NCBI GenBank assembly: GCA_934444645.1
Contig: CAKSCV010000011.1
Location: 2,626-66,625 of the forward strand
Direction: 5' to 3'
Source: an uncultured Eubacteriales bacterium
Lineage (GTDB): Bacteria; Bacillota; Clostridia; Oscillospirales; CAG-382
Length of the DNA stretch: 64,000 bases
The notes beneath the pieces are model-generated. The model was not told the origin of the DNA. It saw only the letters and a program-made list of their open reading frames with translations, and did not search any database. The number at the start of each line of letters is the position of its first letter. Positions within the stretch are counted from its first letter, which is position 1. Both the position numbers and the translations under genes were made by a program. This document shows, piece after piece, positions 1 to 64,000 of this stretch.

Positions 1-116
1 ACGGCGAAAAACGTCTCTTTGACGAATATATTTTGCAAATTTGCACATATATACGGTATATAGCGACTGTCATTAAAATAATATTCATCAAAATTGTTAA
101 ACAACGGGTGAAATTC

Positions 117-145
117 TTGACAATCAGCCGTTTTGGGTGTAAAAT
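117..145 (+). promoter_or_regulatory. Sigma-70-like promoter upstream of galE
   Basis: TTGACA at 117-122, 17-bp spacer, TAAAAT at 140-145, about 70 nt upstream of the galE ATG. Confidence 0.5.
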
Positions 146-213
146 GAAAGCTCAGAGAGAAGAAAACGTGACCGGACATTGCGGCCGGTCTTGCGAAGAA
201 AGGAATGTGTGCT

Positions 214-1230
214 ATGAAGATTCTGTTGACCGGAGGTGCCGGCTATATCGGCAGCCATACCTGTGTGGAGCTGACTGCAAAAGGGTATGATGTGGTCATT
301 GCCGACAATTTTTACAATGCCAATCCCATTGTGATTGACCGCATTGAAGAGATCAGCGGCAAGCGTCCGACCGTATACAACATTGATGTAGCCGATAAGG
401 CAGCGCTTGATAAGCTGTTTACGGAACAAGAAATTGACAGCGTGATCCATTTTGCCGGTTACAAGGCAGTCGGCGAATCGGTACAAAAGCCGATCGAATA
501 TTACCGCAACAACCTCGACACAACGCTGACGCTGTTAGAAGTTATGCGCGCGCACGGCGTGAAGAAGATTGTTTTCAGCTCCTCAGCCACCGTTTACGGC
601 GTACCCGAAACCGTTCCGCTTTGTGAGACCATGCCGACAAAGGGCTGCACGAATCCCTATGGTTGGACAAAATACATGATCGAGCAGATTTTGCGTGACG
701 TAAATGTGGCATATCCGGATATGTCCTGCGTGTTGCTTCGCTATTTCAATCCGGTCGGTGCGCATAAATCAGGCCGTATCGGCGAGGATCCAACCGGCAT
801 TCCCAACAATCTCATGCCGTACATTTCGCAGGTAGCGGTCGGCAAATTAAAGCAGTTATCGGTATTCGGCAACGATTATCCGACGCATGACGGCACGGGT
901 GTGCGTGATTACATTCATGTGGTGGATTTGGCAAAGGGTCACGTCTGCGCCATCGAATATGCGGCAAAGCATACGGGTGCGGAGGTCATCAACCTCGGTA
1001 CGGGCGTCGGCTACAGTGTGCTTGACATGGTCAAAGCTTTTGAAAAAGCCACCGGCAAGGCTGTGCCGTATGTTATTGCGCCGCGGCGTGCGGGCGATGT
1101 GGCGGAATGCTATTCCGATCCGACCAAGGCAAAGGAATTACTCGGTTGGACGGCAGAATACGGCTTAGAGGATATGTGCAAGGACTCTTGGAAATGGCAA
1201 TCGGAGAATCCGAACGGCTATCGTGCATAG
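214..1230 (+). CDS. galE: UDP-glucose 4-epimerase
   Basis: N-terminal Rossmann motif MKILLTGGAGYIGSH. About 338 aa, typical for GalE. The YxxxK region is present. I prefer the ATG at 214 over 205 because the GAAAGGAA RBS spacing fits better. Confidence 0.92.
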   Translation: MKILLTGGAGYIGSHTCVELTAKGYDVVIADNFYNANPIVIDRIEEISGKRPTVYNIDVADKAALDKLFTEQEIDSVIHFAGYKAVGESVQKPIEYYRNNLDTTLTLLEVMRAHGVKKIVFSSSATVYGVPETVPLCETMPTKGCTNPYGWTKYMIEQILRDVNVAYPDMSCVLLRYFNPVGAHKSGRIGEDPTGIPNNLMPYISQVAVGKLKQLSVFGNDYPTHDGTGVRDYIHVVDLAKGHVCAIEYAAKHTGAEVINLGTGVGYSVLDMVKAFEKATGKAVPYVIAPRRAGDVAECYSDPTKAKELLGWTAEYGLEDMCKDSWKWQSENPNGYRA

Positions 1231-1254
1231 AGGGCGCGCGAAGCGCGTTTGAAA

Positions 1255-1286
1255 GGACCGCAACCGGCTTTGGTTGCGGTCCTTTT
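1255..1286 (+). terminator. Rho-independent terminator of galE
   Basis: GGACCGCAACC / GGTTGCGGTCC stem followed by TTTT. Confidence 0.75.
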
Positions 1287-1290
1287 ATGT

Positions 1291-2914
1291 GCCGCCGCAG
1301 GGCGGCGCAAAAGCACACGGAGTGTGCCGTCCCGGCAGGGACACCGCCGCAAGGTGGAAAAAAAGGATTTAATTGGATTGTGCGAATTTTTGGTTTTGTG
1401 CGCTGATTCAAGGTTTGCAGAACCTTGAATCTCCCTTAAAAAGGTTTTAATTGTTGTGGTACGAAGATGTTATTTTGGTGTGCTGATTTGAGGTTTGCGA
1501 ATCTCGAAACTCTCTGCAAAGGGAACGAGTTGTCACTTTTTGCATCGTGCAAAAAGTAACCAAAAAGCACGCGGGACTCCGTCCTGCGACCTCGATTCAA
1601 AGCTCTGCCGGAAAAGATTTTGTAAAGCTTTCCAGCGGCACGTATCGAAACCGGTTTTGCCTGCAAAACGCCGGCGAAAAGGCTTTGAATCGGTGCGAAA
1701 GGGTTACCGTAGTGCAGACGCAAGACTGATGTTTTTCGAAAATGGATTGTTGTACTGCAAGCTCATAGTAGCATGCGGTATTCGAAAAAGGGTTGCTGCA
1801 CGTTAGCTTTGGTGCAGTGCGAAATTGGAGTTTTGCAGTGCTGAAATGAGTTTTTTCTTTATCGGTTTGCTTTGCATGAGCCAAAAAACGCCTTTATCGC
1901 GAATCAAGAAACTTTCATTAGCAGAAAGCCTTACGAACTTCACTCAAAGCCGCTTTTTACGTACAAAAACTTCTTTTGCACGTGCCTTTCTTCGCTGTCC
2001 GCAAAAATTTCCATTTTCATAAACCAAAAGTTTTCCATTTACAGACAGCTTTACGCTTTGCCCTCAAAAGCCTCTCGTTTTCGCAACCAAAACATCGCTC
2101 GTTCGAACAACTTTTTACTGTCCTCAAAAGACGCTTTTTTTACGTACAAAAAGCCTTTTATTCGCACAAAACCTTTTTTATTGCCACCCAAAGCAATCTT
2201 TTTTGCCCTCCGCCTCCCATTTCAACGTCCCTTAACCTACTGTTTGCAAAGAATACAGCTGTTCTTTTGCTGTTCGCTCTAATTTTGTGCTGTAAAACCG
2301 GAACCTCGCACCGATTCAAATCATTGCCGGCGATACCCGGAAAACTGCAGTTTTCTGCGTTGCCGGTTACCTGATGAATGCCGGTCACTTTCGCTTCAAA
2401 AACGTATCGACCGGCGATTTGAATCGAGGTCGCAGGACGGAGTCGTCTCCTTGAAACATGGTCGCCTTGCTCACGTCCGTTCGCAATTCTCCCTGTTTCG
2501 GCGGTCTCCGACGCACAAAAACTTGCCACCGGCAACTTTTTGCACGTCCGAGCATGCTTTTTGGTTACTTTTTGCACGATGCAAAAAGTGACAACCCGTA
2601 TCCCTTTGCAGGGAGTTTCGAGGTTTTGCAAACCTTGATTCAGCTCACCGCAATGGCAGCTTCGCACCGCAACAATTAAAACCTTTGTAAGAGAGCTCCG
2701 AGGTTTTGCAAACCTCAAATCAGCCCGCCGCAGCCACAGCTTCGCACCGCAACAATTAAAACCTTCTTCAGGGAGCTTCGAGGTTCTGCAAACCTCGAAT
2801 CAGCGCACCAAAACAATAACTTCGCACAATCCAATTAAATCCTTTTTTTCCGCCTTGCGGCGGTGTCCCTACCGGGACGGCACACTCCGTGTGCTTTTCG
2901 CCGCCCTCGGCGGC
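1291..2914 (+). repeat. Foldback-like non-coding mosaic element, copy A (1624 bp)
   Basis: Terminal inverted repeat GCCGCCGCAGGGCGGCGCAAAAGCACACGGAGTGTGCCGTCCCGG...GGATTTAATTGG at 1291-1375 pairs with its reverse complement at about 2830-2914. Two left and three right palindromic units (GATTCGAGGTTTGCAAACCTCGAATC type). Core at 1699-2305 lies between TTGAATCGGTGCGA and TCGCACCGATTCAA. Only short, non-conserved ORFs. Confidence 0.9.
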
Positions 2915-3046
2915 TATATCTCTGTTGCTGACGCAACATTTGCCGCCTGCGGCGGCATTTCCCGGCGGCAAAGCCGCCTTTATCCCTTTCCTTTCGGAAA
3001 GCTTTTTCCGAGGTTTATCAAACCGCAGATATTTACGAAAAGCATA

Positions 3047-3075
3047 TTGAAAAAGCAAATAAACTGTGCTATAAT
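3047..3075 (+). promoter_or_regulatory. Near-consensus sigma-70 promoter for the histidine kinase gene
   Basis: TTGAAA at 3047-3052, 17-bp spacer, extended -10 TGcTATAAT at 3067-3075. Confidence 0.6.
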
Positions 3076-3134
3076 ATTATGATAAGAAATCTGCCCCTGT
3101 ACGGTAAAAAGCCACGCAAAGGAGTTTTTGAAAT

Positions 3135-5009
3135 ATGTTCAAATCCAACTTTTCAAGGAATCTCGCTGCCTTTGCCCTTTTAATCTTTCTTTCTTTTTCG
3201 GCTATCACCCTCGTTTCTACCTTTGTTGTCCTCGATAATGCCCGAAACGACCGTATCGCTACATCAAAACGCTTGGCAGATGCCGTGTTCGACGATATTC
3301 ACGACGGCTTAAAAACCTATAATGGCTCGTTTACCTCCACCGTTTTGCGTATCCAAAACCAAATCACCTATTCCGACCGCTTTGCCGCCGTTTTGAATTC
3401 CAATATTTTCATTACCGACAAAAACGGCTTCATCCTATATTCCAGTACCCCCGCCTATCGCAATGCCTTCCGCGTTGAAACGGAAATTTTGAAAAAATAT
3501 ACCTCCTATCCCGGCGAAACTCATTGCAGCACCTTCGGTGGCATTTTTGATTCGGAATACTACATTTCCGCCTTTCCCATCGATAAGGAAAATGCCTCTT
3601 CCCCCGACGACATCTTCGGCATGGTCTTTATCTGCTCGCCTGCGGACAGCGTTATCAACACGGTAAAGCAAATCGTAACTCTCGTTCTTACGGCTCTGTT
3701 CTGGGTGTTCCTTGCCTCTGTTTTGGCCTTGTATTTCATCAGTAAACGCTTAAATGTGCCGCTTATGCGCTTAAAAGACAAATTCTCCGTCTTTTCCTCC
3801 GGCGATTATTCCGTGCGTATGCCGAAAACCGGCGTGACGGAGGTTGACCGGATCGGCGATGCCTTCAACGAAATGGCTACGATTTTGGAGGTAACGGAAA
3901 ATTCGCGCCGCATGTTTTTATGCAACATTTCACACGATCTGCGCACGCCCATGACCAGTATCCAAGGCTTTACGGAAGCGATCTTGGACGGTACCCTGCC
4001 GCCTGAACGGCATCACTATTATCTGGTATTGATCCATAAGGAAATCAAGCGGTTATCCGGCATAGTCAACGAGCTTTTGGATATTTCAAAAATCGAATCG
4101 GGTACCCTGCAGTTGAATAAAAGTGTGTTCGATATATGCGAAATGGTGCGTCTTATCATCATTTCCCTTGAGGAAAAGCTGCTCGCCAAAAATATCGAAT
4201 TTCATTTGGAGGCGCAAAACAGCCATTCCTATGTGCTTGCCGACAAGGATTCGATGTATCAGGTCATATACAATCTTTTGGACAATGCCGCAAAATTTTC
4301 CGACAACAACGGAACCATCCGCGTAACCGTTCTTCCGGAAATGCCCGAAGATACAAGTAAAAATAACACCTCTGAAGCCAAAGAAACAGCCGAAAAATCC
4401 GAAAAACCCGGAAAAGTCTCCAAAACAGACAAAAAGAAGAAAAATGAAGAAAAAGAGGAGGAGATCGGCTCTAAAATTCCGAAATATCGGATTTCCGTCT
4501 ACAATACCGGTATCGGAATCCCGAAGGAAAGCCTTGAGCAGATCTTTGACCGCTTCTATAAAATCGATATGTCGCGCGGCCTTTGCCGCAACGGCTTCGG
4601 ACTCGGCTTATTCATCGTGAAAACCGTCATGGATCAGCACGGCGAACCCATCGAGATTAACAGCTGTGAGGGAAAATACTGCGAATTCGTTTTCTCTCTG
4701 CCGCTTGTTTCAAAGCCAAAAAAAATCGCCTCCTTCGGATTGTCCGATCTGCCGTTAAGCGAAGTGCCGTCAAGCTTTCATTTTACGTCGAAGGAGCTTG
4801 AGGATGCAGAGCTGTACGATTTCAACGATCCTCTGCAGCCGCCGCTGCACGAAAATGCCGACGACCTTGAAATTTCTGTAATCGGTACACCGACTGATAC
4901 ATCCGAAACCTCTGCCGAAGTCTCCGAAACGCCTGCGGAAACAACCGAAACCTCCGAGACACCCGAAACACCGGATGTTTCCGACACCTCCGGCGATGCG
5001 CAAAAATAA
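3135..5009 (+). CDS. Membrane sensor histidine kinase (HAMP-HisKA-HATPase_c) with a low-complexity insertion and an acidic tail
   Basis: H-box FLCNISHDLRTPMTSIQGF, N-box NLLDNAAKF, G-boxes YNTGIGIP and GFGLGLFIVK. Two predicted TM segments. RBS AAAGGAG. Confidence 0.9.
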   Translation: MFKSNFSRNLAAFALLIFLSFSAITLVSTFVVLDNARNDRIATSKRLADAVFDDIHDGLKTYNGSFTSTVLRIQNQITYSDRFAAVLNSNIFITDKNGFILYSSTPAYRNAFRVETEILKKYTSYPGETHCSTFGGIFDSEYYISAFPIDKENASSPDDIFGMVFICSPADSVINTVKQIVTLVLTALFWVFLASVLALYFISKRLNVPLMRLKDKFSVFSSGDYSVRMPKTGVTEVDRIGDAFNEMATILEVTENSRRMFLCNISHDLRTPMTSIQGFTEAILDGTLPPERHHYYLVLIHKEIKRLSGIVNELLDISKIESGTLQLNKSVFDICEMVRLIIISLEEKLLAKNIEFHLEAQNSHSYVLADKDSMYQVIYNLLDNAAKFSDNNGTIRVTVLPEMPEDTSKNNTSEAKETAEKSEKPGKVSKTDKKKKNEEKEEEIGSKIPKYRISVYNTGIGIPKESLEQIFDRFYKIDMSRGLCRNGFGLGLFIVKTVMDQHGEPIEINSCEGKYCEFVFSLPLVSKPKKIASFGLSDLPLSEVPSSFHFTSKELEDAELYDFNDPLQPPLHENADDLEISVIGTPTDTSETSAEVSETPAETTETSETPETPDVSDTSGDAQK

Positions 5010-5064
5010 TGCTTCAAAACGCGTCAGCCGCATCATCAATTACATCAACTGAAGGAAGGATACC

Positions 5065-5694
5065 ATGTCCGATACGCTCTCTTATATTCCGCCGCTCGAA
5101 AATTTAGCCGCCGAATTCCGCAAACTGCCCGGTATCGGACGCAAATCGTCCTACCGGCTGGCCTTTGCCGTACTTGATTTTTCCGAAGCGGAGGCACAAG
5201 CCTTTTCACAGGCAATCTTAGCGGCCAAGCAAAAGGTCATGCGCTGCAAGATCTGCCAGAACATTTCCGATGCCGAGGTCTGCCCGATCTGTGCCGACCG
5301 CAAGCGCAAACAGAATCTCATCTGTGTGGTGGAGGATCCGCGCGACGTGGCAGCCATCGCAAAGCTCGGCGAATACGACGGCGTTTTTCATGTGCTCGGC
5401 GGCCTTATCTCACCGTTAGAGGGCAAAACGCCCGATAAACTCGCCATCAAAGAGCTGCTTACCCGCGTCAACACGCTGCTTGCCAATCAAAACGGCGAAA
5501 CGCCCGAAATCATTCTTGCCACCAATCCAAGCGTTGAGGGCGATGCCACAGCCATGTATCTTGCCCGGCTCATCAAGCCGCTCGGCGCCAAGGTCACACG
5601 CCTTGCCTATGGCATTCCGGTCGGCGGCGATCTCGAATATGCCGACGATGTAACGCTTTCGCGCGCGCTGTCGGGCCGCAACGAAATGGCTTAA
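5065..5694 (+). CDS. recR: Recombination protein RecR
   Basis: LPGIGRKSSYRLAF helix-hairpin-helix, C4 zinc finger CKICQN..CPIC, Toprim region. About 200 aa. Confidence 0.92.
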   Translation: MSDTLSYIPPLENLAAEFRKLPGIGRKSSYRLAFAVLDFSEAEAQAFSQAILAAKQKVMRCKICQNISDAEVCPICADRKRKQNLICVVEDPRDVAAIAKLGEYDGVFHVLGGLISPLEGKTPDKLAIKELLTRVNTLLANQNGETPEIILATNPSVEGDATAMYLARLIKPLGAKVTRLAYGIPVGGDLEYADDVTLSRALSGRNEMA

Positions 5695-5735
5695 CGACTT
5701 TTTGAAAAACGAAAATCAGAAACAGGAGAAACCAA

Positions 5736-7973
5736 ATGCCGGAAAAACGCAAGAAAAAGACAGTCGATCTGTTTGAAAAAGAGCCTGCGCCCATTGCCGA
5801 TGAAGGCATCGTCGAAACGCTCCGCAAAAACTATATGCCCTACGCCATGAGCGTCATCATTTCCCGCGCCATTCCCGAAATCGACGGCTTCAAGCCCTCT
5901 CACCGCAAGCTTTTATACACCATGTACACCATGGGACTTATCCGTGGCAACCGCGTCAAAAGCTCCAACATTGTCGGTGCAACCATGAAGCTCAATCCGC
6001 ACGGCGATGCCGCCATCTATGAAACCATGGTGCGTCTTACGCGCGGCAACGAAGCACTGCTGCATCCGTTTATCGATTCCAAAGGCACCTTCGGCAAGCA
6101 ATATTCCGATATGGCCTATGCCGCACCGCGTTATACCGAAGCAAAGCTTGACGCATTCTGTAACGAGATTTTCGACGGAATCGACCGCGATGCCGTCGAT
6201 TTTCAAGACAACTACGACGGCTCACTCAAAGAGCCGGTGCTTTTGCCGACCTCGTTCCCGAATATTCTCATTTCGCCCAATACCGGCATTGCCGTCGGCA
6301 TGGCGTCCAATATCTGCTCCTTCAACCTTGCCGAAATCTGCGATGCGGTCTGCGAAACCATCGAAAACGGCACCTGCGACTATCTCGAAACCGTCAAAGC
6401 ACCCGATTTTTCGACCGGCGGTCTGCTGTTATACAACCGCGCACAAATGGAGGAAATCTACAAGACCGGCAAAGGCTCTTTCAAGGTGCGCGCCCGTTAC
6501 AGCTATAATAAAAAGGATAACTGCATCGAGGTCACCGAAATTCCCTATACCGCCAAGGTCGAGGCAATTATCGATAAAATTGCGGCGCTTGTCAAGGAAA
6601 AGAAGATCATCGAAATTTCCGATGTACGCGACGAAACAGGTCTTGACGGCTTAAAGATTGCCATCGATCTGAAGCGCGGCGCCGATCCGGAAAAGCTGAT
6701 GAAAAAGCTGTACCGCCTAACGCCGCTTGAGGACAGCTTTGCCTGCAACTTCAATGTGCTCATCGGAGGTTCGCCCAAGACGCTCGGCGTGGGCGATATC
6801 ATCGAAGAATGGATCGCCTGGCGGCGCGAGTGCGTTAAGCGGGAGCTGTTCTTCAACCTTTCCAAAATGCGTGACCGGCTGCATTTGCTTTGCGGTCTTG
6901 AAAAGATTTTACTCGACATTGACAAGGCCATCAAGATCATCCGGGAGACCGAAAAGGATGACCAGGTTCTGCCGAACTTGATGAAAGGCTTTTCCATCGA
7001 TGAGATTCAGGCGGACTATATCGCCAACATCAAGCTGCGCAACCTGAACAAAGAATATATCTTAAAGCAGATCGACGAAAAGACCGATCTGGAAAAGAAG
7101 ATTGCCGAAACCGAAAACATTTTAAAGAGCGATAAAAAGGTCGGCAAGCTCATTGCCGACAAGCTGCGCGACATCAAGAAAAAATATGCCAAGCCGCGCA
7201 AAACCGAAATTTTGTATGAATATGAAGAACACGCCGAACCGATCAAGCAGATCGAAGCTTATCCGGTCGAAGTGATTTTGACTGCCGAAGGCTATTTCAA
7301 GAAAATTCTGCCGCCCAAAACCGCAAATGCCAAGATTGAAGAGCATAATCTCAAAGAGGGCGATACGATCATCAGCTCATGGAATGTACAAAACGATTAC
7401 GATCTGCTGTTCTTCAGCGACATGGGCAACGTGTACAAGGCGAAGATCGATGATTTTGACGCCGTCAAGCCCTCCGCACTCGGCGATTATATTCCGGTAC
7501 GGTTAGATTTTGCCGCAAATGAAAAAACCGTCATGATGATCGCCACCAAAGACTATAAGGGCGAAGCGGTCATCTTCTTTGCAAGCGGCAAGGCCGTGGC
7601 TCTGCCGTTAAATGTCTACGAAACCAAGACCAACCGCAAAAAGCTCACCGGCGGCTACAATACCGATTCGCCGGCGGTCGGCATCTTCTATCTGCCCGAA
7701 CACACCGGACGCGGCTTCCATACGGAATATTTGCTTCATTCGTCGCAAGGCCGTGCCGTCATTCTCAATTCGTCGCAGCTGACACGCAAGGTGACGCGCA
7801 GCTCGACCGGTGCGACCGTCTTTACCCTCAAAAAAGGGCAGGTCATCGATTCTGTACGCGAATTTCACGACGACGGCAGCGAAGCCATGAAAGTGTACGC
7901 CAAATACCGTAAACCAAAACTCCCGAGTGCCGGAACGGTCTTTAACAACGATGAACAGGCAAAACTGTTTTAA
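5736..7973 (+). CDS. Type IIA topoisomerase subunit A (GyrA/ParC-like, short 745-aa form)
   Basis: YMPYAMSVIISRAIPEIDGFKPSHRKLLY motif and catalytic-Tyr region AAPRYTEAKL. Short C-terminal beta-pinwheel region. Confidence 0.85.
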   Translation: MPEKRKKKTVDLFEKEPAPIADEGIVETLRKNYMPYAMSVIISRAIPEIDGFKPSHRKLLYTMYTMGLIRGNRVKSSNIVGATMKLNPHGDAAIYETMVRLTRGNEALLHPFIDSKGTFGKQYSDMAYAAPRYTEAKLDAFCNEIFDGIDRDAVDFQDNYDGSLKEPVLLPTSFPNILISPNTGIAVGMASNICSFNLAEICDAVCETIENGTCDYLETVKAPDFSTGGLLLYNRAQMEEIYKTGKGSFKVRARYSYNKKDNCIEVTEIPYTAKVEAIIDKIAALVKEKKIIEISDVRDETGLDGLKIAIDLKRGADPEKLMKKLYRLTPLEDSFACNFNVLIGGSPKTLGVGDIIEEWIAWRRECVKRELFFNLSKMRDRLHLLCGLEKILLDIDKAIKIIRETEKDDQVLPNLMKGFSIDEIQADYIANIKLRNLNKEYILKQIDEKTDLEKKIAETENILKSDKKVGKLIADKLRDIKKKYAKPRKTEILYEYEEHAEPIKQIEAYPVEVILTAEGYFKKILPPKTANAKIEEHNLKEGDTIISSWNVQNDYDLLFFSDMGNVYKAKIDDFDAVKPSALGDYIPVRLDFAANEKTVMMIATKDYKGEAVIFFASGKAVALPLNVYETKTNRKKLTGGYNTDSPAVGIFYLPEHTGRGFHTEYLLHSSQGRAVILNSSQLTRKVTRSSTGATVFTLKKGQVIDSVREFHDDGSEAMKVYAKYRKPKLPSAGTVFNNDEQAKLF

Positions 7974-8018
7974 CCGTAAAAACAAGCACCGCAAGCCGGC
8001 CGATACGAGGTAAAGCCA

Positions 8019-9500
8019 ATGGATAAAAACACTGAAATACTGCAAAAAATCCACGCCAAACGGCGCAAAAAGCTGTTTCTTTTACGGATGCGCCTACAAT
8101 CTTTTTTCCTGTTTTGCATCTTTTTTGGGATGCTTCTGTGCGGCATTCTTTTTTTCCTTCTTCCGAAAAAAGAGGTCTCCGAAGCCGAACAGCGCAAGCT
8201 TGCCTCCTTTCCGTCTCTAACGCTTCAAACGCTCTGGAGCGGCGATTTCACGTCGGGACTTAACATCTACTATTCCGACAATTTTGTCATGCGCGACGAG
8301 CTTGTCAAAGCGAAATTCGCTTTGGAGGAGCACAAGGGCTTGCGTTTTGACGATGTGAAGATCTACGGCTCGGAAACAGGCGAAACGGCGGAAAACGCCG
8401 CTCAAACGCCGAAAGAGAACCAAAAAACGTGCATTGACGATGTGACGGCGTTCGAAAAAATCACTGCAAACCAACCGAATGTGCCGATGGCTGCCATTGA
8501 TCTTGAAAATCCCTACTATTCCGATCCGAACAAGCATTTCGATTTCAACAAGGCCGATCTTGACGACCGCTTTGCCGACTATATCAATATGGAAAAGGAT
8601 CAGCTTGACGGCGAAAAGCGCGGCAATCTGTTCGTGGTCGGCGATACGGCACTCGAAATCTTCTACGGCAACGAACAGGTCTCCAAGGACTATGCCGCCG
8701 TGTTGAACGCCTATTCCGATGCGCTCGGCGACGGTGTGACCATTTATGACATGATCGTGCCGAACCATTTTGAATTTGGTTTACCGAGCAAATACAAGGG
8801 CAAAATCGGCAAGGACGAAAAGCCGTTTTTGGATCTTGTCAAAGAGAATCTGAACGGAAAAATCGTGTTTGTGGACATCTATGACACACTAAAGACGCAT
8901 TACAACAAGGGCGAATATCTCTATTTCCGCACCGATCACCATTGGACGGGTCTCGGCGCTTACCGTGCCTACGAAAAATTCTGCGAATCAGCCGGTCTTG
9001 CCGCCGTGCCTCTCGATTCCTACGAAAAACGCACCTCAACCGGCTTTTTGGGAACGCTGTACAACAGCTCGCTTGACAAGAATCTTGCCGCAAATCCCGA
9101 CACGGTGGAATATTATGTGACCGATCTTCCGTATGAGCAGACCAACACCAAAAAGGACGGCACGACCTACAAAGGGCGTCTTATCAGCGAATATGCCGAC
9201 GGCCGCACAAACGGCTATTTGACGTTTATGGGCGGCGATATACCGCTTGCGACCATTCGGACGGAAAACACCTCCGGACGGAGCATCATTGTGTTCAAGG
9301 AGTCCTACGGCAACGCGTTCATTCCGTTTTTGGTGCCGCATTATGACACGGTCTATGTGGCGGACATCCGGTCATTCCCGTACAATGCGGTGACGTTTAT
9401 ACAGAACAATCATATCGGCGAGGTTTTGTTCTTAAACAACATTATGACCTCGAACACATCGGCGCGTGTGGCGAACATTTTAGAGCTTCTGCGGAAATAG
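8019..9500 (+). CDS. DHHW-motif protein (AlgX/AlgJ-like SGNH-fold, putative O-acetylation accessory protein)
   Basis: N-terminal TM segment and the signature YFRTDHHWTGLGAY. Confidence 0.75.
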   Translation: MDKNTEILQKIHAKRRKKLFLLRMRLQSFFLFCIFFGMLLCGILFFLLPKKEVSEAEQRKLASFPSLTLQTLWSGDFTSGLNIYYSDNFVMRDELVKAKFALEEHKGLRFDDVKIYGSETGETAENAAQTPKENQKTCIDDVTAFEKITANQPNVPMAAIDLENPYYSDPNKHFDFNKADLDDRFADYINMEKDQLDGEKRGNLFVVGDTALEIFYGNEQVSKDYAAVLNAYSDALGDGVTIYDMIVPNHFEFGLPSKYKGKIGKDEKPFLDLVKENLNGKIVFVDIYDTLKTHYNKGEYLYFRTDHHWTGLGAYRAYEKFCESAGLAAVPLDSYEKRTSTGFLGTLYNSSLDKNLAANPDTVEYYVTDLPYEQTNTKKDGTTYKGRLISEYADGRTNGYLTFMGGDIPLATIRTENTSGRSIIVFKESYGNAFIPFLVPHYDTVYVADIRSFPYNAVTFIQNNHIGEVLFLNNIMTSNTSARVANILELLRK

Positions 9501-9518
9501 CGAAGGAGCCGGAAAACG

Positions 9519-9669
9519 TTTTCCACAGACATAACAAGGACTTTTCAACCGGGTGTTGAAAATAAGCGGAAAAATTTTCCACAGGCAATCCCCCGATCTT
9601 CAACAGGTTTTCCACAGAAGAGATGGACGCATTTTGGCTTGGTTATGGGGGTTGCGGACTTTTCCACAG
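9519..9669 (+). promoter_or_regulatory. Cluster of four identical TTTTCCACAG 10-mers (DnaA-box-like, TT[A/T]TNCACA)
   Basis: Exact copies start at 9519, 9575, 9608 and 9660, all in the same orientation. The first two are embedded in the palindromes GGAAAACGTTTTCC and GGAAAAATTTTCC. An AT-rich stretch follows at about 9680-9730. Confidence 0.45.
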
Positions 9670-9737
9670 TTTCAACACCCCCTACTACTACTATACTCCT
9701 ATAATAAGAATAAATGTATAGGATATATCACGCAAAG

Positions 9738-11150
9738 TTGCCGCGAAGCGGCGAGCCGAATCGAGGTTTGGAAAACCTCGGAAAAACGCTTTCCGAAAGG
9801 AAAGTGTTAAAGGCGGCGGAGCCGCCGAAAGATTGCCGCCGTAAGGCGGAAAAAGGATTTAATTGGACTGTGCGAAGTTGTTGTTTGGGTGCGCTGATTC
9901 GAGGTTTGCAGAACCTCGAAACTCCCTGCAAAGGGGACGTTTTTACATTCTTTTTGCGTCGTGCAAAAAGAATCAAAAAGCACGCCAGAGGTTTGCGAAC
10001 CTCTGGACTCCGGGGAACGATTCAAAGCTCTGTCAGAAGCAATTTTGCAAAGTTTTCCGGCGGCTTCTGCCGAAACCGGGTTTGTCCGCAAAACGCCGGC
10101 GTAAAGGCTTTGAATCGGTGCGAAAGGGTTACCGTAGTGCAGACGCAAGACGGATGTTTTTCGAAAAAGAGTTATTGTACTGCAAGCTTACAGCAGCAAG
10201 TGCTATTCTAAAAGGGTTGCTGCACGTTAGTTTGGGTGCGGTGGAAAATTGAAATTTTAGTATGCTGAAAAATACTTTTCTTTATCAGGTGGTTTTGCAT
10301 GAGCTGAAAAAACAGCCCTTTTCCGCAAAACAAAAGGTTTTCGTTTACAGAAAGCTTTACGCTTTGCCCTCAAAAACCGCTCGTTTTCGCAACCAAAACA
10401 CCGCTTGTTCGAACAACTTTTTACTGTTCTCAAAAGCCGCCTTTTTTACGTACAAAAAGCCTTTTATTCGCACAAACCTTTACTTATTCCCACCCAAAAC
10501 AACTTTTTTCCACCCTCCACCTCCCATTCGCACCACCCTTAACCTACTGTCCACAAAAGAATACAGCTGTTCTTTTAATCTTTGCTCTAACTCCTTACGC
10601 TGTAAAGCCGGAACGTCGCACCGATTCAAATCATTGCCGGCGATACCCGAAACATTACAGTTTTTCGCTTAGCCGGTTACCTGATGAACGCCGGTTCTTT
10701 TAACAATAATTACGTATCGACCGGCGATTTGAATCGTGGGTCGCAGGGCTTCGCCGACTCCTTGAAACATGGTCGCCTTGCTCACGTCCGTTCGCAATTC
10801 TCCCTGTTTCGGCGGTCTCCGACGCACAAAAACTTGCCACCGGCAACTTTTTGTACGTCCGAGCATGTGCTTTTTGGTTACTTTTTGCACAACGCAAAAA
10901 GTGACAACCCGTACTCCCTCGCAGGGAGCTTCGAGGTTCTGCAAACCTCGAATCAGCCCACAAAACAACAAATTCGTGCAATCTAATTAAATCCTGCCGG
11001 GAACTTTTCCCTACTTTTTATAGGGCACAAAAAGTAGACCAAAAAAGCTTTTGCCCCTATCGGGGCAGCACGCCTTGCGTGCAAAAACTCCCTTTCGGGA
11101 GCTTCGAGGTTCTGCAAACCTCAAAGCAGCTCGCCGCAGCCGCGGCTTCG
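9738..11150 (+). repeat. Foldback-like non-coding mosaic element, copy B (about 1.41 kb)
   Basis: Same module order as copy A. Core at 10124-10615 lies between TTGAATCGGTGCGA (10110-10123) and TCGCACCGATTCAA (10616-10629). An extra outer arm extends to 11150. Confidence 0.9.
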
Positions 11151-11191
11151 TATATAATAAATTTTTTCGCAAACTTGAAAAGGAGATTCTC

Positions 11192-12886
11192 ATGGAAAAA
11201 AATACCCTCGTCTATGATGTGCGCCCCATCTCTACCATCCGCGAACTCATCGAAACCAGTGCCGATGAATTCAAAAACCGCACCGCGTTCGTCTTGAAAG
11301 ACAACGATAAACTCTATGAAAAACGCTATCATGACGTCCTTGAGGACGTGAAAAATCTTTCAACTTTCTTAAATGCCCGCGGCTTTGAAGGCAAACGCGT
11401 GGCTGTCATCGGCAAAAATTCCTATAACTGGGCACTCACCTACCTTGCCGTCACCAGCGGTACCGGCGTAATCGTCCCCATCGATAAAGATCTCAAGGCT
11501 CCCGAAATTACCAATATTTTAACACTTTCCGAGGCAAGCGCCGTCCTCTTTTCGCCTGAGCTTGCTTCTACTGTTGCTTCTATCGATCTGCCGCTCGAAA
11601 AGCTCCCTATGGCCGATATGAATACCTATCTTGCCGAGGGTTCAACCCTTCGCATCGGCGGTGATATGTCCTATGAAAAGCACGTTATCGACCCATATGC
11701 CCTCGGCGTTCTCATTTATACCTCCGGTACGACGGGTATTGCCAAAGGTGTTATGCTCAGTCAATATAATATCTGTTCGGACATCGTCGCTGTTCTTAAA
11801 CAGGTTAAAATCACGCCTGAGGACAGAACTCTCTCGGTTCTTCCGCTTCATCATACCTATGAAAGCATGGCAGGATTTTTGAGTATACTGTATTCCGGCG
11901 CAAGCATTGCCTATATGACAAGCCTTACGCATTTGCTTGCCGATTTCCGCGAATATCAGCCCACCATTTTCATTGCCGTGCCGCTTCTTTTGAAAACCGT
12001 GCATAGCGGTATTATCAAAAAAATAAAGGCTGTGCCCGGCGGCAGTGCCTATCTTGTGGTCGGCAAGGCCATTACCACGCTGTCCGGAGCATTTTCCTAT
12101 CAGGTTGCCTCCAAAGTATTTGCAAACATTCATGCGGCTTTCGGCGGCAAATTAAAGACCATTCTCTGCGGTGCTGCGGCGCTTGATCCGGCAATTTTCA
12201 GGGATTTTCAAAAGCTTGGCTTTCATATGATGTGCGGCTATGGACTTACCGAAACGTCGCCGATCTGCGTCATGCACAGCGATCATGTCATCAAGCCCGG
12301 CACGGTGGGCTTGCCCATTTGCGGCTCAAAAGCGAAAATTCTCGATCCGAACGATGAGGGCATCGGCGAGCTTGCCGTTAAAGGTCCAAACGTGATGCTC
12401 GGTTACTATAAAAATCCCGAAGCTACGGCGGAGGCTTTTACGGCGGATGGTTATTTCCGCACGGGTGATCTTGCCAAAATCGATCCGGCAAGCGGTCATT
12501 ATATCATAACCGGCCGTATCAAGAACATGATTGTCATCGGCAACGGCAAAAAGGTTTTTCCGGAGGAAATCGAATATTTGCTCGAAAAATGTGATGGAGT
12601 GAAAGAATGCATGGCTTACGGACACGTCGATGAAGAGGGATATGTGACGGTGGCTGTGAAGATCTTTCCGGATTTTGATTATCTGAAGAAGCAAGGCATT
12701 GAAACGGAAGGCGAAAACGCGAAAAAGGCGCTCGAAGAGTATTTCCGCACGGTTGTCAAGGAAAAGGTTAACCGGAATCTGCCCGGCTATAAAGCGGTAC
12801 GCAAAATAACGCTGCGCTATCGCGAATTTGACAAGACCACCACCAAGAAGATTCGCCGCAATTCGGCGGACAACATGGAGGAATAA
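11192..12886 (+). CDS. AMP-dependent acyl-CoA synthetase/ligase (long-chain fatty acid-CoA ligase-like)
   Basis: AMP-binding motif LIYTSGTTGIAKGV, and GYGLTETS, GDL and GRIKNMI motifs. The ATG at 11192 follows the RBS AAAGGAG. The longer ORF from 11051 runs into the repeat element. Confidence 0.88.
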   Translation: MEKNTLVYDVRPISTIRELIETSADEFKNRTAFVLKDNDKLYEKRYHDVLEDVKNLSTFLNARGFEGKRVAVIGKNSYNWALTYLAVTSGTGVIVPIDKDLKAPEITNILTLSEASAVLFSPELASTVASIDLPLEKLPMADMNTYLAEGSTLRIGGDMSYEKHVIDPYALGVLIYTSGTTGIAKGVMLSQYNICSDIVAVLKQVKITPEDRTLSVLPLHHTYESMAGFLSILYSGASIAYMTSLTHLLADFREYQPTIFIAVPLLLKTVHSGIIKKIKAVPGGSAYLVVGKAITTLSGAFSYQVASKVFANIHAAFGGKLKTILCGAAALDPAIFRDFQKLGFHMMCGYGLTETSPICVMHSDHVIKPGTVGLPICGSKAKILDPNDEGIGELAVKGPNVMLGYYKNPEATAEAFTADGYFRTGDLAKIDPASGHYIITGRIKNMIVIGNGKKVFPEEIEYLLEKCDGVKECMAYGHVDEEGYVTVAVKIFPDFDYLKKQGIETEGENAKKALEEYFRTVVKEKVNRNLPGYKAVRKITLRYREFDKTTTKKIRRNSADNMEE

Positions 12887-12900
12887 TCTATATTGTTGTT

Positions 12901-14146
12901 TGTGGGAGTTCGAGGTTTGCAAAACCTCGGAACTCCCTGCCCCGACAGGGGCAAACTTTCCGAAAGGAAAGTTTCAAAGTTTTTTGCCCTACTTTTTGTA
13001 TTTTACAAAAAGTAGGAAAAATCCGCCGAGGGCGGCAAAAGGATTTAATTGGTTTTGTGTGAAGCTGTAATCTTCGTGTGCTGATTCGAGGTTTGCGAAA
13101 CCTCGGGATTCCCTTTGGAAAAGGATTTAATTGTTGCGGTACGAAGCTGCGGCTGCGGTGTGCTGATTCGAGGTTTGCAGAACCTCGAAACTCCCTGCAA
13201 AGGGACGTTTTTCGTGCTTTTCGCTTGTACGAAAAGAACCAAAAGTACACCAGAGGTTTGCGAACCTCTGGACTCCGGGGAGCGATTCAAATCTCCGCTC
13301 GATACATGACTTTTGCTAAATTGACCGGCCATCATCATGTAACCGGCCGCGCCGGGAACCGCAAGGTTTCCGGGTATCGCCGGGGAGGATTTGAATCGGT
13401 GCGAAAGGGTGGCTGTAGTGCTGACGCAAGACTGATGTTTTTCGAAAATGGATTGTTGTACTGCAAGCTTACAGTAAGTTATCGCGGATAAAATCTGTGA
13501 CTGCGTGTTAGCTTTAGTGCAGTGGGAGATTGGATTTTCCTGTGCTGAAAAAAGCTTTTCTTTATCGGATAGCTTTGCATGAGCCGAAAAAACAGCCCTT
13601 TTTCGCAAACCAAAAGGTTTTCTTTTGCAGAAAACTTTTTAACCGTACTTGAAAGTCAGCTGTTTTTACAAACTAAAAAGCTTTTCTTCTGCACAAACCT
13701 TTCCTTTTTCCCACCCAAAATAACTCTTTTTTGCCCTCCGTTGCCCGTTCCAACCACCCTTAACCTACTGTTTGCAAAGAATGCGGCTGTTCTTTTGCTG
13801 TTCGCTTTAATTTTGTGCTGTAAAGTCTGAGCGTCGCACCGATTCAAAGCCTTTTCGCCGGCGTTTTGCAGGCAAAACCGGTTTCGACATGAGCCGCCGG
13901 AAAGCTTTACAAAATCTTTTCCGGCAGAGCTTTGAATCGTCCCCGGAGTCCAGAGGTTCGCAAACCTCTGGCGTGCTTTTTGGTTCTTTTTGCACGACGC
14001 AAAAAGAACGTAAAAACGTCCCCTTTGCAGAGAACATCGAGGTTCCGCAAGCCTCGATTCAGCCCGCCGCAGCCGCAGCTTCGCACCGCAACAATTAAAA
14101 CCTTTCAAGGAAGCTTCGAGGTTCCGCAAACCTCGAATCAGCCCAC
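12901..14146 (+). repeat. Foldback-like non-coding mosaic element, copy C (about 1.25 kb), core flipped relative to arms
   Basis: Core at 13405-13833 is in the same orientation as in A, B and D, but the arm modules either side are exchanged and inverted (Y' on the left, X' on the right). Bounding inverted repeats at 13391-13404 and 13834-13847. Confidence 0.88.
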
Positions 14147-14201
14147 CCAAATTGCCTTTCCAAAAAAACACCAAAAAAATATATAAAAAGAGGTGCAACC
14201 T

Positions 14202-15314
14202 ATGAAGAACAAGTACGATGTCGCCGCCTATATCTGGCCGAGCTATACCGGCGACGAGCCGAGAACACGCATCTTTTGGCCGGAGGGCTACGGCGAATGG
14301 CAGACCGTCAAGGCCGCTATGCCAAAATTTCCCGGACACAAGTGGCCGCGCAAACCGCTGTGGGGCTATGTCAACGAGGCTGACCCATATGTCATGGAAA
14401 TGCAGATAAACGCTGCCGCCGACCATGGCGTCAATGTGTTTATCTACGATTGGTATTGGTTCGATAACCGCCCGTTCCTCGAACAGTGCCTGGATAACGG
14501 CTACTTAAAGGCTAAGAACAACGACCGCGTCAAATTCTATATCATGTGGGCAAATCATACCGCGACCACGCTTTGGGATAAACGCACCGCACATCTTGAT
14601 GTGCCGATCTGGGATCACGGCGCAAGTCCCGAAATGTTCAAAACCATCTGTGAACGCATGATTGACCAGTATTTCTTACATCCGTCCTATTATAAAATCG
14701 ACGGCAAGCCGGTCTTTATGTTCCACGATTTGTGCAACTTTCTCTACGGTATCGGCGGCATTGAAAACGCGAAACGCGCTTTGTACGATTTCCAGAATAT
14801 GGCCATCAAAGCCGGTCTTCCCGGCGTCCATATTCAAGATTGCTTGCGCGGTGCAGACACCATGAAATACCGTGACCCGGCACTCGGCTTTGACGGCAGT
14901 ATGGCGGATGCGGTCGATCTTCTCGGCTTTGACAGCACTACACACTACCAGTTCTGCGGCGTAGTCGACATCAAGCGTTCCTACCCTGAAGCGCTTGCCG
15001 ATATGGTCAAAGAATGGGATAAAACGCGCGAAAGCTACAAAGCGCCCTATTTTCCCCATGTGTCGCTCGGCTGGGACACCAATCCGCGCTTTGAAACGGT
15101 ACGTGACGATATTCTCACCGACTGCACGCCGGAGAATATCAAAAAAGCGTTTATCGAAGCCAAAAAATACATTGATGCCCATCCGGAGCTGCCTGTTCCG
15201 CTTGTGGTGGTCAACAGCTGGAACGAATGGACTGAAACCAGTTATTTCGAACCGGATGATTTGTATGGCTATGGCTATTTAAACGCCTGCAAGGAAGTCT
15301 TTTTAGGAAAATAA
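14202..15314 (+). CDS. WbsX-like / GH99-like domain protein, paralog 1
   Basis: Family-typical NVFIYDWYWF and NSWNEWTETSY motifs. No signal peptide. The ATG at 14202 has better RBS spacing than the GTG at 14193. Confidence 0.8.
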   Translation: MKNKYDVAAYIWPSYTGDEPRTRIFWPEGYGEWQTVKAAMPKFPGHKWPRKPLWGYVNEADPYVMEMQINAAADHGVNVFIYDWYWFDNRPFLEQCLDNGYLKAKNNDRVKFYIMWANHTATTLWDKRTAHLDVPIWDHGASPEMFKTICERMIDQYFLHPSYYKIDGKPVFMFHDLCNFLYGIGGIENAKRALYDFQNMAIKAGLPGVHIQDCLRGADTMKYRDPALGFDGSMADAVDLLGFDSTTHYQFCGVVDIKRSYPEALADMVKEWDKTRESYKAPYFPHVSLGWDTNPRFETVRDDILTDCTPENIKKAFIEAKKYIDAHPELPVPLVVVNSWNEWTETSYFEPDDLYGYGYLNACKEVFLGK

Positions 15315-15354
15315 CTGTTTTTACGGATAAAACAACAGAAAGAGGAAGAGAATT

Positions 15355-16464
15355 ATGGCAAAAAAATATGATGTCGCCGCCTTTATTTGGCCGAGCTACA
15401 CCGGCGACGAACCGCGCACGCGCATTTTTTGGCCGGAGGGTTACGGCGAATGGCAGACCGTCAAGGCGATGAAACCGTTTTATCCGGGTCATACCTGGCC
15501 GCGTAAGCCGCTTTGGGGCTATGTCAACGAGGCCGACCCGTATGTCATGGAAATGCAGATAAACGCCGCCGCCGACCATGGCGTTAACGTCTTTATCTAT
15601 GACTGGTATTGGTTCGACAACCGCCCGTTCCTTGAGCAGTGCCTTGATAATGGCTACTTAAAGGCCAAGAATAACGACCGCGTCAAGTTTTACATCATGT
15701 GGGCCAACCACACCGCAACCTCCATTTGGGACAAGCGTACCGCCGAGATGAACTATCCGATCTGGGACGGTGCCGTGAACCGTGCCGCTTTTGAAACGGT
15801 AGTTCGCCGCACCATCGACATGTATTTCTCGCATCCGTCGTATTACAAGATCGACGGCAAGCCGGTGTACATGATTTATGATCTCGGCAACCTGATTCGC
15901 GGTCTCGGCGGCATTGAAAACACCAAACGTGCGCTCGATTGGTTCCGTGAAGAAACCGTCAAAGCCGGTTTTCCGGGACTGGAACTGCAATTGACGCTTC
16001 GCAGTGAGCGTGCTATGAATGTGACCGGTCTTGACCCGAAATTTGAGGGCAACATGACGGCGGCGGTGCACGCGCTCGAATTTGACAGCGTAACACACTA
16101 TCAGTTTGTTCACATTACGCCCATGGCGCGCAAGTATACAGACATTCTTGCCGATATCGAAAAGGAATGGGCGTATATTGACCGCACGTTCAAGATGCCG
16201 TATTATCCGCACATTTCGGTAGGCTGGGATTCCAGTCCGCGCTACAATTCCGACCGGCATGATGCGTGCCTTGAAAACACGCCGGAAAACGTGAAGAAGG
16301 GCTTTGAAATGGCAAAGGCGTATATCGATGCGCACAAGAATCTGAAAGCACCGCTTGTCACGGTCAACAGCTGGAACGAATGGACGGAAACAAGTTATCT
16401 GGAGCCGGACGATTTTTACGGGTACGGATATTTGGAAGCCATTCGCGAGGTGTTCGGAAAATAA
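15355..16464 (+). CDS. WbsX-like / GH99-like domain protein, paralog 2 (tandem duplicate)
   Basis: Collinear with 14202-15314. It shares a 73-aa identical block (PRKPLWGYVNEADPYVMEMQ...IMWANHTAT). RBS AGAGGAAGAG. Confidence 0.8.
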   Translation: MAKKYDVAAFIWPSYTGDEPRTRIFWPEGYGEWQTVKAMKPFYPGHTWPRKPLWGYVNEADPYVMEMQINAAADHGVNVFIYDWYWFDNRPFLEQCLDNGYLKAKNNDRVKFYIMWANHTATSIWDKRTAEMNYPIWDGAVNRAAFETVVRRTIDMYFSHPSYYKIDGKPVYMIYDLGNLIRGLGGIENTKRALDWFREETVKAGFPGLELQLTLRSERAMNVTGLDPKFEGNMTAAVHALEFDSVTHYQFVHITPMARKYTDILADIEKEWAYIDRTFKMPYYPHISVGWDSSPRYNSDRHDACLENTPENVKKGFEMAKAYIDAHKNLKAPLVTVNSWNEWTETSYLEPDDFYGYGYLEAIREVFGK

Positions 16465-16465
16465 A

Positions 16466-16497
16466 GAAAAAAGGCGGATTTTTTGCCGCCTTTTTTT
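16466..16497 (+). terminator. Rho-independent terminator after the WbsX-like pair
   Basis: AAAAAAGGCGG / CCGCC stem followed by TTTTTTT. Confidence 0.7.
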
Positions 16498-16500
16498 GCA

Positions 16501-17664
16501 TAAAGCCGCCGCAAGGCGGCTTTATATATTTGCGAAGCCGCCTTGCGGCGAGCTGAATCGAGGTTTGCGAACCTCGAAATTCCCTTAAAAAGGTTTTAAT
16601 TGTTGCGGTGCGAAGATGTCACTGCGGTGGGCTGAATCGAGGTTTGCAAAACCTCGGAAGTTCCCGAAAGGGAGACGGGTTTATTCTTTTTGCGTTGTGC
16701 AAAAAGAACCAAAAAGCACACCAGAGGTTTGCGAACCTCTGGACTCCGGGGACGATTCAAAGCTCTGTCGGAAGTGATTTTGCAGAAATTTCCGGCGGCT
16801 TCTGCCGAAACCGGTTTTGCCCGCAAAACGGCGGCGAAAAGGCTTTGAATCGGTGCGAAAGGGTTACCGTAGTGCAAACGCAAGACTGATGTTTTTCGAA
16901 AAAGGATTATTGTACTGCAAGCTCACAGCAGCAAGCGATATTCGAAAAGGGTTGCTGCACGTTAGCTTTGGCGCGGAGGGAATTTGAATTTTTTGTATGC
17001 TAAAAAAAGCTTTTCTTTATCGGATAGCTTTGCATTAGCTGAAAATCTGCCTTTTTCGCAAACCAAAAGGTTATCTTTTGCCGAAAACTTTTTAACCGTA
17101 CTTGAAAGTCACCTGCTTTTACAAACCAAAAGCATTTCTTTTGCACAAACCTTTACGAACTGCCCTCAAAAGCCGCCTTTTTTACGTTCAAAAAGCCTTT
17201 TATTCGCACAAACCTTTCTTTATTCCCACCCAAAATAACTCTTTTTTGCCCTCCGCCGCCCCTTTCAACGCCCCTTAACCTACTGTTTGCAAAGAATACA
17301 GCCGTTCTTTTGCTGTTCGCTCTAAATCCTTATGCTGTAAAGCCGGAACGTCGCACCGATTCAAATCCTCACCGGCGATACCCGGAAAGGTTGTAATATC
17401 CGGTGCCGCCGGTTACATGATGATGGCCGGTCGTTTCCGCAAAAATCATGTATCGAGCGGAGATTTGAATCGAGGTCGCAGGACGGAGTCCCGTGTGCTT
17501 TTTGGTTACTTTTTGCACAATGCAAAAAGTAACAACCCGTTCTCTTTGCAGAGAATATCGAGGTTCTGCAAACCTCGAATCAGTGCACACAAACAATAAA
17601 TTCGCACCAACAAAATTAAAACCTTAAAGGAGCTTCGAGGTTCTGCAAACCTCGAATCAGCGCA
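16501..17664 (+). repeat. Foldback-like non-coding mosaic element, copy D (about 1.16 kb)
   Basis: Same module order as A and B. Core at 16859-17350 is bounded by inverted repeats at 16845-16858 and 17351-17364. Confidence 0.9.
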
Positions 17665-17680
17665 AAAACCGCAATCATTT

Positions 17681-18121
17681 TTACGAATACCTTACGCATA
17701 AACATATGATTTCCGTTTTGGGACGCAAACGCGTATCAATCCACGGAAGCCACGGCGTTTTCTCAAACGCAAAATTATCGGTTATATATTCTTCAAACGT
17801 GGCATCTACACCACGCTTGAAAAGATGATATCCTCTTCTCAGCTTCAGATGGTTGGAAAACATATAGGATGCGATTTTCCGTCGGTTCTCCTTTGTAATC
17901 TGCATGAGCGGATGCGTTAGCTCTTCCCTATTCGGATATAAAAATGCCGTATGGTCAACAGTCTTTCCTAAAGGGACAAAGAACTCAATATGTGTTTTCC
18001 CAACCATTTTTACTTCTATTTGACTTGCTTTATAAAAAATAAATCCGATAAAGGCTGCCAAACTTATAAGGATGACCGCGAATAGAATCAGTATCACACG
18101 AAAAACACGCTTTTTAACCAT
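17681..18121 (-). CDS. Hypothetical membrane-anchored protein (146 aa)
   Basis: N-terminal TM helix VFRVILILFAVILISLAAFIGFIFY. AT-rich. No recognisable domain. Confidence 0.5.
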   Translation of the reverse strand: MVKKRVFRVILILFAVILISLAAFIGFIFYKASQIEVKMVGKTHIEFFVPLGKTVDHTAFLYPNREELTHPLMQITKENRRKIASYMFSNHLKLRRGYHLFKRGVDATFEEYITDNFAFEKTPWLPWIDTRLRPKTEIICLCVRYS

Positions 18122-18296
18122 TTTCCCATCCCCATTCCGAAATCAGACGTCACTTTGGAAACCTTTCATTAACATAATAGCATAATTATGACACAAAGTC
18201 AAGCAGCTTGCTATCGAAAAATCTTAGGATTGTCTTAAGATTCTCTTTGATAAGTGCGAATGATCCATCTCCTTGCAAAAATTTCGCTGTCCCCTC

Positions 18297-18325
18297 TTGA
18301 ATTTTTCCGCATCTTATGGTAAAAT
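18297..18325 (+). promoter_or_regulatory. Sigma-70-like promoter for smpB-ssrA
   Basis: TTGAAT at 18297-18302, 17-bp spacer, extended -10 TGgTAAAAT ending at 18325. Confidence 0.55.
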
Positions 18326-18372
18326 ACTATTATATGAAAATCGAATGAAAAAATCCCGAAAGGAGGAGCATC

Positions 18373-18846
18373 ATGCCGGCTGAAAAAGAAAGCGTCAAAA
18401 TTGCCGCTCAAAACAAAAAAGCCTATCACGACTATTTCGTCGAAGATACCTATGAAGCCGGAATTGCCCTCTCCGGAACGGAAGTTAAAAGCATTCGTGC
18501 CGGTACGGTCAATATGAAGGACTCCTATTGCACTATCGAAGAAGGAGAACTTTTTGCCACCGGCATTCATATCAGTCCTTATGAAAAAGGCAATGTATTC
18601 AATAAAGATCCGCTTCGCGACCGCAAGCTTCTCATGCATAAACGTGAAATCTTAAAGCTATTCGGGCTTGTCGGCAAAGAAGGCTATACGCTTGTGCCGT
18701 TAAAGCTGTATTTTAAGGGTTCACGCGTTAAAGTGGAAGTGGGACTTTGCAAGGGTAAAAAGTTATATGATAAGCGCGATTCCCTTGCCAAAAAGGAAGC
18801 CGGACGCGATATTGAACGTGCCATGAAGGAAAGAAACCGCTATTAA
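18373..18846 (+). CDS. smpB: SsrA-binding protein SmpB
   Basis: Typical SmpB N-terminus [12 protein letters not shown]...[13 protein letters not shown]. 157 aa. The tmRNA gene lies directly downstream. Confidence 0.93.
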
Positions 18847-18858
18847 AGCGAAAAATAT

Positions 18859-19208
18859 GGGGGCGTAAAGGTTTCGACGGGGATCTTGAACGACGGTAAG
18901 CGAGCAGAGGTGCGGAAGCTCTTAAAAACGCCGCAATTCTAAAATTAAACGCTAATAATACAGAATTAGTAGCTGCCTAACTTAGGCGGCCGTCATACCT
19001 GTGAGGACTGCGGCACGGGCTATGGCGTCAATCAGCAGTGAACGTGAACGTGTCAATGCTTTGAGGCACGGCATGAACTGATAAGCTACCGGTTATGTGA
19101 GCCTGACGGCCGGCGCGCATAATGGGGAATCCTATTGACCGCCTACGCTCGTAGAAAGCTGTGGGAATGGGTTTTCGGACAGGAGTTCGACTCTCCTCGC
19201 CTCCACCA
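18859..19208 (+). ncRNA. ssrA: Transfer-messenger RNA (tmRNA)
   Basis: 5' GGGGGCGTAAAGGTTTCGACGGGG acceptor/TLD start. Tag reading frame GCT AAT AAT ACA GAA TTA GTA GCT GCC TAA (ANNTELVAA). 3' T-arm GGAGTTCGACTCTCC followed by TCGCCTCCACCA. Confidence 0.92.
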
Positions 19209-19209
19209 C
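19197..19209 (+). repeat. attL-like direct repeat (tmRNA 3' end)
   Basis: TCGCCTCCACCAC, identical to 24318-24330. Confidence 0.65.
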
Positions 19210-19239
19210 TCATTATCAAGTAATTGATAAAATAACAGG

Positions 19240-19281
19240 AATACGCCTTATGGTATGCTTAGACTTACCATAAGGCGTATT
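19240..19281 (+). terminator. Stem-loop just downstream of ssrA (island-borne terminator)
   Basis: AATACGCCTTATGGTA / TACCATAAGGCGTATT, a perfect 16-bp stem. Confidence 0.5.
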
Positions 19282-19639
19282 GCTTTGTGATGGCAAGGAC
19301 AGCCATGCGCAGTGAAATATGCGAAAACTATGAAAATCGAGGCTAAGGCAGATGCGTACAGCTTTTGGCGACGATCGTCAATGGCTGTGTTTTTTTGAGC
19401 CTTTATGTTCCGAATAATGCGCGATTACGTTTTTTGCCTTGTGCTACACGGGTTTTCTCACGTGTTTTCTACGTGATTTGTGCGCGATTGGTACGTGCTT
19501 GGGATAAAAATAGGCACTGTATGTAGACAGGAGTTCAATGAGGGTAAATCATCGCGTAAAATTATCTTCCACAAATATATATTCTCTCCATAAGGCTTAC
19601 TGAAATCAGTAGGCCATTTTTTATTTTGGAGGAAAAACG

Positions 19640-20059
19640 ATGGACAAACGTAAGGACAATGGGATTTTACTTGTTCCCGGCGATGTGTTAAAATGTGAAA
19701 AAAAGGAGAATAATGTCAAAATTTCCGCTATGAAACATAGCTGTTTTTCTTCAAACATGGATTCTCGATCAAGCGCAGAGCTTGAAGCGGAGGCTGATAA
19801 CGTGAAAAAGGAAGCAGAACTGTATAATTCCGTTTACAAGGAAATCAGCGAGATCGTAGGCTTGGATGCCACGCTGAAAATATATCTGCGATTCAAAGGA
19901 CAACAGATATCTTTTCCCGTTCGGCTGTATAATCCAAACATGATTCAGCAAAAAGTTGTCAAGGAATTCGACGGAACCAATATACGAGAGTTGGCGAAAA
20001 AATACGATTACTCTGAAAAAACTGTAAGGCGGATGATCAAGGATAGCTTGGAAGAGTAA
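19640..20059 (+). CDS. Mor-family-like phage transcriptional activator (HTH)
   Basis: C-terminal pattern ...GQQISFPV...FDGTNIRELAKKYDYSEKTVRRMIK is typical of Mor/CD3324-type proteins. RBS GGAGGA. Confidence 0.6.
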   Translation: MDKRKDNGILLVPGDVLKCEKKENNVKISAMKHSCFSSNMDSRSSAELEAEADNVKKEAELYNSVYKEISEIVGLDATLKIYLRFKGQQISFPVRLYNPNMIQQKVVKEFDGTNIRELAKKYDYSEKTVRRMIKDSLEE

Positions 20060-20100
20060 AAGATCAAAGCAATTCATTATATAATAACGAAAAGGAGCAT

Positions 20101-21342
20101 ATGAAAATGGGATTATTGGACAAATTCAAAGACACCGTCTCCGCCGTTGCGGAAAAAGCCAAAGAAACGGTTGACACAGCCAAAGCCGCCTATGAGCAGA
20201 AAAAAGCCGAAGAAGCGCAGCATAAAACGGAAATGGAGGCGCTTGCGGCCGGCAAGGCAAATGAAATCGTATCTTCCATAAAGGCATATGAAAATGATGG
20301 AAGCTTTTTCAAAAATACCACCAAAGAAGAACTGTTAAAATTCACCAAAGAATTCTATGACAAGATACTGATGCCGGCAAACAGCGTAAGCAAAAGCAAA
20401 ATTCAAATGTATCCCTACATTGAGGATAAGCAAATTTCAAAATTTGCACAAATATGGGCTGACTATAACCCATCCGAAACTGCGCTTGTATACTTAAAAG
20501 CCGAAAACAAACAGGAGATCGTCATTACAACTTCTTGCCTGTATTTTTCATTGGCTCTTGCAGAAGATACAAGATTCTTTGTAAAAGGTGCAATATCTTG
20601 TGATGAAGTAAGTAAGTTTTCAACGGTTAATAACAATACGTCTTTTGAGTTCAAATGTGATGAATATACACTTGCTTCCTTTACCGCCGACAAAACGACA
20701 AAGGAAGATTTCATAACGCTGGATACGTATTTTTCCGCCATTATGAATCACGATTTTGTCATTACCGACGAAGAAGTAGATAAACTGATACGGCAGAAAA
20801 TCGGTGAAAAAATATATGCCGAAGTAAAAAAATATATGGTTTATGACGATGAACTGCTTGTTTATTTTGCTTGGGGACTGGATTCATTATCTGCAAAGGA
20901 TTACATTGTATGTACCAACAAGCAGATAATCCGAATGGACAGAGAAATGTTCGGTGCTACTGCGAATATCAAGCAATTCTACTATGAAGACATTGTATCC
21001 GTAAGCACAGAGCAAAATGCAAAAAGCAATGATTTAACGGGTGCACTTATCGAAACTGCCCTTACAGCGGCTACCAAAACATGTGACCTTGTGATCACGA
21101 CCGCCGGTGCAGGACTTAGAATCAATACACTTTTCAAAGTAGAGGCAGAACGAGTCGTAGCCGTTTACCATCATTACAGAAAAGAAATACAAACGGCCTC
21201 TTCGCAACCGCAAGTCGTGGTTCAGCAACAAACTGCAGATCCCTTGGAACAGCTCGAAAAGCTTTCAAAAATGAAAGAAATGGGTATTCTTTCCGAGGAA
21301 GAATTCAACGAAAAGAAAGCGGCGCTGCTCTCGAAAATATAA
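20101..21342 (+). CDS. Coiled-coil / bacterial PH-like domain protein with a C-terminal SHOCT domain
   Basis: C-terminus LEQLEKLSKMKEMGILSEEEFNEKKAALLSKI matches the SHOCT pattern. The start may instead be the ATG at 20107. Confidence 0.6.
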   Translation: MKMGLLDKFKDTVSAVAEKAKETVDTAKAAYEQKKAEEAQHKTEMEALAAGKANEIVSSIKAYENDGSFFKNTTKEELLKFTKEFYDKILMPANSVSKSKIQMYPYIEDKQISKFAQIWADYNPSETALVYLKAENKQEIVITTSCLYFSLALAEDTRFFVKGAISCDEVSKFSTVNNNTSFEFKCDEYTLASFTADKTTKEDFITLDTYFSAIMNHDFVITDEEVDKLIRQKIGEKIYAEVKKYMVYDDELLVYFAWGLDSLSAKDYIVCTNKQIIRMDREMFGATANIKQFYYEDIVSVSTEQNAKSNDLTGALIETALTAATKTCDLVITTAGAGLRINTLFKVEAERVVAVYHHYRKEIQTASSQPQVVVQQQTADPLEQLEKLSKMKEMGILSEEEFNEKKAALLSKI

Positions 21343-21353
21343 ATAACGCGCAT

Positions 21354-21390
21354 CCCCCTGCCTTAGCCAAAGACAGGGGGACGATTTTTT
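21354..21390 (+). terminator. Rho-independent terminator
   Basis: CCCCCTG / CAGGGGG stem followed by a T-run. Confidence 0.6.
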
Positions 21391-21531
21391 GATAGAATTA
21401 TTTCGCATAAACGTAAAGCGGACAAACAAAAATTCCAAAGGAAACAGATGTCTGTGGAGATAGGCGGTTGTTTTCTCTTTACTCACACGTGCCATTTGAT
21501 CTTGTATCTTTCCTAACGTTGAATCACTGCA

Positions 21532-22689
21532 TCAGTAGAAAGATGCATCACAGGTTATCATTTCAAATTTCAAATCCGTGCCGTCCGAAGTTAAGCCAAG
21601 GAAAATCAAATAGGGCACTACGCTTGCGTTGACTGCAATATTAGGGGAGTAGATATCGTCTCTCACATCAAATATATAGATGTGTGGCTCGGAAGAATAG
21701 AGCGAATACATTGGGTATCCATCTCCCGATAATCCTAAGTTATACAACTTAAAACTATCGGGGACGAGTCTGTCAGGATCGCGTTTATATATCAAATGTC
21801 TTCCATTCTCGTCATATTTTTCAGCACCATCGTTATTACTGCATTCGCGACCCTGCTCATCGTAGCCAGTTCCGTTGCAATAGGGACATATAAAGTAGTC
21901 ATACAAGTTTTCACAGAATACAAAGTGCTGTCCAACATAATTGTTGGGGTATCTTAAAAGTTCGTCAGTATCTACATAGTTAACGGTAGTTTCAGAGATA
22001 GTAGAACACCAAACCAAAGGAATGCAACTATCCCGGAATTCCTGTTCCGTCATACCGAGGCTGGCTAAAATTCCGCTGGACTTGGAAGTGTCATAAGTTG
22101 GTTTTTGCGATGTATCGCCTGTGCCTTCCTCTCCATACAATGCATCATATTCATCCTGTGTATAAAAAAGATCGTCAAAAGCATTGGGATTGCTTACAAG
22201 ACTGTCACTTGTATCATAGAATCCCCACACTTCCGGGCTATCCGTAACATTATACTTTACGTTGCTAACGGTAAAAAAGATTACCGAGTCGGTCAAAATA
22301 AAACTCACGTCCCCGGAATGTCCCCAATCGTCATTATCAAAGCTTAAATCCACCTGATTGCCGGTTAAATCGTCAAGGCTGATTTCCATCATGGCTGTTG
22401 CGGTTCTACTCTGAGGAGCTGCCTGAACCAAATGAAACTCAAAAGTGGCCTTGTTTGCACTTTCGTCAACATTGATAGCAAGCACATAGCCGCCTGTATC
22501 CCAGTCAATGTATTCTGTTGCCCAATATGTAACAGAGGAATCATAATCAGATAGGTTAAATACCCCGGAAGCATCCTTATCTTGTTTATTCAAAGCGGTC
22601 AAGCTTGCGCTGTCCTGCGCTTTATTTCCGCTACTGCACCCGGTTAGTAAAAATGTCAATGCCAAAAGCAAAGCAAATACTTTTTTCAT
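21532..22689 (-). CDS. Lipoprotein of unknown function (385 aa)
   Basis: Lipobox signal peptide MKKVFALLLALTFLLTGCSS. One DnaJ-like CxxCxGxG motif (CPYCNGTG). Confidence 0.7.
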   Translation of the reverse strand: MKKVFALLLALTFLLTGCSSGNKAQDSASLTALNKQDKDASGVFNLSDYDSSVTYWATEYIDWDTGGYVLAINVDESANKATFEFHLVQAAPQSRTATAMMEISLDDLTGNQVDLSFDNDDWGHSGDVSFILTDSVIFFTVSNVKYNVTDSPEVWGFYDTSDSLVSNPNAFDDLFYTQDEYDALYGEEGTGDTSQKPTYDTSKSSGILASLGMTEQEFRDSCIPLVWCSTISETTVNYVDTDELLRYPNNYVGQHFVFCENLYDYFICPYCNGTGYDEQGRECSNNDGAEKYDENGRHLIYKRDPDRLVPDSFKLYNLGLSGDGYPMYSLYSSEPHIYIFDVRDDIYSPNIAVNASVVPYLIFLGLTSDGTDLKFEMITCDASFY

Positions 22690-23136
22690 GTCTTTTCCCC
22701 TTTCCCGTCCGCCGCATTTATGACAATACTGCCGGTGTGAATCTTTGCAGCTTTAATCTTGGGTTCTTTTTTCTTGGACACCGGTTATCTTCCCTTCGCC
22801 CGCCAAATTTATCGCGTACTTAGAAAGCTCATTTTTCCCTATTTTTCTTGATATGCGTGCCTAATTTCCGGTGTTCCGACGTTTTCACTGCCATTTGCAT
22901 CACCTATTAAATAAGTATAGCAGGTGTTAATGCGCAAGTAAAATCCCGTTGTCCTTGCATTTGTCCGATCAGTTGAAACTATCTGAAAAGCGCACAAAAT
23001 TTCTGTACTGTAAAGCGTTTCAAACGGCACAATCATCTCTTAAAGTCCACAAAAACACCAACAAATAATTATACATATACTGGACGGATAAAAAGTCCGT
23101 ATTTTCCAACAAATAAATATAAAAGAGGACATATAA

Positions 23137-24098
23137 ATGTCTGTAAAAAACATTGAAGAAATCAAAAACAAGCTTGCAAGTATCTCCAAAATCACCGAGG
23201 GCAACACGGTAAGCGGGTCATCCAAAATATCGTTAACTGTCGTCTATAACAGAAACGGCGTGCCTTTGAGAAGTGCGCGGTTATCTACTTAAGATACTCC
23301 ACACATAATCAAACCGACCTATCGATCGAATATCAGCGTGAAATAACAGAAAAGTACTGTGCAGACAAGGGGTATACGGTTGTAAAACACTTTATTGATG
23401 AAGCGAAAAGCGGTACCACAGACAAGCGCGATTCGTTTCAAGCTGAAGCTCTGTTCAACCGCGTACAGGATAAAATGAACGATAACCGCAAAAGCAATCT
23501 TCGTTCCGGCGGTAAACGCCACTATATGTTAGGCGGTATGAGCAAAATCTACTGTGCTGAATGCGGTTCCGCGATGGTTGGAGCGGCCAATAAAAGCCAC
23601 GGTAAAACACACCGCTATTATGTTTGTCCTAAACACAAACAAAAGAGCTGTAAACTCAAAAATCTCAGAGCGGACTATCTTGAAAAGCTTCTCTGTGTTA
23701 CCATCGTTAATAAAACCGTTAACACGAATAACTACACGCAATATAACGCTCTGCTTAAAGAATTGGCAGGTAAGAACCCTGACAAGGGAATTTGTAGGGA
23801 GCTTGCCGGTGTTAAGAAAGCGATCGACAACATCCTAAAAGTTCTCGAAACGCATCCGACCGATGAGGCAATGGAGCATTTTTCTTCCCTGACTGCCAAA
23901 AAAGATGCTTTGAAAAGCAGATTGGATGCTGTAAACAATGTTCCGCAAATAACGCCGGATAATCTTAAAAATCTCAGGATACAGCTTGTGAAGGAGCTCA
24001 AAAATTCGTCAGACCCACTTGCCTATGACATTATAGACAAAATAGTCAAACGCGTTACGGTTGGCAAAGACAATATAGAAATAGAACTGTATCTGTGA
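23137..24098 (+). pseudogene. Decayed large serine recombinase (frameshifted N-terminus, internal deletion)
   Basis: Frame open from 23250 encodes the resolvase catalytic region AVIYLRYSTHNQ...DEAKSGTTDKRDSFQ but has no start codon. An ATG with RBS at 23137 is in another frame. The reading frame joins directly to the zinc-ribbon/coiled-coil C-terminal part (YCAECGSAMVG...YYVCPKHKQKSC), so most of the resolvase and recombinase domains are missing. Confidence 0.6.
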
Positions 24099-24317
24099 CG
24101 TTTCCCTCATCGCACAGGACGCGAAAACGCAAGGTCGTGCGGAGTTGCAGCTTAACATTTTCCAACCCGTCATCGTTATGGATGGGGCATACTGTAAAGA
24201 AAAACCGACATCCTGTATGAGAATTTTCTCAATGACTATAGTCGTTGTTACGGCTATTGCGATGGGATAGTTAAGGATGTCCATATGCGTTTCGACTTGA
24301 AAGATGCGGGTTACGCA

Positions 24318-24330
24318 TCGCCTCCACCAC
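24318..24330 (+). repeat. attR-like direct repeat copy of the tmRNA 3' end
   Basis: TCGCCTCCACCAC, identical to 19197-19209, located 220 bp beyond the recombinase remnant. Confidence 0.65.
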
Positions 24331-24480
24331 AGTTGACTTAAACGTACACGCTCGTTCCAAAACGAGGCTGTTTCGTGTACACGTTTCAACTCAACAAAAA
24401 GATGATACGAAAGTGTCGTCTTTTTTATTTGCTTCGAAACCGTAAAAATTTGCGGATAAGGGCGCGGATAAGGGCACAGC

Positions 24481-24536
24481 AAAAAAACACAGCAGCTAAG
24501 CGAATTGAAAACCGTTCAGCTGCTGTGCTTTTTTTA
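24481..24536. terminator. Bidirectional stem-loop terminator
   Basis: ACACAGCAGCT / CAGCTGCTGTG stem flanked by an A-run and a T-run. It closes the minus-strand SLH gene. Confidence 0.65.
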
Positions 24537-24543
24537 TTTGTCG

Positions 24544-27500
24544 TTATTCGTCGATACGTGTCATGGTGATATTATCAAGTTGATAGTTAACGCCGGCATT
24601 GCCGATCGGATTCGTGAACACGGAAAATTCGTCGTTAACGTTGTCGCAGGATTTCTCCACCGTTAACTCAGCGGAAAAATGCTGCCATTCGTCCTTATCG
24701 CTCATTCTGAGCACGCCGATATTTTTGGGATGGTCACGTTTATCGCTGCCGTCGTACATGAAATTGACAAAAATACCGGTTTCAAGGCCGGCGGTGAATT
24801 CGCCCGTGTTGGTGCCGGTCATACGTGCATCAAATTCAACCCGGTACGTTGCACCCGGAGTGAACTTCACCTTCTGTATGCAATAGGTCCAAACCTTTCC
24901 GGCGCCGTTTGCCTTGACATTATAGCAAGGATTGCCGTTCAGCGCTTTGACAATGGTTACCTTTGCATTCACCGAATGCATCGGATTATACATTTGCATG
25001 GAGGCGTCGCCGTTGGCAATGGTGTCGTCGAGGTTTGCTTCGCGCTCTGCTGCTGCTTTTTCGGCTTCCTCGGCACCCTCTGCTTTTTCAAAGCGGATAT
25101 AGTCGATTTCGAACGTGCCCGTTGCATTAAACGGGTCAAATCGAATGCCTGTTATTTCGCCGTCCCATTGGAGATGCTCCTGCATGTTGAATTTGAATTC
25201 CACAAATTCACCGTTGCTGGAGGTCGGCAAGTCTTTGATTGCAACCGTTCGGAATTCCGAAAGACCGGCGTTCGCTTTTCGGAAGTAGATAACGGCGAGA
25301 TCCTTCTTATCCGTATTATTTCTGTCCCACTTCATGCGAATCGCTATTGTCGGATATGTTTCCGCCTTCACCGACAGACTCGGAGAGATAACGGCCGGGT
25401 CGTTTCCGGTGGAAATGCCCTTCAAGACGCCGCCTTCCACAGTAATTGTGCCGTTTTGCGGAGTCCAATCCTCCGTGTCGCCGAGGAGTTCAAATTCATA
25501 TTGATACGGCTTGCGTTTTTTGAGAATATCGTAATCGGAGGCGCTGCCAAGCATAATACTGACGCCGCTGCCGTCCTCATGGGTCACCGGGAAGTAACCG
25601 AGGGAGGTGGCAAGTGTATCGAGCGGAAGCACGGGCAGACCGTCGTACCAATAGGTTGCGGCATATAGCTTCTTTTCAGAGCCGTCCACCGTCATGGTAT
25701 CCTTGCCGATGACAAAGGAAACGGTGTGCTTGGCGTTGGAAACCGTCAGCGTTTGCGTGCGTTTGTTCCATGTGTAGGTACACATCATGCGCGAGAAAAT
25801 GCCGCTTTCGGGGTAAACCGGAACCATAAGGCCGCCGTTCGTGCGGTCCGGCTCTTTGATAAGCGCAAGTTCGCTGCCGCTGATGTCCACCGTAAACGGT
25901 TTATTTTCTTCGTCCGTTTGTTGTTTTTCAGCAAGCATCTGCGGGCGGAGAAGCTGTCTGTCCTGTCCGAACAAATAATTGATTCGCTGTCTTTGCGAAG
26001 CACTCAGCGTCAAATCACTGTGTATTGCCGTACCGGTCTTGGTAAATGCCGCGCGGATGGCATCGAGATAGCCGAAGCCGAAACGCTCGGTCGGCATGAC
26101 ATACGTGCCCTCGCCGTATTCGTTCCAGGTGGAAATGTTGACCATGTTGGCGTATTTGCCGCCGGTCTTCTGACGTTCGGCAAGTGCCTTTTTGACGATT
26201 TCGGTCATGGCCGGGTAATCCTTCGGGTCAAGAAGGCCGTTTCTCCGTTCGCTTCTGCCCCATCCGACATAGTCAAAGCCGACACTGATGGTTGGAACGG
26301 TATAGTCAAGCGCACTGTATGCCGTTAGGTGCTTTTCTTGAGCGGCTGCGTTTGAACCATCCGTACCCCAATGATACGCAAGCAGTCCGTCGATTCCGTT
26401 TGCCTTCATGCTTTCTTCGAATGCCGGATCGGAGTTTCCGCTGTAAAGAAGAATTTCGCAGCCGTCAAAGCCTGCCTTGCGGCACTCTTCGCGGACATAA
26501 TCAAAGGCTTCCTTGGCAGAAACATCCTTGAATTTATTATCCAGCTGCCAGACGGTTAACAGCGGTTTATTGTCGATTTTTACATACCGCTCATCCTTAA
26601 AGAAGTACTCCATCCAATACGGAACGGTATACTTCTTGAAATCCTCAAAGGAAAGACCGTTTACCGACGAATTTTCCCACATAATGGCAAATTTCAGCTT
26701 ATCGCTGTAACGAGCATTGAAATAGCCGTCGATAATCGCCTGATTCATGGCAGTGCTTTGGATAGGCTTTGTATCATTGCCGTTGGGATACCAGCAGAAA
26801 ATTTCGTAGTCAATGCCATGCTCTGCCATCATTTTGATTTCCCAGTCGGAAACCTCCGGCGAGCCTTCGTCATAGTAGCCCAAAACCGGCGTGATTTCAG
26901 GATATGCCGTGATTTCCTCCCAGCCGTAGTGCGTGCCTTCACGCCACAGCGGGCATACATTTATGCCGATAAAATAATCGGATTCGGGAATCTTCGGCTC
27001 CGGAACATAATCTTCCGGATACGGGAGCTTGATAAAGGCCGAGATCGTATCAACGTACATAACAGCCTCGGTATGCGGCGCGAATGTGAAGCGATAGCCG
27101 TCAAGAAAAGCGGCGGCAGCGGCAAAGGCATATGTTCCGACCGGCTTGCCGTTGATCTTAACCAGTGCTTTGCCGGTGACCGTGTCCGCTTCAAAACGGA
27201 CAATTGTCCAAAGATTTTCCGTTACATAAGTAACAACGCTGCCGTCAGGAGCAAGAAAGCTTCCATCTTTTGTAACAAGGCTGAAAACAGTCGAATCGCC
27301 GCTTGTTAAAGCAATCTCTGCGCCGTTTATCTCGTTCGGAAGAAGAATATAGCTTTCGAAAACCACCGTGCCGCTTGCCTTTTCAAAATGTGAAGCGATC
27401 CCGGTTTTACCGGCGGCATTTGAATTTAAGGCAACCGTTCCGCCGCCGCTTCTTTCGGTGTAAAGGTTTTCTTTCGAAACGCGTCCTCCGTCGGCAAGCA

Positions 27501-29310
27501 GTGCAACGTCGTATGGTAAAATGCTTGCCGGAGCATTAACAAATCTTTCGTATAACAAGTAGTTATGATAAAGGCAGGCATATTGCGGTGCAACGGTTAA
27601 GGTGCCCGCCTTGGTAATGCCGCAATGCAGAGCGGCAATGGCGTTATCGTTTGCAAGCGGATAGGTTCCGATATAATTGCCGTCTAAACCAAAATCAAAG
27701 GTTTTGTTGTCAAGGTTTACACGAATATCGAAATATACGGCGTTTGAGGTATACACCGCACCGGTATCGGTATAGCTGCCGTCCGGAGAAAGAACCGTAT
27801 AGTTCCCGTGGTCAAGAAGGATCTCCATGACCGGTTTCCCGTTTTCGTCGGCGAACATAAGGTATGCGCCGTTATTTCCGTAGATATTGACGCCAAAATC
27901 AAGATCCAGCACACCGTCGCTTACAGGCATGAATTTACGGGTATAATACGCCTCATATTGATCGGAATTATCCACCAATACGTAGCTTGCACGGCTGAAT
28001 TTTTCGGGAGCGGTCAGAACGCGAACCGCATCCCAGCCGCCGGGAACGCCGTCCATATGCTGATGACGGAACACTTTGTCGTCTATGAAGCATTTCGCTT
28101 CACTCGACATGGTAAAGGCATCGTTGTTTAATGCCGGAACGGTTGTCAGCAGATTTTTCTTTATGCGTTTGTCCTTGAAGGCAATACGATTGATAATCGC
28201 CGCCGCTTCACAACGCTTAATGCTGCTTTCGGGATAAAATGTGCCGTAAGCATCGTTGCCCATGACAATACCGGCATTGAACAATTTTAACACGGCGGCA
28301 TAGTATGGGGAGCTTTGCGCAACATCCGGAATCCTACCGACGCTGTTGACGGCAGCATATTCCGACGCCGGAAGCGCATTTGCAAAAATTTTTGCCATTT
28401 GTCCGCGTGTAGCCGAAGCGTTATAATCGGTATAATCCTGCGGATCGATAATCTTATTTTCAACGGCATACTTTACGTAGGGCATATACCATTCTTCGCC
28501 GTCTGCGGCGGTGAAACCGTAATCGCCGCTGCCATAGGCATTGTTGGTTCTTGCCGCAAGCGTGATGGCCTCGGCAATCGTCATGCCGTCCTCCGGAGCG
28601 AAAAGCGTATCGGCCTTGCCGTTGACAAAGCCCAGCTCATAGGCGCTTTCAATTTCGGAAGCATACCATTCGGTTTCCGGAACATCGGAAAAATTATCCG
28701 CGTAGGTGTTCGGCGTAAGGAAAACGCCGATTTCCTTTTTCGGTGTGTTTTCTTTGGCGTCCTTTGCGGAATCGTCAGCCGGACGCGTGTTCGTAAGGGT
28801 AATGGAATACAGCTCAATTGTCCCCGGCGCTTCAAACGGATCCAGTCGAATTTGTTTGATCGTCCCTTTCCAGTCTTTGCTTTTGGCCATGTCGAACACC
28901 ACGTTTGTCGGTGAAGCCAAGGTGCCGTTCGCGTAACGTTCGCTGCCGACCGCCATATTGCCGTTCCATGTGCCGTCCGGAACAAGGAAAAAGACCGTGC
29001 CGGTCCGGCTCCATGCGGCGTCGATGGAAAAGCGCATATTGACGACTACATAACGATAATCCTCCGCGTTGATATCGAGGATCGGGCTGATAAACATCGG
29101 GTCGGAAAGGTTTGCCGATTTTTCAAAGGCATACCCATAAAAACAGCCGGGATCAAAGTTATAGCGCAGATAGGACGTTGACCATCCGGCAAGAGAGGCT
29201 TCGTTTTCGAAGGTGAAAACGATGTCCTCCGCCGCAAGAGCCGTCATGCAGAAAAAGACGGCGCACAGCACGAGCAGAGAACACAGAAAGACTTTTGCTT
29301 TTTTCATCAT
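24544..29310 (-). CDS. Giant SLH-anchored multidomain surface protein with an internal WbsX/GH99-like domain
   Basis: Signal peptide MMKKAKVFLCSLLVLCAVFFCMTALA. SLH repeats (FSDVPETEWYASEIESAYELGFVNG...). WbsX-like block (IFCWYPNG..., STWNEYGEGTY). Copper-amine-oxidase-N-like stalk domain. C-terminal CBM-like domains. The start at 29310 follows the RBS GGAGAA. Confidence 0.85.
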   Translation of the reverse strand: MMKKAKVFLCSLLVLCAVFFCMTALAAEDIVFTFENEASLAGWSTSYLRYNFDPGCFYGYAFEKSANLSDPMFISPILDINAEDYRYVVVNMRFSIDAAWSRTGTVFFLVPDGTWNGNMAVGSERYANGTLASPTNVVFDMAKSKDWKGTIKQIRLDPFEAPGTIELYSITLTNTRPADDSAKDAKENTPKKEIGVFLTPNTYADNFSDVPETEWYASEIESAYELGFVNGKADTLFAPEDGMTIAEAITLAARTNNAYGSGDYGFTAADGEEWYMPYVKYAVENKIIDPQDYTDYNASATRGQMAKIFANALPASEYAAVNSVGRIPDVAQSSPYYAAVLKLFNAGIVMGNDAYGTFYPESSIKRCEAAAIINRIAFKDKRIKKNLLTTVPALNNDAFTMSSEAKCFIDDKVFRHQHMDGVPGGWDAVRVLTAPEKFSRASYVLVDNSDQYEAYYTRKFMPVSDGVLDLDFGVNIYGNNGAYLMFADENGKPVMEILLDHGNYTVLSPDGSYTDTGAVYTSNAVYFDIRVNLDNKTFDFGLDGNYIGTYPLANDNAIAALHCGITKAGTLTVAPQYACLYHNYLLYERFVNAPASILPYDVALLADGGRVSKENLYTERSGGGTVALNSNAAGKTGIASHFEKASGTVVFESYILLPNEINGAEIALTSGDSTVFSLVTKDGSFLAPDGSVVTYVTENLWTIVRFEADTVTGKALVKINGKPVGTYAFAAAAAFLDGYRFTFAPHTEAVMYVDTISAFIKLPYPEDYVPEPKIPESDYFIGINVCPLWREGTHYGWEEITAYPEITPVLGYYDEGSPEVSDWEIKMMAEHGIDYEIFCWYPNGNDTKPIQSTAMNQAIIDGYFNARYSDKLKFAIMWENSSVNGLSFEDFKKYTVPYWMEYFFKDERYVKIDNKPLLTVWQLDNKFKDVSAKEAFDYVREECRKAGFDGCEILLYSGNSDPAFEESMKANGIDGLLAYHWGTDGSNAAAQEKHLTAYSALDYTVPTISVGFDYVGWGRSERRNGLLDPKDYPAMTEIVKKALAERQKTGGKYANMVNISTWNEYGEGTYVMPTERFGFGYLDAIRAAFTKTGTAIHSDLTLSASQRQRINYLFGQDRQLLRPQMLAEKQQTDEENKPFTVDISGSELALIKEPDRTNGGLMVPVYPESGIFSRMMCTYTWNKRTQTLTVSNAKHTVSFVIGKDTMTVDGSEKKLYAATYWYDGLPVLPLDTLATSLGYFPVTHEDGSGVSIMLGSASDYDILKKRKPYQYEFELLGDTEDWTPQNGTITVEGGVLKGISTGNDPAVISPSLSVKAETYPTIAIRMKWDRNNTDKKDLAVIYFRKANAGLSEFRTVAIKDLPTSSNGEFVEFKFNMQEHLQWDGEITGIRFDPFNATGTFEIDYIRFEKAEGAEEAEKAAAEREANLDDTIANGDASMQMYNPMHSVNAKVTIVKALNGNPCYNVKANGAGKVWTYCIQKVKFTPGATYRVEFDARMTGTNTGEFTAGLETGIFVNFMYDGSDKRDHPKNIGVLRMSDKDEWQHFSAELTVEKSCDNVNDEFSVFTNPIGNAGVNYQLDNITMTRIDE

Positions 29311-29381
29311 GTTGAAGTTTCTCCTTCTATTGACTTTTATTTTTATACTTCTTGTGCGTTGCTTTGTGAAAGGGTGAGCGG

Positions 29382-30149
29382 TCACAGTTCTAAAAGGCGT
29401 TTGGCGTTTTTGTAAAAAATCGCCTCTCTTTCTTCGTCGGACAAGTCTTCGAACATCACGGCGGCAATATCCGTTGCCGGGCCGATGCCGGGATAATCCG
29501 TGCCGAAAAGCAGCTTATCGTATCCGACGCGATCAATGGCGCCGCGCAAGGTGCCGACCGTGTCCGTGCCGTGTGCCGAGATATCAAAACAGACATTTCG
29601 GTACTTTTTCAGCATATCTATGTGCGCCTGCAGGCCACCGTATCCCGAAAAGTGTGCCCAAACCAGCTTTAAGCGAGGCATTGCTTCCGACAAGGCAACC
29701 ATATCCGGAATGGTTGTCGGATGAATGTTGACAACCATGGAATACGATGCCGCACAATCCATAATTTCCAAAAAATTCCTTCCGGAGCAGCTTTGGTAGC
29801 CCATCATATACGGCACAAGCTCACCGATAAGCTTTACGCCGCGTTTATGACACCGTTCGATTTCACGGCAGGACATTTCAACAAACATCGGATGGATATG
29901 AATGCCGGGAATATATCTGCCGCCCGAGGAGAGGGCAATTTTTATCGCACGGTCGTTTAATGCCGGAACAAGCGTTTCATATTCCTCGATCGGTCTTGCG
30001 CACATACCTTCATCAATAACGCTTCCGCAGCATTTTTCTATGCCGCATTCGGACAAATCCGAAAAAAAGCGGTCGTTATCAATATCGATGCCGTGAACCG
30101 AACGGTAAAAATCATATCCCGGATGACAGTGAAAATCGATGATATTCAT
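29382..30149 (-). CDS. Amidohydrolase-family metal-dependent hydrolase (TIM barrel)
   Basis: MNIIDFHCHPG N-terminal metal-binding motif, and LLFGTDYPG near the C-terminus. Confidence 0.75.
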   Translation of the reverse strand: MNIIDFHCHPGYDFYRSVHGIDIDNDRFFSDLSECGIEKCCGSVIDEGMCARPIEEYETLVPALNDRAIKIALSSGGRYIPGIHIHPMFVEMSCREIERCHKRGVKLIGELVPYMMGYQSCSGRNFLEIMDCAASYSMVVNIHPTTIPDMVALSEAMPRLKLVWAHFSGYGGLQAHIDMLKKYRNVCFDISAHGTDTVGTLRGAIDRVGYDKLLFGTDYPGIGPATDIAAVMFEDLSDEEREAIFYKNAKRLLEL

Positions 30150-30835
30150 AGAACGTCCTCTCCGAGAAGTGCGCGGGCATTTTGATAAAACACGTGTTCA
30201 CATGCGGAAACGTCCGTATCACGCAATTCCCATTTTACAGCGGCAAGCCTTGACGCCGGATTGGTATAAGGAAAACCCGAGCCGAACAGCAGCTGCCTTA
30301 CCGGCATTTTTTTGATCAATTCATGCAACACGTAGTTTACCGTCCAGATTCCTGCCGAAAGATTCAGATAAAAATTCGGAAACGCATTTAACATTGACAC
30401 TGTCTGCAACGGTTCAAATCCGCTTGCGCCCTGTCCGCCGGCAATAACGGAAGCTTTCGGAAACTTCTCCAAAATTTCACGGGTGCTTTCCGGTGTTTCG
30501 TGACACAGAAAAACAGGGATTTTCGATTGCTCTGCATAGCGAAGCACCTCATCGCGTCCCTGCCCCATCCCGGCATCCACATAAAGCATTTTTGCCGTGC
30601 CGGATTTTTCCAACAGTCCGGGAAAGCCCCAAAATGCCGGAAGATACCGCGCTTCGGTCAGGGAAAGCCGCTTGGCGGCTTTGTTTAATAAGGCTGCCGT
30701 CTTTTCATCCGGCGGTTCCTTTACAGCGAAGGTTCCGCAAATATGCGATACGCCAAGCTCGGATACTTTCTGAAAGAAGCCTGGACGCATATTTATTTCC
30801 GTCGGCGGATGCGCATCAATGTCAAAGCAGTTCAA
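30146..30835 (-). CDS. Amidohydrolase-2-like protein (shorter, divergent)
   Basis: LLFGSGFPYTNP C-terminal motif. 4-nt overlap (ATGA) with the downstream gene. Confidence 0.6.
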   Translation of the reverse strand: MNCFDIDAHPPTEINMRPGFFQKVSELGVSHICGTFAVKEPPDEKTAALLNKAAKRLSLTEARYLPAFWGFPGLLEKSGTAKMLYVDAGMGQGRDEVLRYAEQSKIPVFLCHETPESTREILEKFPKASVIAGGQGASGFEPLQTVSMLNAFPNFYLNLSAGIWTVNYVLHELIKKMPVRQLLFGSGFPYTNPASRLAAVKWELRDTDVSACEHVFYQNARALLGEDVL

Positions 30836-31692
30836 CGATACTCCTCCTTGTTTCGAAGCTCTTCCGGTGAGATGCCGAAATACTGTTTTACCGCAAGATA
30901 GAACCCGGCATACGACTCGTATCCCATCTGCCGTGCGATGTCGTCAAACGAAAGATCGCTTTGTCGGATAAGCAGCTCCGCCATATCCATTTTCTGGTGC
31001 TTGACAAGCGAATAATAGCTTTCGCCGAACAAACGCCGGACAATGCGATCGACCTGCCGTCTGCAAAGCCCGAGCTGCTCACACAAGGCGTTGATCGAAT
31101 CCGGTACGGCGTAAAAGTTGCCGATATGGTTCTCAATCATTAACCTGCGTTCTTCGTCACTCATTGCCGCCTTTTCCATTTGCTTGTCAATGGGCGGTTC
31201 CTTGAGAGAGCGGATGCTCTCCGCTATTTGGAGAAACAGCATGGAAAGAAAAATCTTCCGCTTGTGAAGCGAGGTCTCATTGTCATACAGCGCAGCAAGG
31301 CGTTCAAAACACTCTGCGGCAACCGGAGAACGAAAAATGTGCGGCTCGGTCAAGGTGCCGAGCAAGGAAGCATAATAATCGTATTCCGAAAATCTGCCGC
31401 CGCTGTTTTCGTTCCGGCTGATCGCCATTGTCATAACCAACCGTCGATGACGGTTTTTCGAGGTCGCATGGACAACACCCGGCGGAATCAAAACGATATC
31501 GCCCGGGTTGAGCGTCCAAGTCTTTCCGGATACCAGGCTGAAGCTTCCGGAAATTATGCAATGCAATTCAAAGCAGGTATGGGAATGTATATAGGAGCCT
31601 TCATCCTTAAATACATCCCGCAGCGGCAAACGCCCTGAAAAAACAACTCGCATATCTCCGATTTCAACCGGAATGTTCTGCACATTGTTCAT
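30832..31692 (-). CDS. AraC-family transcriptional regulator (cupin sensor plus HTH)
   Basis: Cupin-like N-terminus (GDIVLIPPGVVH) and a C-terminal AraC HTH (SFDDIARQMGYESYAGFYLAVKQYFGISP). The ATG at 31692 is preceded by GGAGGT. Confidence 0.85.
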   Translation of the reverse strand: MNNVQNIPVEIGDMRVVFSGRLPLRDVFKDEGSYIHSHTCFELHCIISGSFSLVSGKTWTLNPGDIVLIPPGVVHATSKNRHRRLVMTMAISRNENSGGRFSEYDYYASLLGTLTEPHIFRSPVAAECFERLAALYDNETSLHKRKIFLSMLFLQIAESIRSLKEPPIDKQMEKAAMSDEERRLMIENHIGNFYAVPDSINALCEQLGLCRRQVDRIVRRLFGESYYSLVKHQKMDMAELLIRQSDLSFDDIARQMGYESYAGFYLAVKQYFGISPEELRNKEEYR

Positions 31693-31915
31693 AGGTGACC
31701 TCCGTATTAAAAACTTGGACTTTATATGCGGCAGAAGCTGCGGCTTTTGGCGGGCTTTCGTTTGTCTTACAGTAATTATACAGGATTGTCCGATACAAGT
31801 CAATTAAAAGTCAAGACATCTTCTTCGATATACGTCCGTGTTGTTTATTTACTTTGTCCTTTGTTTGCTATATAATAACATATAAAAATAACGAAGTCAA
31901 TTTGAAAAAGGATAT

Positions 31916-33229
31916 ATGCACATGATACTTGTCAAAAGAAACGCCGCAGAGCCGCAAGCCGCCAAAAACACGCCATCCGACGCCTTTTCAGAAGCGGCAG
32001 AACGGCACGGGGTTCGGAAAAACAAGGTGAAATATATAGCAGCGGAAGTGTTGAACTGCTTTACCTATTTATTTGTCGGCGGAGCGCTTTGGCAGGGACT
32101 GCTGCTGTACATCGGCTGCACCGCCGATAAAATCGGAACGCTTTCCGGAATCGGCTATGCCACGCAAACGCTTTCCATGGGACTGGGACTTATCCTGTGC
32201 GATCGGCTGAAAAAACCGATTCGGGCAATGGCCCTGTGCGACCTTCCGATAAGTCTGTTCTTTTTTTCGATACTCTTATTTCTGTGCGTTGGCTCCGCAG
32301 AGGAGCAAATCGTCTTTCCGATTCTTGCCGGTCTTGTTATTGTGTATTACGCAGCCTTCGGATTTAAAACAATCTTAGCCTATAAAATCCCGTATCTTAT
32401 CATTCATATGGAGGATTACGGAAAGCTTTTGGGCAGATCCGGCTTTGTTTCCAATCTGTTCGTCATTGCAGTGAGCGTCGGCCTTCCGGGCTTTCTCAGC
32501 TTAGCCGGGTATCTGACCGGTATGCGGTTGATGTATGCCGTATGTGCACTGTTTGCATTGGCCGTATCCCTTCTGGACTTCCGGCTGAAAGCGCTTTGGA
32601 ATGCCGAAAATCAAGCGTCTGTCAGCGTTCGTGCACTGTTTTCGGAAAGAAATGTTCTGCGGCTCGCTCCTGCAAACTTTTTGCGCGGGCTCTCCTCCGG
32701 GGTGATAATAAGCCTGACGGTTATGGCATCCAAGCTGTTTTGCCTTGATTCGGTCGGATTATCGCTTCTTGCGAGTCTGACGTCGCTCGGTTCGGTGGTC
32801 GGCAACTTTATCTATTCGTTTGCCGGAAAAGCGTCTAAGCTCAGCCGTCTTTGCCTTTCGGCAAGCCTTGTTATGTTGGTTCTCGGCTCAGCCTCCGTGC
32901 TTGTCGGCAGCTGGAGAAGCTTCACGGTGCTGTTTGTGGTGATACAGATTGCCTACGTTATTGTAAACGGCACGATTCCGGTATTATTTGCGCGACTTAT
33001 CCCCTATTCCATTGCCGGCGGCTGCACCGCTCTGCGCATGATGGAAACCATGCTCGGCACGGCAATTTCAAGCTGGTTCACAGGTCTTGTGCTGGAAAAT
33101 TTCGACGGACGCCTGACGGTCTTTCTTTTGATGCTGGCTGCCGGGGCAGCACAAACGATTTGCGGACTGTTCTATTACCGCTTTTGCCGCGCCGCAGACC
33201 GCCAAGAAGCACACGCTGTACGTTGCTGA
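31916..33229 (+). CDS. Polytopic membrane transporter (MFS-like)
   Basis: About 12 hydrophobic segments. Divergent from the AraC gene. The start may be the ATG at 31922. Confidence 0.55.
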   Translation: MHMILVKRNAAEPQAAKNTPSDAFSEAAERHGVRKNKVKYIAAEVLNCFTYLFVGGALWQGLLLYIGCTADKIGTLSGIGYATQTLSMGLGLILCDRLKKPIRAMALCDLPISLFFFSILLFLCVGSAEEQIVFPILAGLVIVYYAAFGFKTILAYKIPYLIIHMEDYGKLLGRSGFVSNLFVIAVSVGLPGFLSLAGYLTGMRLMYAVCALFALAVSLLDFRLKALWNAENQASVSVRALFSERNVLRLAPANFLRGLSSGVIISLTVMASKLFCLDSVGLSLLASLTSLGSVVGNFIYSFAGKASKLSRLCLSASLVMLVLGSASVLVGSWRSFTVLFVVIQIAYVIVNGTIPVLFARLIPYSIAGGCTALRMMETMLGTAISSWFTGLVLENFDGRLTVFLLMLAAGAAQTICGLFYYRFCRAADRQEAHAVRC

Positions 33230-33278
33230 CAAACAGCAAAAAAGCACAATTCACAATTATAGAAAGGAAATAACCAAA

Positions 33279-34841
33279 ATGAAAGAATGCAAGCATTTAC
33301 ACAGCACGCAGCTTTCAACCGATTCGTTTACGCATATGCAATGGGGAGAAAAGCTGTCCGACGGCAGGCTCTTCACACTCATGGCGGTCGGCAAGCCGGA
33401 CGGCATTTACAACGCCGGACCCTGTTCGCAGTTTGTTTTCGGGCGCATCTCCGAAGATGGCGGAAAAACGTGGGAAAAGCCGTATTTTCTCTATGAATGG
33501 CCGGATCATGACACCTCGTATCTTCTTTTGGGCTGGAAAATTGACCGAGACGGAAGGCTGCACGTTTTTGCAGAAGCAACAACCGACGCTCCTCATGACA
33601 ATCCCAAAAAGCTTGAAGGGCACATTGCCTATGTCCGTTTCGACAGCTATCGCGGCGAAAATCCGCTGTATTCCGATATAACGGCGTTGTACCGTTACAC
33701 CGGTTCGCTCAACAATATCATTGAAACCGAAGCCGGACGGTTAGTTGTTCCGTTTTCCACCTTTATGGGCGATAATTTTGTTTCGGGAACCATATGGTCG
33801 GACGATCACGGCGTTTCCTGGAAAGCCTCCAACGACGTTTCCGTAAGCAGCGAAGAAACCTCCGCCGAATCGGGCGCCGTGGAGCCGGTGGTTGCCGAGG
33901 TGCAGCCGGGTGTGCTTGTCATGCTTATCCGAACGGTGCTGTTTCGGCTTTGGTATGCCGTATCCTATGATTCCGGAGAAAGCTGGAGCAAAGCCAAGCC
34001 GACCAATCTGCCGTCCTGCAATGCGCCTGCCAACCTGTTAAAACTTCCGGACGGTCGGATTCTATTGACCTGGAACGACGGGCTCGGACATCCTATGGCA
34101 GACGTTCGGTACAGCTTGGCAAGACAATGCCTGCACGCCGCCGTGTCTTCGGACGGCTTAAGATCGATCCACGGCGCCCGGATCATCGTTAAAAAAGTGG
34201 TCGGCGACCAAGACCGCATTCACAATGCCTACCCGACAGCAAGCAATTACAGCGAAAACGAGGTTCTTTTGTGGCACTTTGATGTTTTCGGCAAATGCGG
34301 TTCGTCCTGGAAGGCTTTGCAGGGATATCTGGTACGGATGAATCCGGCGTTTTTGGAGGAGACGGAAGTTAAGGACAATTGGGCGGAATGGATCAGCGAC
34401 AGCGAGAAAACGTCTGCCGGAATTGTGCTTAAAAACACAAATGAAATTGCACACGCCATCACCAACTTTCCCTATGCCAAAAAGGGCAGCATCAAGCTTG
34501 CCGTCTCCGGGATATTGCCGCAAGGCACAAGTATTTTGCTGTCCGACTGTTATCTCGACAGGCTGAATTTTATTCCCGAAAACAAGAACGGAGCCTACAA
34601 AGACGTCGTTGGCGAACCGTACACACGGCTTTCCCCGAATGCTGCCGGCGAATGGCTTATCGAATGGGACGAAACCGAAATACGCTTATCGGTTGACGGC
34701 AAACAGATTCAAACCTGCCGCAAAAACACAGACGGCTTCAATCACATAACCGTGCTTTTTGAGAAGGACGGAGAACTTCGCATCGGGCATTTTCACGCCA
34801 AAGCCGAAATTCCCGATTGGGATACCGGGATTCGGTATTAA
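33279..34841 (+). CDS. BNR/Asp-box repeat protein (sialidase-like beta-propeller), no signal peptide
   Basis: Asp-boxes SEDGGKTW, SDDHGVSW and SYDSGESW. About 150 extra residues at the C-terminus. Confidence 0.75.
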   Translation: MKECKHLHSTQLSTDSFTHMQWGEKLSDGRLFTLMAVGKPDGIYNAGPCSQFVFGRISEDGGKTWEKPYFLYEWPDHDTSYLLLGWKIDRDGRLHVFAEATTDAPHDNPKKLEGHIAYVRFDSYRGENPLYSDITALYRYTGSLNNIIETEAGRLVVPFSTFMGDNFVSGTIWSDDHGVSWKASNDVSVSSEETSAESGAVEPVVAEVQPGVLVMLIRTVLFRLWYAVSYDSGESWSKAKPTNLPSCNAPANLLKLPDGRILLTWNDGLGHPMADVRYSLARQCLHAAVSSDGLRSIHGARIIVKKVVGDQDRIHNAYPTASNYSENEVLLWHFDVFGKCGSSWKALQGYLVRMNPAFLEETEVKDNWAEWISDSEKTSAGIVLKNTNEIAHAITNFPYAKKGSIKLAVSGILPQGTSILLSDCYLDRLNFIPENKNGAYKDVVGEPYTRLSPNAAGEWLIEWDETEIRLSVDGKQIQTCRKNTDGFNHITVLFEKDGELRIGHFHAKAEIPDWDTGIRY

Positions 34842-34930
34842 CCCTCCGTGTAACGGTGTCAAAACGGGCGTTCCGGTTCTTGCAGAAAAACTTAAAGATT
34901 TCACAAATTTTTTTTTAAGGAGAGGAAATC

Positions 34931-37105
34931 ATGAAACGCACTATTTTTGCCTCCATTTTTGCAGCAGCTCTCTTATGCTTAAACACCTTTGCCTTTACGC
35001 CGGAAGCGGCAGAGCAAGCCGCTGAACCGGCAACGGAAAGCAAACAGCTGCTGTTGAACGAAGAGCTCACCTCGGAATTGCTGTTTTTCCAGGATTTTGA
35101 TCAGCTTCCGGTTGGGGTCTGTCAAAGCGGCGATATTGCCGGTATGCTTGCCGGAACAGAAGGAAACAAGCTTGTTGATTTCGGGAAAATGGGCTGGGGT
35201 GTTATCAGCGAAGGCTGCTCTTTTGAAGTCTGCGAAGAAGAAAACGGCAACCGTTACTTAAAAGTTACCGGCGACATATACAAAGCCTTCGGCGTTTGGT
35301 TTGAAAACGATGCCCTGCATTACTCCGTCGCTTCGTTCAACTATAAATATCCCGCGGCAGATACCTGTAAAACCGTAAACAGTGCCACTTATTCTGCTAA
35401 AGGCGCCATGTATGTCGGGAACAACAGTTGGGCGGCAGACGGTGCTCTTACCGATGCCGCAAACACTGCTTGGACACAAGTCAGCGGAAAGCCGCATTCG
35501 GTTGTACAGGGTCCTTGCTTCGGGTTGGCTTTCAATCAAAGCTCCGGTGAGAGCGTCATTTATATTGATGACCTCACGGTTTGGTCTTTTTCCGAATCCG
35601 TAGAAACCGCTCACAACAGTGCCGTTGCAAAGACGGTCTCCTTTGCAAACACGTCCGGCTATGAGGCTGCCGAAATGCCGGCAGACATCACCCGTTGTGT
35701 GTGGTACAACATTTACAACGCACAAAACAAGGACAAGGTTACAGTCGATTTAAGCACGATTGTTCCGCTATCGGCTCCGTCCGGGTATGCATTTGCCGGA
35801 TGGTCTGCCTCGGAGGGCGGCACGCGTGTCAAAGACTGCCAATACCGGAATTTCAGAGTGCCGGGTGACTTTACCTTTTATGCTTTGTGGGAAAAGGCAA
35901 AACCGACAGTTGTGTATGAAGATTTTGAGGACTTTGCGGTTGGTCAAGCCTTAACCGGTGATGACCTTGCTTTTTTGAATTTGGGACAGCTCGGCTACGA
36001 TACCTCCGCAACGGTTATTCTCGATGAGCTTACCGGCAGCAAGGCGCTGAAGATCTCCGCCGTAAGATTTGGCGGTTTTGAGCTTGCAAACAGAAATCTT
36101 TCTGCCCAAACGGAATACTTTACCTTTGACTATCGCTTTGAAACCGGGGACGGTCCGGATTTTACCGCTTACAGAGGTGAAAATTTTACGGCAGGTCGTA
36201 CTCTTGTTGCCAAAAAAACCGTTTGGAGCAATTTCATTCAGCTTTTCTATCCGACGGACAGGGTGTACGGCTTTTATTTCAGCGGCTATGATGCCGGCGG
36301 AAACTACTCAATTATTATCGATAACCTTTACTATTGGGCAATTCCGGCCGGGTTAACCAATGACGAAAAGAAGGCGACAATTTCTTTTACAGGGTCAACG
36401 AAAGGTGTTTTTCCGGAAAATGCAGAAATGCCGGAGCCGATTGAAAAAGACCTTTGGGAAAATGCAAACACCGACGACAACACCCTGCATTTGAAAACCA
36501 TTCTTCCCTCCTCTGTTCCCGGCTACCGCTTTTTGGGATGGTCCCGCGCCGACGGCGGCACGGTGATTGGCGTAAATTACAATGACTACCGTGCGATTAA
36601 GGACGAAACGCTTTACGCTGTTTGGGAAATCGATACACCGGTCATGACCGGGCACACCTCGATTCGCACCAACGAAAACGAACCAAAGCAAGCCATCCGC
36701 TTTCAAGCCAAGGTCAGCGGCGCAATGTTCATGGCTTGTGAGGAAATGGGCTTTTTGGCAACACGTGAAAGCAAGCTTGCCGAAAACGAGCAGCTGACAC
36801 TTGAGCTTGGCAACGGAAAAGTCGTTTCTGCCGCTGTTGACAAAAGCAAAGTGCAGGCGAACACAGACGACTCTCTCACCTGGGCAGTGGTATTAAAGAA
36901 TATTCCTAAAAAAGCCGAATATCTGAAAGAAGAGCTTATCGTCCGCGCTTATGTCAAACTCGGCGGAAACATCTATTACGGCAATCCTGCAAAAAAGAGT
37001 ATTTATGATACGGCAAAAAGCTATGCAAATGAATATCCGGACAACCTTCCGGAAGCCATTCAGGAGATTATCAGAATAGCGGAACAAGACGCTATGCATA
37101 ACTAA
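34931..37105 (+). CDS. Secreted protein with InlB B-repeat (Listeria-Bacteroides repeat) domains
   Basis: Signal peptide MKRTIFASIFAAALLCLNTFA. Repeats YAFAGWSASEGGTRV...FTFYALW and YRFLGWSRADGGTVI...ETLYAVW. Confidence 0.8.
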   Translation: MKRTIFASIFAAALLCLNTFAFTPEAAEQAAEPATESKQLLLNEELTSELLFFQDFDQLPVGVCQSGDIAGMLAGTEGNKLVDFGKMGWGVISEGCSFEVCEEENGNRYLKVTGDIYKAFGVWFENDALHYSVASFNYKYPAADTCKTVNSATYSAKGAMYVGNNSWAADGALTDAANTAWTQVSGKPHSVVQGPCFGLAFNQSSGESVIYIDDLTVWSFSESVETAHNSAVAKTVSFANTSGYEAAEMPADITRCVWYNIYNAQNKDKVTVDLSTIVPLSAPSGYAFAGWSASEGGTRVKDCQYRNFRVPGDFTFYALWEKAKPTVVYEDFEDFAVGQALTGDDLAFLNLGQLGYDTSATVILDELTGSKALKISAVRFGGFELANRNLSAQTEYFTFDYRFETGDGPDFTAYRGENFTAGRTLVAKKTVWSNFIQLFYPTDRVYGFYFSGYDAGGNYSIIIDNLYYWAIPAGLTNDEKKATISFTGSTKGVFPENAEMPEPIEKDLWENANTDDNTLHLKTILPSSVPGYRFLGWSRADGGTVIGVNYNDYRAIKDETLYAVWEIDTPVMTGHTSIRTNENEPKQAIRFQAKVSGAMFMACEEMGFLATRESKLAENEQLTLELGNGKVVSAAVDKSKVQANTDDSLTWAVVLKNIPKKAEYLKEELIVRAYVKLGGNIYYGNPAKKSIYDTAKSYANEYPDNLPEAIQEIIRIAEQDAMHN

Positions 37106-37118
37106 GAAGGTGGAAGCA

Positions 37119-37253
37119 ATGAAAAATAACAAAAAAATATACGAGGAGCCTGCAATCCGGATACTCCTTGCAGAGGATATTATTATGACAAGCATCTGCC
37201 AAGACGGCTTTTCCGAATATTCAGACGAGCTGGATATGGAAGCCTTGTATTAG
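37119..37253 (+). CDS. Small ORF (44 aa), hypothetical peptide
   Basis: MKNNKKIYEEPAIRILLAEDIIMTSICQDGFSEYSDELDMEALY. RBS GAAGGTGGAAG lies 5 nt upstream. It starts 14 nt after the stop of the upstream gene and is not in the supplied ORF track because it is under 60 aa. Confidence 0.35.
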   Translation: MKNNKKIYEEPAIRILLAEDIIMTSICQDGFSEYSDELDMEALY

Positions 37254-37383
37254 CCTTATCCAAAAACCTGCCGGGTTTGCAAAATTTCGACAAATCCGGC
37301 AGGCGTATGTTTCGTATTTTTCCGGCGGAAGCTATCCGTCCGGTCACAGCAAAAACGCTTTTTACTGACAGGAGATTAAAAAC

Positions 37384-37830
37384 ATGATCGTATCCCACAT
37401 AAACAACTCGGATAAATATTTTTGCCTGCACAGGCATTTGAAAGAAGCCTTTGCCTTTTTGAGAACGCTTGACAAAAGCACCAAGCCGCAAAGCTTTTCA
37501 TTTGACGGCTTTTCCGGCAGTATTGTTGCTGTCAAAACCGATAAAAAGCAAGAAGAATCGGAATTGGAAGCGCATCGCGAATATTTGGACATTCACTATG
37601 TGCTCTGCGGAGAAGAAGGCTTCGGCTATGCAGATGTGAGCTCCTTAACGCCGACAACGGACTATAACAGTGAAAAGGACTATATTTTGCTGAAAGGCGG
37701 GATGGACAAGCTCTTGTTGAAGGAAGGCGAATTCTGCATCGTTTTTCCGGAGGATGCACATCTGCCGGGAGGCTTCGGGCGGACGACGGACAAGCTGAAA
37801 AAAGCAATTGTTAAAATAAAGCTGGATTAG
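37384..37830 (+). CDS. YhcH/YjgK/YiaL-family (DUF386, EbgC/NanQ-like) protein
   Basis: 148 aa, with the family-typical ...EAHREYLDIHYVLCGEE...FCIVFPEDAH. Confidence 0.75.
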   Translation: MIVSHINNSDKYFCLHRHLKEAFAFLRTLDKSTKPQSFSFDGFSGSIVAVKTDKKQEESELEAHREYLDIHYVLCGEEGFGYADVSSLTPTTDYNSEKDYILLKGGMDKLLLKEGEFCIVFPEDAHLPGGFGRTTDKLKKAIVKIKLD

Positions 37831-37866
37831 CTTGTCTATAAGCTTTTTATAGAAAGGAACGACATC

Positions 37867-40800
37867 ATGAAACATACGTATTTTCTCAAAACGCTGTGTG
37901 TCCTTTTTGCGCTTTGTTTTGCTTTTGGCGGAACGGCTTTTTCGGCGCCGATCGAAAACAGCGCAAGCACGCAGGCAGCAGCCGAAAAAGCCGGTGTTTT
38001 GCCGGGCCTGAATATGCTCACCGGCACCGACAAGCCCTATGGCTTTGAAACGGCGGAAGAAGCAGACGCTTTTGCAGGCGTTCTCACGGCAAACTGCATG
38101 AACGGTACGGCAGCTGTTGCCGACAATCCGGCAAAGGATGCCGTCAACGGGTCGAACAAGGTACTGCATATGACATCGACCTTGCCGGATAAAAACGATG
38201 CATATCCGTCGCTTGTATATTCACTCCCTCAAAAAAGCGAAGCCGAAAGACCGGTTTATGTAAGCTTTATGTATAAAAAGACATATACGCCGGAGGCCGG
38301 CGAAGCCTGCCCGGACGCCGCTAACATTTGGGTGATGAAGGGCGGCAGCATTGCCGCAACGCCGGACGCGTATCTTGTTGACAAGCCATGGAAGCAGTTT
38401 TCTTCTTTGGTCGATTTCGCCAAGGCAACCATTCCCGGCACAAGCACCGTTGATCCGGCAGACGTGACGGATATCAGCCTCCAATGGAAAATTCTCAAAT
38501 CTGCCGGCACAACGAACTATTGGCTGGATGAAGTGCTCTATATTCCGTCCTATAAAGCAACCTATTTTGCCAATGACGGCACGGAGGAGGTCATTGCGAC
38601 CGAGTATTTTCTTTTTGATGAAAACGGACGTATTCGTTCGGATTATGCGGTCAATCAAGCTTACAACGCCAAACGCTTCGGTTATTTTTTCAAGGGGTGG
38701 GCAACAACGCCAAGCGGAGAAGCTGTAACGGCCGTTAACTTGCACCATGAGGACGTCGCGTTATATGCCGTTTGGGAAAAAGACCCGGAGCTCCCGGAAC
38801 CGACAACGTATCTGTGGGACTTTGAGGAGGCTTCTTCGCAGGTGTGGCTTGCGGCAAACGAAGGCTGTTCCGTCACGTACAAAAACGGAATGCTCCTTGC
38901 GACAGCAGCCGAAAATGCCGATGACGCCTATCTGTATCATCCCGCTTTAAGTCTTGACACCAAATCACACCGTTATTTGATTGTCAAAGCGCGAAGCCGC
39001 GGCAATGTTGACAGCATTTTGTTCACGTTTACGACTTCGGATAATTCCGGAACCGAAGAAAGCAGAACCGTTGCTCTGCCGCTGGATACAAACGCCGACG
39101 TGTTCAGGGAATACTCTGTGTTTCTGTCCTCAAACGATTGTTGGACAGGAAGCTATCAGACCTGTATGCTTCGGCTTACCGGCAGCGGCACACTTGAAAT
39201 CGAGGAAATCCGTTTAGCCACATTTTATGAAGCCTCTGCCGATGTTCCGGCAAGTGAGTACCATTATTCCGACGCTCAATACAAAGCCTGGGGCAACACC
39301 TCCAAAACCGTGAATCCGGACGGAACCGTAACCATTACCCGTGCCGGGGACAGCACCCAAGGCGCGTTGGATCTGACAGCTCCGACCAAACCGTTAAATA
39401 CTGGCATTTACAACAAGCTTGTTATCAAGGCGAAAACAGGCTCTGTTATTCCCGGCTTTTGCGTTTATTATGCAACCTCTGCGCATCCCGGTTACAGCGG
39501 CGACAAAACCGTGGACACGCAAACCCTCTCTGCTTCGGACAGCGAATATACGTATTTTGTTGCCGATATGAGCGAAGAACCTCTTTACGACGGCAACGCA
39601 GCGACCTTTATGATTGCTGCCAAAGGGATCGGCTCTGCGGTAATTGCAGACATTTTCCTTTGTGATAAAGTCGAGTTTTCGGAACAGAAAAAAATCGAAA
39701 AGCTCCGGTTATATACCACAGCAACCGAAATTACCGAAAACAACGGTCAGGTGACCGTTTACCCATATGTCCGCTATACTGACGGAAAAGAAATCACACA
39801 CGCGGTCTTTGTGACCGACACCGTCAATGCCAAGCTTGACCATAACGAGGACGGTTCTCTTACCCTTACCGGCATGATGAACGGCTCCATAACCGTGACC
39901 GCGATGATTGACGGTGTTGAGGAGCCGCTTTCGGCAACCGTTGTCATATCCGGCCAGCCGGAACGCATGGCAGTCAATGATTACAAGCTGCTTATTTTCG
40001 GCAATTCCATCGCAAACCATGCGTCTGCGCCGAGTATCGGCTGGAATCGTGACTGCGGCATGGCGGCGACCTCTCCCGAAAAAGACTATGTTCACCGTTT
40101 GCAGTTCTGTATGAACGAAAAATTCGGCGCCATGAGCACCTCCGTGGAGTTCGGCACCTCCATTGCCGCCTTTGAACGCGCGATTCCGAAGAATGACATC
40201 ACCAAAGACTATATGGATATGATTCCGGTATATGTCAAAGATGTAACAACCGCCAAGCCGGACATTATTTCCATTCAGATGGGCGAAAACGTGAGCTCCG
40301 GTCCGACGGCGGAAACGTATAAGCACGCAGTCAAATGCTTGGTGAATGCTTTTCGTCAAGCCGCTCCGAATGCCGTTATCGTTGTGAGCACGCCTTTTTG
40401 GGGCGGCTATGAGAAAGTCGTCGGTATGACCGAGGCTGCCGGTGAGCTGAATGTCGGTCTGGCACTCGTTCACACCTTGAATTCTCGTGAAAACATGGCA
40501 TGGGACGACGTTTCCCTTAAAGACGCCATCGACGGCGTAAAGAACCATCCGGGCGACCTCGGTATGGACAGAATCGCCAAATTGATTTTCGATCAGGTGA
40601 ATATTCGCCTTACACGCAACGACAGAACACACTATACGATGGTTTTGCAAGGGGTGGAATTTGCCGAAGATACCGTAACGGAAATCACAGAGGCTGACGC
40701 GTCGGTACAGCTTTCCGCAAACGTTATTCCGGCAACCGCTCCGCAGGCGGTGACCTGGTCGGTAAGCGACAAGAATCTTGCGACCATTACCGCTGACGGC

Positions 40801-42027
40801 GTTCTCACCGCAAAGAATGACGGCGTTGTTACGGTTACCGTTACCTCGAAATACAATGCTTCTCTGAGCGCTTCGATCGACATTACCATTTCCGGTCAGA
40901 CGACTCCGTGCACCGTAACCTATGATAAGAACACGGAGGATACCGTTACCGAGCTTCCCGAACCGAACAGATTTGCCAAGAACACCTTTGTCTTTGACGA
41001 CGGTTATCCGGTTCGTGAGACCTACAAGTTCTTAGGCTGGGCACTCACGCCGGCCGGCGAACCGGTAAAAGCGATTGAAATTACCGGCGACGTCACGGTC
41101 TATGCACAGTGGGAAATCGCCAAGAGCTGGTCGTTCGATACCGACGGCTACAAGGAAAACTTCACGATTGACAACGGCTTTAACCAGTACGTTCTCGACG
41201 GCAAGTTCATGTCGATTGCAACCGATACCAACGTAGCTACCGGTGAAGTGCTGAAGGTCAACTCGCCGAAGCTGAACCTCAACGCCTCCGATTATTACGC
41301 ACTTATCATCACCATGCAGAACACCGAAATCGCGACAGACACGGTTCTTGACATGACCATTCATACAACCGGCGGCGATGTGAAATTCCGGGAAAAAGTC
41401 GTTACCCGCGACTATACCACCTATTGCTTCAAATTAAGCAAGGTTTCCGGAACGATTACCGGCTTTGAATTCACGCCGACCAATGTGGACTGCACCATCA
41501 ACCTTGATGAGATTGCCTTCGTAACACAACCGTTTATCGCATACGATTCTTCCGCTTCGATTCGTGCAGCCGCGCCTATCGGTGTTCGCTTCCGCGCCGG
41601 AATTGCCAACAAGCTGCTTGTTTCATCGGTACGGAAAGACGGCTTTGCCGTAAAAGAGTACGGTTTTCTTGTTTCGGTCGGCAGTCGCATAAACGCGTCG
41701 GAAAGCCTCACTCTGGAGGCGGTCAAAGATGGCAATGCCGTCAAAGGCGTTGCTTACGATGAAAAAACCAATATCCTTTACAGCACGACGGAGGACGCAC
41801 GGATCATCGCAGCAGTGCTTTTGGGTGTGCCGGATACCAAGGACGCATATACCATGGATCTTTTCGTCCGCTCATATGTCGTTCTTTCAAACGGTATAGT
41901 CCTCTATGGTCAGCCTGTTACAGACACCATGTATGATATTGCCCTGCGCGTCATGGAAACAATGACCGGCAAAGAGCCGTATGCAGCGTTTATCTATCAT
42001 ATAATCGAAATTTCCGAACTGACTTAG
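37867..42027 (+). CDS. Giant secreted protein: InlB B-repeats, Big_2 Ig-like domain, SGNH/GDSL-like hydrolase domain
   Basis: Signal peptide. YFFKGWATTPSGEAV...ALYAVW and YKFLGWALTPAGEPV...TVYAQW repeats. LLIFGNSIANH (SGNH block I-like). VTWSVSDKNLATITADGVLTAKNDGVVTVTVTS (Big_2). Confidence 0.8.
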   Translation: MKHTYFLKTLCVLFALCFAFGGTAFSAPIENSASTQAAAEKAGVLPGLNMLTGTDKPYGFETAEEADAFAGVLTANCMNGTAAVADNPAKDAVNGSNKVLHMTSTLPDKNDAYPSLVYSLPQKSEAERPVYVSFMYKKTYTPEAGEACPDAANIWVMKGGSIAATPDAYLVDKPWKQFSSLVDFAKATIPGTSTVDPADVTDISLQWKILKSAGTTNYWLDEVLYIPSYKATYFANDGTEEVIATEYFLFDENGRIRSDYAVNQAYNAKRFGYFFKGWATTPSGEAVTAVNLHHEDVALYAVWEKDPELPEPTTYLWDFEEASSQVWLAANEGCSVTYKNGMLLATAAENADDAYLYHPALSLDTKSHRYLIVKARSRGNVDSILFTFTTSDNSGTEESRTVALPLDTNADVFREYSVFLSSNDCWTGSYQTCMLRLTGSGTLEIEEIRLATFYEASADVPASEYHYSDAQYKAWGNTSKTVNPDGTVTITRAGDSTQGALDLTAPTKPLNTGIYNKLVIKAKTGSVIPGFCVYYATSAHPGYSGDKTVDTQTLSASDSEYTYFVADMSEEPLYDGNAATFMIAAKGIGSAVIADIFLCDKVEFSEQKKIEKLRLYTTATEITENNGQVTVYPYVRYTDGKEITHAVFVTDTVNAKLDHNEDGSLTLTGMMNGSITVTAMIDGVEEPLSATVVISGQPERMAVNDYKLLIFGNSIANHASAPSIGWNRDCGMAATSPEKDYVHRLQFCMNEKFGAMSTSVEFGTSIAAFERAIPKNDITKDYMDMIPVYVKDVTTAKPDIISIQMGENVSSGPTAETYKHAVKCLVNAFRQAAPNAVIVVSTPFWGGYEKVVGMTEAAGELNVGLALVHTLNSRENMAWDDVSLKDAIDGVKNHPGDLGMDRIAKLIFDQVNIRLTRNDRTHYTMVLQGVEFAEDTVTEITEADASVQLSANVIPATAPQAVTWSVSDKNLATITADGVLTAKNDGVVTVTVTSKYNASLSASIDITISGQTTPCTVTYDKNTEDTVTELPEPNRFAKNTFVFDDGYPVRETYKFLGWALTPAGEPVKAIEITGDVTVYAQWEIAKSWSFDTDGYKENFTIDNGFNQYVLDGKFMSIATDTNVATGEVLKVNSPKLNLNASDYYALIITMQNTEIATDTVLDMTIHTTGGDVKFREKVVTRDYTTYCFKLSKVSGTITGFEFTPTNVDCTINLDEIAFVTQPFIAYDSSASIRAAAPIGVRFRAGIANKLLVSSVRKDGFAVKEYGFLVSVGSRINASESLTLEAVKDGNAVKGVAYDEKTNILYSTTEDARIIAAVLLGVPDTKDAYTMDLFVRSYVVLSNGIVLYGQPVTDTMYDIALRVMETMTGKEPYAAFIYHIIEISELT

Positions 42028-42073
42028 AAAATTCCTTATAACCTGCACGGATTGCGTGCAAATTCTCCTTTTT

Positions 42074-42111
42074 CACACGTCCTTGAAGAGCTTTTGAGGA
42101 CGTGTGTTTTT
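42074..42111 (+). terminator. Rho-independent terminator
   Basis: CACACGTCCT / AGGACGTGTG stem followed by TTTTT. Confidence 0.7.
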
Positions 42112-42268
42112 GTGATAAAGAAAAATCAGCGGATATTTTATGGGACATTATGTCACCTCCTATTGCAAAATCGTCGGAGGTATGGTAAAATATTCTTGCC
42201 GAAAAATTCTGTTTGACTTTTCGGTTCTTTCGTGGAAGCGATAACCTGCAAGATAAAGGGTGAGAACA

Positions 42269-43111
42269 ATGTCTTTTAGTAAAACCATTCAAATGTACAT
42301 ATTTGACGGGAACCCCAATGGGCGAATTATGTGTGAGCTTTCAAACTGGAATGGCCGCGTATATAAAATTTCAAGAAATGAGCTTGCTGAATTTTCTCAG
42401 AGAGAGGATTCGGAAAACACGGGTGTTTATTTTTTGTTCGGAAAAAACGAAGAAAACTGTGACACCGTTTACGTCGGAGAAGCGGAAAGAATGTTTTCAA
42501 GGATTAAGCAGCATTTAAGAGATTCCGAATATTGGAATGATTGCATTGCTGTTATCAGCAAAGATGATTTGCTCAATAAAGCACATGTAAAATATCTTGA
42601 AAACAAATTTTATCTATTGGCACAAAACGCCGGAAGAGCCGTTATTATCAACAATACGATTCCCACCTGTTCTTCTATATCGGAATACGATGAAGCAATG
42701 CTGCAAGAGTTTATCAACAACGCAAAATTGCTTGTAAACACACTTGGATTTAAAGTGTTTGATACAATTGAGGATACAGCCGTAAAACATAATGATACGG
42801 AACAGTATTTTTTCATAAAGGCAGCACGAGGAGCAGATGCTAGGGGTGTGGTTGTATCCGACGGGTTTGCCGTAATGCAAGGTTCAATTATTGCATCTTC
42901 TACAGTTCAAAGCATGTCAGAAAGTCTCAAAAAGCTGCGGAGTTCTTTGATTGAAAAAGGAATTATCGATGAAACTTTTAAGTTTACACGGGACTATATT
43001 TTTACAAGTCCCTCTCTTGCAGCAACGATTGTTATGGGGCGTAATGCAAACGGCCGCACAGAATGGAAAAACGAGGAACACAAATCCATAAGAGATATAG
43101 AAGAATCCTAA
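42269..43111 (+). CDS. GIY-YIG-like N-terminal domain protein with a DUF4357-like C-terminus
   Basis: GVYFLFG...VYVGEAE...RIKQH pattern, then a C-terminal region ending ...GRNANGRTEWKNEE. AT-rich gene. Confidence 0.55.
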   Translation: MSFSKTIQMYIFDGNPNGRIMCELSNWNGRVYKISRNELAEFSQREDSENTGVYFLFGKNEENCDTVYVGEAERMFSRIKQHLRDSEYWNDCIAVISKDDLLNKAHVKYLENKFYLLAQNAGRAVIINNTIPTCSSISEYDEAMLQEFINNAKLLVNTLGFKVFDTIEDTAVKHNDTEQYFFIKAARGADARGVVVSDGFAVMQGSIIASSTVQSMSESLKKLRSSLIEKGIIDETFKFTRDYIFTSPSLAATIVMGRNANGRTEWKNEEHKSIRDIEES

Positions 43112-43120
43112 AAAAGAAAC

Positions 43121-43160
43121 AAGAGCTAACTGAAAATCAAATCAGTTAGCTCTTGCTTTT
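43121..43160 (+). terminator. Rho-independent terminator
   Basis: AAGAGCTAACTGA / TCAGTTAGCTCTT stem followed by GCTTTT. Confidence 0.7.
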
Positions 43161-43384
43161 ATAACAATGTTGCCGATTCGTTGCCGCAACTTCGCCTAAT
43201 CGGGACTTTTACGGGTTTACAGCCGGGAAAGTATCTCTTTGCAATCATTCCCACTCGCTCCCCGAAACCGTGACATAAACGATTTTGTATAGATGGTTTA
43301 GCTTCGATTATCAGGATTATTCAGATTATCCAAGAATTACGGTGTATCATATTCCTGTTGTCATTTAGTTGTCACACAAAAGTT

Positions 43385-43720
43385 TTAATTTCCTGTCACG
43401 TTGTTTTTGTAGTCCTCGCCCCAGTTCCACATAACGTCAAGTATCGGTTTGAGGCTTTGTCCTAATTCCGTCAGAGAATATTCCACTTTCGGCGGAACTT
43501 CGGCATATACCTCTCTGTGCACAAGTCCGTTTGCTTCCATATCACGAAGCTGTGCGGTCAATACCTTTTGCGATACCGTGCCGATGGATTTTTTCAGCTC
43601 GCCAAAACGCTTTGTTCCCGGCATCAAATCTCTCAATATCAGAACCTTCCATTTGTCGCCAATCAATGTCAAGGTGGTTTCCACAGGACAAGCCGGAAGT
43701 TCTTTTGTTTTCTCGTTCAT
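43385..43720 (-). CDS. HxlR-family transcriptional regulator
   Basis: CPVETTLTLIGDKWKVLILRDL... winged-helix signature. 111 aa. Confidence 0.88.
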   Translation of the reverse strand: MNEKTKELPACPVETTLTLIGDKWKVLILRDLMPGTKRFGELKKSIGTVSQKVLTAQLRDMEANGLVHREVYAEVPPKVEYSLTELGQSLKPILDVMWNWGEDYKNNVTGN

Positions 43721-44019
43721 ATGCTGCCTCCGCCATAGTATCTAATTATTGTTTACAGTATAATTGTACCATACCGCCCTGTTTACCGTCAAGTGCAACA
43801 TAAAAAATCTTAAAAATTTTTTTCAGCGTTTAAAACTCCGAAAACCCTGGTGTTTACGCATTAGTTTCTGTTCGGTAACCGCCTAATAGTATCTTTCGGG
43901 TAACTACGGCACAATATTGTGCTTACTTTACAAGTGATGCCTACGCAGATATAATAAAGTCATGAGCTGCGAAGAACGGCCGTTTTGCAACTCAAAGCAC
44001 AGACAAGGAGAAATCCAAA

Positions 44020-44853
44020 ATGAACATTTTCAAGAAAATCTTTGGTAATAACCAAAATGACAAGAAAGAGGTAATTACAATGACAAACACAGAAAAAGCT
44101 CTTGCACTTATTAACACTTTTGCCACAGGCGATACAGAAAAGGCTTCCGAGCTTCTTGCAGAAAATTACATTCAGCACAATCTCGCATACGGCACAGGCA
44201 GGGATGCTTTTGTAGGCTCTGTTTCCTACCTTGCTTCAGCTCCCGTAAAAACAACTGTAAACAACATTCGTGCTTTCGAGGACGGCGACAAGGTGTTCTT
44301 GCAGACGGTCTACAACTTTGCAGGTGCGGGCGAGCAGGTTGCCTTTGACATTTTCCGCTTTGACGAAAACGGAAAAATTGCAGAACACTGGGACAACCTT
44401 GCAAACAAGGCAGAGCCGAACCCGTCAGGTCACACGCAAACAGACGGCACTATGGAAATCAATGACCTTGATAAGACAGAGGCAAACCGTGAGCTCATAA
44501 AGAAGTTCCTTTATGATGTAATGCAAGGCAATCGTCCTGAAAAAACACCCGATTACTTTGACGGTGATACTTACATTCAGCACAACACAGGTATTGCAGA
44601 TGGACTTTCGGGACTTGGCGCAGCACTTGAAGCACTCGGCAAGCAGGGCATCCGGATGATTTATACTACTGTTCATCAGGTGCTTGCACAGGGCAATTAT
44701 GTGCTTGCAGTCAGCGAGGGAACTTTCGGCGGAACACCTACATCTTATTATGATTTGTGGAGAGTTGAAAACGGCAAAATTGCAGAACATTGGGATGTAA
44801 TGGAGACTATTGCCGATAAATCTACTTGGCAGAATCAGAACGGAAAGTTCTAA
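44020..44853 (+). CDS. SnoaL-like / NTF2-fold protein (tandem domains)
   Basis: Two repeats of the ...YIQHN...G...F...KI(A)EHWD pattern. Divergent from the HxlR gene. Confidence 0.65.
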   Translation: MNIFKKIFGNNQNDKKEVITMTNTEKALALINTFATGDTEKASELLAENYIQHNLAYGTGRDAFVGSVSYLASAPVKTTVNNIRAFEDGDKVFLQTVYNFAGAGEQVAFDIFRFDENGKIAEHWDNLANKAEPNPSGHTQTDGTMEINDLDKTEANRELIKKFLYDVMQGNRPEKTPDYFDGDTYIQHNTGIADGLSGLGAALEALGKQGIRMIYTTVHQVLAQGNYVLAVSEGTFGGTPTSYYDLWRVENGKIAEHWDVMETIADKSTWQNQNGKF

Positions 44854-44861
44854 AGAGAGCG

Positions 44862-44893
44862 AAAGCCACGCAAGCTCTTTCTTGCGTGGCTTT
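44862..44893 (+). terminator. Rho-independent terminator
   Basis: AAAGCCACGCAAG / CTTGCGTGGCTTT stem. Confidence 0.6.
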
Positions 44894-44915
44894 CCGCCTT
44901 TGTACGGAGGTAATA

Positions 44916-45530
44916 ATGAATTATCTTAAATATCTTACAGAAGAAATACATTCAATTGTTATGGCAACTGTGGACGAGAACGGCTTGCCTGTAACGTGTG
45001 CCATAGATATTATGGACTATGACGAAAACGGGCTGTACTTTCTTACCGCAAGGGGCAAGAAATTTTATGCTCGATTAAAGCGTGGCGAATATGTTTCTTT
45101 AACGGGGATGAAAGGCACTGACACGCTTTCCTGCGTTGCAATTTCTGTCAGAGGAAAGGTTCGGGAAGTCGAAAGCGATTATCTGAACAGGTTGTTTGAG
45201 AAAAACAGCTATATGTACGAAATCTATCCCACAAAAGAGTCACGCACGGCTCTTACCGTGTTTAGAATTTATGACGGATACGGAGAATGGTTTGACCTTT
45301 CAAAAAAACCTATTGAGAGAGCTTCTTTTTCATTTGGAAACGGTATAAAAACAGTTGACGGTTATTATATAACAGATAAGTGTATCGGTTGTAGGAAATG
45401 TATTGTAGTCTGTCCCCAGGGAGGTATTGATTTTACAAGCGGATACGCAAGAATTCTTCAAAGCAGCTGCCTGCACTGTGGGAATTGCTTTAATATTTGT
45501 CCCGAAAAAGCCATTGTCAAGAGAGGGTAA
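44916..45530 (+). CDS. Pyridoxamine 5'-phosphate oxidase-like FMN-binding protein fused to a 2x[4Fe-4S] ferredoxin domain
   Basis: N-terminal IVMATVDENGLPVTCAIDIM...LYFLTARGKKFY. C-terminal CIGCRKCIVVCP and CLHCGNCFNICP. RBS GGAGG before the ATG at 44916. Confidence 0.75.
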   Translation: MNYLKYLTEEIHSIVMATVDENGLPVTCAIDIMDYDENGLYFLTARGKKFYARLKRGEYVSLTGMKGTDTLSCVAISVRGKVREVESDYLNRLFEKNSYMYEIYPTKESRTALTVFRIYDGYGEWFDLSKKPIERASFSFGNGIKTVDGYYITDKCIGCRKCIVVCPQGGIDFTSGYARILQSSCLHCGNCFNICPEKAIVKRG

Positions 45531-45534
45531 GTTT

Positions 45535-46314
45535 ATGACGCAAGATAAGAAAAGACAATACTTGATAACAGAGTTGTTGAAAGAACGACCCGAATGCGCA
45601 GATATATTCATTCCAAACGACAAAACCGAACAGAAGAAATTGCTTCGTGCACTTTTTAATGTTCGTTTGCCTTTGCCGACAGGTGAGGAGTTTCTTAGGG
45701 TACAGGACGACTATTTGCAAGAGGAAATTGCTCAAAAAGGCATAACAAGTATAGATGATTTAGAGCCGATTAAACCTGATATTTATTTGTGGCAGGGCGA
45801 TATTACGACGCTGAAGTGCGATGCCATCGTCAATGCGGCAAACTCCGGCATGACCGGCTGCTATATCCCCAACCACCGCTGCATTGACAACGCCATTCAC
45901 ACCTTTGCGGGCGTGGAACTGCGGCTTGCCTGTGAAGAACGGATGGAACAGCAGGGCTATCCCGAACCCACCGGACAGGCAAAAATCACGCCTGCGTTCA
46001 ATCTGCCCTGCCGCTATGTGCTGCATACGGTCGGTCCGATCATCAGCGGGCGCGTGACGAAAGAAGAGGAAGAACTGCTGTCCTCCTGCTACCGCTCCTG
46101 TCTGGAGCTGGCAGAGGAACACAGTCTGGAAAGCGTGGCGTTCTGCTGTGTTTCCACGGGAGAATTTCATTTTCCCAATGAGCAGGCGGCAGAGATCGCC
46201 GTTGAAACCGTGAAACAGTTTATGAATAGAAAAACCAGTGTAAAGAAAGTGATCTTCAATGTTTTCAAGGATTTGGACAAAGCCATCTACGAAAAGCTGC
46301 TCCGAGCAGATTGA
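45535..46314 (+). CDS. Macrodomain protein (protein-ADP-ribose hydrolase type)
   Basis: LWQGDITTLKCDAIVNAANSGMTGC and SVAFCCVSTGEFHFP macrodomain motifs. Confidence 0.85.
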   Translation: MTQDKKRQYLITELLKERPECADIFIPNDKTEQKKLLRALFNVRLPLPTGEEFLRVQDDYLQEEIAQKGITSIDDLEPIKPDIYLWQGDITTLKCDAIVNAANSGMTGCYIPNHRCIDNAIHTFAGVELRLACEERMEQQGYPEPTGQAKITPAFNLPCRYVLHTVGPIISGRVTKEEEELLSSCYRSCLELAEEHSLESVAFCCVSTGEFHFPNEQAAEIAVETVKQFMNRKTSVKKVIFNVFKDLDKAIYEKLLRAD

Positions 46315-47119
46315 GCGGCTGAAAGCTGCATTGCAGGACTGTGACGCCGTTGTGATCGGTGCCGGAGCCGGTCTTTCCACCTCTGCCGGATTTATCTATA
46401 CCGGCGAGCGGTTTGAAAAATACTTTTCCGACTTTGCGGCAAAGTACGGCATCCGGGATATGTACAGCGGCGGCTTTTATCCGTTTGCCACGCCGGAGGA
46501 GCATTGGGCGTATTGGAGCCGGTATATCTTCATCAACCGCTATATGGATGCCCCCAAACCGGTCTATGATGCCATCTTAAAGCTGGTGCAGGACAAGGAC
46601 TATTTCGTTATCACGACCAACGTGGATCACTGTTTTCAGAAGGCAGGCTTTGACAAAAAGCGGCTGTTTTACACGCAGGGCGATTACGGCTTATTCCAGT
46701 GCAGCGAACCGTGCTGTCAGGAAACCTTTGATAACGAAGCCGTGATCCTCGAAATGGTCAAACGGCAGGAGAATATGAAAATCCCGACCGAACTACTGCC
46801 GGTCTGCCCCCACTGTGGGAAACCACTGACCATGAACCTCCGCAGCGATGATAAATTTGTGGAGGACGAGGGCTGGCACAGAGCCGCGGAACGATATGGA
46901 AATTTCCTCCGTACCCGTGACGGGCAGAAAATCCTCTTTCTGGAACTGGGCGTGGGCTACAATACACCGGTCATCATCAAGTATCCGTTCTGGCAGATGA
47001 CGGTGAAGAACCCGAACGCTACCTATGTCTGCATCAACCAAGGGCAGGCGGTGTGTCCGCAAGAGATCGAACAGCAGGCTATCTGCATCGACTCGGATAT
47101 TGGAGACATCTTATCTTAA
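46259..47119 (+). CDS. SIR2-family protein of the SirTM-like (class M) type
   Basis: VVIGAGAGLSTSAGFIYTGERF, YFVITTNVDHCF, TQGDYGLFQC and CPHCG zinc motifs. Only in-frame ATG upstream of the NAD-binding glycine motif, giving a 56-nt overlap with the macrodomain gene. An in-frame TTG at 46331 is the only other start upstream of that motif. Confidence 0.75.
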   Translation: MFSRIWTKPSTKSCSEQIERLKAALQDCDAVVIGAGAGLSTSAGFIYTGERFEKYFSDFAAKYGIRDMYSGGFYPFATPEEHWAYWSRYIFINRYMDAPKPVYDAILKLVQDKDYFVITTNVDHCFQKAGFDKKRLFYTQGDYGLFQCSEPCCQETFDNEAVILEMVKRQENMKIPTELLPVCPHCGKPLTMNLRSDDKFVEDEGWHRAAERYGNFLRTRDGQKILFLELGVGYNTPVIIKYPFWQMTVKNPNATYVCINQGQAVCPQEIEQQAICIDSDIGDILS

Positions 47120-47126
47120 CGGTATG

Positions 47127-47163
47127 ACAAAAAACGGCGGCAAGGAAAATCCCTGCCGCCGTT
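47127..47163 (-). terminator. Rho-independent terminator of guaA
   Basis: On the minus strand, ACGGCGGCAGGG / CCTTGCCGCCGT stem followed by TTTTTT. Confidence 0.7.
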
Positions 47164-47192
47164 GCGCTTATACCCTGTGTTCCGGGATGCAA

Positions 47193-49091
47193 TCATTCCC
47201 ACTCCACTGTAGCCGGCGGTTTACCGGTCACATCATACAGCACAAGTGAAACGACATCGCCGAAGCGTTCGACGATCTCGTCGCGCGCGGCCTTAAGCGC
47301 TTCCACCGGGAAATCCACACCCGGAAACGCCGACTGCGCCGTCATAAAATCGGTCGTGCAGACAGCACGCATGGCAACCGAATACTTCTTTCCCTCATGT
47401 GCCGAGACCGGAACCAGCACGGCAAAGCACTGGGCAATATTTTTATTCATCAAATGCCGCGTTGTGATATCGTCAAGCTCACGCAGCAGCTCTGCCGTTT
47501 CATGGCAGATGTGTGTCGGCGTGCAGACAAGCGGCTTGACACCGGCGGTTTCGTTCAGGCAATAGGTCACACGGTTGATATAATTCAACTCGTTCGGAAT
47601 CTTTTTGGCAAGCGCATACAGCTTTTCCATATCCGTATCTGCCGGATCTTTTGTTCCGTTTTTATTATAGAGAACCGTCATGTTTTTATAGGAACGGTGA
47701 TCGCCCTGCACGCCGACGCTTTGGATCGGTGCAAGGTCGGCCGCATAATCCGCATCCGTCTTTGCCACAAACGCGGTTAACGGCTCTAACTTTTCCTTAA
47801 TATCCGTTTCGGAAAGATTTCGTCCGCTGTGGTCGGTGCACAGAATGCGAACGCCAAGACCGGGACCCGGGAACGGCTGACGCGAAGCGATTGCTTCATC
47901 AAGGCCGAGCATCCGTGCGACCTGTCTGACCTCATCCTTATGCCAGTCCCAGTTGGTCTCGACCACATGACCGCGGTCACGTAATGCACGGATCACGCCG
48001 ACGTCGTTATGGTGTGTTTTGATTTTATGTGCATAGCCGCTTACATCGGGATTGCCGCTTTCAATAAGGTCGGGACGCAAGGTGCCTTGCCCGAGATAGG
48101 CGGTATCGAAATCCAAATTTAACTTTTTGGCGGCTTCTTCGGTCACCACAAAGAACATATGCCCGATGATGGCGCGTTTCTTTTCGGGTTCACAGGTTTG
48201 AGAAAGCGGTGCGTATTTTTCGCCCTCAATGGTGAGAGGCGTGTTGAAAAAAGCGTCCTCTGCGTTGATGCGCTGCATTTGGGTAAGGCCGAGGTCGGCG
48301 AGGTTGGCGCAAATGAGATCGGATTCATTTTTACGCATCATGCCATGGTCGATATGGATGCCATACACTTTATCCGAACCGAGTGCTTTGACAAGAAGTG
48401 CGGCCGTGACCGCCGAATCCACGCCGCCGCTGACAAGCACGATGACCTTGCCGTCGCCGACTTTTTCGCGGATCATGCGAAGGGAGGTTTCGATACGGTC
48501 CTCAAGCGCATAGGTCTGCTTGAAGCCGCAGATGCCGCGCAGGAAGTTTTCGAGCATTTTAACGCCGTTTACGGTTGGATCGACTTCGGGATGGAATTGG
48601 ACGGCGGCAATCTTTTTATCCGCATTATAGATGCCGGCAGTTACACCTTCGGTATCAGCGACCTTAACGAAACCGTCCGCCAGTTTTTCGACGGCGTCGC
48701 CGTGGCTCATAAGAACCTTTTGTTTTGCATCCAGTCCTGCAAAGAGAGGGCATGCCGGGTCAACGGAAATTTCGATCTGGCCGTATTCGGTTTTGAAATT
48801 CGGCACGACCTTGCCGCCGAAATGGTCGTTTACGAGCTGCATGCCGTAGCAGATACCGAGTGTCGGGATGCCGAGGTCAAAAAGATGTTCATCGTATTCG
48901 GGAGCGCCCTTTTCCCAAACGCTGGAGGGGCCGCCGGAGAGAATCATTCCGCCGAAGTTTTTTAATTTCTCGGGATCGACGCCAATCGGGAAAATTTCGC
49001 TTTTCACGCCGAGTTCGCGCACTTTACGGTCGATGACCTTGGTATACTGGCCGCCGCAGTCGAGAATGGCACATTTTTCTTCCATAAGCAT
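47193..49091 (-). CDS. guaA: GMP synthase (glutamine-hydrolysing), long form
   Basis: GATase motif ILDCGGQYTKVIDRKVRELGV...GICYGMQ, ATP-PPase P-loop LVSGGVDSAV, C-terminal ...YDVTGKPPATVEWE. I prefer the start at 49091 (MLMEEK) because of the RBS AGGAA. Confidence 0.9.
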   Translation of the reverse strand: MLMEEKCAILDCGGQYTKVIDRKVRELGVKSEIFPIGVDPEKLKNFGGMILSGGPSSVWEKGAPEYDEHLFDLGIPTLGICYGMQLVNDHFGGKVVPNFKTEYGQIEISVDPACPLFAGLDAKQKVLMSHGDAVEKLADGFVKVADTEGVTAGIYNADKKIAAVQFHPEVDPTVNGVKMLENFLRGICGFKQTYALEDRIETSLRMIREKVGDGKVIVLVSGGVDSAVTAALLVKALGSDKVYGIHIDHGMMRKNESDLICANLADLGLTQMQRINAEDAFFNTPLTIEGEKYAPLSQTCEPEKKRAIIGHMFFVVTEEAAKKLNLDFDTAYLGQGTLRPDLIESGNPDVSGYAHKIKTHHNDVGVIRALRDRGHVVETNWDWHKDEVRQVARMLGLDEAIASRQPFPGPGLGVRILCTDHSGRNLSETDIKEKLEPLTAFVAKTDADYAADLAPIQSVGVQGDHRSYKNMTVLYNKNGTKDPADTDMEKLYALAKKIPNELNYINRVTYCLNETAGVKPLVCTPTHICHETAELLRELDDITTRHLMNKNIAQCFAVLVPVSAHEGKKYSVAMRAVCTTDFMTAQSAFPGVDFPVEALKAARDEIVERFGDVVSLVLYDVTGKPPATVEWE

Positions 49092-49128
49092 GAGGAGAGA
49101 TTCCTTTCCTATCATATCATAATACAAT

Positions 49129-49157
49129 ATTATAACAGTTTATCCGGAGATTTTCAA
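49129..49157 (-). promoter_or_regulatory. Consensus sigma-70 promoter for guaA
   Basis: On the minus strand, TTGAAA, a 17-bp spacer and TATAAT. It lies about 30 bp from the edge of repeat copy E. Confidence 0.6.
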
Positions 49158-49186
49158 GGGGTTAGTATGAACTTTTTGATTTTTTG

Positions 49187-50525
49187 AGAAGCTCCCTTAT
49201 AAAGGTTTTAATTGTTGCGGTGCGAAGATGTCACTGCGGTGTGCTGATTCGAGGTTTGCAAAACCTCAAAGCTTCCTTGAAAGGTTTTAATTGTTGCGGT
49301 GTGAAGCTGCAGCTGCTGTGTGCTGATTCAAGGTTTGCGGAACCTCGAAGCTTCCTGCGAGGGAGAACGGGTTGTCACTTTTTGCATCGTGCAAAAAGTA
49401 ACCAAAAAGCACGCGGGACTCCGTCCTGCGACCTCGATTCAAATCGCCGGTCGATACGGTTTTGAAGCGAAAATGACCGGCGTTCATCAGGTAACCGGCT
49501 ATGCTGAAAACTGCAACTTCGTCGGGTATCGCCGGCAATGATTTGAATCGGTGCGACGCTCCGGCTTTACAGCACAAAATTAGAGCGGACTGCAAAAGAA
49601 CGGCTGTATTCTTTGCAAACAGTAGGTTAAGGGGCGTTGAAAGGGGCGGCGGAGGGTGGAAAAGGATTGCTTTAGATAGTAATAAGGAAAGGTTTGTGCA
49701 AAAGAAATGCTTTTGGTTTGTGAAAATGGGCGTTTTTTGAAACCAGCAAGGAAAGGCTTGTGCAAATGAAGAGCTTTTGTATGTAAAAGGGCAGCTTTTG
49801 AGGGCGGTTCGTAAGCTTTCAGTAACTTTTGGTTTGTATAAATGGAAATTTTTTCGGACAGCGAAGAAAGGCACGTGCAAAAGAAGTTTTTGTGCGTAAA
49901 AATGGCTTTGAGTAAAGTTCGTAAAGCTTTCTGCTAATGAAATTTTCTTGATTCGCGATAAAGGCGTTTTTTGGCTCATGCAAAGCTTGCTGATAAAGAA
50001 AAACTATTTTTCAGCACACCGCAGCAACAACTTCGCACTGCACCAAAGCTAACGTGCAGCTGCAAATTTCATCTGCGAAAACCCACTGTGAGCTTGCAGT
50101 ACAACAATCCATTTTCGAAAAATATCAGTCTTGCGTCTGCTGTACGGTAACCCTTTCGCACCGATTCAAAGCCTTTTCGCCGCCGTTTTGTGGGCAAAAC
50201 CGGTTTCGACAGAAGCCGCCGGAAAACTTTGTAAAATCACTTCTGGCAGAGCTTTGAATCGTCCCCGGAGTCCAGAGGTTCGCAAACCTCTGGCGTGCTT
50301 TTTGGTTCTTTTTGCACGACGCAAAAAGAATAAACCCGTCTCCCTTTCCGGGGAGCTCCGAGGTTTCGCAAACCTTAAATCAGCATACCGCAGCTGCAGC
50401 TTCGCACCGCAACAATTAAAACCTTTTTCAGGGAGTTTCGAGGTTTTGCAAACCTCGAATCAGCGCACATAGCAGGCAACTTCGCACAATCCAATTAAAT
50501 CCTTCCGCCGCCTGCGGCGGCAGAA
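49187..50525 (-). repeat. Foldback-like non-coding mosaic element, copy E (about 1.34 kb, reverse orientation)
   Basis: Full reverse complement of the A/D-type layout. Core at 49557-50155 is bounded by TTGAATCGGTGCGA (49543-49556) and TCGCACCGATTCAA (50156-50169). Confidence 0.9.
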
Positions 50526-50556
50526 ATAATTCCCGGCGTGAAGCCGCTTTTTACTG

Positions 50557-50585
50557 TTGACAAACCGTTCTTTTTGGCGTATGAT
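50557..50585 (+). promoter_or_regulatory. Sigma-70-like promoter for the MBL-fold hydrolase gene
   Basis: TTGACA at 50557-50562, 17-bp spacer, TATGAT at 50580-50585. Confidence 0.55.
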
Positions 50586-50624
50586 ATAAGTTAGAGTTAT
50601 TGACTGTAAAAAAGGAGCATTCAC

Positions 50625-51374
50625 ATGAAACTTACATTTCTCGGCACCAGTCACGGACATCCCGAAGTGCGCCGCTATTGCACCTCGGTTTATGTGGAAC
50701 ATAACGGCTTTGGCTTTGTGGTGGATGTCGGCGCACCGGTCGAATACCTTTTCAAAAACCGCGGCATCGAAACCGAAAAGGTTAAAGCTTATTTCCTCAC
50801 CCATATGCATTCCGACCATGCCGATACGCTCGGTTCGGTGGCAAAAAGCTATCTTGGCTATCATAAAACCGGCGACGCGGACGTCTTTTTTGCCGAAGAT
50901 GCCGCCATCGACCCGTTCTGCGCTTGGATGACCGCCTTGCATATGCCGCTTGACCGCCATCATGACCGCTTCCGCCTGCACACCACAAGCGAAGGCGTTA
51001 TCTACGAAAACTACGGCTTACGCGTTTCGGCCATCCGTACCGAGCATATCGCGCCGAATGTGCCGACTTTTGCCTATCTTTTTGAAGCGGACGACGGCAA
51101 ACGCGTGCTGTTCACGGGCGATCTCGCCTACGATTTCCACGATTTCCCGAAAATCGCTTTTGAAACCGAAAAACCGTTCGACCTCATTGTGTCGGAATTG
51201 ACGCATCTGTCGGCGGATAAGGCAAAAACCGTGCTTGTCAACGCCAAAACGCGCCTTATGATCTTTTCGCACGTCACGCCGACACACAATTTGGTGCTTC
51301 TCGAACGCGAAAATATCCGCTTCCCGTTTGTGCATATCGTTGCGTGCGACGGTTTTGAATATTATGTGGTTTGA
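50625..51374 (+). CDS. MBL-fold metallo-hydrolase
   Basis: HMHSDH metal-binding motif. 249 aa. RBS AAGGAG. Confidence 0.8.
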   Translation: MKLTFLGTSHGHPEVRRYCTSVYVEHNGFGFVVDVGAPVEYLFKNRGIETEKVKAYFLTHMHSDHADTLGSVAKSYLGYHKTGDADVFFAEDAAIDPFCAWMTALHMPLDRHHDRFRLHTTSEGVIYENYGLRVSAIRTEHIAPNVPTFAYLFEADDGKRVLFTGDLAYDFHDFPKIAFETEKPFDLIVSELTHLSADKAKTVLVNAKTRLMIFSHVTPTHNLVLLERENIRFPFVHIVACDGFEYYVV

Positions 51375-51401
51375 CGGAGAAACTGATAAAGGAGAAGGAT
51401 A

Positions 51402-51956
51402 ATGTTTGTATCGCAAAACAAAACCGCCAAAGAAGCTCTTGTGGTGGTGGATTACCAAAACGATTTTGTAGACGGTACGCTCGGCTTTGCCGGTGCGGAA
51501 ACGTTAGAGGACGGCATTTGCGCCGAAATCGAACGCGTGCGCAAGGCCGGCGGCGATGTGCTGTTTACCTTTGATACGCACGCCGCAAGTGCCGATGAAT
51601 ATCTGCAAACGCCCGAAGGCAAGGCTTTGCCTGTGCCGCATTGCCTAAGCGGTTCGGCCGGACACGCATTGTACGGCAAGGTCGCCGAAAGCGTCCAACC
51701 GGACGACGTGCGCATTTTTAAGCCGTCCTTCGGCTCGCCTGCCCTTGCCGAAATTTTGCAGAAACGCGGCTATGCCAAAATCACCTTTGTCGGACTTGTC
51801 AGCCATATTTGCGTGATTTCCAATGCCATGCTTGCCAAGGCTTTTTGCCCGAACGCCGAAATCTGCGTGCTTTCTTCGCTGACTGCCGCGGCTGACGCAT
51901 CCTTGCATGAGGCGGCGTTGGCGGTCATGCGTTCGGTCCAGATTAAAGTTTTATAA
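51402..51956 (+). CDS. pncA: Isochorismatase-family nicotinamidase
   Basis: VVVDYQNDFVDG motif and catalytic Cys region GLVSHICV. Directly upstream of pncB. Confidence 0.75.
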   Translation: MFVSQNKTAKEALVVVDYQNDFVDGTLGFAGAETLEDGICAEIERVRKAGGDVLFTFDTHAASADEYLQTPEGKALPVPHCLSGSAGHALYGKVAESVQPDDVRIFKPSFGSPALAEILQKRGYAKITFVGLVSHICVISNAMLAKAFCPNAEICVLSSLTAAADASLHEAALAVMRSVQIKVL

Positions 51957-51980
51957 AAAAACGAAGCGAGGTTTTCTTTT

Positions 51981-53420
51981 ATGACGGAACAGAATTATAC
52001 GCTGTTATGCGATTTTTACGAGCTCACCATGGGCGGCGGCTATTTCAAAAACGGCCTTGTCGATCGCGTCACCTACTTCGACGTGTTCTTTCGAAATGTG
52101 CCGGATAACGGCGGGTTTGCTGTCTGTGCCGGTCTTGAACAGATAATTAACTATATTAACAATTTGCATTTCGATAAAAGAGATATCGATTTTCTTCGCT
52201 CCAAAGGCCTCTTTGACGAGGATTTCCTTGCTTATCTTGCCGATTTGCGCTTCACCGGCGATATCTATGCGATTCCCGAGGGAACGCCGATTTTCCCGGG
52301 AGAACCGATTTTGACGGTTCGTGCGCCGGCGGTGCAGGCTCAGCTGATCGAAACATATGTTCTTCTTGAGCTTAACCACCAATCGCTCATCGCCACCAAG
52401 GCAAACCGCATTGTCCGCGCCGCCAAAGGCCGTCCGGTGCTGGAATTTGGGTCACGCCGCGCGCACGGTGCGTCTGCGGCAATCGTCGGTGCGCGCGCGG
52501 CCTATATCGGCGGCTGCGCCGGAACGGCATGCACGGTGACCGAAGAGCAATTCGGCGTCCCGGCAGGCGGCACGATGGCACATTCGTGGATCCAGATGTT
52601 CGATACGGAATATGAGGCCTTTTGCGCCTATTGCAGGATGTATCCGCATGGCGCGGTGCTGCTTGTGGACACCTACAACACGCTCGAAAGCGGCGTTCCC
52701 AACGCCATTCGCGCATTTAAAGAGATCCTTGTGCCGCAGGGCATTAACGATTTCGGCATTCGGCTGGATTCGGGCGATATCGCGTATCTCACCAAAAAAG
52801 CACGCAAAATGCTCGACGATGCCGGTCTTACCACGGCAAAAATCGTGGTTTCCAACGCGCTCGATGAATATCTCATCAACGACCTGCTGTCTCAGGGCGC
52901 CTGCATCAACACCTTCGGCGTCGGCGAACGGCTGATCACCGCCAAGAGCGATCCGGTCTTCGGCGCGGTGTACAAGCTGGCTGCTTTGGAAAACCCGGAC
53001 GGCACCATTGTCCCGAAGATCAAGCTCAGCGAAAACACCTCTAAAATCACCACGCCGCACTTCAAAAAGGTCTACCGCTACTACGACCGCGCTACCGGCA
53101 AGGCTTTGGCAGATGAAATGTGCCTGCATGACGAAACGGTGGACACAGCGTCGCCGCATACCATTTTTGATCCGGCGGAGACCTGGAAAACCAAAACACT
53201 CGAGGATTTTGACGCACGCGAGCTGCTTGTTCCGATCTTCAAAGACGGCAAGCAGGTCTACACCTCCCCCTCTGCCAAAGAGATCCGCGCCTATTGTCTT
53301 GCGCAGATCGACACGCTGTGGGATGAAGTGACGCGCTTTGAAAACCCGCACAACTATTATGTGGATCTTTCGCAGAAGCTGTGGGACATCAAGATGAATT
53401 TGATCAAAAAGCCGCAGTGA
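51981..53420 (+). CDS. pncB: Nicotinate phosphoribosyltransferase
   Basis: LLCDFYELTMGGGYF N-terminus, GSRRAHG and GTMAHSWIQ motifs. 479 aa. Confidence 0.88.
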   Translation: MTEQNYTLLCDFYELTMGGGYFKNGLVDRVTYFDVFFRNVPDNGGFAVCAGLEQIINYINNLHFDKRDIDFLRSKGLFDEDFLAYLADLRFTGDIYAIPEGTPIFPGEPILTVRAPAVQAQLIETYVLLELNHQSLIATKANRIVRAAKGRPVLEFGSRRAHGASAAIVGARAAYIGGCAGTACTVTEEQFGVPAGGTMAHSWIQMFDTEYEAFCAYCRMYPHGAVLLVDTYNTLESGVPNAIRAFKEILVPQGINDFGIRLDSGDIAYLTKKARKMLDDAGLTTAKIVVSNALDEYLINDLLSQGACINTFGVGERLITAKSDPVFGAVYKLAALENPDGTIVPKIKLSENTSKITTPHFKKVYRYYDRATGKALADEMCLHDETVDTASPHTIFDPAETWKTKTLEDFDARELLVPIFKDGKQVYTSPSAKEIRAYCLAQIDTLWDEVTRFENPHNYYVDLSQKLWDIKMNLIKKPQ

Positions 53421-53448
53421 TGTGACGACCAAGAAAGAAGGAATGTTT

Positions 53449-55233
53449 ATGAAAACCGATGTTTCACGTGAAACGATATACCACGAGACCGAATTTTGCG
53501 TTATTGGCGGCGGTCTTGCCGGGCTCTCGGCAGCCATCGCTGCAGCGCGCAAAGGAACGAAAACCATTTTGGTTCAGGACAGACCCATGCTCGGCGGCAA
53601 CGCCTCCAGCGAGATTCGCATGTGGGTGCGCGGCGCACACGGAAAGAACAATATGGAATCCGGTATTGTCAGCGAACTGGATTTGGAAAACAACTATGTC
53701 AACCCGTATCTTAACTTTTCCGTCTGGGATTCGGTTCTGTACAGCGCCGCCGTGCGCGAGCCGAACTTAACGCTGATGCTCAACACCTCCTGCTTAGACG
53801 CCCATGCGGAAAACGACGTTATTCAAACGGTCACCTGTTGGCAATTGACAACATACACCTTCCACACGATTCGTGCCGAGGTGTTTGCCGACTGCTCGGG
53901 TGACAGCATTTTGGCACCGCTTGTCGGCGCAAAGTGGACAAAGGGTCGCGAGGCACGTGCCGAATACAAGGAAAGCATTGCACCTGAACACGCGGATTTG
54001 CGGACCATGGGAATGTCCTGCTTGATTCAGGCACGGGAGCACAGCGAAAAGGTGCGGTTTGTTAAGCCGGAATGGGCGCATACATATGAAACGGATGAGG
54101 CACTTCCCCATCGTACACATTCCATGAAGAACAAGAACAACAATTTCTGGTGGATCGAGCTCGGCGGCGAAGATGACAGCCTTGCCGACACGGAAAAGCT
54201 GCGCGAGGAGTTATTAAAGGTGGCTCTCGGCGTATGGGATCACATCAAAAACCGCGGAAATCACGATGCAGACAACTGGGAGCTTGAATGGATCGGCTTT
54301 TTGCCGGGCAAGCGTGAAAGCCGCCGATACATCGGTGCACACGTTCTGACACAGAACGATGTGGAGAGCGGCGGCAAATTTGACGATATTGTCGGCTACG
54401 GCGGCTGGACGATGGATGACCACAATCCGGCAGGCTTCCGTCATGTCGGCGAACCGACCATTTATCATCCGGCACCCAGCCCGTTCGGCATTCCCTACCG
54501 CAGTCTGTATTCGGCCAACATTCACAACCTGCTATTTGCCGGACGCAACATCAGCGCCACGCATGCCGCGCTTTCTGCCACACGTGTGATGGCAACCTGC
54601 GCCATTCTCGGCCAGGCGGTGGGAAATGCGGCGGCATTATGCGTCAAATACGGCTGCGAGCCGAGCGGCGTCTATACCGAACACATGGAAGAGCTGCAGG
54701 CAGAGCTGCTGTACGATGGCTGCTATCTGCCGGGGCACGTGCGCAAGATCGACGAATGCAATCTGCACGCTGCCACCGATCTGAACCGTGCGGACTATCA
54801 GCTTCTGTTCAACGGCAAGGAGCGGCCGGATGAAAACGATTCGGTCAATTATGTTTCACGTGGAACCGGCACGTGGATCTCCATTGTTTACGACAAACAG
54901 CCGGTGGAGGGTGTGGTGCGTTTGGTGCTCGATCCGGACTACTCGCGCGAATCGATCAGCGATAATTACGAATATCGCCGCTATTCCATGCGCAGCAATA
55001 TGCCGCTAACCTTCCAGCCGCTCAAAATGCCGGCGCACTTGGCAAAAAAACTCCGCGTTATTGCCGTTATGGAGGACAACAGCAAAAAAGTTTTGTATCA
55101 ATCGGAGGAAAACTGTCGACATCTGCTGTTTTTGCCGACCGGCGGCAGGATTCAGGCGCTGCGCGTCTATTTTGACGGTGCATGGCAGAGTGATGAAACG
55201 CGTATTTATGCGCTTGAGTTGGTACAGCGGTAA
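53449..55233 (+). CDS. FAD-dependent oxidoreductase (FAD_oxidored-type)
   Basis: Dinucleotide-binding motif CVIGGGLAGLSAAIAAARKG. The ATG at 53449 follows the RBS GAAGGAA. Confidence 0.75.
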   Translation: MKTDVSRETIYHETEFCVIGGGLAGLSAAIAAARKGTKTILVQDRPMLGGNASSEIRMWVRGAHGKNNMESGIVSELDLENNYVNPYLNFSVWDSVLYSAAVREPNLTLMLNTSCLDAHAENDVIQTVTCWQLTTYTFHTIRAEVFADCSGDSILAPLVGAKWTKGREARAEYKESIAPEHADLRTMGMSCLIQAREHSEKVRFVKPEWAHTYETDEALPHRTHSMKNKNNNFWWIELGGEDDSLADTEKLREELLKVALGVWDHIKNRGNHDADNWELEWIGFLPGKRESRRYIGAHVLTQNDVESGGKFDDIVGYGGWTMDDHNPAGFRHVGEPTIYHPAPSPFGIPYRSLYSANIHNLLFAGRNISATHAALSATRVMATCAILGQAVGNAAALCVKYGCEPSGVYTEHMEELQAELLYDGCYLPGHVRKIDECNLHAATDLNRADYQLLFNGKERPDENDSVNYVSRGTGTWISIVYDKQPVEGVVRLVLDPDYSRESISDNYEYRRYSMRSNMPLTFQPLKMPAHLAKKLRVIAVMEDNSKKVLYQSEENCRHLLFLPTGGRIQALRVYFDGAWQSDETRIYALELVQR

Positions 55234-55358
55234 AATCGGCTGCGTGAATGGCTTGAAGTAAAACGAATGAAACGGATTCGGAAGGGTTTTTTCGGATCCG
55301 TTCTTTTTGCGGGTTTATGCGGCATAAACTGTATCAAAACGTTTTTGGAGGAAAGTTT

Positions 55359-56489
55359 ATGCTGCACCCGTATGGTTCGTTTGATGGTCTGTGTAAGCCG
55401 CGCTATCCGCTTTCCGTGCCGACGGCGCGTTCATTTGCGGCTTTTGCGGAAAGTGACGGCGGCGTGCCGCGTTCGCCGCAGGATTTATATCGCGCGTACA
55501 GTCTGCCGGACGGTGATTCGGCAGGGTACGGCGTGACGGTTGCCGTGGTGGCGGCGTTTTACGCAAGCGGCGCATATCTGCAAAGCGATTTCGACGCGTT
55601 TAACAGCGCGTTCGGTTTGCCCGCGGCGGTTCTCGAGATCTTATACAGCCGCAGCGGAGCGGATGAAACCGGCGACGGGCAAAGCGGCCGCGCGGCGGAC
55701 TCTTGGCGTTTGGAAGCGACGGCGGATGTTTCGTGGCTGCACGCTGTTGCGCCGGGAGCAAAGATCTTATGCGTGCTTGCGCCGAACGCTGCAATAACAT
55801 CGCTCATGCAGGCGGTGCTCGTTGCTGCCGAAAAGGCGGACATCGTTTCCATGAGCTTCGGGAGTGCGGAGTTTGACACGCAGAGGACGTTTGACGAAGC
55901 CCTGTGTGCAACCGGAAAGTGTTTTGTCGCGTCCTCGGGTGATGCGGGCGGCGCGGTGTGCTATCCGTCGGCATCGGCATCGGCTGTCAGCGTCGGCGGC
56001 GCGGTATTTCATCGCAACCCGGTGAACGGGCGCGTATTTTCGTATTCGGCGTGGGAGAACGGCGGCGGCGGACCGAGCTTGTATACCGGTATACCGGAAT
56101 GGCAGAGGCGGTTTGTACCGATTGCTGCCATGAGCGGCGACCGGCGCGCAACCCCCGATATAGCACTCGACGCGTGCCCTTCGCCGGGCTATGCGGTGTA
56201 TGACCGCGCGGCGGACACGTTTCGCGGTATTTGCGGCACCAGCATCGGTGCGCCGGTATTTTCCGGGCTTTTGGCACGGCACATGGCGAGCTGCGGCCGG
56301 AGGCTCACGGCGGCTGAAGCTGGTAAAGCGCTATATGCGGCTGCCGGAAGCGATTTTTACGATTCCGAACGGGCGAAAGCAAGCTATTATGATGTGATTC
56401 TCGGCTCGAACGGCCGGTTTGAGGCACGCATCGGATACGATTTCTGCACGGGCTTGGGAGTGCCGCTTGGGAAAATGTCTGATTTATGA
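55359..56489 (+). CDS. S53 (sedolisin/kumamolisin-like) serine peptidase domain protein
   Basis: WRLEATADVSWLHAVAPGA, SSGDAGG and ICGTSIGAPVFSG motifs. No obvious signal peptide or long prodomain. Confidence 0.6.
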   Translation: MLHPYGSFDGLCKPRYPLSVPTARSFAAFAESDGGVPRSPQDLYRAYSLPDGDSAGYGVTVAVVAAFYASGAYLQSDFDAFNSAFGLPAAVLEILYSRSGADETGDGQSGRAADSWRLEATADVSWLHAVAPGAKILCVLAPNAAITSLMQAVLVAAEKADIVSMSFGSAEFDTQRTFDEALCATGKCFVASSGDAGGAVCYPSASASAVSVGGAVFHRNPVNGRVFSYSAWENGGGGPSLYTGIPEWQRRFVPIAAMSGDRRATPDIALDACPSPGYAVYDRAADTFRGICGTSIGAPVFSGLLARHMASCGRRLTAAEAGKALYAAAGSDFYDSERAKASYYDVILGSNGRFEARIGYDFCTGLGVPLGKMSDL

Positions 56490-56656
56490 CGGTTTTGTTA
56501 ACCTCAATAGCGTTGTGCGCCGGTGCGGCGTGGCTGTGCATGGCGGAAGAAGAGGTGTTTTTTAAGGAAAAAATGGGGATTTTGCCGAAAAATTCCCGGT
56601 TCCCGTCACTTTTTCATCAGCTAATGTTACTTTTGTGTTACAATTAAAAAAAACTA

Positions 56657-56685
56657 TTGCAAAATATACAATATTGATATAAAAT
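56657..56685 (+). promoter_or_regulatory. Candidate promoter of the S-layer gene
   Basis: TTGCAA at 56657-56662, 17-bp spacer, TAAAAT at 56680-56685. The 5' UTR of about 60 nt contains the hairpin AGACTCGTATACAAGTCT. Confidence 0.45.
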
Positions 56686-56747
56686 AAGACTCGTATACAA
56701 GTCTATTTTGTGTAGGCGTACAAATTATTTTGCAGGAGGAATCCAAT

Positions 56748-59700
56748 ATGAGAAAATCCACGCGTCTTCTCACCATCGGTTTGGCGTTTATCATGCTGTT
56801 TGCCATGCTCGCATTCAGCGCAAACGCTGCAGAAACCAAATTTACCGATGTCAGTGCCAAGGACGAGACTTTGACCAAAGCCGTTGCTCTGCTCGAAGGG
56901 ATCGGCGTTACCAAGGGTACGTCCGACACCACCTTCGGCACCAATGAAGCTGTCACCAGACAGCAGATGGCTGCCTTTATCTACCGCTTGATGAACCGCG
57001 GCAAGAGCCTTGAAGGCGGCGAAAACTTTACGCCCTTTGAAGATCTTTACGACGACACCTTCTACGGAATGGTATCGTGGGCAAGCAGCATGGGCGTTAT
57101 CAAGGGTATCAGCGCCACCGAATTCGATCCGGACGGTTCGATTATTCTTCAGGACGCTTATACCATGATCGTGCGCGCTCTCGGCTACGAAAAGAAGGGC
57201 GAGCTTGCCTATCCTTTCGATTACATCGAAATCGCCGAAACGAACGGTGTGAATTTGGCCGACGGTCTGCCGTCCTCGATCTCCTATGAAAAGGAGCTCA
57301 CCCGCGGCAACGTTGCCATCCTTCTTTATAATGCTTTCTATGCCGACATGGGCGAAGAAGAGGAGAAGGAACGCGTAAAATGGATCGGCGCTTCCAAGGA
57401 TGACGGTAAATACGTTCTCGAAAAGTACATGGAAAAGCCCAAGCTCTGCGAGAAGATTTACGACGTTATCGAAGAAGAATTCCAGATCGTTGAAACGCCG
57501 CACTATGCGTTCAACACCAGCAAGGATTCCAACACCTATAAGCCGACCGAGGATTCCAACGGTGAAGGTTCGCTTCTTCTCGTTGCTACCGAGGACAACC
57601 AGAAGGTTGGCAGCTTCTATATGACGGCAAGCGAACTCGGTCTTACCGGCGACGCCGACAGCTACATCATGAGCCATGTCAACGTGTTCTATACCTATAA
57701 TGAAGATGACAAAAAGGTAGATTCCGTTCTCGTTGCCACGCCCTTGATGGCAAAGGCCTCCGCCGATTCCGCTTCCTACGGTTCGGTTTCCGCCGAAAGA
57801 ATCCCCAAGGACGCCAGAAAATACTTCTATGCACCGGGCGACCAGTCGTGGGCAAGAATGGACGGCTCCATGACGGTTGCCGGCAAGCAGCTCTACTTCT
57901 ATGATGCTCCGTATTCGTTCCTGAAGCCGTCGTATGTCGGCTGCGACACCGACGCGGACAAGTACGCTGCCCGCAATGCGCACAACACCTTGCTGATCGA
58001 CCTCAAATGCACCGATGTCGACAAGGGCTTATACACCTACTATATCCGTGACGAGCGTTTCGAAACGCGCGACGGTGTTGATGACAATGCCAATGCCACC
58101 GAGTGGTACAACAACCTCGCCTACACCTTCCAGCAGGTTCGCGAAAGCGGTATCTACCGCATGGACATCTACGACCCGGACGGCGACGGCAAGTACGAAT
58201 ATATGTGGTACAAGCCGGCTACCTTCGGTAAGATCGATATGTCCGACGACTACGATTTCATCGATTATGCCGAATACACCAACAACGCACCGGTTGTCGA
58301 AGCTGTGAAGAACGCAAACTCCAACGGCTTTAACAAGATTCCGATGATTTACGCCAACGGCGCGACCATCGACGGTGCCAAGGGTACGACCTTCCGCGAC
58401 GGCGATTTCGTAATCGCTTACCTGAACGGCGAAGCCAACTATATCTATTACTTCGGTTCCGCTTCCGCCAAGAAGGGCGTTATCACCAAGGTCAACAGCC
58501 CGACCGGTACGGTAACCATCGGCAACCAGTCGTTCAGAACCTGCTATCAGTTCCTCTTTGTTCAGAACTTCTTCTCAAATGAAAACGGCAAGAGTGCAAC
58601 CACAAACTCCGGCAGCGCCAACACCGGTGCTGAAATGACCACCAAGCTCACCTCCAAGACTGCGCTCGGTGAAGAAGTCATTCTTTACACCTACAACAAG
58701 AACTACAACAACGTCTTCTATTTTGAAGTCATCAAATCCGGTTCCGGCTCTTACTCGGGCGAAAACCTTCTCGTTCTGCTTGATGTTGAAACCGAAAAGG
58801 CCAATGACGAAAAGACCCACAAGACCATGCAGTACCTCAAGGTTTGGGCAGACGGCAAGGAACAGTATGTTCCGGTAGACATCGACGAATGCTATCCGAG
58901 ACCGACCAAGACCATTGACGGCACCTACAAGTTTGACGTGGAAGTTTCCGAAGCAGACGGCCGCACATACAACGCGTATATCGGCAAGGTCTGCACCTAC
59001 TCGGTTGACAAAAACGGCTACTACACCATCGAGAGCCTGCTTCACAGCAGAGATTCCGACGGCGAGCCGAACCACATCGACCTCACCTTCGATCCGGACG
59101 ACGACAGCTTCTTCAATACCAAGGACGTTTCGCAGGCTGCTACCGACCTCCAAGGCGAACGCATTCGTCTGGAAAAGAGCCTCAGCAAGCGTTACACCAT
59201 CACCGATTTTGACACGGCTCTTTCGATGATCGGTACGTACGGTACAAGCGGCGCTAAGCAGTACATGGATTTCAAGGAAGCCGTTGTAACCGACGAAACC
59301 ACGTTTGTCATCCGCGAGATCTCGATTGATGAAAACGGTGACGAAGAAAACACCTTTACCGTTTACAAGGGAACCGAGTTCCCCGGCACGGTTGAATCCG
59401 AACTCACCAACGTTCAGTATGTTTACGAAAACGACGGTGCTTCCAAGGCCCGCGTAAACCTCGTGCTCTTCTATGCCGAAGTGGACGGCGATATCGAATT
59501 CGAATCGAGCACTTCCACCAAGAAGACGGACATCCGCATTGTTAAGACCTCTTCGCCGGTTAAGGTATCCGAAGATGAATACCGTTACGCTTACGACCTG
59601 TTTAACCCGAACACCGGCAAGGTGGACGCAGGCGTTTACGGCACTCTGAGCAAGGCAAATGCTTCCTCCCTGGCAGCGGCTGAACCGTTTGCTCCTGGTT

Positions 59701-60185
59701 CGGTTATCAAGCTGACCACGACCGGCAAGGTTGACGATAAGAAGGATATCATCGGCACCATCGACGCGGATACCAACAAGAACCTCGTGTTCTTTGACGA
59801 CGTTGATACAAACGATATGGCTGCTGAGCTTCATGTTGTCAACGCGAAAGATGTTGACTTTATCACGGTTGACGGCACGGAATACAGCCTGTTCGAAATT
59901 GATGACAACGTATCTGTTTCGCTCTTGAAGTTCGCCAAGAAGACGGATATCAGCACAGCTGAAATCTCCGCCATTAAGCTCAGCGATCTCGTTGATCCCA
60001 AGAACGACCTCAAGGCTTACAACACCGGCGTTGAAGACAAGAACGGCAAGCTTTCCACTAAGTACGGCGAATTTGTCAAGGCATACATCACCTTCTCCAA
60101 GAAGTCCAGTGCCGAAAGACCGCTTATCGAAAGCATTATCGTCATTGTTAACTCGAACGAACCGGAAGAATTCTTGAAGAAATAA
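56748..60185 (+). CDS. S-layer protein with N-terminal SLH domains
   Basis: Signal peptide MRKSTRLLTIGLAFIMLFAMLAFSANA. SLH repeats (FTDVSAKDETLTKAVALLEGIGVTKG...). Strong RBS AGGAGGAA. A strong terminator follows downstream. Confidence 0.85.
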   Translation: MRKSTRLLTIGLAFIMLFAMLAFSANAAETKFTDVSAKDETLTKAVALLEGIGVTKGTSDTTFGTNEAVTRQQMAAFIYRLMNRGKSLEGGENFTPFEDLYDDTFYGMVSWASSMGVIKGISATEFDPDGSIILQDAYTMIVRALGYEKKGELAYPFDYIEIAETNGVNLADGLPSSISYEKELTRGNVAILLYNAFYADMGEEEEKERVKWIGASKDDGKYVLEKYMEKPKLCEKIYDVIEEEFQIVETPHYAFNTSKDSNTYKPTEDSNGEGSLLLVATEDNQKVGSFYMTASELGLTGDADSYIMSHVNVFYTYNEDDKKVDSVLVATPLMAKASADSASYGSVSAERIPKDARKYFYAPGDQSWARMDGSMTVAGKQLYFYDAPYSFLKPSYVGCDTDADKYAARNAHNTLLIDLKCTDVDKGLYTYYIRDERFETRDGVDDNANATEWYNNLAYTFQQVRESGIYRMDIYDPDGDGKYEYMWYKPATFGKIDMSDDYDFIDYAEYTNNAPVVEAVKNANSNGFNKIPMIYANGATIDGAKGTTFRDGDFVIAYLNGEANYIYYFGSASAKKGVITKVNSPTGTVTIGNQSFRTCYQFLFVQNFFSNENGKSATTNSGSANTGAEMTTKLTSKTALGEEVILYTYNKNYNNVFYFEVIKSGSGSYSGENLLVLLDVETEKANDEKTHKTMQYLKVWADGKEQYVPVDIDECYPRPTKTIDGTYKFDVEVSEADGRTYNAYIGKVCTYSVDKNGYYTIESLLHSRDSDGEPNHIDLTFDPDDDSFFNTKDVSQAATDLQGERIRLEKSLSKRYTITDFDTALSMIGTYGTSGAKQYMDFKEAVVTDETTFVIREISIDENGDEENTFTVYKGTEFPGTVESELTNVQYVYENDGASKARVNLVLFYAEVDGDIEFESSTSTKKTDIRIVKTSSPVKVSEDEYRYAYDLFNPNTGKVDAGVYGTLSKANASSLAAAEPFAPGSVIKLTTTGKVDDKKDIIGTIDADTNKNLVFFDDVDTNDMAAELHVVNAKDVDFITVDGTEYSLFEIDDNVSVSLLKFAKKTDISTAEISAIKLSDLVDPKNDLKAYNTGVEDKNGKLSTKYGEFVKAYITFSKKSSAERPLIESIIVIVNSNEPEEFLKK

Positions 60186-60244
60186 TCCGGAAACCGCCTC
60201 TTTCATCCGCCGCATGACGGAAGGAAAGCGTGGATAACGCAAAT

Positions 60245-60285
60245 AAACCGGAGCGACAGGTTTCTGCCGCTCCGGTTTTTGTTTT
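60245..60285 (+). terminator. Rho-independent terminator of the S-layer gene
   Basis: AAACCGGAGCG / CGCTCCGGTTT stem followed by a T-run. Confidence 0.8.
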
Positions 60286-60315
60286 CCGAAGGAATGAGTT
60301 GCAGGAGAGATTCAT

Positions 60316-61347
60316 ATGACACGAAATAAAGGCATAGACCTTACCAAATCCATCGCGATTCTCTGCGTGCTGTTTATCCATGCCGGCAGCGGATTTTATG
60401 CATATCCCGTCGCATCGACCGGCTGGAATACGCTGCTTGTGTATGGCTCGCTCGTGCGTGCCGGTGTTCCGCTTTTTTTAATGTGCAGCGGTGCGCTGCT
60501 TCTTGACCCGAACAAACCGTTTTCCCTCAAAAAGCTGTATTGCCACAACCTGCCGCGCATTGCGGCGGCCATGGTTTTCTGGGGAATCCTCTATAAGCTC
60601 TGGCATTTGTACGAACAGAATTCGCTTTCCGTACCGGCTGTTTTCAACGGCATCAAAGAGGTGTTCTGCTTCAACCAAGAGTTCCATTTTTATTATCTGC
60701 ACATCATTCTGCTTGTCTATATTTTGCTGCCGGTGACGCGCGTTTTTGCCGAAAAAGCATCCGTGCAGACGCTGCGCTATGCGCTTGGTGTTTGGTTTGC
60801 GTTCGGCATTCTCTATCCGACGGTAAGCGGCTTTTGGCCGTTTACGCTGTTATCCGGCATGACGCCGCAATATCTCATCAATATGACGTATGCGTCGGTG
60901 GGTTATGGTCTATTCGGGTGGTATTTGCGTGCGTATCCCCTGCCGAAAGCGGTCGGTTTTGTGCTGACGCCGGTCGGGGTGGCGGCGATTTTCGGCGGCA
61001 CCTATTGCTTAAGCGTGCGCGACGGCATTTTGAATGAGCTGTTTTTCAGCGGCATGACGGTCGGTGCATTTCTGCTTGCAGCCGGTATCTATACGCTGTG
61101 CATGGCGTATGGCGATCATCTCGGACGGGTGCTTTCCGCTGTGACGATGTACCTCTCAAAGGCCTCGTTCTGTCTGTATCTTGTGCATATGTTCGGCATC
61201 TATCTTCTTGCGCGGCATGGGTTTGCCGTGACAGCCGGGAATCCGCTTGTCACCGTGCCGCTTACGGTTGCGGTGTTAGCTGCCGGCGGGCTTGCCGTCT
61301 ATGCGGTGCTCTCCCATATCCCGGTGGTGCGGAAATGGCTCATTTGA
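60316..61347 (+). CDS. Acyltransferase-3 family membrane protein (O-acyltransferase)
   Basis: NKGIDLTKSIAILCVLFIH N-terminus. About 10 TM segments. Confidence 0.8.
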   Translation: MTRNKGIDLTKSIAILCVLFIHAGSGFYAYPVASTGWNTLLVYGSLVRAGVPLFLMCSGALLLDPNKPFSLKKLYCHNLPRIAAAMVFWGILYKLWHLYEQNSLSVPAVFNGIKEVFCFNQEFHFYYLHIILLVYILLPVTRVFAEKASVQTLRYALGVWFAFGILYPTVSGFWPFTLLSGMTPQYLINMTYASVGYGLFGWYLRAYPLPKAVGFVLTPVGVAAIFGGTYCLSVRDGILNELFFSGMTVGAFLLAAGIYTLCMAYGDHLGRVLSAVTMYLSKASFCLYLVHMFGIYLLARHGFAVTAGNPLVTVPLTVAVLAAGGLAVYAVLSHIPVVRKWLI

Positions 61348-61457
61348 AAACAAATTTTCATTTTACAGCATTAAAAAATTCAAAATGATTTCAAGCCCTG
61401 CAGTATGATTTGTGTTATACTATTCTATAATAGACCGGATCGAAAGGAGTGTCTCCC

Positions 61458-62630
61458 GTGCTGAATTATGCGGAAGTGTTGGTTGCCAACGGGGCTGGAA
61501 TTATTCTGATGTTCCTCATATTGCATTACGGAAACAAGATGTTTCGGGTCGGCCTTTTGGCAGACAAGCTGTATTACGGCATGGTTTGGCTGACAGTGGC
61601 TATATGTATGGTGGAAACCGCCACCTTCCTTATCGACGGCAAACTGTTTGCCGGTTCGCGGATTATGGCTTTTGTGCTCAACGAGCTGTTGTATACCATG
61701 AATATTCTGTTCGGCTTTCTGTGGATACTCTTTGCAGATGCAAAGGTCTATTCGGAAAATAAGCTGTTGAAAAAACGCTTTATCCCGATGAGTCTTCCGT
61801 TACTTGTCATGCTTGTGCTGCTTATTGCCAATATTTTTAACGGCTGGGTTTTCGAGATTTCGGAAGAAAATGTCTATTCGCGCAATTTTCTTTTTGTATT
61901 CGACTATGCGGTGACGTATTGCTATCTGCTTGCCGGAGCCGGAATCTTGTATAAAAACCGCCGCAGCACCAAACGCTATACCTATCTGCCGGTGTTATTA
62001 TTCATTCTTCCCGTGGCGATCGGAAGCCTTTTGCAGTTTTTGTTTTACGGCATTGCAACGCTTTGGCTGTCGGCGGCGATCGGCCTCACCTCGCTGTACA
62101 TCAGCATTCAGACCGAAAATGCGTATTTGGATCGCTTGACCGGCGTGTATAACCGACACTATCTGGAAACCTATGTCGGTGCGCTGTATAAAGAGGCTGC
62201 CCGTGATTTCAAAAAGAAAAAGCTTGCAGCGTTAATGATCGATATCGACTACTTCAAGAGCATTAACGACCGCTACGGTCATGTCGTCGGCGACGACGCC
62301 TTGATCCGCTCGGCACGGATTTTACGCGCAAGCGTCGGAAAAAACGCGCTTGTCGCGCGATACGGCGGCGATGAATTTTTAATCGTCTTACGCGGAAAAA
62401 ACGAAATGGAAACGGTGCTTCTTGTCGGAGAAATCCAAAACAACTGTGCTGCGTCCAACCGCATTTCGGACAAAGACTATACCCTCAGCTTTTCGATCGG
62501 CTATACGGTGGTTGATCCGTCTGTGGTCGATAAAGAAGAATTTTTCATTCGTGCCGATCGAGCCATGTATGCGGCAAAACGGCAGAAGGCCGAAGCCGGT
62601 GAACACAGGCCTCTGCCGTCTGCCGAATGA
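61458..62630 (+). CDS. Membrane-anchored GGDEF-domain diguanylate cyclase
   Basis: RYGGDEF active site and RADRAMYAAK. Six or seven N-terminal TM segments. The start is a GTG at 61458, or at 61449. Confidence 0.85.
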   Translation: MLNYAEVLVANGAGIILMFLILHYGNKMFRVGLLADKLYYGMVWLTVAICMVETATFLIDGKLFAGSRIMAFVLNELLYTMNILFGFLWILFADAKVYSENKLLKKRFIPMSLPLLVMLVLLIANIFNGWVFEISEENVYSRNFLFVFDYAVTYCYLLAGAGILYKNRRSTKRYTYLPVLLFILPVAIGSLLQFLFYGIATLWLSAAIGLTSLYISIQTENAYLDRLTGVYNRHYLETYVGALYKEAARDFKKKKLAALMIDIDYFKSINDRYGHVVGDDALIRSARILRASVGKNALVARYGGDEFLIVLRGKNEMETVLLVGEIQNNCAASNRISDKDYTLSFSIGYTVVDPSVVDKEEFFIRADRAMYAAKRQKAEAGEHRPLPSAE

Positions 62631-62757
62631 AACCGAAAGTCTTTTTTGCACGACCCGAAGAGCCGGCTTCGGCTTTCGGGCGTGTTTGGGGGAATATGAA
62701 AACCACTCGCTGAGCAGCGAGTGGTTCGGATTGCTGACAAAATCAAAATCAGAGGTC

Positions 62758-62790
62758 AAAACCGCCGGCTTAGCCGACGGTTTTGCTTTT
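62758..62790. terminator. Bidirectional terminator between convergent genes
   Basis: AAAACCGCCGGC / GCCGACGGTTTT stem with T-runs on both strands. Confidence 0.65.
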
Positions 62791-62804
62791 GATAACGAAA
62801 AGCC

Positions 62805-64000
62805 TTAATTCACGTTTGAGGGATCAAGCTCCGTAATGGTCGGTGCTGTCCATGTCTTTAGTGCCTCCATGTCAGGCGTATAGATGCGCATATACAGATG
62901 GAAGCCGCTGCCGCCGACCGGGAGCCAGTTGGTCGTATCCTCCGGCGCAGTTTCAGACAGAATCACATCAACCGAACCGTCCTCGTTGACCTTCAGACCG
63001 GAACGGTCGCTGATACAGTAACGGTCGATAGGATTGTCTATCAGGAAATCATCGTCACCGTAGGCGGTGATCGACCAGAAGCCGCCGTCAAGAACCGGCG
63101 GATAGCTTTCAAGGTGGAGCATATAGGCCTTTTCTCCCGTCAGGGGATTCCCGTCGGCATCCTTATCTGTCTTGGGATACAGGGCGACCTCCACGGTATT
63201 TGCTCCGAGTCCGGCGATCGCTACCAGTGCGCGGTAGGCATATTCCGTACCGAAATCCCCGATCGGCGCACCGAAATAGCTCCACTGTCCCAGCTGGTTT
63301 GAAAACGCAGTGCCCTCTGCCACGAGCTTCGGACGCAGGCCCTGAAGCATCTCCTGCCAGCTTGCCTGAACCTCTCCGGTCAGAACAGAGGCGTCAAATT
63401 TCATACCGGGGCCAACGCCGACCGTCTCAAGCCTTTTCAGAATTTCCGCATCAGCGGCGGAGGGCGGATTGTTCTCCATTAACGCATTTGCCTTGTCGAA
63501 GAACGTAACCGGATCCAGAGAAAGAACCTTGTTGATGGGGACATAGTTGTTTTCTTCCTGATAGCTTCCCTTCGGGGGCTGATAGACGCCTCCGCTCAGG
63601 TAGGCGGAAAGCGGCAGGAGCTTCATTTCTTCTTGAATGGCATACACATTCGGAAGATCCGCCTCTCCGGAAAGCACCGTTCTGGTGATAGACCATGCTA
63701 TAGCGGTAGGAACATCGATACGGGTCACCTCCTCCGGCAGCTCGCCGCTCCAGGCAGAGCGTGTGATCGCATAAGCTCCGGCTCGTTCAAGGACGGCAAC
63801 GGTATTTGTCCATGCATCAAGCACCTGTACCTTGCAGAAGCGGTCCGTTTCGGGAAGCACATAGAGGATCGGTTCTTCGCTCAGATCGAACCACACCTGG
63901 GAATAAACGGTGTCCACATTGGGACTTACGACATTTTTGAACTGTGCGTTGGCAAGCGCTTTGCCGTGCATAAACTGATTTACAGGGGCTTTTCCGGTCA
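62805..64000 (-). CDS. DUF1254/DUF1214-like protein (5' end beyond the window edge)
   Basis: PVNQFMHGKALA...VVSPNVDTVYS motif. The frame stays open upstream of the listed ATG at 63971 out to position 64000. Confidence 0.65.
   Translation of the reverse strand, partial: TGKAPVNQFMHGKALANAQFKNVVSPNVDTVYSQVWFDLSEEPILYVLPETDRFCKVQVLDAWTNTVAVLERAGAYAITRSAWSGELPEEVTRIDVPTAIAWSITRTVLSGEADLPNVYAIQEEMKLLPLSAYLSGGVYQPPKGSYQEENNYVPINKVLSLDPVTFFDKANALMENNPPSAADAEILKRLETVGVGPGMKFDASVLTGEVQASWQEMLQGLRPKLVAEGTAFSNQLGQWSYFGAPIGDFGTEYAYRALVAIAGLGANTVEVALYPKTDKDADGNPLTGEKAYMLHLESYPPVLDGGFWSITAYGDDDFLIDNPIDRYCISDRSGLKVNEDGSVDVILSETAPEDTTNWLPVGGSGFHLYMRIYTPDMEALKTWTAPTITELDPSNVN

Follow-up and report, generated by a model that had tools for sequence, protein, structure and literature searches.

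Described repeat systems and the element in the window

The closest described counterparts of the repeat reported here are the REP, BIME, and REPIN sequences, bacterial MITEs, invertible DNA segments, large noncoding RNAs (ncRNAs), and the foldback (FB) transposons of Drosophila and other eukaryotes. FB transposons have long inverted arms of tandem subrepeats around a variable middle, include middle-less copies, and tend to promote rearrangements; they make target duplications, and some of their copies are coding. To our knowledge, no bacterial foldback family has been described, and none was encountered in the searches made here. MITEs (Correia, BOX, RUP, ERIC, and Nezha) are typically shorter than about 600 nucleotides (nt), with sharp conserved terminal repeats, target duplications, and a recognizable parent IS, and BIMEs are a few hundred nt long at most. 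REPs are described in PMC3733652 as imperfect palindromes of 20 to 40 nt, most of which end on one side in a GTAG or CGTC tag.

The window, i.e., the whole 64-kb stretch of DNA that was analyzed, contains five full-length copies of an element of 1.1 to 1.7 kb, which together amount to 6,786 nt, or 10.6% of its length. The element resembles REP/BIME/REPIN sequences in being an intergenic, noncoding mosaic of short conserved palindromes in alternating orientation, in its high copy number, and in having hairpins that possibly act as terminators. It differs from the REP/BIME sequences of Enterobacteria and Pseudomonas in its host, a Firmicute, in a length that is 3 to 10 times that of described BIMEs, and in a conserved nonpalindromic core of 334 to 650 nt that has no REP/BIME counterpart. 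Its hairpin modules measure 13 to 30 nt (CGAGG..CCTCG flanked by GCTGATT and AAAC, or CCGCC..GGCGG flanked by AAAG and CTTT), and no GTAG or CGTC tag was found at the hairpins when the sequences of copies c1 to c4 were read.

With MITEs, the element shares a nonautonomous, intergenic, and (as in BOX) modular character and inverted-repeat ends, but its termini are ragged, its innermost repeat is the best conserved, and a parent is absent among the loci searched; the outermost ends differ between copies, so that conserved terminal inverted repeats are lacking at the extreme ends. Invertons and shufflons (Hin/Gin- and Rci-type systems and the invertible promoters of gut Bacteroides and Clostridia) likewise combine short conserved inverted repeats, a segment of a few hundred nt in both orientations, and several repeated sites per element. 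Here, in contrast, there is no adjacent recombinase, internal promoter, or coding segment, the invertible part lies inside a far larger palindrome of which there are dozens of copies, and the two orientations are found between copies, with no polymorphism observed within a locus. Large ncRNAs (HEARO/IscB omega RNA, OLE, GOLLD, ROOL, and raiA) are of the same size class and rich in hairpins, and HEARO is in addition multicopy and linked to mobile DNA, whereas the element shows no covariance-model match, a variable core orientation, weak covariation, and no associated protein gene. In form, the element is foldback-like, with inverted arms that each hold 79- to 80-nt units in two or three copies, a variable core, and core-less copies; unlike FB transposons, it shows neither target duplications nor coding copies, and as there is no sequence relationship, homology is not claimed. 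A CRISPR array was considered and rejected, as the units are only 62 to 87% alike, have about 14 variable nt, number no more than one to three, and are mirrored in the other arm, and cas domains are absent from the window; the elements contain no transposase, cas genes, or unique spacers, as previously stated.

Copies and modular architecture

The five copies are as follows.

c1, 1291..3030, plus strand: core repeat at 1291-2914, outer small GC hairpins to about 3030; type A, OPT present
c2, 9735..11150, plus strand: type A, OPT present
c3, 12901..14146, plus strand: type B, CCAGAGG hairpin in each arm
c4, 16500..17664, plus strand: type A, reference copy for module coordinates
c5, 49187..50525, minus strand: type A

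In type A, arm form M4 lies on the left, M9 lies on the right, and the core is forward; type B has a forward core as well, but with M4 and M9 exchanged and inverted. Direct and inverted matches of 100 to 300 nt at 62 to 95% identity connect all five intervals in a repeat search, and a five-copy MAFFT alignment (c5 reverse-complemented) runs end to end at 66% mean column identity. Both agree with the five copies originally described, including 1291-2914 for c1, although the outer small hairpins extend the right end of that copy to about 3030. Small hairpins of the kinds seen at the right of c1 (CCGCC..GGCGG and CTTTCC-GAAA-GGAAAG) are confined to element interiors or edges. The 22 copies reported for the 18-mer CGAGGTTTGCAAACCTCG were not recovered, with a single match at two or fewer mismatches; the actual palindrome is CGAGGTT-TGCAR-AACCTCG (19 nt with a 5-nt loop), and GAGGTT-N3-8-AACCTC occurs 21 times, every time within the five elements. 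The count of five for CCAGAGGTTTGCGAACCTCTGG was exact (0 expected).

Each copy is one long imperfect palindrome assembled from self-folding hairpin modules. The arms hold fringe GC hairpins, one to three tandem 80-nt units, M2, M3 or M10, and a hairpin of about 100 nt (M4 or M9), and they enclose an asymmetric core with a 15-nt inverted repeat, TTTGAATCGGTGCGA / TCGCACCGATTCAAA, at its borders. Such inverted arms of tandem units and hairpins bear out the foldback-like modular architecture that had been proposed. The modules are located as follows.

Left-arm tandem units of about 80 nt in c4, 16540..16672, plus strand: AAAGGWTTTAATTG..CGAAG..GCTGATT-CGAGGTT-TGCAR-AACCTCG, then a small GNRA-loop hairpin
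Mirror units in c4: 17553-17664
Equivalent unit arrays: 1365-1523, 2613-2845, 9851-9934, 10926-11150, 13038-13203, 14032-14146, 49201-49363, and 50353-50500
M2 and M3 hairpins in c4, 16683..16742, unstranded: M2 is CTTTTTGC-GTTG-TGCAAAAAG, followed by M3, CCAGAGGTT-TGCG-AACCTCTGG
Other M3 sites: 9985-10006, 13250-13271, 13950-13971, and 50272-50293
M4, hairpin of about 100 nt in c4, 16753..16852, plus strand: ends CGATTCAAA / TTTGAATCG
M9, diverged mirror form of M4 in c4: 17357-17472
Core of c4, 16844..17365, plus strand: TTTGAATCGGTGCGA at 16844-16858, TCGCACCGATTCAAA at 17351-17365
Cores of the other copies: 1684-2320, 10109-10630, 13390-13848, and 49542-50170 (minus strand)
Long G.U-rich hairpin in the left core of c4, 16910..16981, plus strand: columns 68-141 of alignment A3, forward-strand fold only
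OPT, optional 105-nt module, 2446..2550, plus strand: near-invariant between copies and species, second copy at about 10758-10861

Tandem Repeats Finder reported the 79- to 80-nt arm units at 2619-2827 and 49189-49356. Conservation peaks at the inner 15-mer, and it is within this 15-mer that TTTGAATCG most often occurs (55 distinct sites); the 15-nt inverted repeat is perfectly conserved around the core in nearly every copy, and a sister subfamily carries the compensated pair CGGTTCAAA / TTTGAACCG. The outermost ends vary most (columns 1-200 and 1600-1804 of alignment A1), which is the opposite of a classical transposon. OPT is 96 to 100% identical in 18 unique copies, including those of species with genes only 72 to 77% identical. 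Mini versions without a core also exist (L024, L051, and L064), and L024 and L051 are made of units alone.

Genomic placement and noncoding status

All copies lie in intergenic DNA. In two cases read directly, the copy follows the terminator of the upstream gene, and in two it precedes the downstream gene's own promoter; the promoters of these downstream genes lie outside the elements (TTGAAA-17-TGcTATAAT at 3047-3075 and TTGAAA-17-TATAAT at 49157-49129). Genes related to the envelope or to polysaccharides (DHHW, AMP-binding enzyme, and WbsX glycosyltransferases) lie downstream of several copies, and some copies lie between convergent genes. The idea of a right end invariably directed toward the start of a gene was discarded, since c4 and the elements flanked by convergent genes are exceptions. 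Of the four intergenic gaps in the segment from 9.5 to 17.7 kb, three carry a copy, not all four as had been thought; the 40-nt gap separating two WbsX genes has none.

Eight internal open reading frames (ORFs), the longest included, had no Pfam match at an E value of ≤0.1. ORF length and frame vary from copy to copy, and indels between copies are multiples of three in 9 of 59 events, so that this test gives no sign of a conserved reading frame. The absence of Pfam matches and the frame-blind indels confirm the earlier view of noncoding elements with ORFs that are frame-shifted between copies. Public gene callers have nevertheless called 187 different Pfam-less “proteins” of 100 to 250 amino acids (aa) from element DNA.

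Distribution and database matches

The family was encountered only in one group of uncultured Clostridiales of the human gut, in three or more related lineages that include UMGS882; 12 matches all belonged to this one GTDB species. Among the 119 metagenome stretches recovered, the element carriers are nearly all human-gut records, and 19 stretches, mostly environmental, have no element homology. The family was also found in Hadza gut and JGI data and on a 979-kb long-read contig. The majority of matches lie at contig ends and are oriented as expected for neighboring repeats; with most matches at contig ends, the repeat explains the fragmentation of short-read assemblies of these gut Clostridiales into small contigs.

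At the Rfam gathering score, the tmRNA alone passed in the whole window and no family matched an element, which agrees with the statement that these are not recognizable as GOLLD, ROOL, OLE, or HEARO-type RNAs. At an E value of ≤1, four of the five copies (c1 to c4) gave chance-level matches only (best E = 0.017 to 0.93, with scores far under the gathering cutoffs), namely, rmf, MISL, MicX, c-di-GMP-I-GGC, CsrC, and mir-619, all on fringe hairpins or terminators. Neither plasmid blastn, phage blastn, nor IMG/VR pattern scans matched the element, and no description of it turned up in the literature searched for its motif strings and for the lineage name UMGS882.

Rearrangement and mobility

Copies change mainly through rearrangement, that is, in core orientation, unit number, module gain and loss, and core-less forms. 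Among 28 unique copies, 13 are type A, 10 are type B, and 4 have M9 on both sides. Both core-orientation types occur within the window and within UMGS882, and the types are partly lineage biased, in line with old events and their propagation. In relatives with flanking DNA that is 86 to 96% identical, each of the five window sites holds an element, and at the c1 and c3 sites, the two with enough element recovered, the relative's element is reshuffled or replaced. In one same-site comparison (L100), the flank is 91.6% identical and the element 67 to 75% identical with the arm forms swapped; in another (L138), the flank is 85.7% identical and the module set is different. Further, a single element, 99.4% identical to its outer end, joins two different right flanks in different samples, and contigs with WbsX genes break within element arms. 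The module shuffling, the core inversion, and the element with two right flanks support the proposed role as a recombination substrate. The assembled orientation was constant in two to four independent samples at three loci, namely, c2, c3, and a BipA-adjacent element (L152 to L154). An apparently inverted interior at the c4 site (L143) was rejected: it matches the reverse complement of the c4 right arm at 81% and c5 at 88%, and its alternative junction is probably a repeat-induced misjoin and likely chimeric.

No element-free flank pair was found among 159 related loci (0.92 Mb), and no target-site duplication was found at boundaries too ragged to call. All-against-all clustering of the 1,328 ORFs of these loci gave no recurring transposase or recombinase family; the recurrent families were ordinary genes or spurious ORFs inside elements only. 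No parent element with arms around an ORF was seen in the 0.92 Mb, where the orientation of units at contig ends is that of neighboring elements. A RAYT (Y1 HUH) gene was found neither in the window nor among the 1,328 ORFs, and no recombinase gene adjoins any copy; the window has a single recombinase-like ORF, an unrelated Zn_ribbon_recom fragment (23475-24098) that lies in an island adjoining the tmRNA gene. The proposal of a nonautonomous foldback transposon is therefore borne out in architecture but not by a target duplication, an empty site, or an ORF-bearing partner in the 0.92 Mb.

Folding and transcription signals

The left-core consensus folds better on the forward strand (alifold −55) than on the reverse strand (−34) and contains 298 G.U cells versus 34 A.C cells, with G.U pairs on one strand only, although the G/T-rich composition of the forward strand inflates these counts. 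Its structure of 43 pairs is 97.3% paired, compared with 93.7% in shuffles (0/500) and 38 to 48% with slid partners. Compensatory changes in the left core are few and mostly reflect two sequence variants of one apical stem, M9 has no compensatory pairs, and the whole-core folding z-scores are modest to weak (−2.45 and −1.66). In type A copies, the forward strand is the one on which both M4 and M9 form the better fold, and the OPT hairpin keeps its pairing via G.U on one strand only (z = −4.9). Of 184 loops of inter-unit hairpins, which sit on varied stems, 90 are GNRA on one strand of the units and 1 is GNRA on the other; this bias does not differ between the two arms and may thus have been passed on with the inverted repeat. 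GNRA and GAA loops stabilize DNA hairpins, too. Strand bias (G.T versus A.C) is absent from the unit hairpins, as it should be in DNA palindromes. A survey of hairpin stems was loosely anchored and too noisy except for M3, whose stems show double changes in 11 of 27 cases and only 2 unpaired cells.

M3 (the CCAGAGG hairpin) with a T-run on the outward-reading strand is terminator-like, as is the OPT hairpin, and the suggested terminator block is thereby partly supported. Promoter-like sites do not recur at homologous positions across elements, and no promoter is predicted inside the core. A large structured RNA, another of the roles suggested, is unlikely for the whole element, given the core in both orientations, and possible for a strand-specific structure of the core.

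Origin and function of the family

We propose, with a probability of about 0.5, that the family is a lineage-restricted noncoding mosaic repeat of foldback-like form, evolving through recombination at the inverted repeats that it carries. It may have spread in the past as nonautonomous DNA, moved in trans by an enzyme recognizing the hairpins or the invariant repeat, and may persist at present as selfish or structural DNA. Its outward-facing terminator-like hairpins would limit harm to neighbors, and its inverted and dispersed repeats would drive inversion, inter-copy conversion, and genome rearrangement. The near-invariance of the 15-mer, left core, and OPT does not look like neutral decay and would imply either sequence-specific protein recognition or a strand-specific RNA or single-stranded DNA (ssDNA) fold, and the OPT conservation, left-core fold, and GNRA bias suggest an RNA or ssDNA function that purely selfish DNA does not explain. 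It is possible, and we suggest it only tentatively, that the elements represent an undescribed class of dozens of dispersed insulated cassettes, in which the conserved core acts as strand-specific RNA or ssDNA and is flipped or exchanged at the 15-nt repeat by an enzyme, making it a multicopy invertible RNA system or a hairpin-guided mobile element without known counterpart. Multicopy genes for a large structured ncRNA, whose transcript would enter the core on the M4 side and leave it on the M9 side, with the arms forming part of the RNA or insulating it, are an unlikely explanation. They would account for the strand-specific left-core structure with pairing above that of shuffles and slid partners, the better folding of M4 and M9 on the type A forward strand, the one-strand GNRA loops and OPT G.U pairs, the terminator-like hairpins at the exits, and the blocks far more conserved than adjoining ones. 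Yet 10 of 28 copies carry the core in reverse with respect to the arm forms, and one fixed RNA can therefore not span arm, core, and arm. The missing homologous promoter-like site and Rfam match, the scarce compensatory changes, the modest z-scores, the composition-inflated G.U counts, and GNRA loops that may come with the inverted repeat or stabilize DNA also argue against such genes.

We regard as quite unlikely an invertible, shufflon-like switch, in which a recombinase at the 15-nt repeat, perhaps with four CGATTCAAA / TTTGAATCG sites, flips the core and alters transcription toward or away from neighbors. The perfectly conserved repeat around the core is short, at 15 nt, for RecA-driven recombination, both core orientations are common even within one genome, and several copies precede the DHHW, AMP-binding enzyme, and WbsX genes, all in keeping with a switch. 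It is at odds with the constant orientation of c2, c3, and the BipA-adjacent element across samples, the lack of a neighboring recombinase gene or a promoter predicted inside the core, and copies between convergent genes with nothing to regulate; lineage-biased orientation types fit old events plus propagation, and the one alternative junction (L143) mismatches same-locus sequence. More doubtful again is a giant REP/BIME-type cluster of host-domesticated palindromes, copied by a single-copy RAYT-like HUH transposase and kept for termination or mRNA-end stability. Intergenic mosaics of many short conserved hairpins, stems kept by paired changes (M3 and CGGTTCAAA / TTTGAACCG), terminator-like M3 and OPT hairpins, and small versions of units only would be expected of it; a length far beyond that of BIMEs, a nonpalindromic core, and the absence of a Y1 transposase from the window and the 159 loci would not, nor would the absence of the tag that most REPs carry according to PMC3733652. 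Finally, we give very little credence to decayed genes, prophage remnants, or an assembly artifact, even though gene callers place ORFs of 100 to 250 aa in the elements: these ORFs have no Pfam match and are inconsistent in length and frame between copies, indels ignore the reading frame, phage matches are absent, independent assemblies return the same copies at 99 to 100% identity, and the family is also on the long-read contig.

As compact genomes are the norm in bacteria, a gene-free repeat of 1.2 to 1.7 kb that fills a tenth of a 64-kb stretch and occurs in dozens of copies is unusual. The near-invariant 15-mer, the 96 to 100% conserved 105-nt module, and the two-way core lead to testable predictions of a recognizing protein or a functional RNA or ssDNA. 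If the elements move or flip, they would constitute the first bacterial foldback-type system, within the searches made, and a source of strain-level rearrangement in an abundant uncultured gut lineage.

Five copies of one repeat family

A repeat search of the window recovered five intervals that are interlinked by many direct and inverted matches:

1291-3030, plus strand, element copy c1
9735-11150, plus strand, element copy c2
12901-14146, plus strand, element copy c3
16500-17664, plus strand, element copy c4
49187-50525, minus strand, element copy c5

The preliminary description held that these copies are similar along their whole length, and with c5 reversed they could indeed be aligned five ways at full length, with a mean column identity of 66%. 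Some segments are much closer, including 266 nt shared at 94% identity (16663-16928 and 50086-50351) and a 91-nt block common to four copies at 91 to 95%. Together the copies sum to 6,786 nt, or 10.6% of the window. Small GC hairpins (CCGCC..GGCGG, CTTTCC-GAAA-GGAAAG, and others) are restricted to element edges, and the right limit of c1 was therefore placed at ~3030. The 18-mer palindrome originally proposed is, taken literally, nearly absent from the window. The actual hairpin has a 5-nt loop; the pattern GAGGTT-N3-8-AACCTC occurs 21 times, always within elements, and the related 22-nt sequence CCAGAGGTTTGCGAACCTCTGG occurs exactly five times, as had been counted. Arm units of 79 to 80 nt were also reported by Tandem Repeats Finder.

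Modular anatomy

Module mapping gave an order, from outside to inside, of fringe hairpins, one to three arm units, module M2, module M3 or M10, a hairpin of ~100 nt, an invariant 15-mer inverted repeat, and the core, followed by the mirrored arm:

Arm module M2: CTTTTTGC..GCAAAAAG
Arm module M3: CCAGAGG hairpin, with M10 as its alternative at the same place
Hairpin of ~100 nt: bounds CGATTCAAA / TTTGAATCG
Invariant 15-mer: TTTGAATCGGTGCGA
Core: 334-650 nt

By alignment, the ~100-nt hairpin has two homologous but diverged forms, M4 and M9, which in most copies occur once each. The core is asymmetric, with a conserved G/T-rich left part, a variable number of T/C-rich sub-repeats, and a conserved right part. 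Some copies also contain an optional 105-nt module (OPT), and mini copies of only units and M2 occur outside the window (loci L024, L051, and L064). M3 with its T-run is terminator-like, as is the OPT hairpin.

Genomic setting

The copies are flanked by ordinary chromosomal genes (encoding a GalE-like epimerase, a histidine kinase, RecR, a topoisomerase IV/gyrase A subunit, a DHHW protein, an AMP-binding enzyme, two WbsX glycosyltransferases, GuaA, and a metallo-beta-lactamase-fold protein), and no transposase was found in the 64-kb window. In the cases read directly from the sequence, two for each, copies lie past the upstream gene's terminator and ahead of the downstream gene's own promoter; convergent ORFs also flank some copies on related contigs.

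3047-3075, promoter of the gene downstream on the c1 side, TTGAAA-17-TGcTATAAT
49157-49129, promoter of the gene downstream on the c5 side, TTGAAA-17-TATAAT
18859-19208, tmRNA gene, with tag ANNTELVAA

Several other features of the region deserve mention. Between the DHHW gene and c2, a 150-nt stretch (9519-9668) has four exact copies of the DnaA-box-like motif TTTTCCACA, each on the plus strand; these are the only matches in the window, against 1.2 expected, and at least four were reached in 2 of 100 shuffles. Adjoining them, in the left arm of c2, the gene caller placed a 157-aa ORF without a Pfam match (9738-10211). The WbsX-family genes (14202-15314 and 15355-16464) are tandem paralogues only 40 nt apart, with 76 to 87% nucleotide identity over several blocks. 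A low-GC island of ~5 kb, extending to 24330 and encoding SHOCT/bPH proteins and a Zn_ribbon_recom fragment (23475-24098), follows the tmRNA gene; in one related locus (L124; flanks 96 to 99% identical) it is replaced by a different 2.4-kb segment, and the region resembles a variable island. Immediately downstream of a DUF4357 protein gene (42260-43111), a 4-kb block (43185-47193) with genes for SnoaL-like, PNPOx/4Fe-4S, Macro-domain, and SIR2-like proteins is missing in another (L114; flanks 90 to 94% identical), and GC content falls to 0.38 to 0.44 around 42 to 46 kb; the block is possibly an island of accessory or defence type. In a third (L003, 930-1352), a 140-aa ORF occupies the position of the 209-aa RecR, with 98.5% overall identity and 25 gaps, which suggests that recR is frameshifted or rearranged in the strain or in the assembly.

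Distribution

A core 19-mer matched a single GTDB species, "uncultured Clostridiales bacterium UMGS882" (12 sites), plus one chance match. The unit-hairpin pattern retrieved 119 metagenome stretches, and those bearing elements are nearly all human-gut records; further carriers are Hadza gut assemblies, one JGI sample, and a 979-kb long-read contig (ERZ28754618:contig_23284). Searches of IMG/VR, plasmids, and phages gave no match to the element. Most matches lie at contig ends, a sign that short-read assemblies break up at the repeat. A sister subfamily carries the compensated stem pair CGGTTCAAA / TTTGAACCG.

Probable rearrangement at the element's own repeats

On relatives' contigs overlapping the window flanks (86 to 96% identity), an element is present at all five sites, and the resident element differs at both sites where enough of it was recovered. 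At the c1 site (L100), flank identity is 91.6%, against just 67 to 75% for the element, whose arm forms are swapped; at the c3 site (L138), the relative has an OPT that c3 is missing. A more distant relative (L078; genes 72 to 77% identical) has an element following recR, a place that lacks one in the window, and its OPT-adjacent block is still 91% identical. Of the 28 distinct copies that were oriented, 13 read M4-core-M9 with a forward core (type A), in 10 the core is turned round relative to the arm forms, and another 4 carry M9 in both arms. The window and UMGS882 each contain both main types, and the junctions lie within the 15-mer. In Hadza samples (~9950-11290), L152/L153 and L154 share an element and left flank (BipA/TypA gene) that are 99.4% identical to the element's outer end, beyond which the right flanks differ (lipoprotein/ABC transporter operon versus arginyl-tRNA synthetase); either the DNA was truly rearranged at the repeat, or the assembly is chimeric here. 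The L155 element (11421-12938) has an internal partial duplication, with the left core part, the 15-mer, M4, and one unit each present twice. The site-wise differences, both core orientations, junctions in the 15-mer, alternative right flanks, and this duplication point to recombination between dispersed copies as well as at the inverted repeats of the element itself. Fast rearrangement is not shown by them: orientation is constant at three loci, each seen in two to four samples. The lone apparent exception is at the c4 site (L143, 2488-2822), where a 99.3% identical flank gives way, within a unit-hairpin loop, to sequence nearer c5 (88%) than the window's c4; this is probably a repeat-induced misjoin, although it could be a real replaced copy.

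Alternative explanations

That the elements are decayed genes or an artefact has an almost negligible probability. They had been called non-coding, and this is borne out by eight internal ORFs without a Pfam match at E<=0.1 and by indels that ignore frame (of 59 events between copies, only 9 have a length divisible by three); when one spurious element ORF served as a protein query, 187 "proteins" without Pfam matches were returned, very variable in length and nearly all singletons, the hallmark of repeat DNA read as protein. A family of RNA genes with the core at its centre is an unlikely explanation. The conservation and folding data give signs of function, with caveats. The consensus structure of the left core part has 43 pairs, 97.3% paired (shuffles, 93.7%, with 0 of 500 reaching the observed value; slid partners, 38 to 48%), such structures being derived from the very alignments on which they were scored; it has many G.U positions and one-sided changes without loss of the pair, and its double changes are mostly two variants of one stem. 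The reverse strand folds much worse in this region, both M4 and M9 form better folds on the type A forward strand, and the favoured strand is G/T-rich. OPT, found in 28 loci (in the window at 2446-2550 and ~10758-10861), is 96 to 100% identical across 18 unique copies, almost invariant beside blocks that differ by 10 to 30%; pairing in its hairpin is kept through G.U on one strand only (z = -4.9), and within OPT a symmetric hairpin (A-run / TTGCCACYGGCAA / T-run) has a terminator-like score whichever strand is read. Of 184 small hairpins between units, 90 carry a GNRA loop on one strand and 1 on the other, with varying stems and the same bias in both arms; GNRA and GAA loops stabilise DNA hairpins too. 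M9 has no compensatory pairs, the main unit hairpin lacks a G.T versus A.C bias, as expected for a DNA palindrome, and we found no recurrent promoter at a homologous position in the elements and no match to them among Rfam models.

An invertible switch using the 15-mer is quite unlikely, and a giant REP/BIME-type cluster served by a RAYT elsewhere is very unlikely.

Placement among known repeats

The overall form of the elements recalls eukaryotic foldback transposons, and at the module level they resemble BIMEs and BOX-type MITEs. They depart from each of the bacterial families that could be tested in its defining features (size, end definition, GTAG/CGTC tag, and parent IS). We rate them as belonging among bacterial interspersed palindromic repeats, and it is doubtful that they are categorically different from known kinds. 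Mobility, and an enzyme that would mobilise the elements, are inferred. No target duplication was found at the ragged element boundaries, nor any empty site in a flank-pair search of related loci, and 0.92 Mb of related DNA held no transposase or recombinase partner gene. With a probability of about 0.5, we favor the reading that they are a new, lineage-restricted, foldback-like mosaic repeat evolving by rearrangement at its own repeats.

Follow-up and report, generated by a model that had tools for sequence, protein, structure and literature searches.

Among the closest layouts described to date is that of the Foldback and Galileo elements of Drosophila. These eukaryotic elements have long terminal inverted repeats, themselves composed of tandem sub-repeats, on both sides of a middle that is not palindromic. 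A transposase is missing from many copies and encoded by the autonomous ones (in Galileo, of the P superfamily), and transposition has been recent; in Galileo, arm length and structure are highly variable and sequence is exchanged between copies (PMC3573991). Here we describe a gene-less repeat of 1.15-1.73 kb that is present in five copies, A to E, in the window, that is, the whole 64,000-nucleotide stretch of DNA from an uncultured Eubacteriales bacterium that we analyzed, and that occupies approximately 11% of it. Like Foldback and Galileo, this gut repeat has long inverted arms made of 80-bp units, with one to three units per arm, and the comparison with Foldback drawn in a preliminary description, based on composite inverted arms of tandem sub-repeats around an asymmetric middle, was apt. 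Unlike these elements, the gut repeat showed neither an autonomous copy nor a clear target duplication, and young copies were not found. Its arms are arrays of different self-folding hairpins instead of arrays of one unit, and its non-coding middle is conserved.

Pneumococcal BOX elements (boxA-boxB(n)-boxC) are intergenic and non-coding, measure about 100-400 bp, carry their variable module in the center and fold back through complementary end modules. The gut repeat is likewise modular, non-coding and intergenic, varies in the number of its tandem modules and folds back, but it is 1.15-1.7 kb in size, has variable units in both arms and contains a conserved, oriented core of 430-610 bp. REP units of 20-40 bp with a GTAG or CGTC tag, the BIMEs and the Neisseria mosaic/Correia elements are intergenic mosaics of palindromic units in fixed relative orientations, and compensatory change preserves their hairpins; a large conserved core is absent from BIMEs. 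It has been proposed that these elements act in termination, mRNA stability and supercoiling, and some are mobilized in trans by RAYT, a single-copy hairpin-binding transposase. The gut repeat is similarly an intergenic mosaic of hairpins (16-30 bp, of several kinds) kept by compensatory change, but it differs from REP/BIME in having at least five module types in fixed mirrored order plus a core. The REP families have been reviewed (PMC3733652, PMC2817692). BrickBuilt of Porphyromonas gingivalis is described as species-restricted, always intergenic and devoid of ORFs; it contains tandem repeats, occurs about 19 times per genome, and has small inverted-repeat ends, a central 23-nt minisatellite and promoter activity (PMC4596501). 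By contrast, the arms of the gut repeat are 300-600 bp long and contain its 80-bp units, and a promoter consensus was not found in it.

MITEs are usually well under 1 kb in size. The gut repeat shares with them inverted arms (81-94% complementary in blocks) and the lack of an internal transposase, but its outermost ends differ among copies and, at 1.15-1.73 kb, it is too large. Invertons are segments of a few hundred bp between short perfect inverted repeats, known from many gut-bacterial loci and partly located beside surface-polysaccharide genes. Unlike an inverton, the core of the gut repeat has no sigma-70 promoter consensus (copies A and B), no high-identity orientation polymorphism and no invertase nearby, and its 15-bp inverted repeats form just the inner ends of arms of 300-600 bp.

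Relatives in kind thus exist among bacteria (BIME/REP clusters, Neisseria mosaic elements, pneumococcal BOX and the BrickBuilt MITE), and the gut repeat is therefore not without any bacterial equivalent, although none had been known to the author of the preliminary description. No comparable element was present in Rfam, in plasmid and phage collections or in the literature searched. The size and layout of the gut repeat are not known from any described bacterial repeat. The results presented here document kilobase-sized, gene-less, foldback-type repeats in bacteria, with hairpins that are kept by compensatory change and an interior that is shuffled between copies.

Composition of the repeat

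From the outside inward, each arm consists of G+C-rich hairpins, one to three units of approximately 80 bp, an inner module, and an X or Y module of approximately 110 nt. Each arm terminates in a perfect inverted repeat of 15 bp, and the asymmetric core enclosed by the arms is composed of a first conserved block, degenerate G-depleted repeats and a second conserved block (Table 1).

Table 1. Repeat copies in the window and modules of copy A, with window coordinates.
Feature	Start	End	Strand	Description
Left terminal cluster, copy A	1291	1359	.	4 short G+C-rich hairpins, incl. GCCGCC-GCAG-GGCGGC
Two ~80-bp arm units, copy A left	1360	1525	+	Profile matches 1369-1441 and 1446-1522; motif search
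Left inner module, copy A	1532	1590	+	Profile match 1532-1605; compensatory changes
Module X	1591	1698	+	Branched hairpin of ~108 nt; fold -38.2 kcal/mol, z -2.8
Core 5' conserved block	1699	1889	+	ACGCAAGA, TTTCGAAAA, CTGCAAGCT, CTGCACGTTAG, TTGGTGCGGTG; sets core orientation
Core variable segment	1890	2204	+	G-depleted, degenerate ~21/42/63-nt CAAAAG sub-repeats; tract autocorrelation
Core 3' conserved block	2205	2305	+	CCCTCC..., CCCTTAACCTACTGT, AAAGAATACAGCTGTTCTTT, GCTGTAAA; profile matches in 5/5 copies
Module Y	2306	2428	+	Self-folding hairpin of ~120 nt; fold -48.4 kcal/mol, z -4.9
Right inner module, copy A	2429	2592	-	Mirror of 1532-1590; interrupted by module Z
Three ~80-bp units, copy A right arm	2603	2839	-	Matches 2603-2680, 2685-2760, 2765-2839
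Right terminal hairpin cluster and outer hairpins, copy A	2840	3024	.	Self-similarity interval 1291-3024
Copy B	9765	11161	+	Core 10124-10615, 492 bp; a single unit in each arm; has module Z
Copy C	12893	14159	+	Core 13405-13833, 429 bp; Y inverted left, X inverted right
Copy D	16521	17675	+	Core 16859-17350, 492 bp; between convergent genes
Copy E	49188	50522	-	Core 49557-50155, 599 bp; reverse orientation

An inverted-repeat search of the window recovered the mirrored ends described previously for copy A as a pair of 90 nt with 94% complementarity (1309-1398/2809-2898). Further inward it found pairs of 115 nt (1387-1501/2705-2819, 83%), 55 nt (1518-1572/2552-2606, 91%), 48 nt (1575-1622/2397-2444, 81%) and 27 nt (1672-1698/2306-2332, 81%). 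The arm complementarity that had been read by eye is borne out by these blocks of 81-94% and by a BLAST alignment of one arm of copy A to the other (235 nt, 87%, E=2e-74). Tandem units, initially placed at about 78 bp, are present as proposed, two in the left arm and three in the right arm, with a period of approximately 80 bp; TRF identified 2619-2827 as a tandem repeat with a period of 80 and 2.6 copies. The unit motif GGTTTTAATTGTTGCGGTGCGAAG occurs nine times in the window compared to 0 occurrences expected. Both hairpins named previously are confirmed. The hairpin CTTTTTGCAnnnTGCAAAAAG spans 1536-1556 and 2568-2588, and the window contains 10 matches to it compared to 0.01 expected. GACTCCGTCCTGCGAC lies at positions 1575 and 2429.

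The left terminal cluster of copy A is predicted to fold into four separate hairpins (-39.6 kcal/mol, z -3.9) and is mirrored at 2840-2914 (94%). Of the two left units, the outer one is of the GGATTTAATTGG type and the inner one of the GGTTTTAATTG type, and both end with a TTCGAGGTT-TGCA-AACCTCGAA hairpin and a CCCT-GCAA-AGGG hairpin. The left inner module comprises, in this order, the hairpin H1 (CTTTTTGCA-TCG-TGCAAAAAG), an A-rich linker in which GCACG pairs with the H1 loop, and the small hairpin GGGAC-TCC-GTCC. The extent originally assigned to copy A was 1291-2914, but on the right the repeat continues to about 2985-3024. There, the terminal cluster up to 2914 is followed by the family hairpins GCCGCCTGCGGCGGC (2942), GGCGGCAAAGCCGCC (2964) and CTTTCCTTTCGGAAAG (2986) and by a degenerate unit hairpin at 3007. 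The end module TTCCCGGCGGC-NNNG-CCGCC of copy A recurs in copies B and E and in L047. Overall, the outer ends are ragged, with outer modules that vary in number and kind among copies.

Modules X and Y are each a self-complementary hairpin of 105-120 nt bounded by CGATTCAAA...TTTGAATCG. Module X is closed by CGATTCAAAGC/GCTTTGAATCG and ends on its 3' side with the inner inverted repeat TTTGAATCGGTGCGA (1684-1698); module Y begins with the matching TCGCACCGATTCAAA (2306-2320). In each of the five copies, the core is bordered directly by this perfect 15-bp inverted repeat. The preliminary description had placed X on the left and an unrelated Y on the right. Two such modules are indeed present, but each is self-folding and their sides are interchangeable: in other copies X is found at either side of the core, copy C and several UMGS882 copies have Y in inverted form to the left of their core, and the arrangements X-core-Y, Y'-core-X' and Y'-core-Y are all seen. 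Given the positions of Y and X in copy C (Table 1), its core is flipped relative to X/Y. Module Z, a 107-bp insert at 2445-2551 in the right arm of copy A that is common only to copy B, contains the terminator-like TTGCCACCGGCAA plus T-runs on both strands.

When measured between the 15-bp inverted repeats, the core of copy A (1699-2305) and the reported core lengths of 607, 492, 429, 492 and 599 bp were reproduced exactly. An earlier characterization of the core as T-rich and made of CAAAAG-containing sub-repeats holds for the sub-repeats, but the segment that contains them is G-depleted (G 10-11%, C 29-32%, T 29-33%, A 27-31%) and is flanked by conserved blocks of ~190 nt (5') and ~100 nt (3'). 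This variable segment of 180-360 nt differs in length from copy to copy by indels and by whole sub-repeats, and it includes a direct-repeat family, D3, with spacings of 63 and 60. In an alignment of 21 copies from at least four species, the 5' block has 46 invariant columns, and invariant core blocks adjoin blocks of less than 50% identity.

Every core has an ORF on the G-poor strand, which is a by-product of the G depletion. We rejected a protein-coding core since the reading frame is not the same from copy to copy and indel lengths are not divisible by three; a 1-nt indel, for example, separates the ORF frame of copy A from that of copy E. A short ORF beginning MFFENGLLYCKL no longer has an ATG in copy E, and the sister species lacks this ORF. 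None of the 106 loci identified (see below) has an ORF-bearing middle. Similarly, no transposase is present in the window, and among 1,075 ORFs in ~1.25 Mb of flanking DNA no transposase recurs beside the elements and no autonomous element with the same ends was found. Recurrent neighbor genes, considered as a possible transposase, comprised only the paralogue families of ABC ATPases, MatE and WbsX. No RAYT was seen in the window or in the sampled flanks.

Folding and compensatory changes

Folded as one strand, whole copies have z-scores of -9 to -31 relative to shuffles and 117-288 long-range pairs. The earlier proposal that a transcript could fold into a long imperfect duplex is thus thermodynamically well founded, but evolution does not maintain this duplex. 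Arm-to-arm mismatches comprised 202 of the G-U type, 194 of the A-C type and 484 that are unpairable (55%), so that the suggested check for compensatory substitutions revealed no excess for the long arm duplex. Because these mismatches are symmetric, no RNA strand can be named, and we discarded strand assignment from the long duplex.

For the local hairpins, 93.5% of cells were paired compared to 38-60% with slid partners, and we observed 59 double-change cells with a covariation of 0.177 versus 0.072 (0/500 shuffles). The helix between the H1 loop and the downstream linker of the inner module was paired in 94.5% of cells compared to 0-42% with slid partners. H1, the second hairpin and the loop-to-downstream helix all contain compensatory changes, and the topology of the inner module corresponds to an H-type pseudoknot whose crossing loop is A-rich. 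We show, therefore, that local single-strand hairpins are kept, either by selection or by a palindrome-correcting process, and that the 400-bp arm duplex is not. In a search for a UNCG-type RNA signature, the loops of the second hairpin were mostly TGCG or CGCG with non-canonical closing pairs.

Distribution and differences between strains

A profile of the core had 146 matches, corresponding to 106 distinct loci on ~1.25 Mb of contigs from at least four related species, and an exact 18-mer search identified 12 loci, all in a single GTDB species. In the DNA sampled, the family is intergenic only and is confined to a few uncultured human-gut Clostridiales. The plasmid and phage collections searched contained no match; four matches to viral contigs are attributable to chance because they lack the core profile and lie inside a giant ORF.

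Identity from locus to locus has its mode at 75-85% and reaches about 95% at best. No pair of loci was found at 96-99.5% identity, and there are no near-identical copies at different loci; current transposition is therefore not shown. A lack of insertion polymorphism, together with no excess of compensatory substitutions, had been put forward as an indication of ancient decaying sequence. The prediction on insertion polymorphism fails, given that sister species have empty sites from which the element is missing precisely. The site of copy C is empty in the sister species L044, the gap between the AMP-ligase and WbsX genes is 23 nt in L044 compared to 1.3-1.4 kb in the window and in L047, and two further sites follow this pattern. 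Inspection of empty sites for target-site duplications, which had also been suggested, identified none that was consistent when filled sites were set against their empty counterparts in other species in three cases, in which the flanks are strongly diverged. The sole candidate is CTGTAAG at one site in L044.

Between strains, the outer arms at locus A are identical and the interior is inverted. This interior is only ~80% identical, which indicates a replacement and not a flip. Locus A also differs by the deletion of one right-arm unit in L024 and by a 65-bp patch of dense changes. At locus E, genes are 95.8% identical and the element about 71%; L178 carries an orthologous copy and L179 a replaced copy. 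At the M19/threonine-synthase site, the orientation of the interior differs between two species. No pair among 176 contigs, in assemblies that collapse minority orientations, exhibits a simple inversion at 95% identity or above. We conclude that the family changes by unit gain and loss, patchy conversion, X/Y swapping, and replacement or inversion of the interior. The 3' core block is 93% identical to that of the orthologous L178 copy, and the 3' core block and module Y together are 91-93% identical between strains, at an identity of 80.5% for 4-fold sites.

Origin and possible roles of the repeat

We propose, with a probability of roughly one half, that the gut repeat is an old, lineage-restricted, non-coding foldback/mosaic family which spread via intergenic DNA and now recombines between its arms and between copies. 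The family may have spread as non-autonomous DNA, with hairpin modules that would be recognized in single-stranded form by an enzyme encoded elsewhere. If the hairpins are indeed recognized as single-stranded DNA, this would point to the existence of a mobilizing enzyme. Recombination between the inverted arms would flip the interior, recombination between copies would replace it, and such events probably dominate the evolution of the family at present. Upon transcription from a neighboring gene into a copy, the arms would fold as a battery of stable hairpins. Several results weigh against this reading: near-identical copies at different loci, a consistent target-site duplication and defined termini were all lacking, and no partner enzyme came to light in the DNA sampled. 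Genomes biased towards deletion normally lose useless DNA, and the repeat provides a concrete system for asking how gene-less foldback DNA persists under these circumstances. Elements of 1.2-1.7 kb have persisted long enough for ~20% divergence. This long persistence, together with conservation of the 3' core block and module Y above that of 4-fold sites, is a hint of constraint beyond selfish persistence.

Among the alternatives, a host function as a cis-acting boundary survives best and is possible, if on balance unlikely. A bidirectional battery of hairpins would protect 3' ends or terminate transcription and insulate adjacent transcription units; in one orientation, transcripts would then meet a C-rich, G-poor, unstructured stretch with a composition resembling Rho-loading sites. 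In accordance with this, both arms point inward in every copy. Copy A is positioned between a terminator (1252-1285) and a strong promoter (3047-3075) located outside the copy, copy D lies between convergent genes, and copy E separates guaA from a metallo-beta-lactamase-fold gene, two genes whose promoters diverge. The variable core segment (180-360 nt; 10-11% G, about 30% C) has the composition in question. The core is co-oriented with the upstream gene at 46 of 72 loci (p=0.024), but this bias is weak, and the numbers for tandem gene contexts, 14 versus 6, are not significant. In the unit hairpin (143 distinct units), G-U-type exceed A-C-type mismatches on the inward-reading strand by about 77 to 25, but this excess rests on few inherited variants and is absent in the inner module and in whole arms. 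Terminator-like sites are in excess in copy B (9 compared to 2.9 expected), but not in copy A (3 compared to 3.5 expected). Constraint on the 3' core block and Y, as well as long persistence without young copies, would also be in line with a boundary function. Against it, copy C is located at what is an operon junction in a sister species with the downstream genes intact, and sister species manage without the element at the same sites. If hairpin batteries and a G-poor core do act on transcripts, the repeat would constitute a modular bidirectional boundary element of new design.

It appears rather improbable to us that the inner module and the oriented core are working parts of a new structure-acting element. 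In one version, an ORF-less element would rely on its own folded RNA or single-stranded DNA to direct copying or recombination; in the other, a chromosome-wide set of more than 100 structured sites would serve the host in partitioning transcription or organizing the nucleoid. If true, this would represent a class of bacterial repeats without a described counterpart, going beyond a large MITE.

A family of large non-coding RNA genes, formed by the core and perhaps the inner modules, with arms that process or protect the transcript, is quite improbable. Core blocks that are invariant across species, the compensatory changes in the inner-module hairpin and the loop-to-downstream helix, and a variable hairpin in the 5' core block that keeps its stem despite sequence change would all be expected of such a gene. 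By comparison, the 5' core block yields a weak consensus fold (-5.9 kcal/mol, without any compensated pair), with single-sequence z-scores of -1.2 and -0.6 for the two strands, and the length of the core varies by whole sub-repeats. No sigma-70 promoter is present in or beside the core: the cores of copies A and B contain no sigma-70 consensus, and none is conserved in the element. Rfam at gathering score matched only the tmRNA (18859-19208) in the window, and permissive scans of copies A-C gave noise below threshold, in which c-di-GMP-I-GGC scored highest with 25 bits compared to 59. Moreover, a more distant relative has the inner modules in tandem direct arrays and no match to the core profile.

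Decaying remnants of an extinct transposon, devoid of function and activity, would account for copies that are 75-85% identical with no young pairs, for ragged ends and for the lack of any transposase found. We consider this very doubtful given that compensatory changes keep the hairpins paired, that invariant blocks stand beside blocks of less than 50% identity, and that conservation of the 3' core block and Y exceeds that of 4-fold sites. Moreover, recent unit loss, conversion and replacement distinguish strains within a species, and this DNA is thus still being actively reshaped.

Least probable is an invertible phase-variation switch, in which a site-specific recombinase flips the core at the 15-bp inverted repeats and alters expression of neighbors: the perfect repeats in 5/5 copies, the core flipped relative to X/Y in copy C and many others, the opposite interior orientations at locus A (two strains) and the M19/threonine-synthase site (two species), and surface-polysaccharide genes among the neighbors (galE, two WbsX glycosyltransferases and a DHHW/AlgX-like protein in the window) are outweighed by the absence of simple inversions at high identity, the replaced interior at locus A, cores A and B without sigma-70 consensus, other neighbors that are housekeeping genes (guaA, parC, recR), and a zinc-ribbon fragment (23475-24098), on an island next to the tmRNA gene, as the sole recombinase-related ORF of the window.

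The repeat also has a practical consequence. It breaks short-read assemblies at nearly every copy and is therefore a cause of fragmented genomes in this lineage and possibly of chimeric joins. An independent metagenome contig matches the window at 2460-16796 with 100% and 99.98% identity.

Arms built from mirrored hairpin modules

The preliminary description placed copy A, one of five copies (A-E) of a gene-less foldback repeat family in the window, at 1291-2914. These coordinates were accurate: nested inverted-repeat pairs span the interval (table below), and family-related hairpins run on to about 3024. By BLAST, the two arms match over 235 nt at 87% identity (E=2e-74). Two tandem units on the left arm and three on the right had been proposed, and a profile search returned the same numbers; Tandem Repeats Finder gave period 80 and 2.6 copies for 2619-2827. 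The arm-unit motif has nine matches in the window (0 expected), the palindrome CTTTTTGCAnnnTGCAAAAAG has 10 (0.01 expected), and GACTCCGTCCTGCGAC has four (0.02 expected). A perfect 15-bp inverted repeat (TTTGAATCGGTGCGA / TCGCACCGATTCAAA) is present in all five copies, and the spacing between its halves exactly reproduced the core lengths first read by eye, 607, 492, 429, 492, and 599 bp.

From outside to inside, each arm holds four kinds of module. The outermost are short G+C-rich hairpins, four of them consecutive in copy A (-39.6 kcal/mol). One to three ~80-bp units follow, each beginning with a conserved GGTTTTAATTG..GCGGTGCGAAG segment, continuing with a 14-15-nt stretch of few classes, and ending with the hairpins TTCGAGGTT-TGCA-AACCTCGAA and CCCT-GCAA-AGGG. 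In the inner module of ~85 nt, an A-rich linker separates a first hairpin (H1) from a second, which is either CCAGAGGTT-TGCG-AACCTCTGG or GGGAC-TCC-GTCC; the module occurs once per side in all five copies, points inward each time, and is found nowhere else in the window. Beside the core lies X or Y, a hairpin module of 105-120 nt closed by CGATTCAAA...TTTGAATCG, with predicted folds of -38 kcal/mol for X and -48 kcal/mol for Y. Rather than marking the place where arm symmetry fails, as had been thought, X and Y are alternatives of each other, arranged as X-core-Y, inverted-Y-core-inverted-X (copy C), or inverted-Y-core-Y. GGTGCGAA is a motif common to the arm units, the boundary of arm and core, and the core interior.

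A 107-bp insert, module Z, is present among the window copies only in the right arms of A and B, and also at locus A in a second strain type. It carries TTGCCACCGGCAA with T-runs beside it on both strands and resembles a bidirectional terminator. The ends of the element are ragged and lack sharp definition, because single arm-unit hairpins (TTCGAGGTTTGCAAACCTCGAA type) directly adjoin the main bodies of A, B, and C.

Coordinates of the repeat copies, their parts, and the genes beside the tmRNA gene in the window
Feature	Position	Remarks
Copy A	1291-3024	between galE terminator (1252-1285) and near-consensus promoter (3047-3075)
Copy B	9765-11161	one side of a single AMP-dependent ligase gene, copy C on the other
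Copy C	12893-14159	flanks the same AMP-dependent ligase gene as copy B
Copy D	16521-17675	between convergent genes
Copy E	49188-50522	reversed; between two divergent promoters
Copy A inverted-repeat pair	1309-1398/2809-2898	90 nt, 94% complementary
Copy A inverted-repeat pair	1387-1501/2705-2819	115 nt, 83% complementary
Copy A inverted-repeat pair	1518-1572/2552-2606	55 nt, 91% complementary
Copy A inverted-repeat pair	1575-1622/2397-2444	48 nt, 81% complementary
Copy A inverted-repeat pair	1672-1698/2306-2332	27 nt, 81% complementary
Copy A left-arm ~80-bp units (n=2)	1369-1441, 1446-1522	profile search
Copy A right-arm ~80-bp units (n=3)	2603-2680, 2685-2760, 2765-2839	profile search
Module Z	2445-2551, 10750-10866	copies A and B
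Single arm-unit hairpins	3007-3030, 9748-9783, 11084-11150, 12909-12940	directly outside copies A, B, C
Mor-family regulator	19640-20059	after tmRNA gene
SHOCT/bacterial-PH protein	20101-21342	after tmRNA gene
Recombinase zinc-ribbon fragment	23475-24098	after tmRNA gene

All five copies are intergenic and together make up ~6.9 kb, or 11% of the window. The repeat sequence is not an assembly artefact, because a 14.3-kb contig from another metagenome, covering all of copies B and C, matches window 2460-16796 at 100% and 99.98%; further contigs reproduce parts of A and E.

A G-depleted core

In the core, a 5' block of ~190 nt and a 3' block of ~100 nt, both conserved, enclose a variable stretch made of degenerate sub-repeats (~21/42/63 nt). 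It had been called T-rich, and T does account for 29-33% of the variable stretch (C, 29-32%), but G-depleted (G, 10-11%) describes it better. This composition would fit an unstructured, C-rich RNA, for example, a Rho-loading region, and the phasing of A and T tracts at ~21 nt in the same stretch may likewise be functional. Among 21 copies from at least four species, 46 columns of the 5' block are invariant; the first 19 of them are the search pattern itself and are to be discounted. Its conservation looks sequence-based because the consensus fold is weak (-5.9 kcal/mol; z -1.2 and -0.6 on the two strands).

With genes taken as simple long-ORF calls and copies that are phylogenetically non-independent, 46 of 72 loci have the core in the orientation of the gene upstream (p=0.024); where the neighboring genes are in tandem, 14 cores run with them and 6 against them, a difference short of significance. 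Only one pair of orthologous copies could be compared cleanly, copy E and its counterpart in a related strain. Here, identity at 4-fold degenerate sites (n=688) is 80.5%, compared with 93% for the 3' core block, 91% for module Y, 81% for the 5' block, and 82% for one arm, and module X has been replaced; this single pair hints at constraint on part of the element.

We rejected the core as a protein-coding sequence: ORFs exist on the G-poor strand in every copy, but their frames differ, and the lengths of indels in conserved parts are not divisible by three. The c-di-GMP-I-GGC riboswitch model scored below threshold (25 bits, gathering score 59, E=0.009) on the outer hairpins of copy C (12941-13031), where a series of hairpins most likely matched by chance.

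Distribution and occupancy of sites

An exact core 18-mer occurs at 12 loci, mostly at contig ends, in the GTDB representative of a single species ('uncultured Clostridiales bacterium UMGS882') and elsewhere only as single chance matches. A slightly degenerate 19-mer is present in at least 120 metagenome contigs, and most of the matches listed are labelled human gut. Profile searches of ~1.25 Mb of fetched DNA yielded 146 core matches representing 106 distinct loci; such copy counts are lower bounds because metagenome contigs break at repeats. Plasmid and phage collections held no match to the family. The nearest named relatives of the window proteins are from 'Clostridiales bacterium' (78% parC) and 'Oscillospiraceae bacterium' (57% AMP-ligase).

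A sister species (L044; 88% AMP-ligase identity) has strongly diverged members with inner module, X/Y-like hairpin, inverted repeat, and core in the same order and with different outer hairpins. A more distant relative (L177; 78% parC) has inner modules, with H1 and second hairpin, as tandem direct arrays (12843-13903 and 17887-19061 of its contig) that contain no core-profile match or recognisable core and have a different G-poor spacer. The inner hairpin module is thus the most widely conserved piece of the family. In L177, an IS30-type transposase gene (5887-6975) lies near the arrays.

Insertion polymorphism, suggested earlier as a check, is evident between species. The AMP-ligase/WbsX spacer that holds copy C is filled in the window (1.3 kb) and in L047, a 91% species (1.4 kb), and is 23 nt in L044, holding a ribosome-binding site only. 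The copy B site upstream of AMP-ligase is filled in the window and empty in both L047 and L044. Outside the window, the response regulator/RNase HII spacer is empty in L047 (47 bp) and filled in L044 (1,022 bp), and the peptidase M19/threonine synthase spacer is filled in L047, filled in L044 with the core in the opposite orientation, and empty in L177 (36 bp). Elements occupy the entire spacer, from right after the stop codon to right before the ribosome-binding site. The flanks were also searched for target-site duplications: none was consistent in these comparisons between species, where flanks are strongly diverged, and CTGTAAG on both sides of the element at one site is a lone candidate in flanks too diverged for a decision.

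Conserved hairpins and turnover of copies

Whole copies fold much better than dinucleotide shuffles (z -9 to -31, 117-288 long-range pairs), so the potential for a cruciform or long duplex is real, as the preliminary description had it. Evolution leaves the long arm duplex unprotected, and the excess of compensatory changes looked for was absent. Across 23 elements the arms are 81% complementary, and the 880 mismatches divide into 202 of G-U type, 194 of A-C type, and 484 unpairable.

Pairing within 57 non-redundant inner modules is different, and here the local hairpins are protected. In H1 and the second hairpin, 93.5% of cells are paired, compared with 38-60% when partners are slid; there are 59 double-change cells, and covariation is 0.177 versus 0.072 (0/500 shuffles). 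In the second hairpin, the two stem pairs nearest the loop occur as TT:AA, GT:AC, GC:GC, TC:GA, CT:AG, and GG:CC. The H1 loop also pairs with a segment ~10-15 nt downstream of H1 (94.5% paired versus 0-42% slid), where one pair alternates between A-U (33) and G-C (23) and is unpaired in none. With this helix the topology is that of an H-type pseudoknot or an alternative hairpin, which a palindromic site for protein binding would leave unexplained. Many of the changes in these structures are shared by descent within sub-families, leaving few independent events, and template-switch 'palindrome correction' could produce the appearance of selection. No strand preference emerged; the data therefore do not name RNA or single-stranded DNA as the relevant form.

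At locus A, the second strain type (flanks 98.4-100% identical) has outer arms identical to those of the window, lacks one 80-bp unit, and has a densely substituted 65-bp patch (1461-1525) and an extra inner arm. Its interior between a 27-bp perfect repeat (GACTCCGTCCTGCGACCTCGATTCAAA; 1575-1601 / 2418-2444) is inverted and ~80% identical. Because no window copy matches this interior above ~80%, it has been replaced by another family member rather than flipped. At locus E, one relative has genes 95.8% identical and an element only ~71% identical; in another, with genes 91.9% identical, the copy is clearly orthologous. When the 5' core blocks of all loci are compared in pairs, the commonest identities are 75-85% and the highest is ~95%, with no pair at 96-99.5%. 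The overall picture is of an old family, free of recent bursts, in which recombination of arm with arm and of copy with copy does the reshaping.

Interpretation and relation to known repeats

The observed architecture, copy number, intergenic restriction, presence and absence in sister species, absence of genes, conservation of hairpins, and recombinational dynamics best support an old family of foldback or mosaic repeats that is non-coding and restricted to one lineage; we give this account a probability of about one half. The family may have spread as non-autonomous DNA whose hairpins were recognised by an enzyme encoded elsewhere. The window contains no transposase or intact recombinase gene, its sole recombinase-related ORF being the zinc-ribbon fragment listed in the table, and in the ~1.25 Mb of fetched DNA no recurrent gene adjoins the copies as a transposase candidate. 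The arms would work as hairpin batteries on incoming transcripts.

Use of the element by the host as a bidirectional transcript boundary is the main rival, possible but clearly less probable. The inward-pointing arms, positions between transcription units, G-poor core, weak orientation bias, and long persistence are in its favor, but the same sites in sister species do without the element. An RNA gene is doubtful: the element matches no known RNA family and has no conserved sigma-70 promoter. Plain decay is similarly doubtful, since the local hairpins are kept paired. An invertible switch, to which a reversed core between species might point, is very improbable: invertons have a promoter and orientation polymorphism, whereas the family has neither, and no simple inversion was found between contigs at least 95% identical.

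BIME/REP clusters, the mosaic and Correia elements of Neisseria, and pneumococcal BOX are bacterial mosaic repeats, and they are nearest to the family in biology; comparable elements in bacteria are therefore known. The BrickBuilt MITE (PMC4596501) is also among the nearest. The family exceeds the MITE size criterion. In layout, eukaryotic Foldback and Galileo elements are closest, in line with the initial comparison, and unstable arms and exchange between copies are also theirs (PMC3573991); Foldback-type transposons have transposase-bearing copies, whereas this family has none among the 106 loci. We file the family, whose preferred reading remains that of an old repeat, as a bacterial interspersed palindromic or mosaic repeat. 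Unusual for such repeats are its kilobase size, its conserved oriented core, and its 300-600-bp arms, whose five or more types of module follow a mirrored order.

Neighboring features

Between the DHHW gene and copy B, four TTTTCCACA (DnaA-box-type) sites lie on one strand within 150 bp (9519-9668), interspersed with TTCAAC repeats. No other TTWTCCACA match exists in the window, where 1.2 are expected, and the cluster could be the remnant of a replication origin or a site regulated by DnaA; in L177, the DHHW gene is followed by dnaN. The region 18859-24098 starts with a tmRNA gene (168 bits) and, with the zinc-ribbon fragment at its end, looks like an island integrated at ssrA with a decayed integrase.

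On one galE contig (L025), compared with window 1-3135, galE and the element are joined to two sugar-binding-protein genes in place of the histidine kinase. Either the repeat mediated a rearrangement here or the assembly is chimeric, as some metagenome joins at repeats may be. Upstream of galE in the second strain type (L024-L029), feoB is truncated (433 aa versus 707 aa in L030) and abuts an insertion that encodes a large serine recombinase of 550 aa along with small ORFs and is probably a prophage or integrative element. Genes for cell-surface glycans are numerous in the window (WbsX-type genes, galE, and a DHHW/AlgX-like gene); 14193-16464 and 24544-29385 hold a tandem pair of paralogous WbsX-type glycosyltransferase genes and the gene for a 1,613-aa protein that combines an S-layer-homology domain with a WbsX domain.
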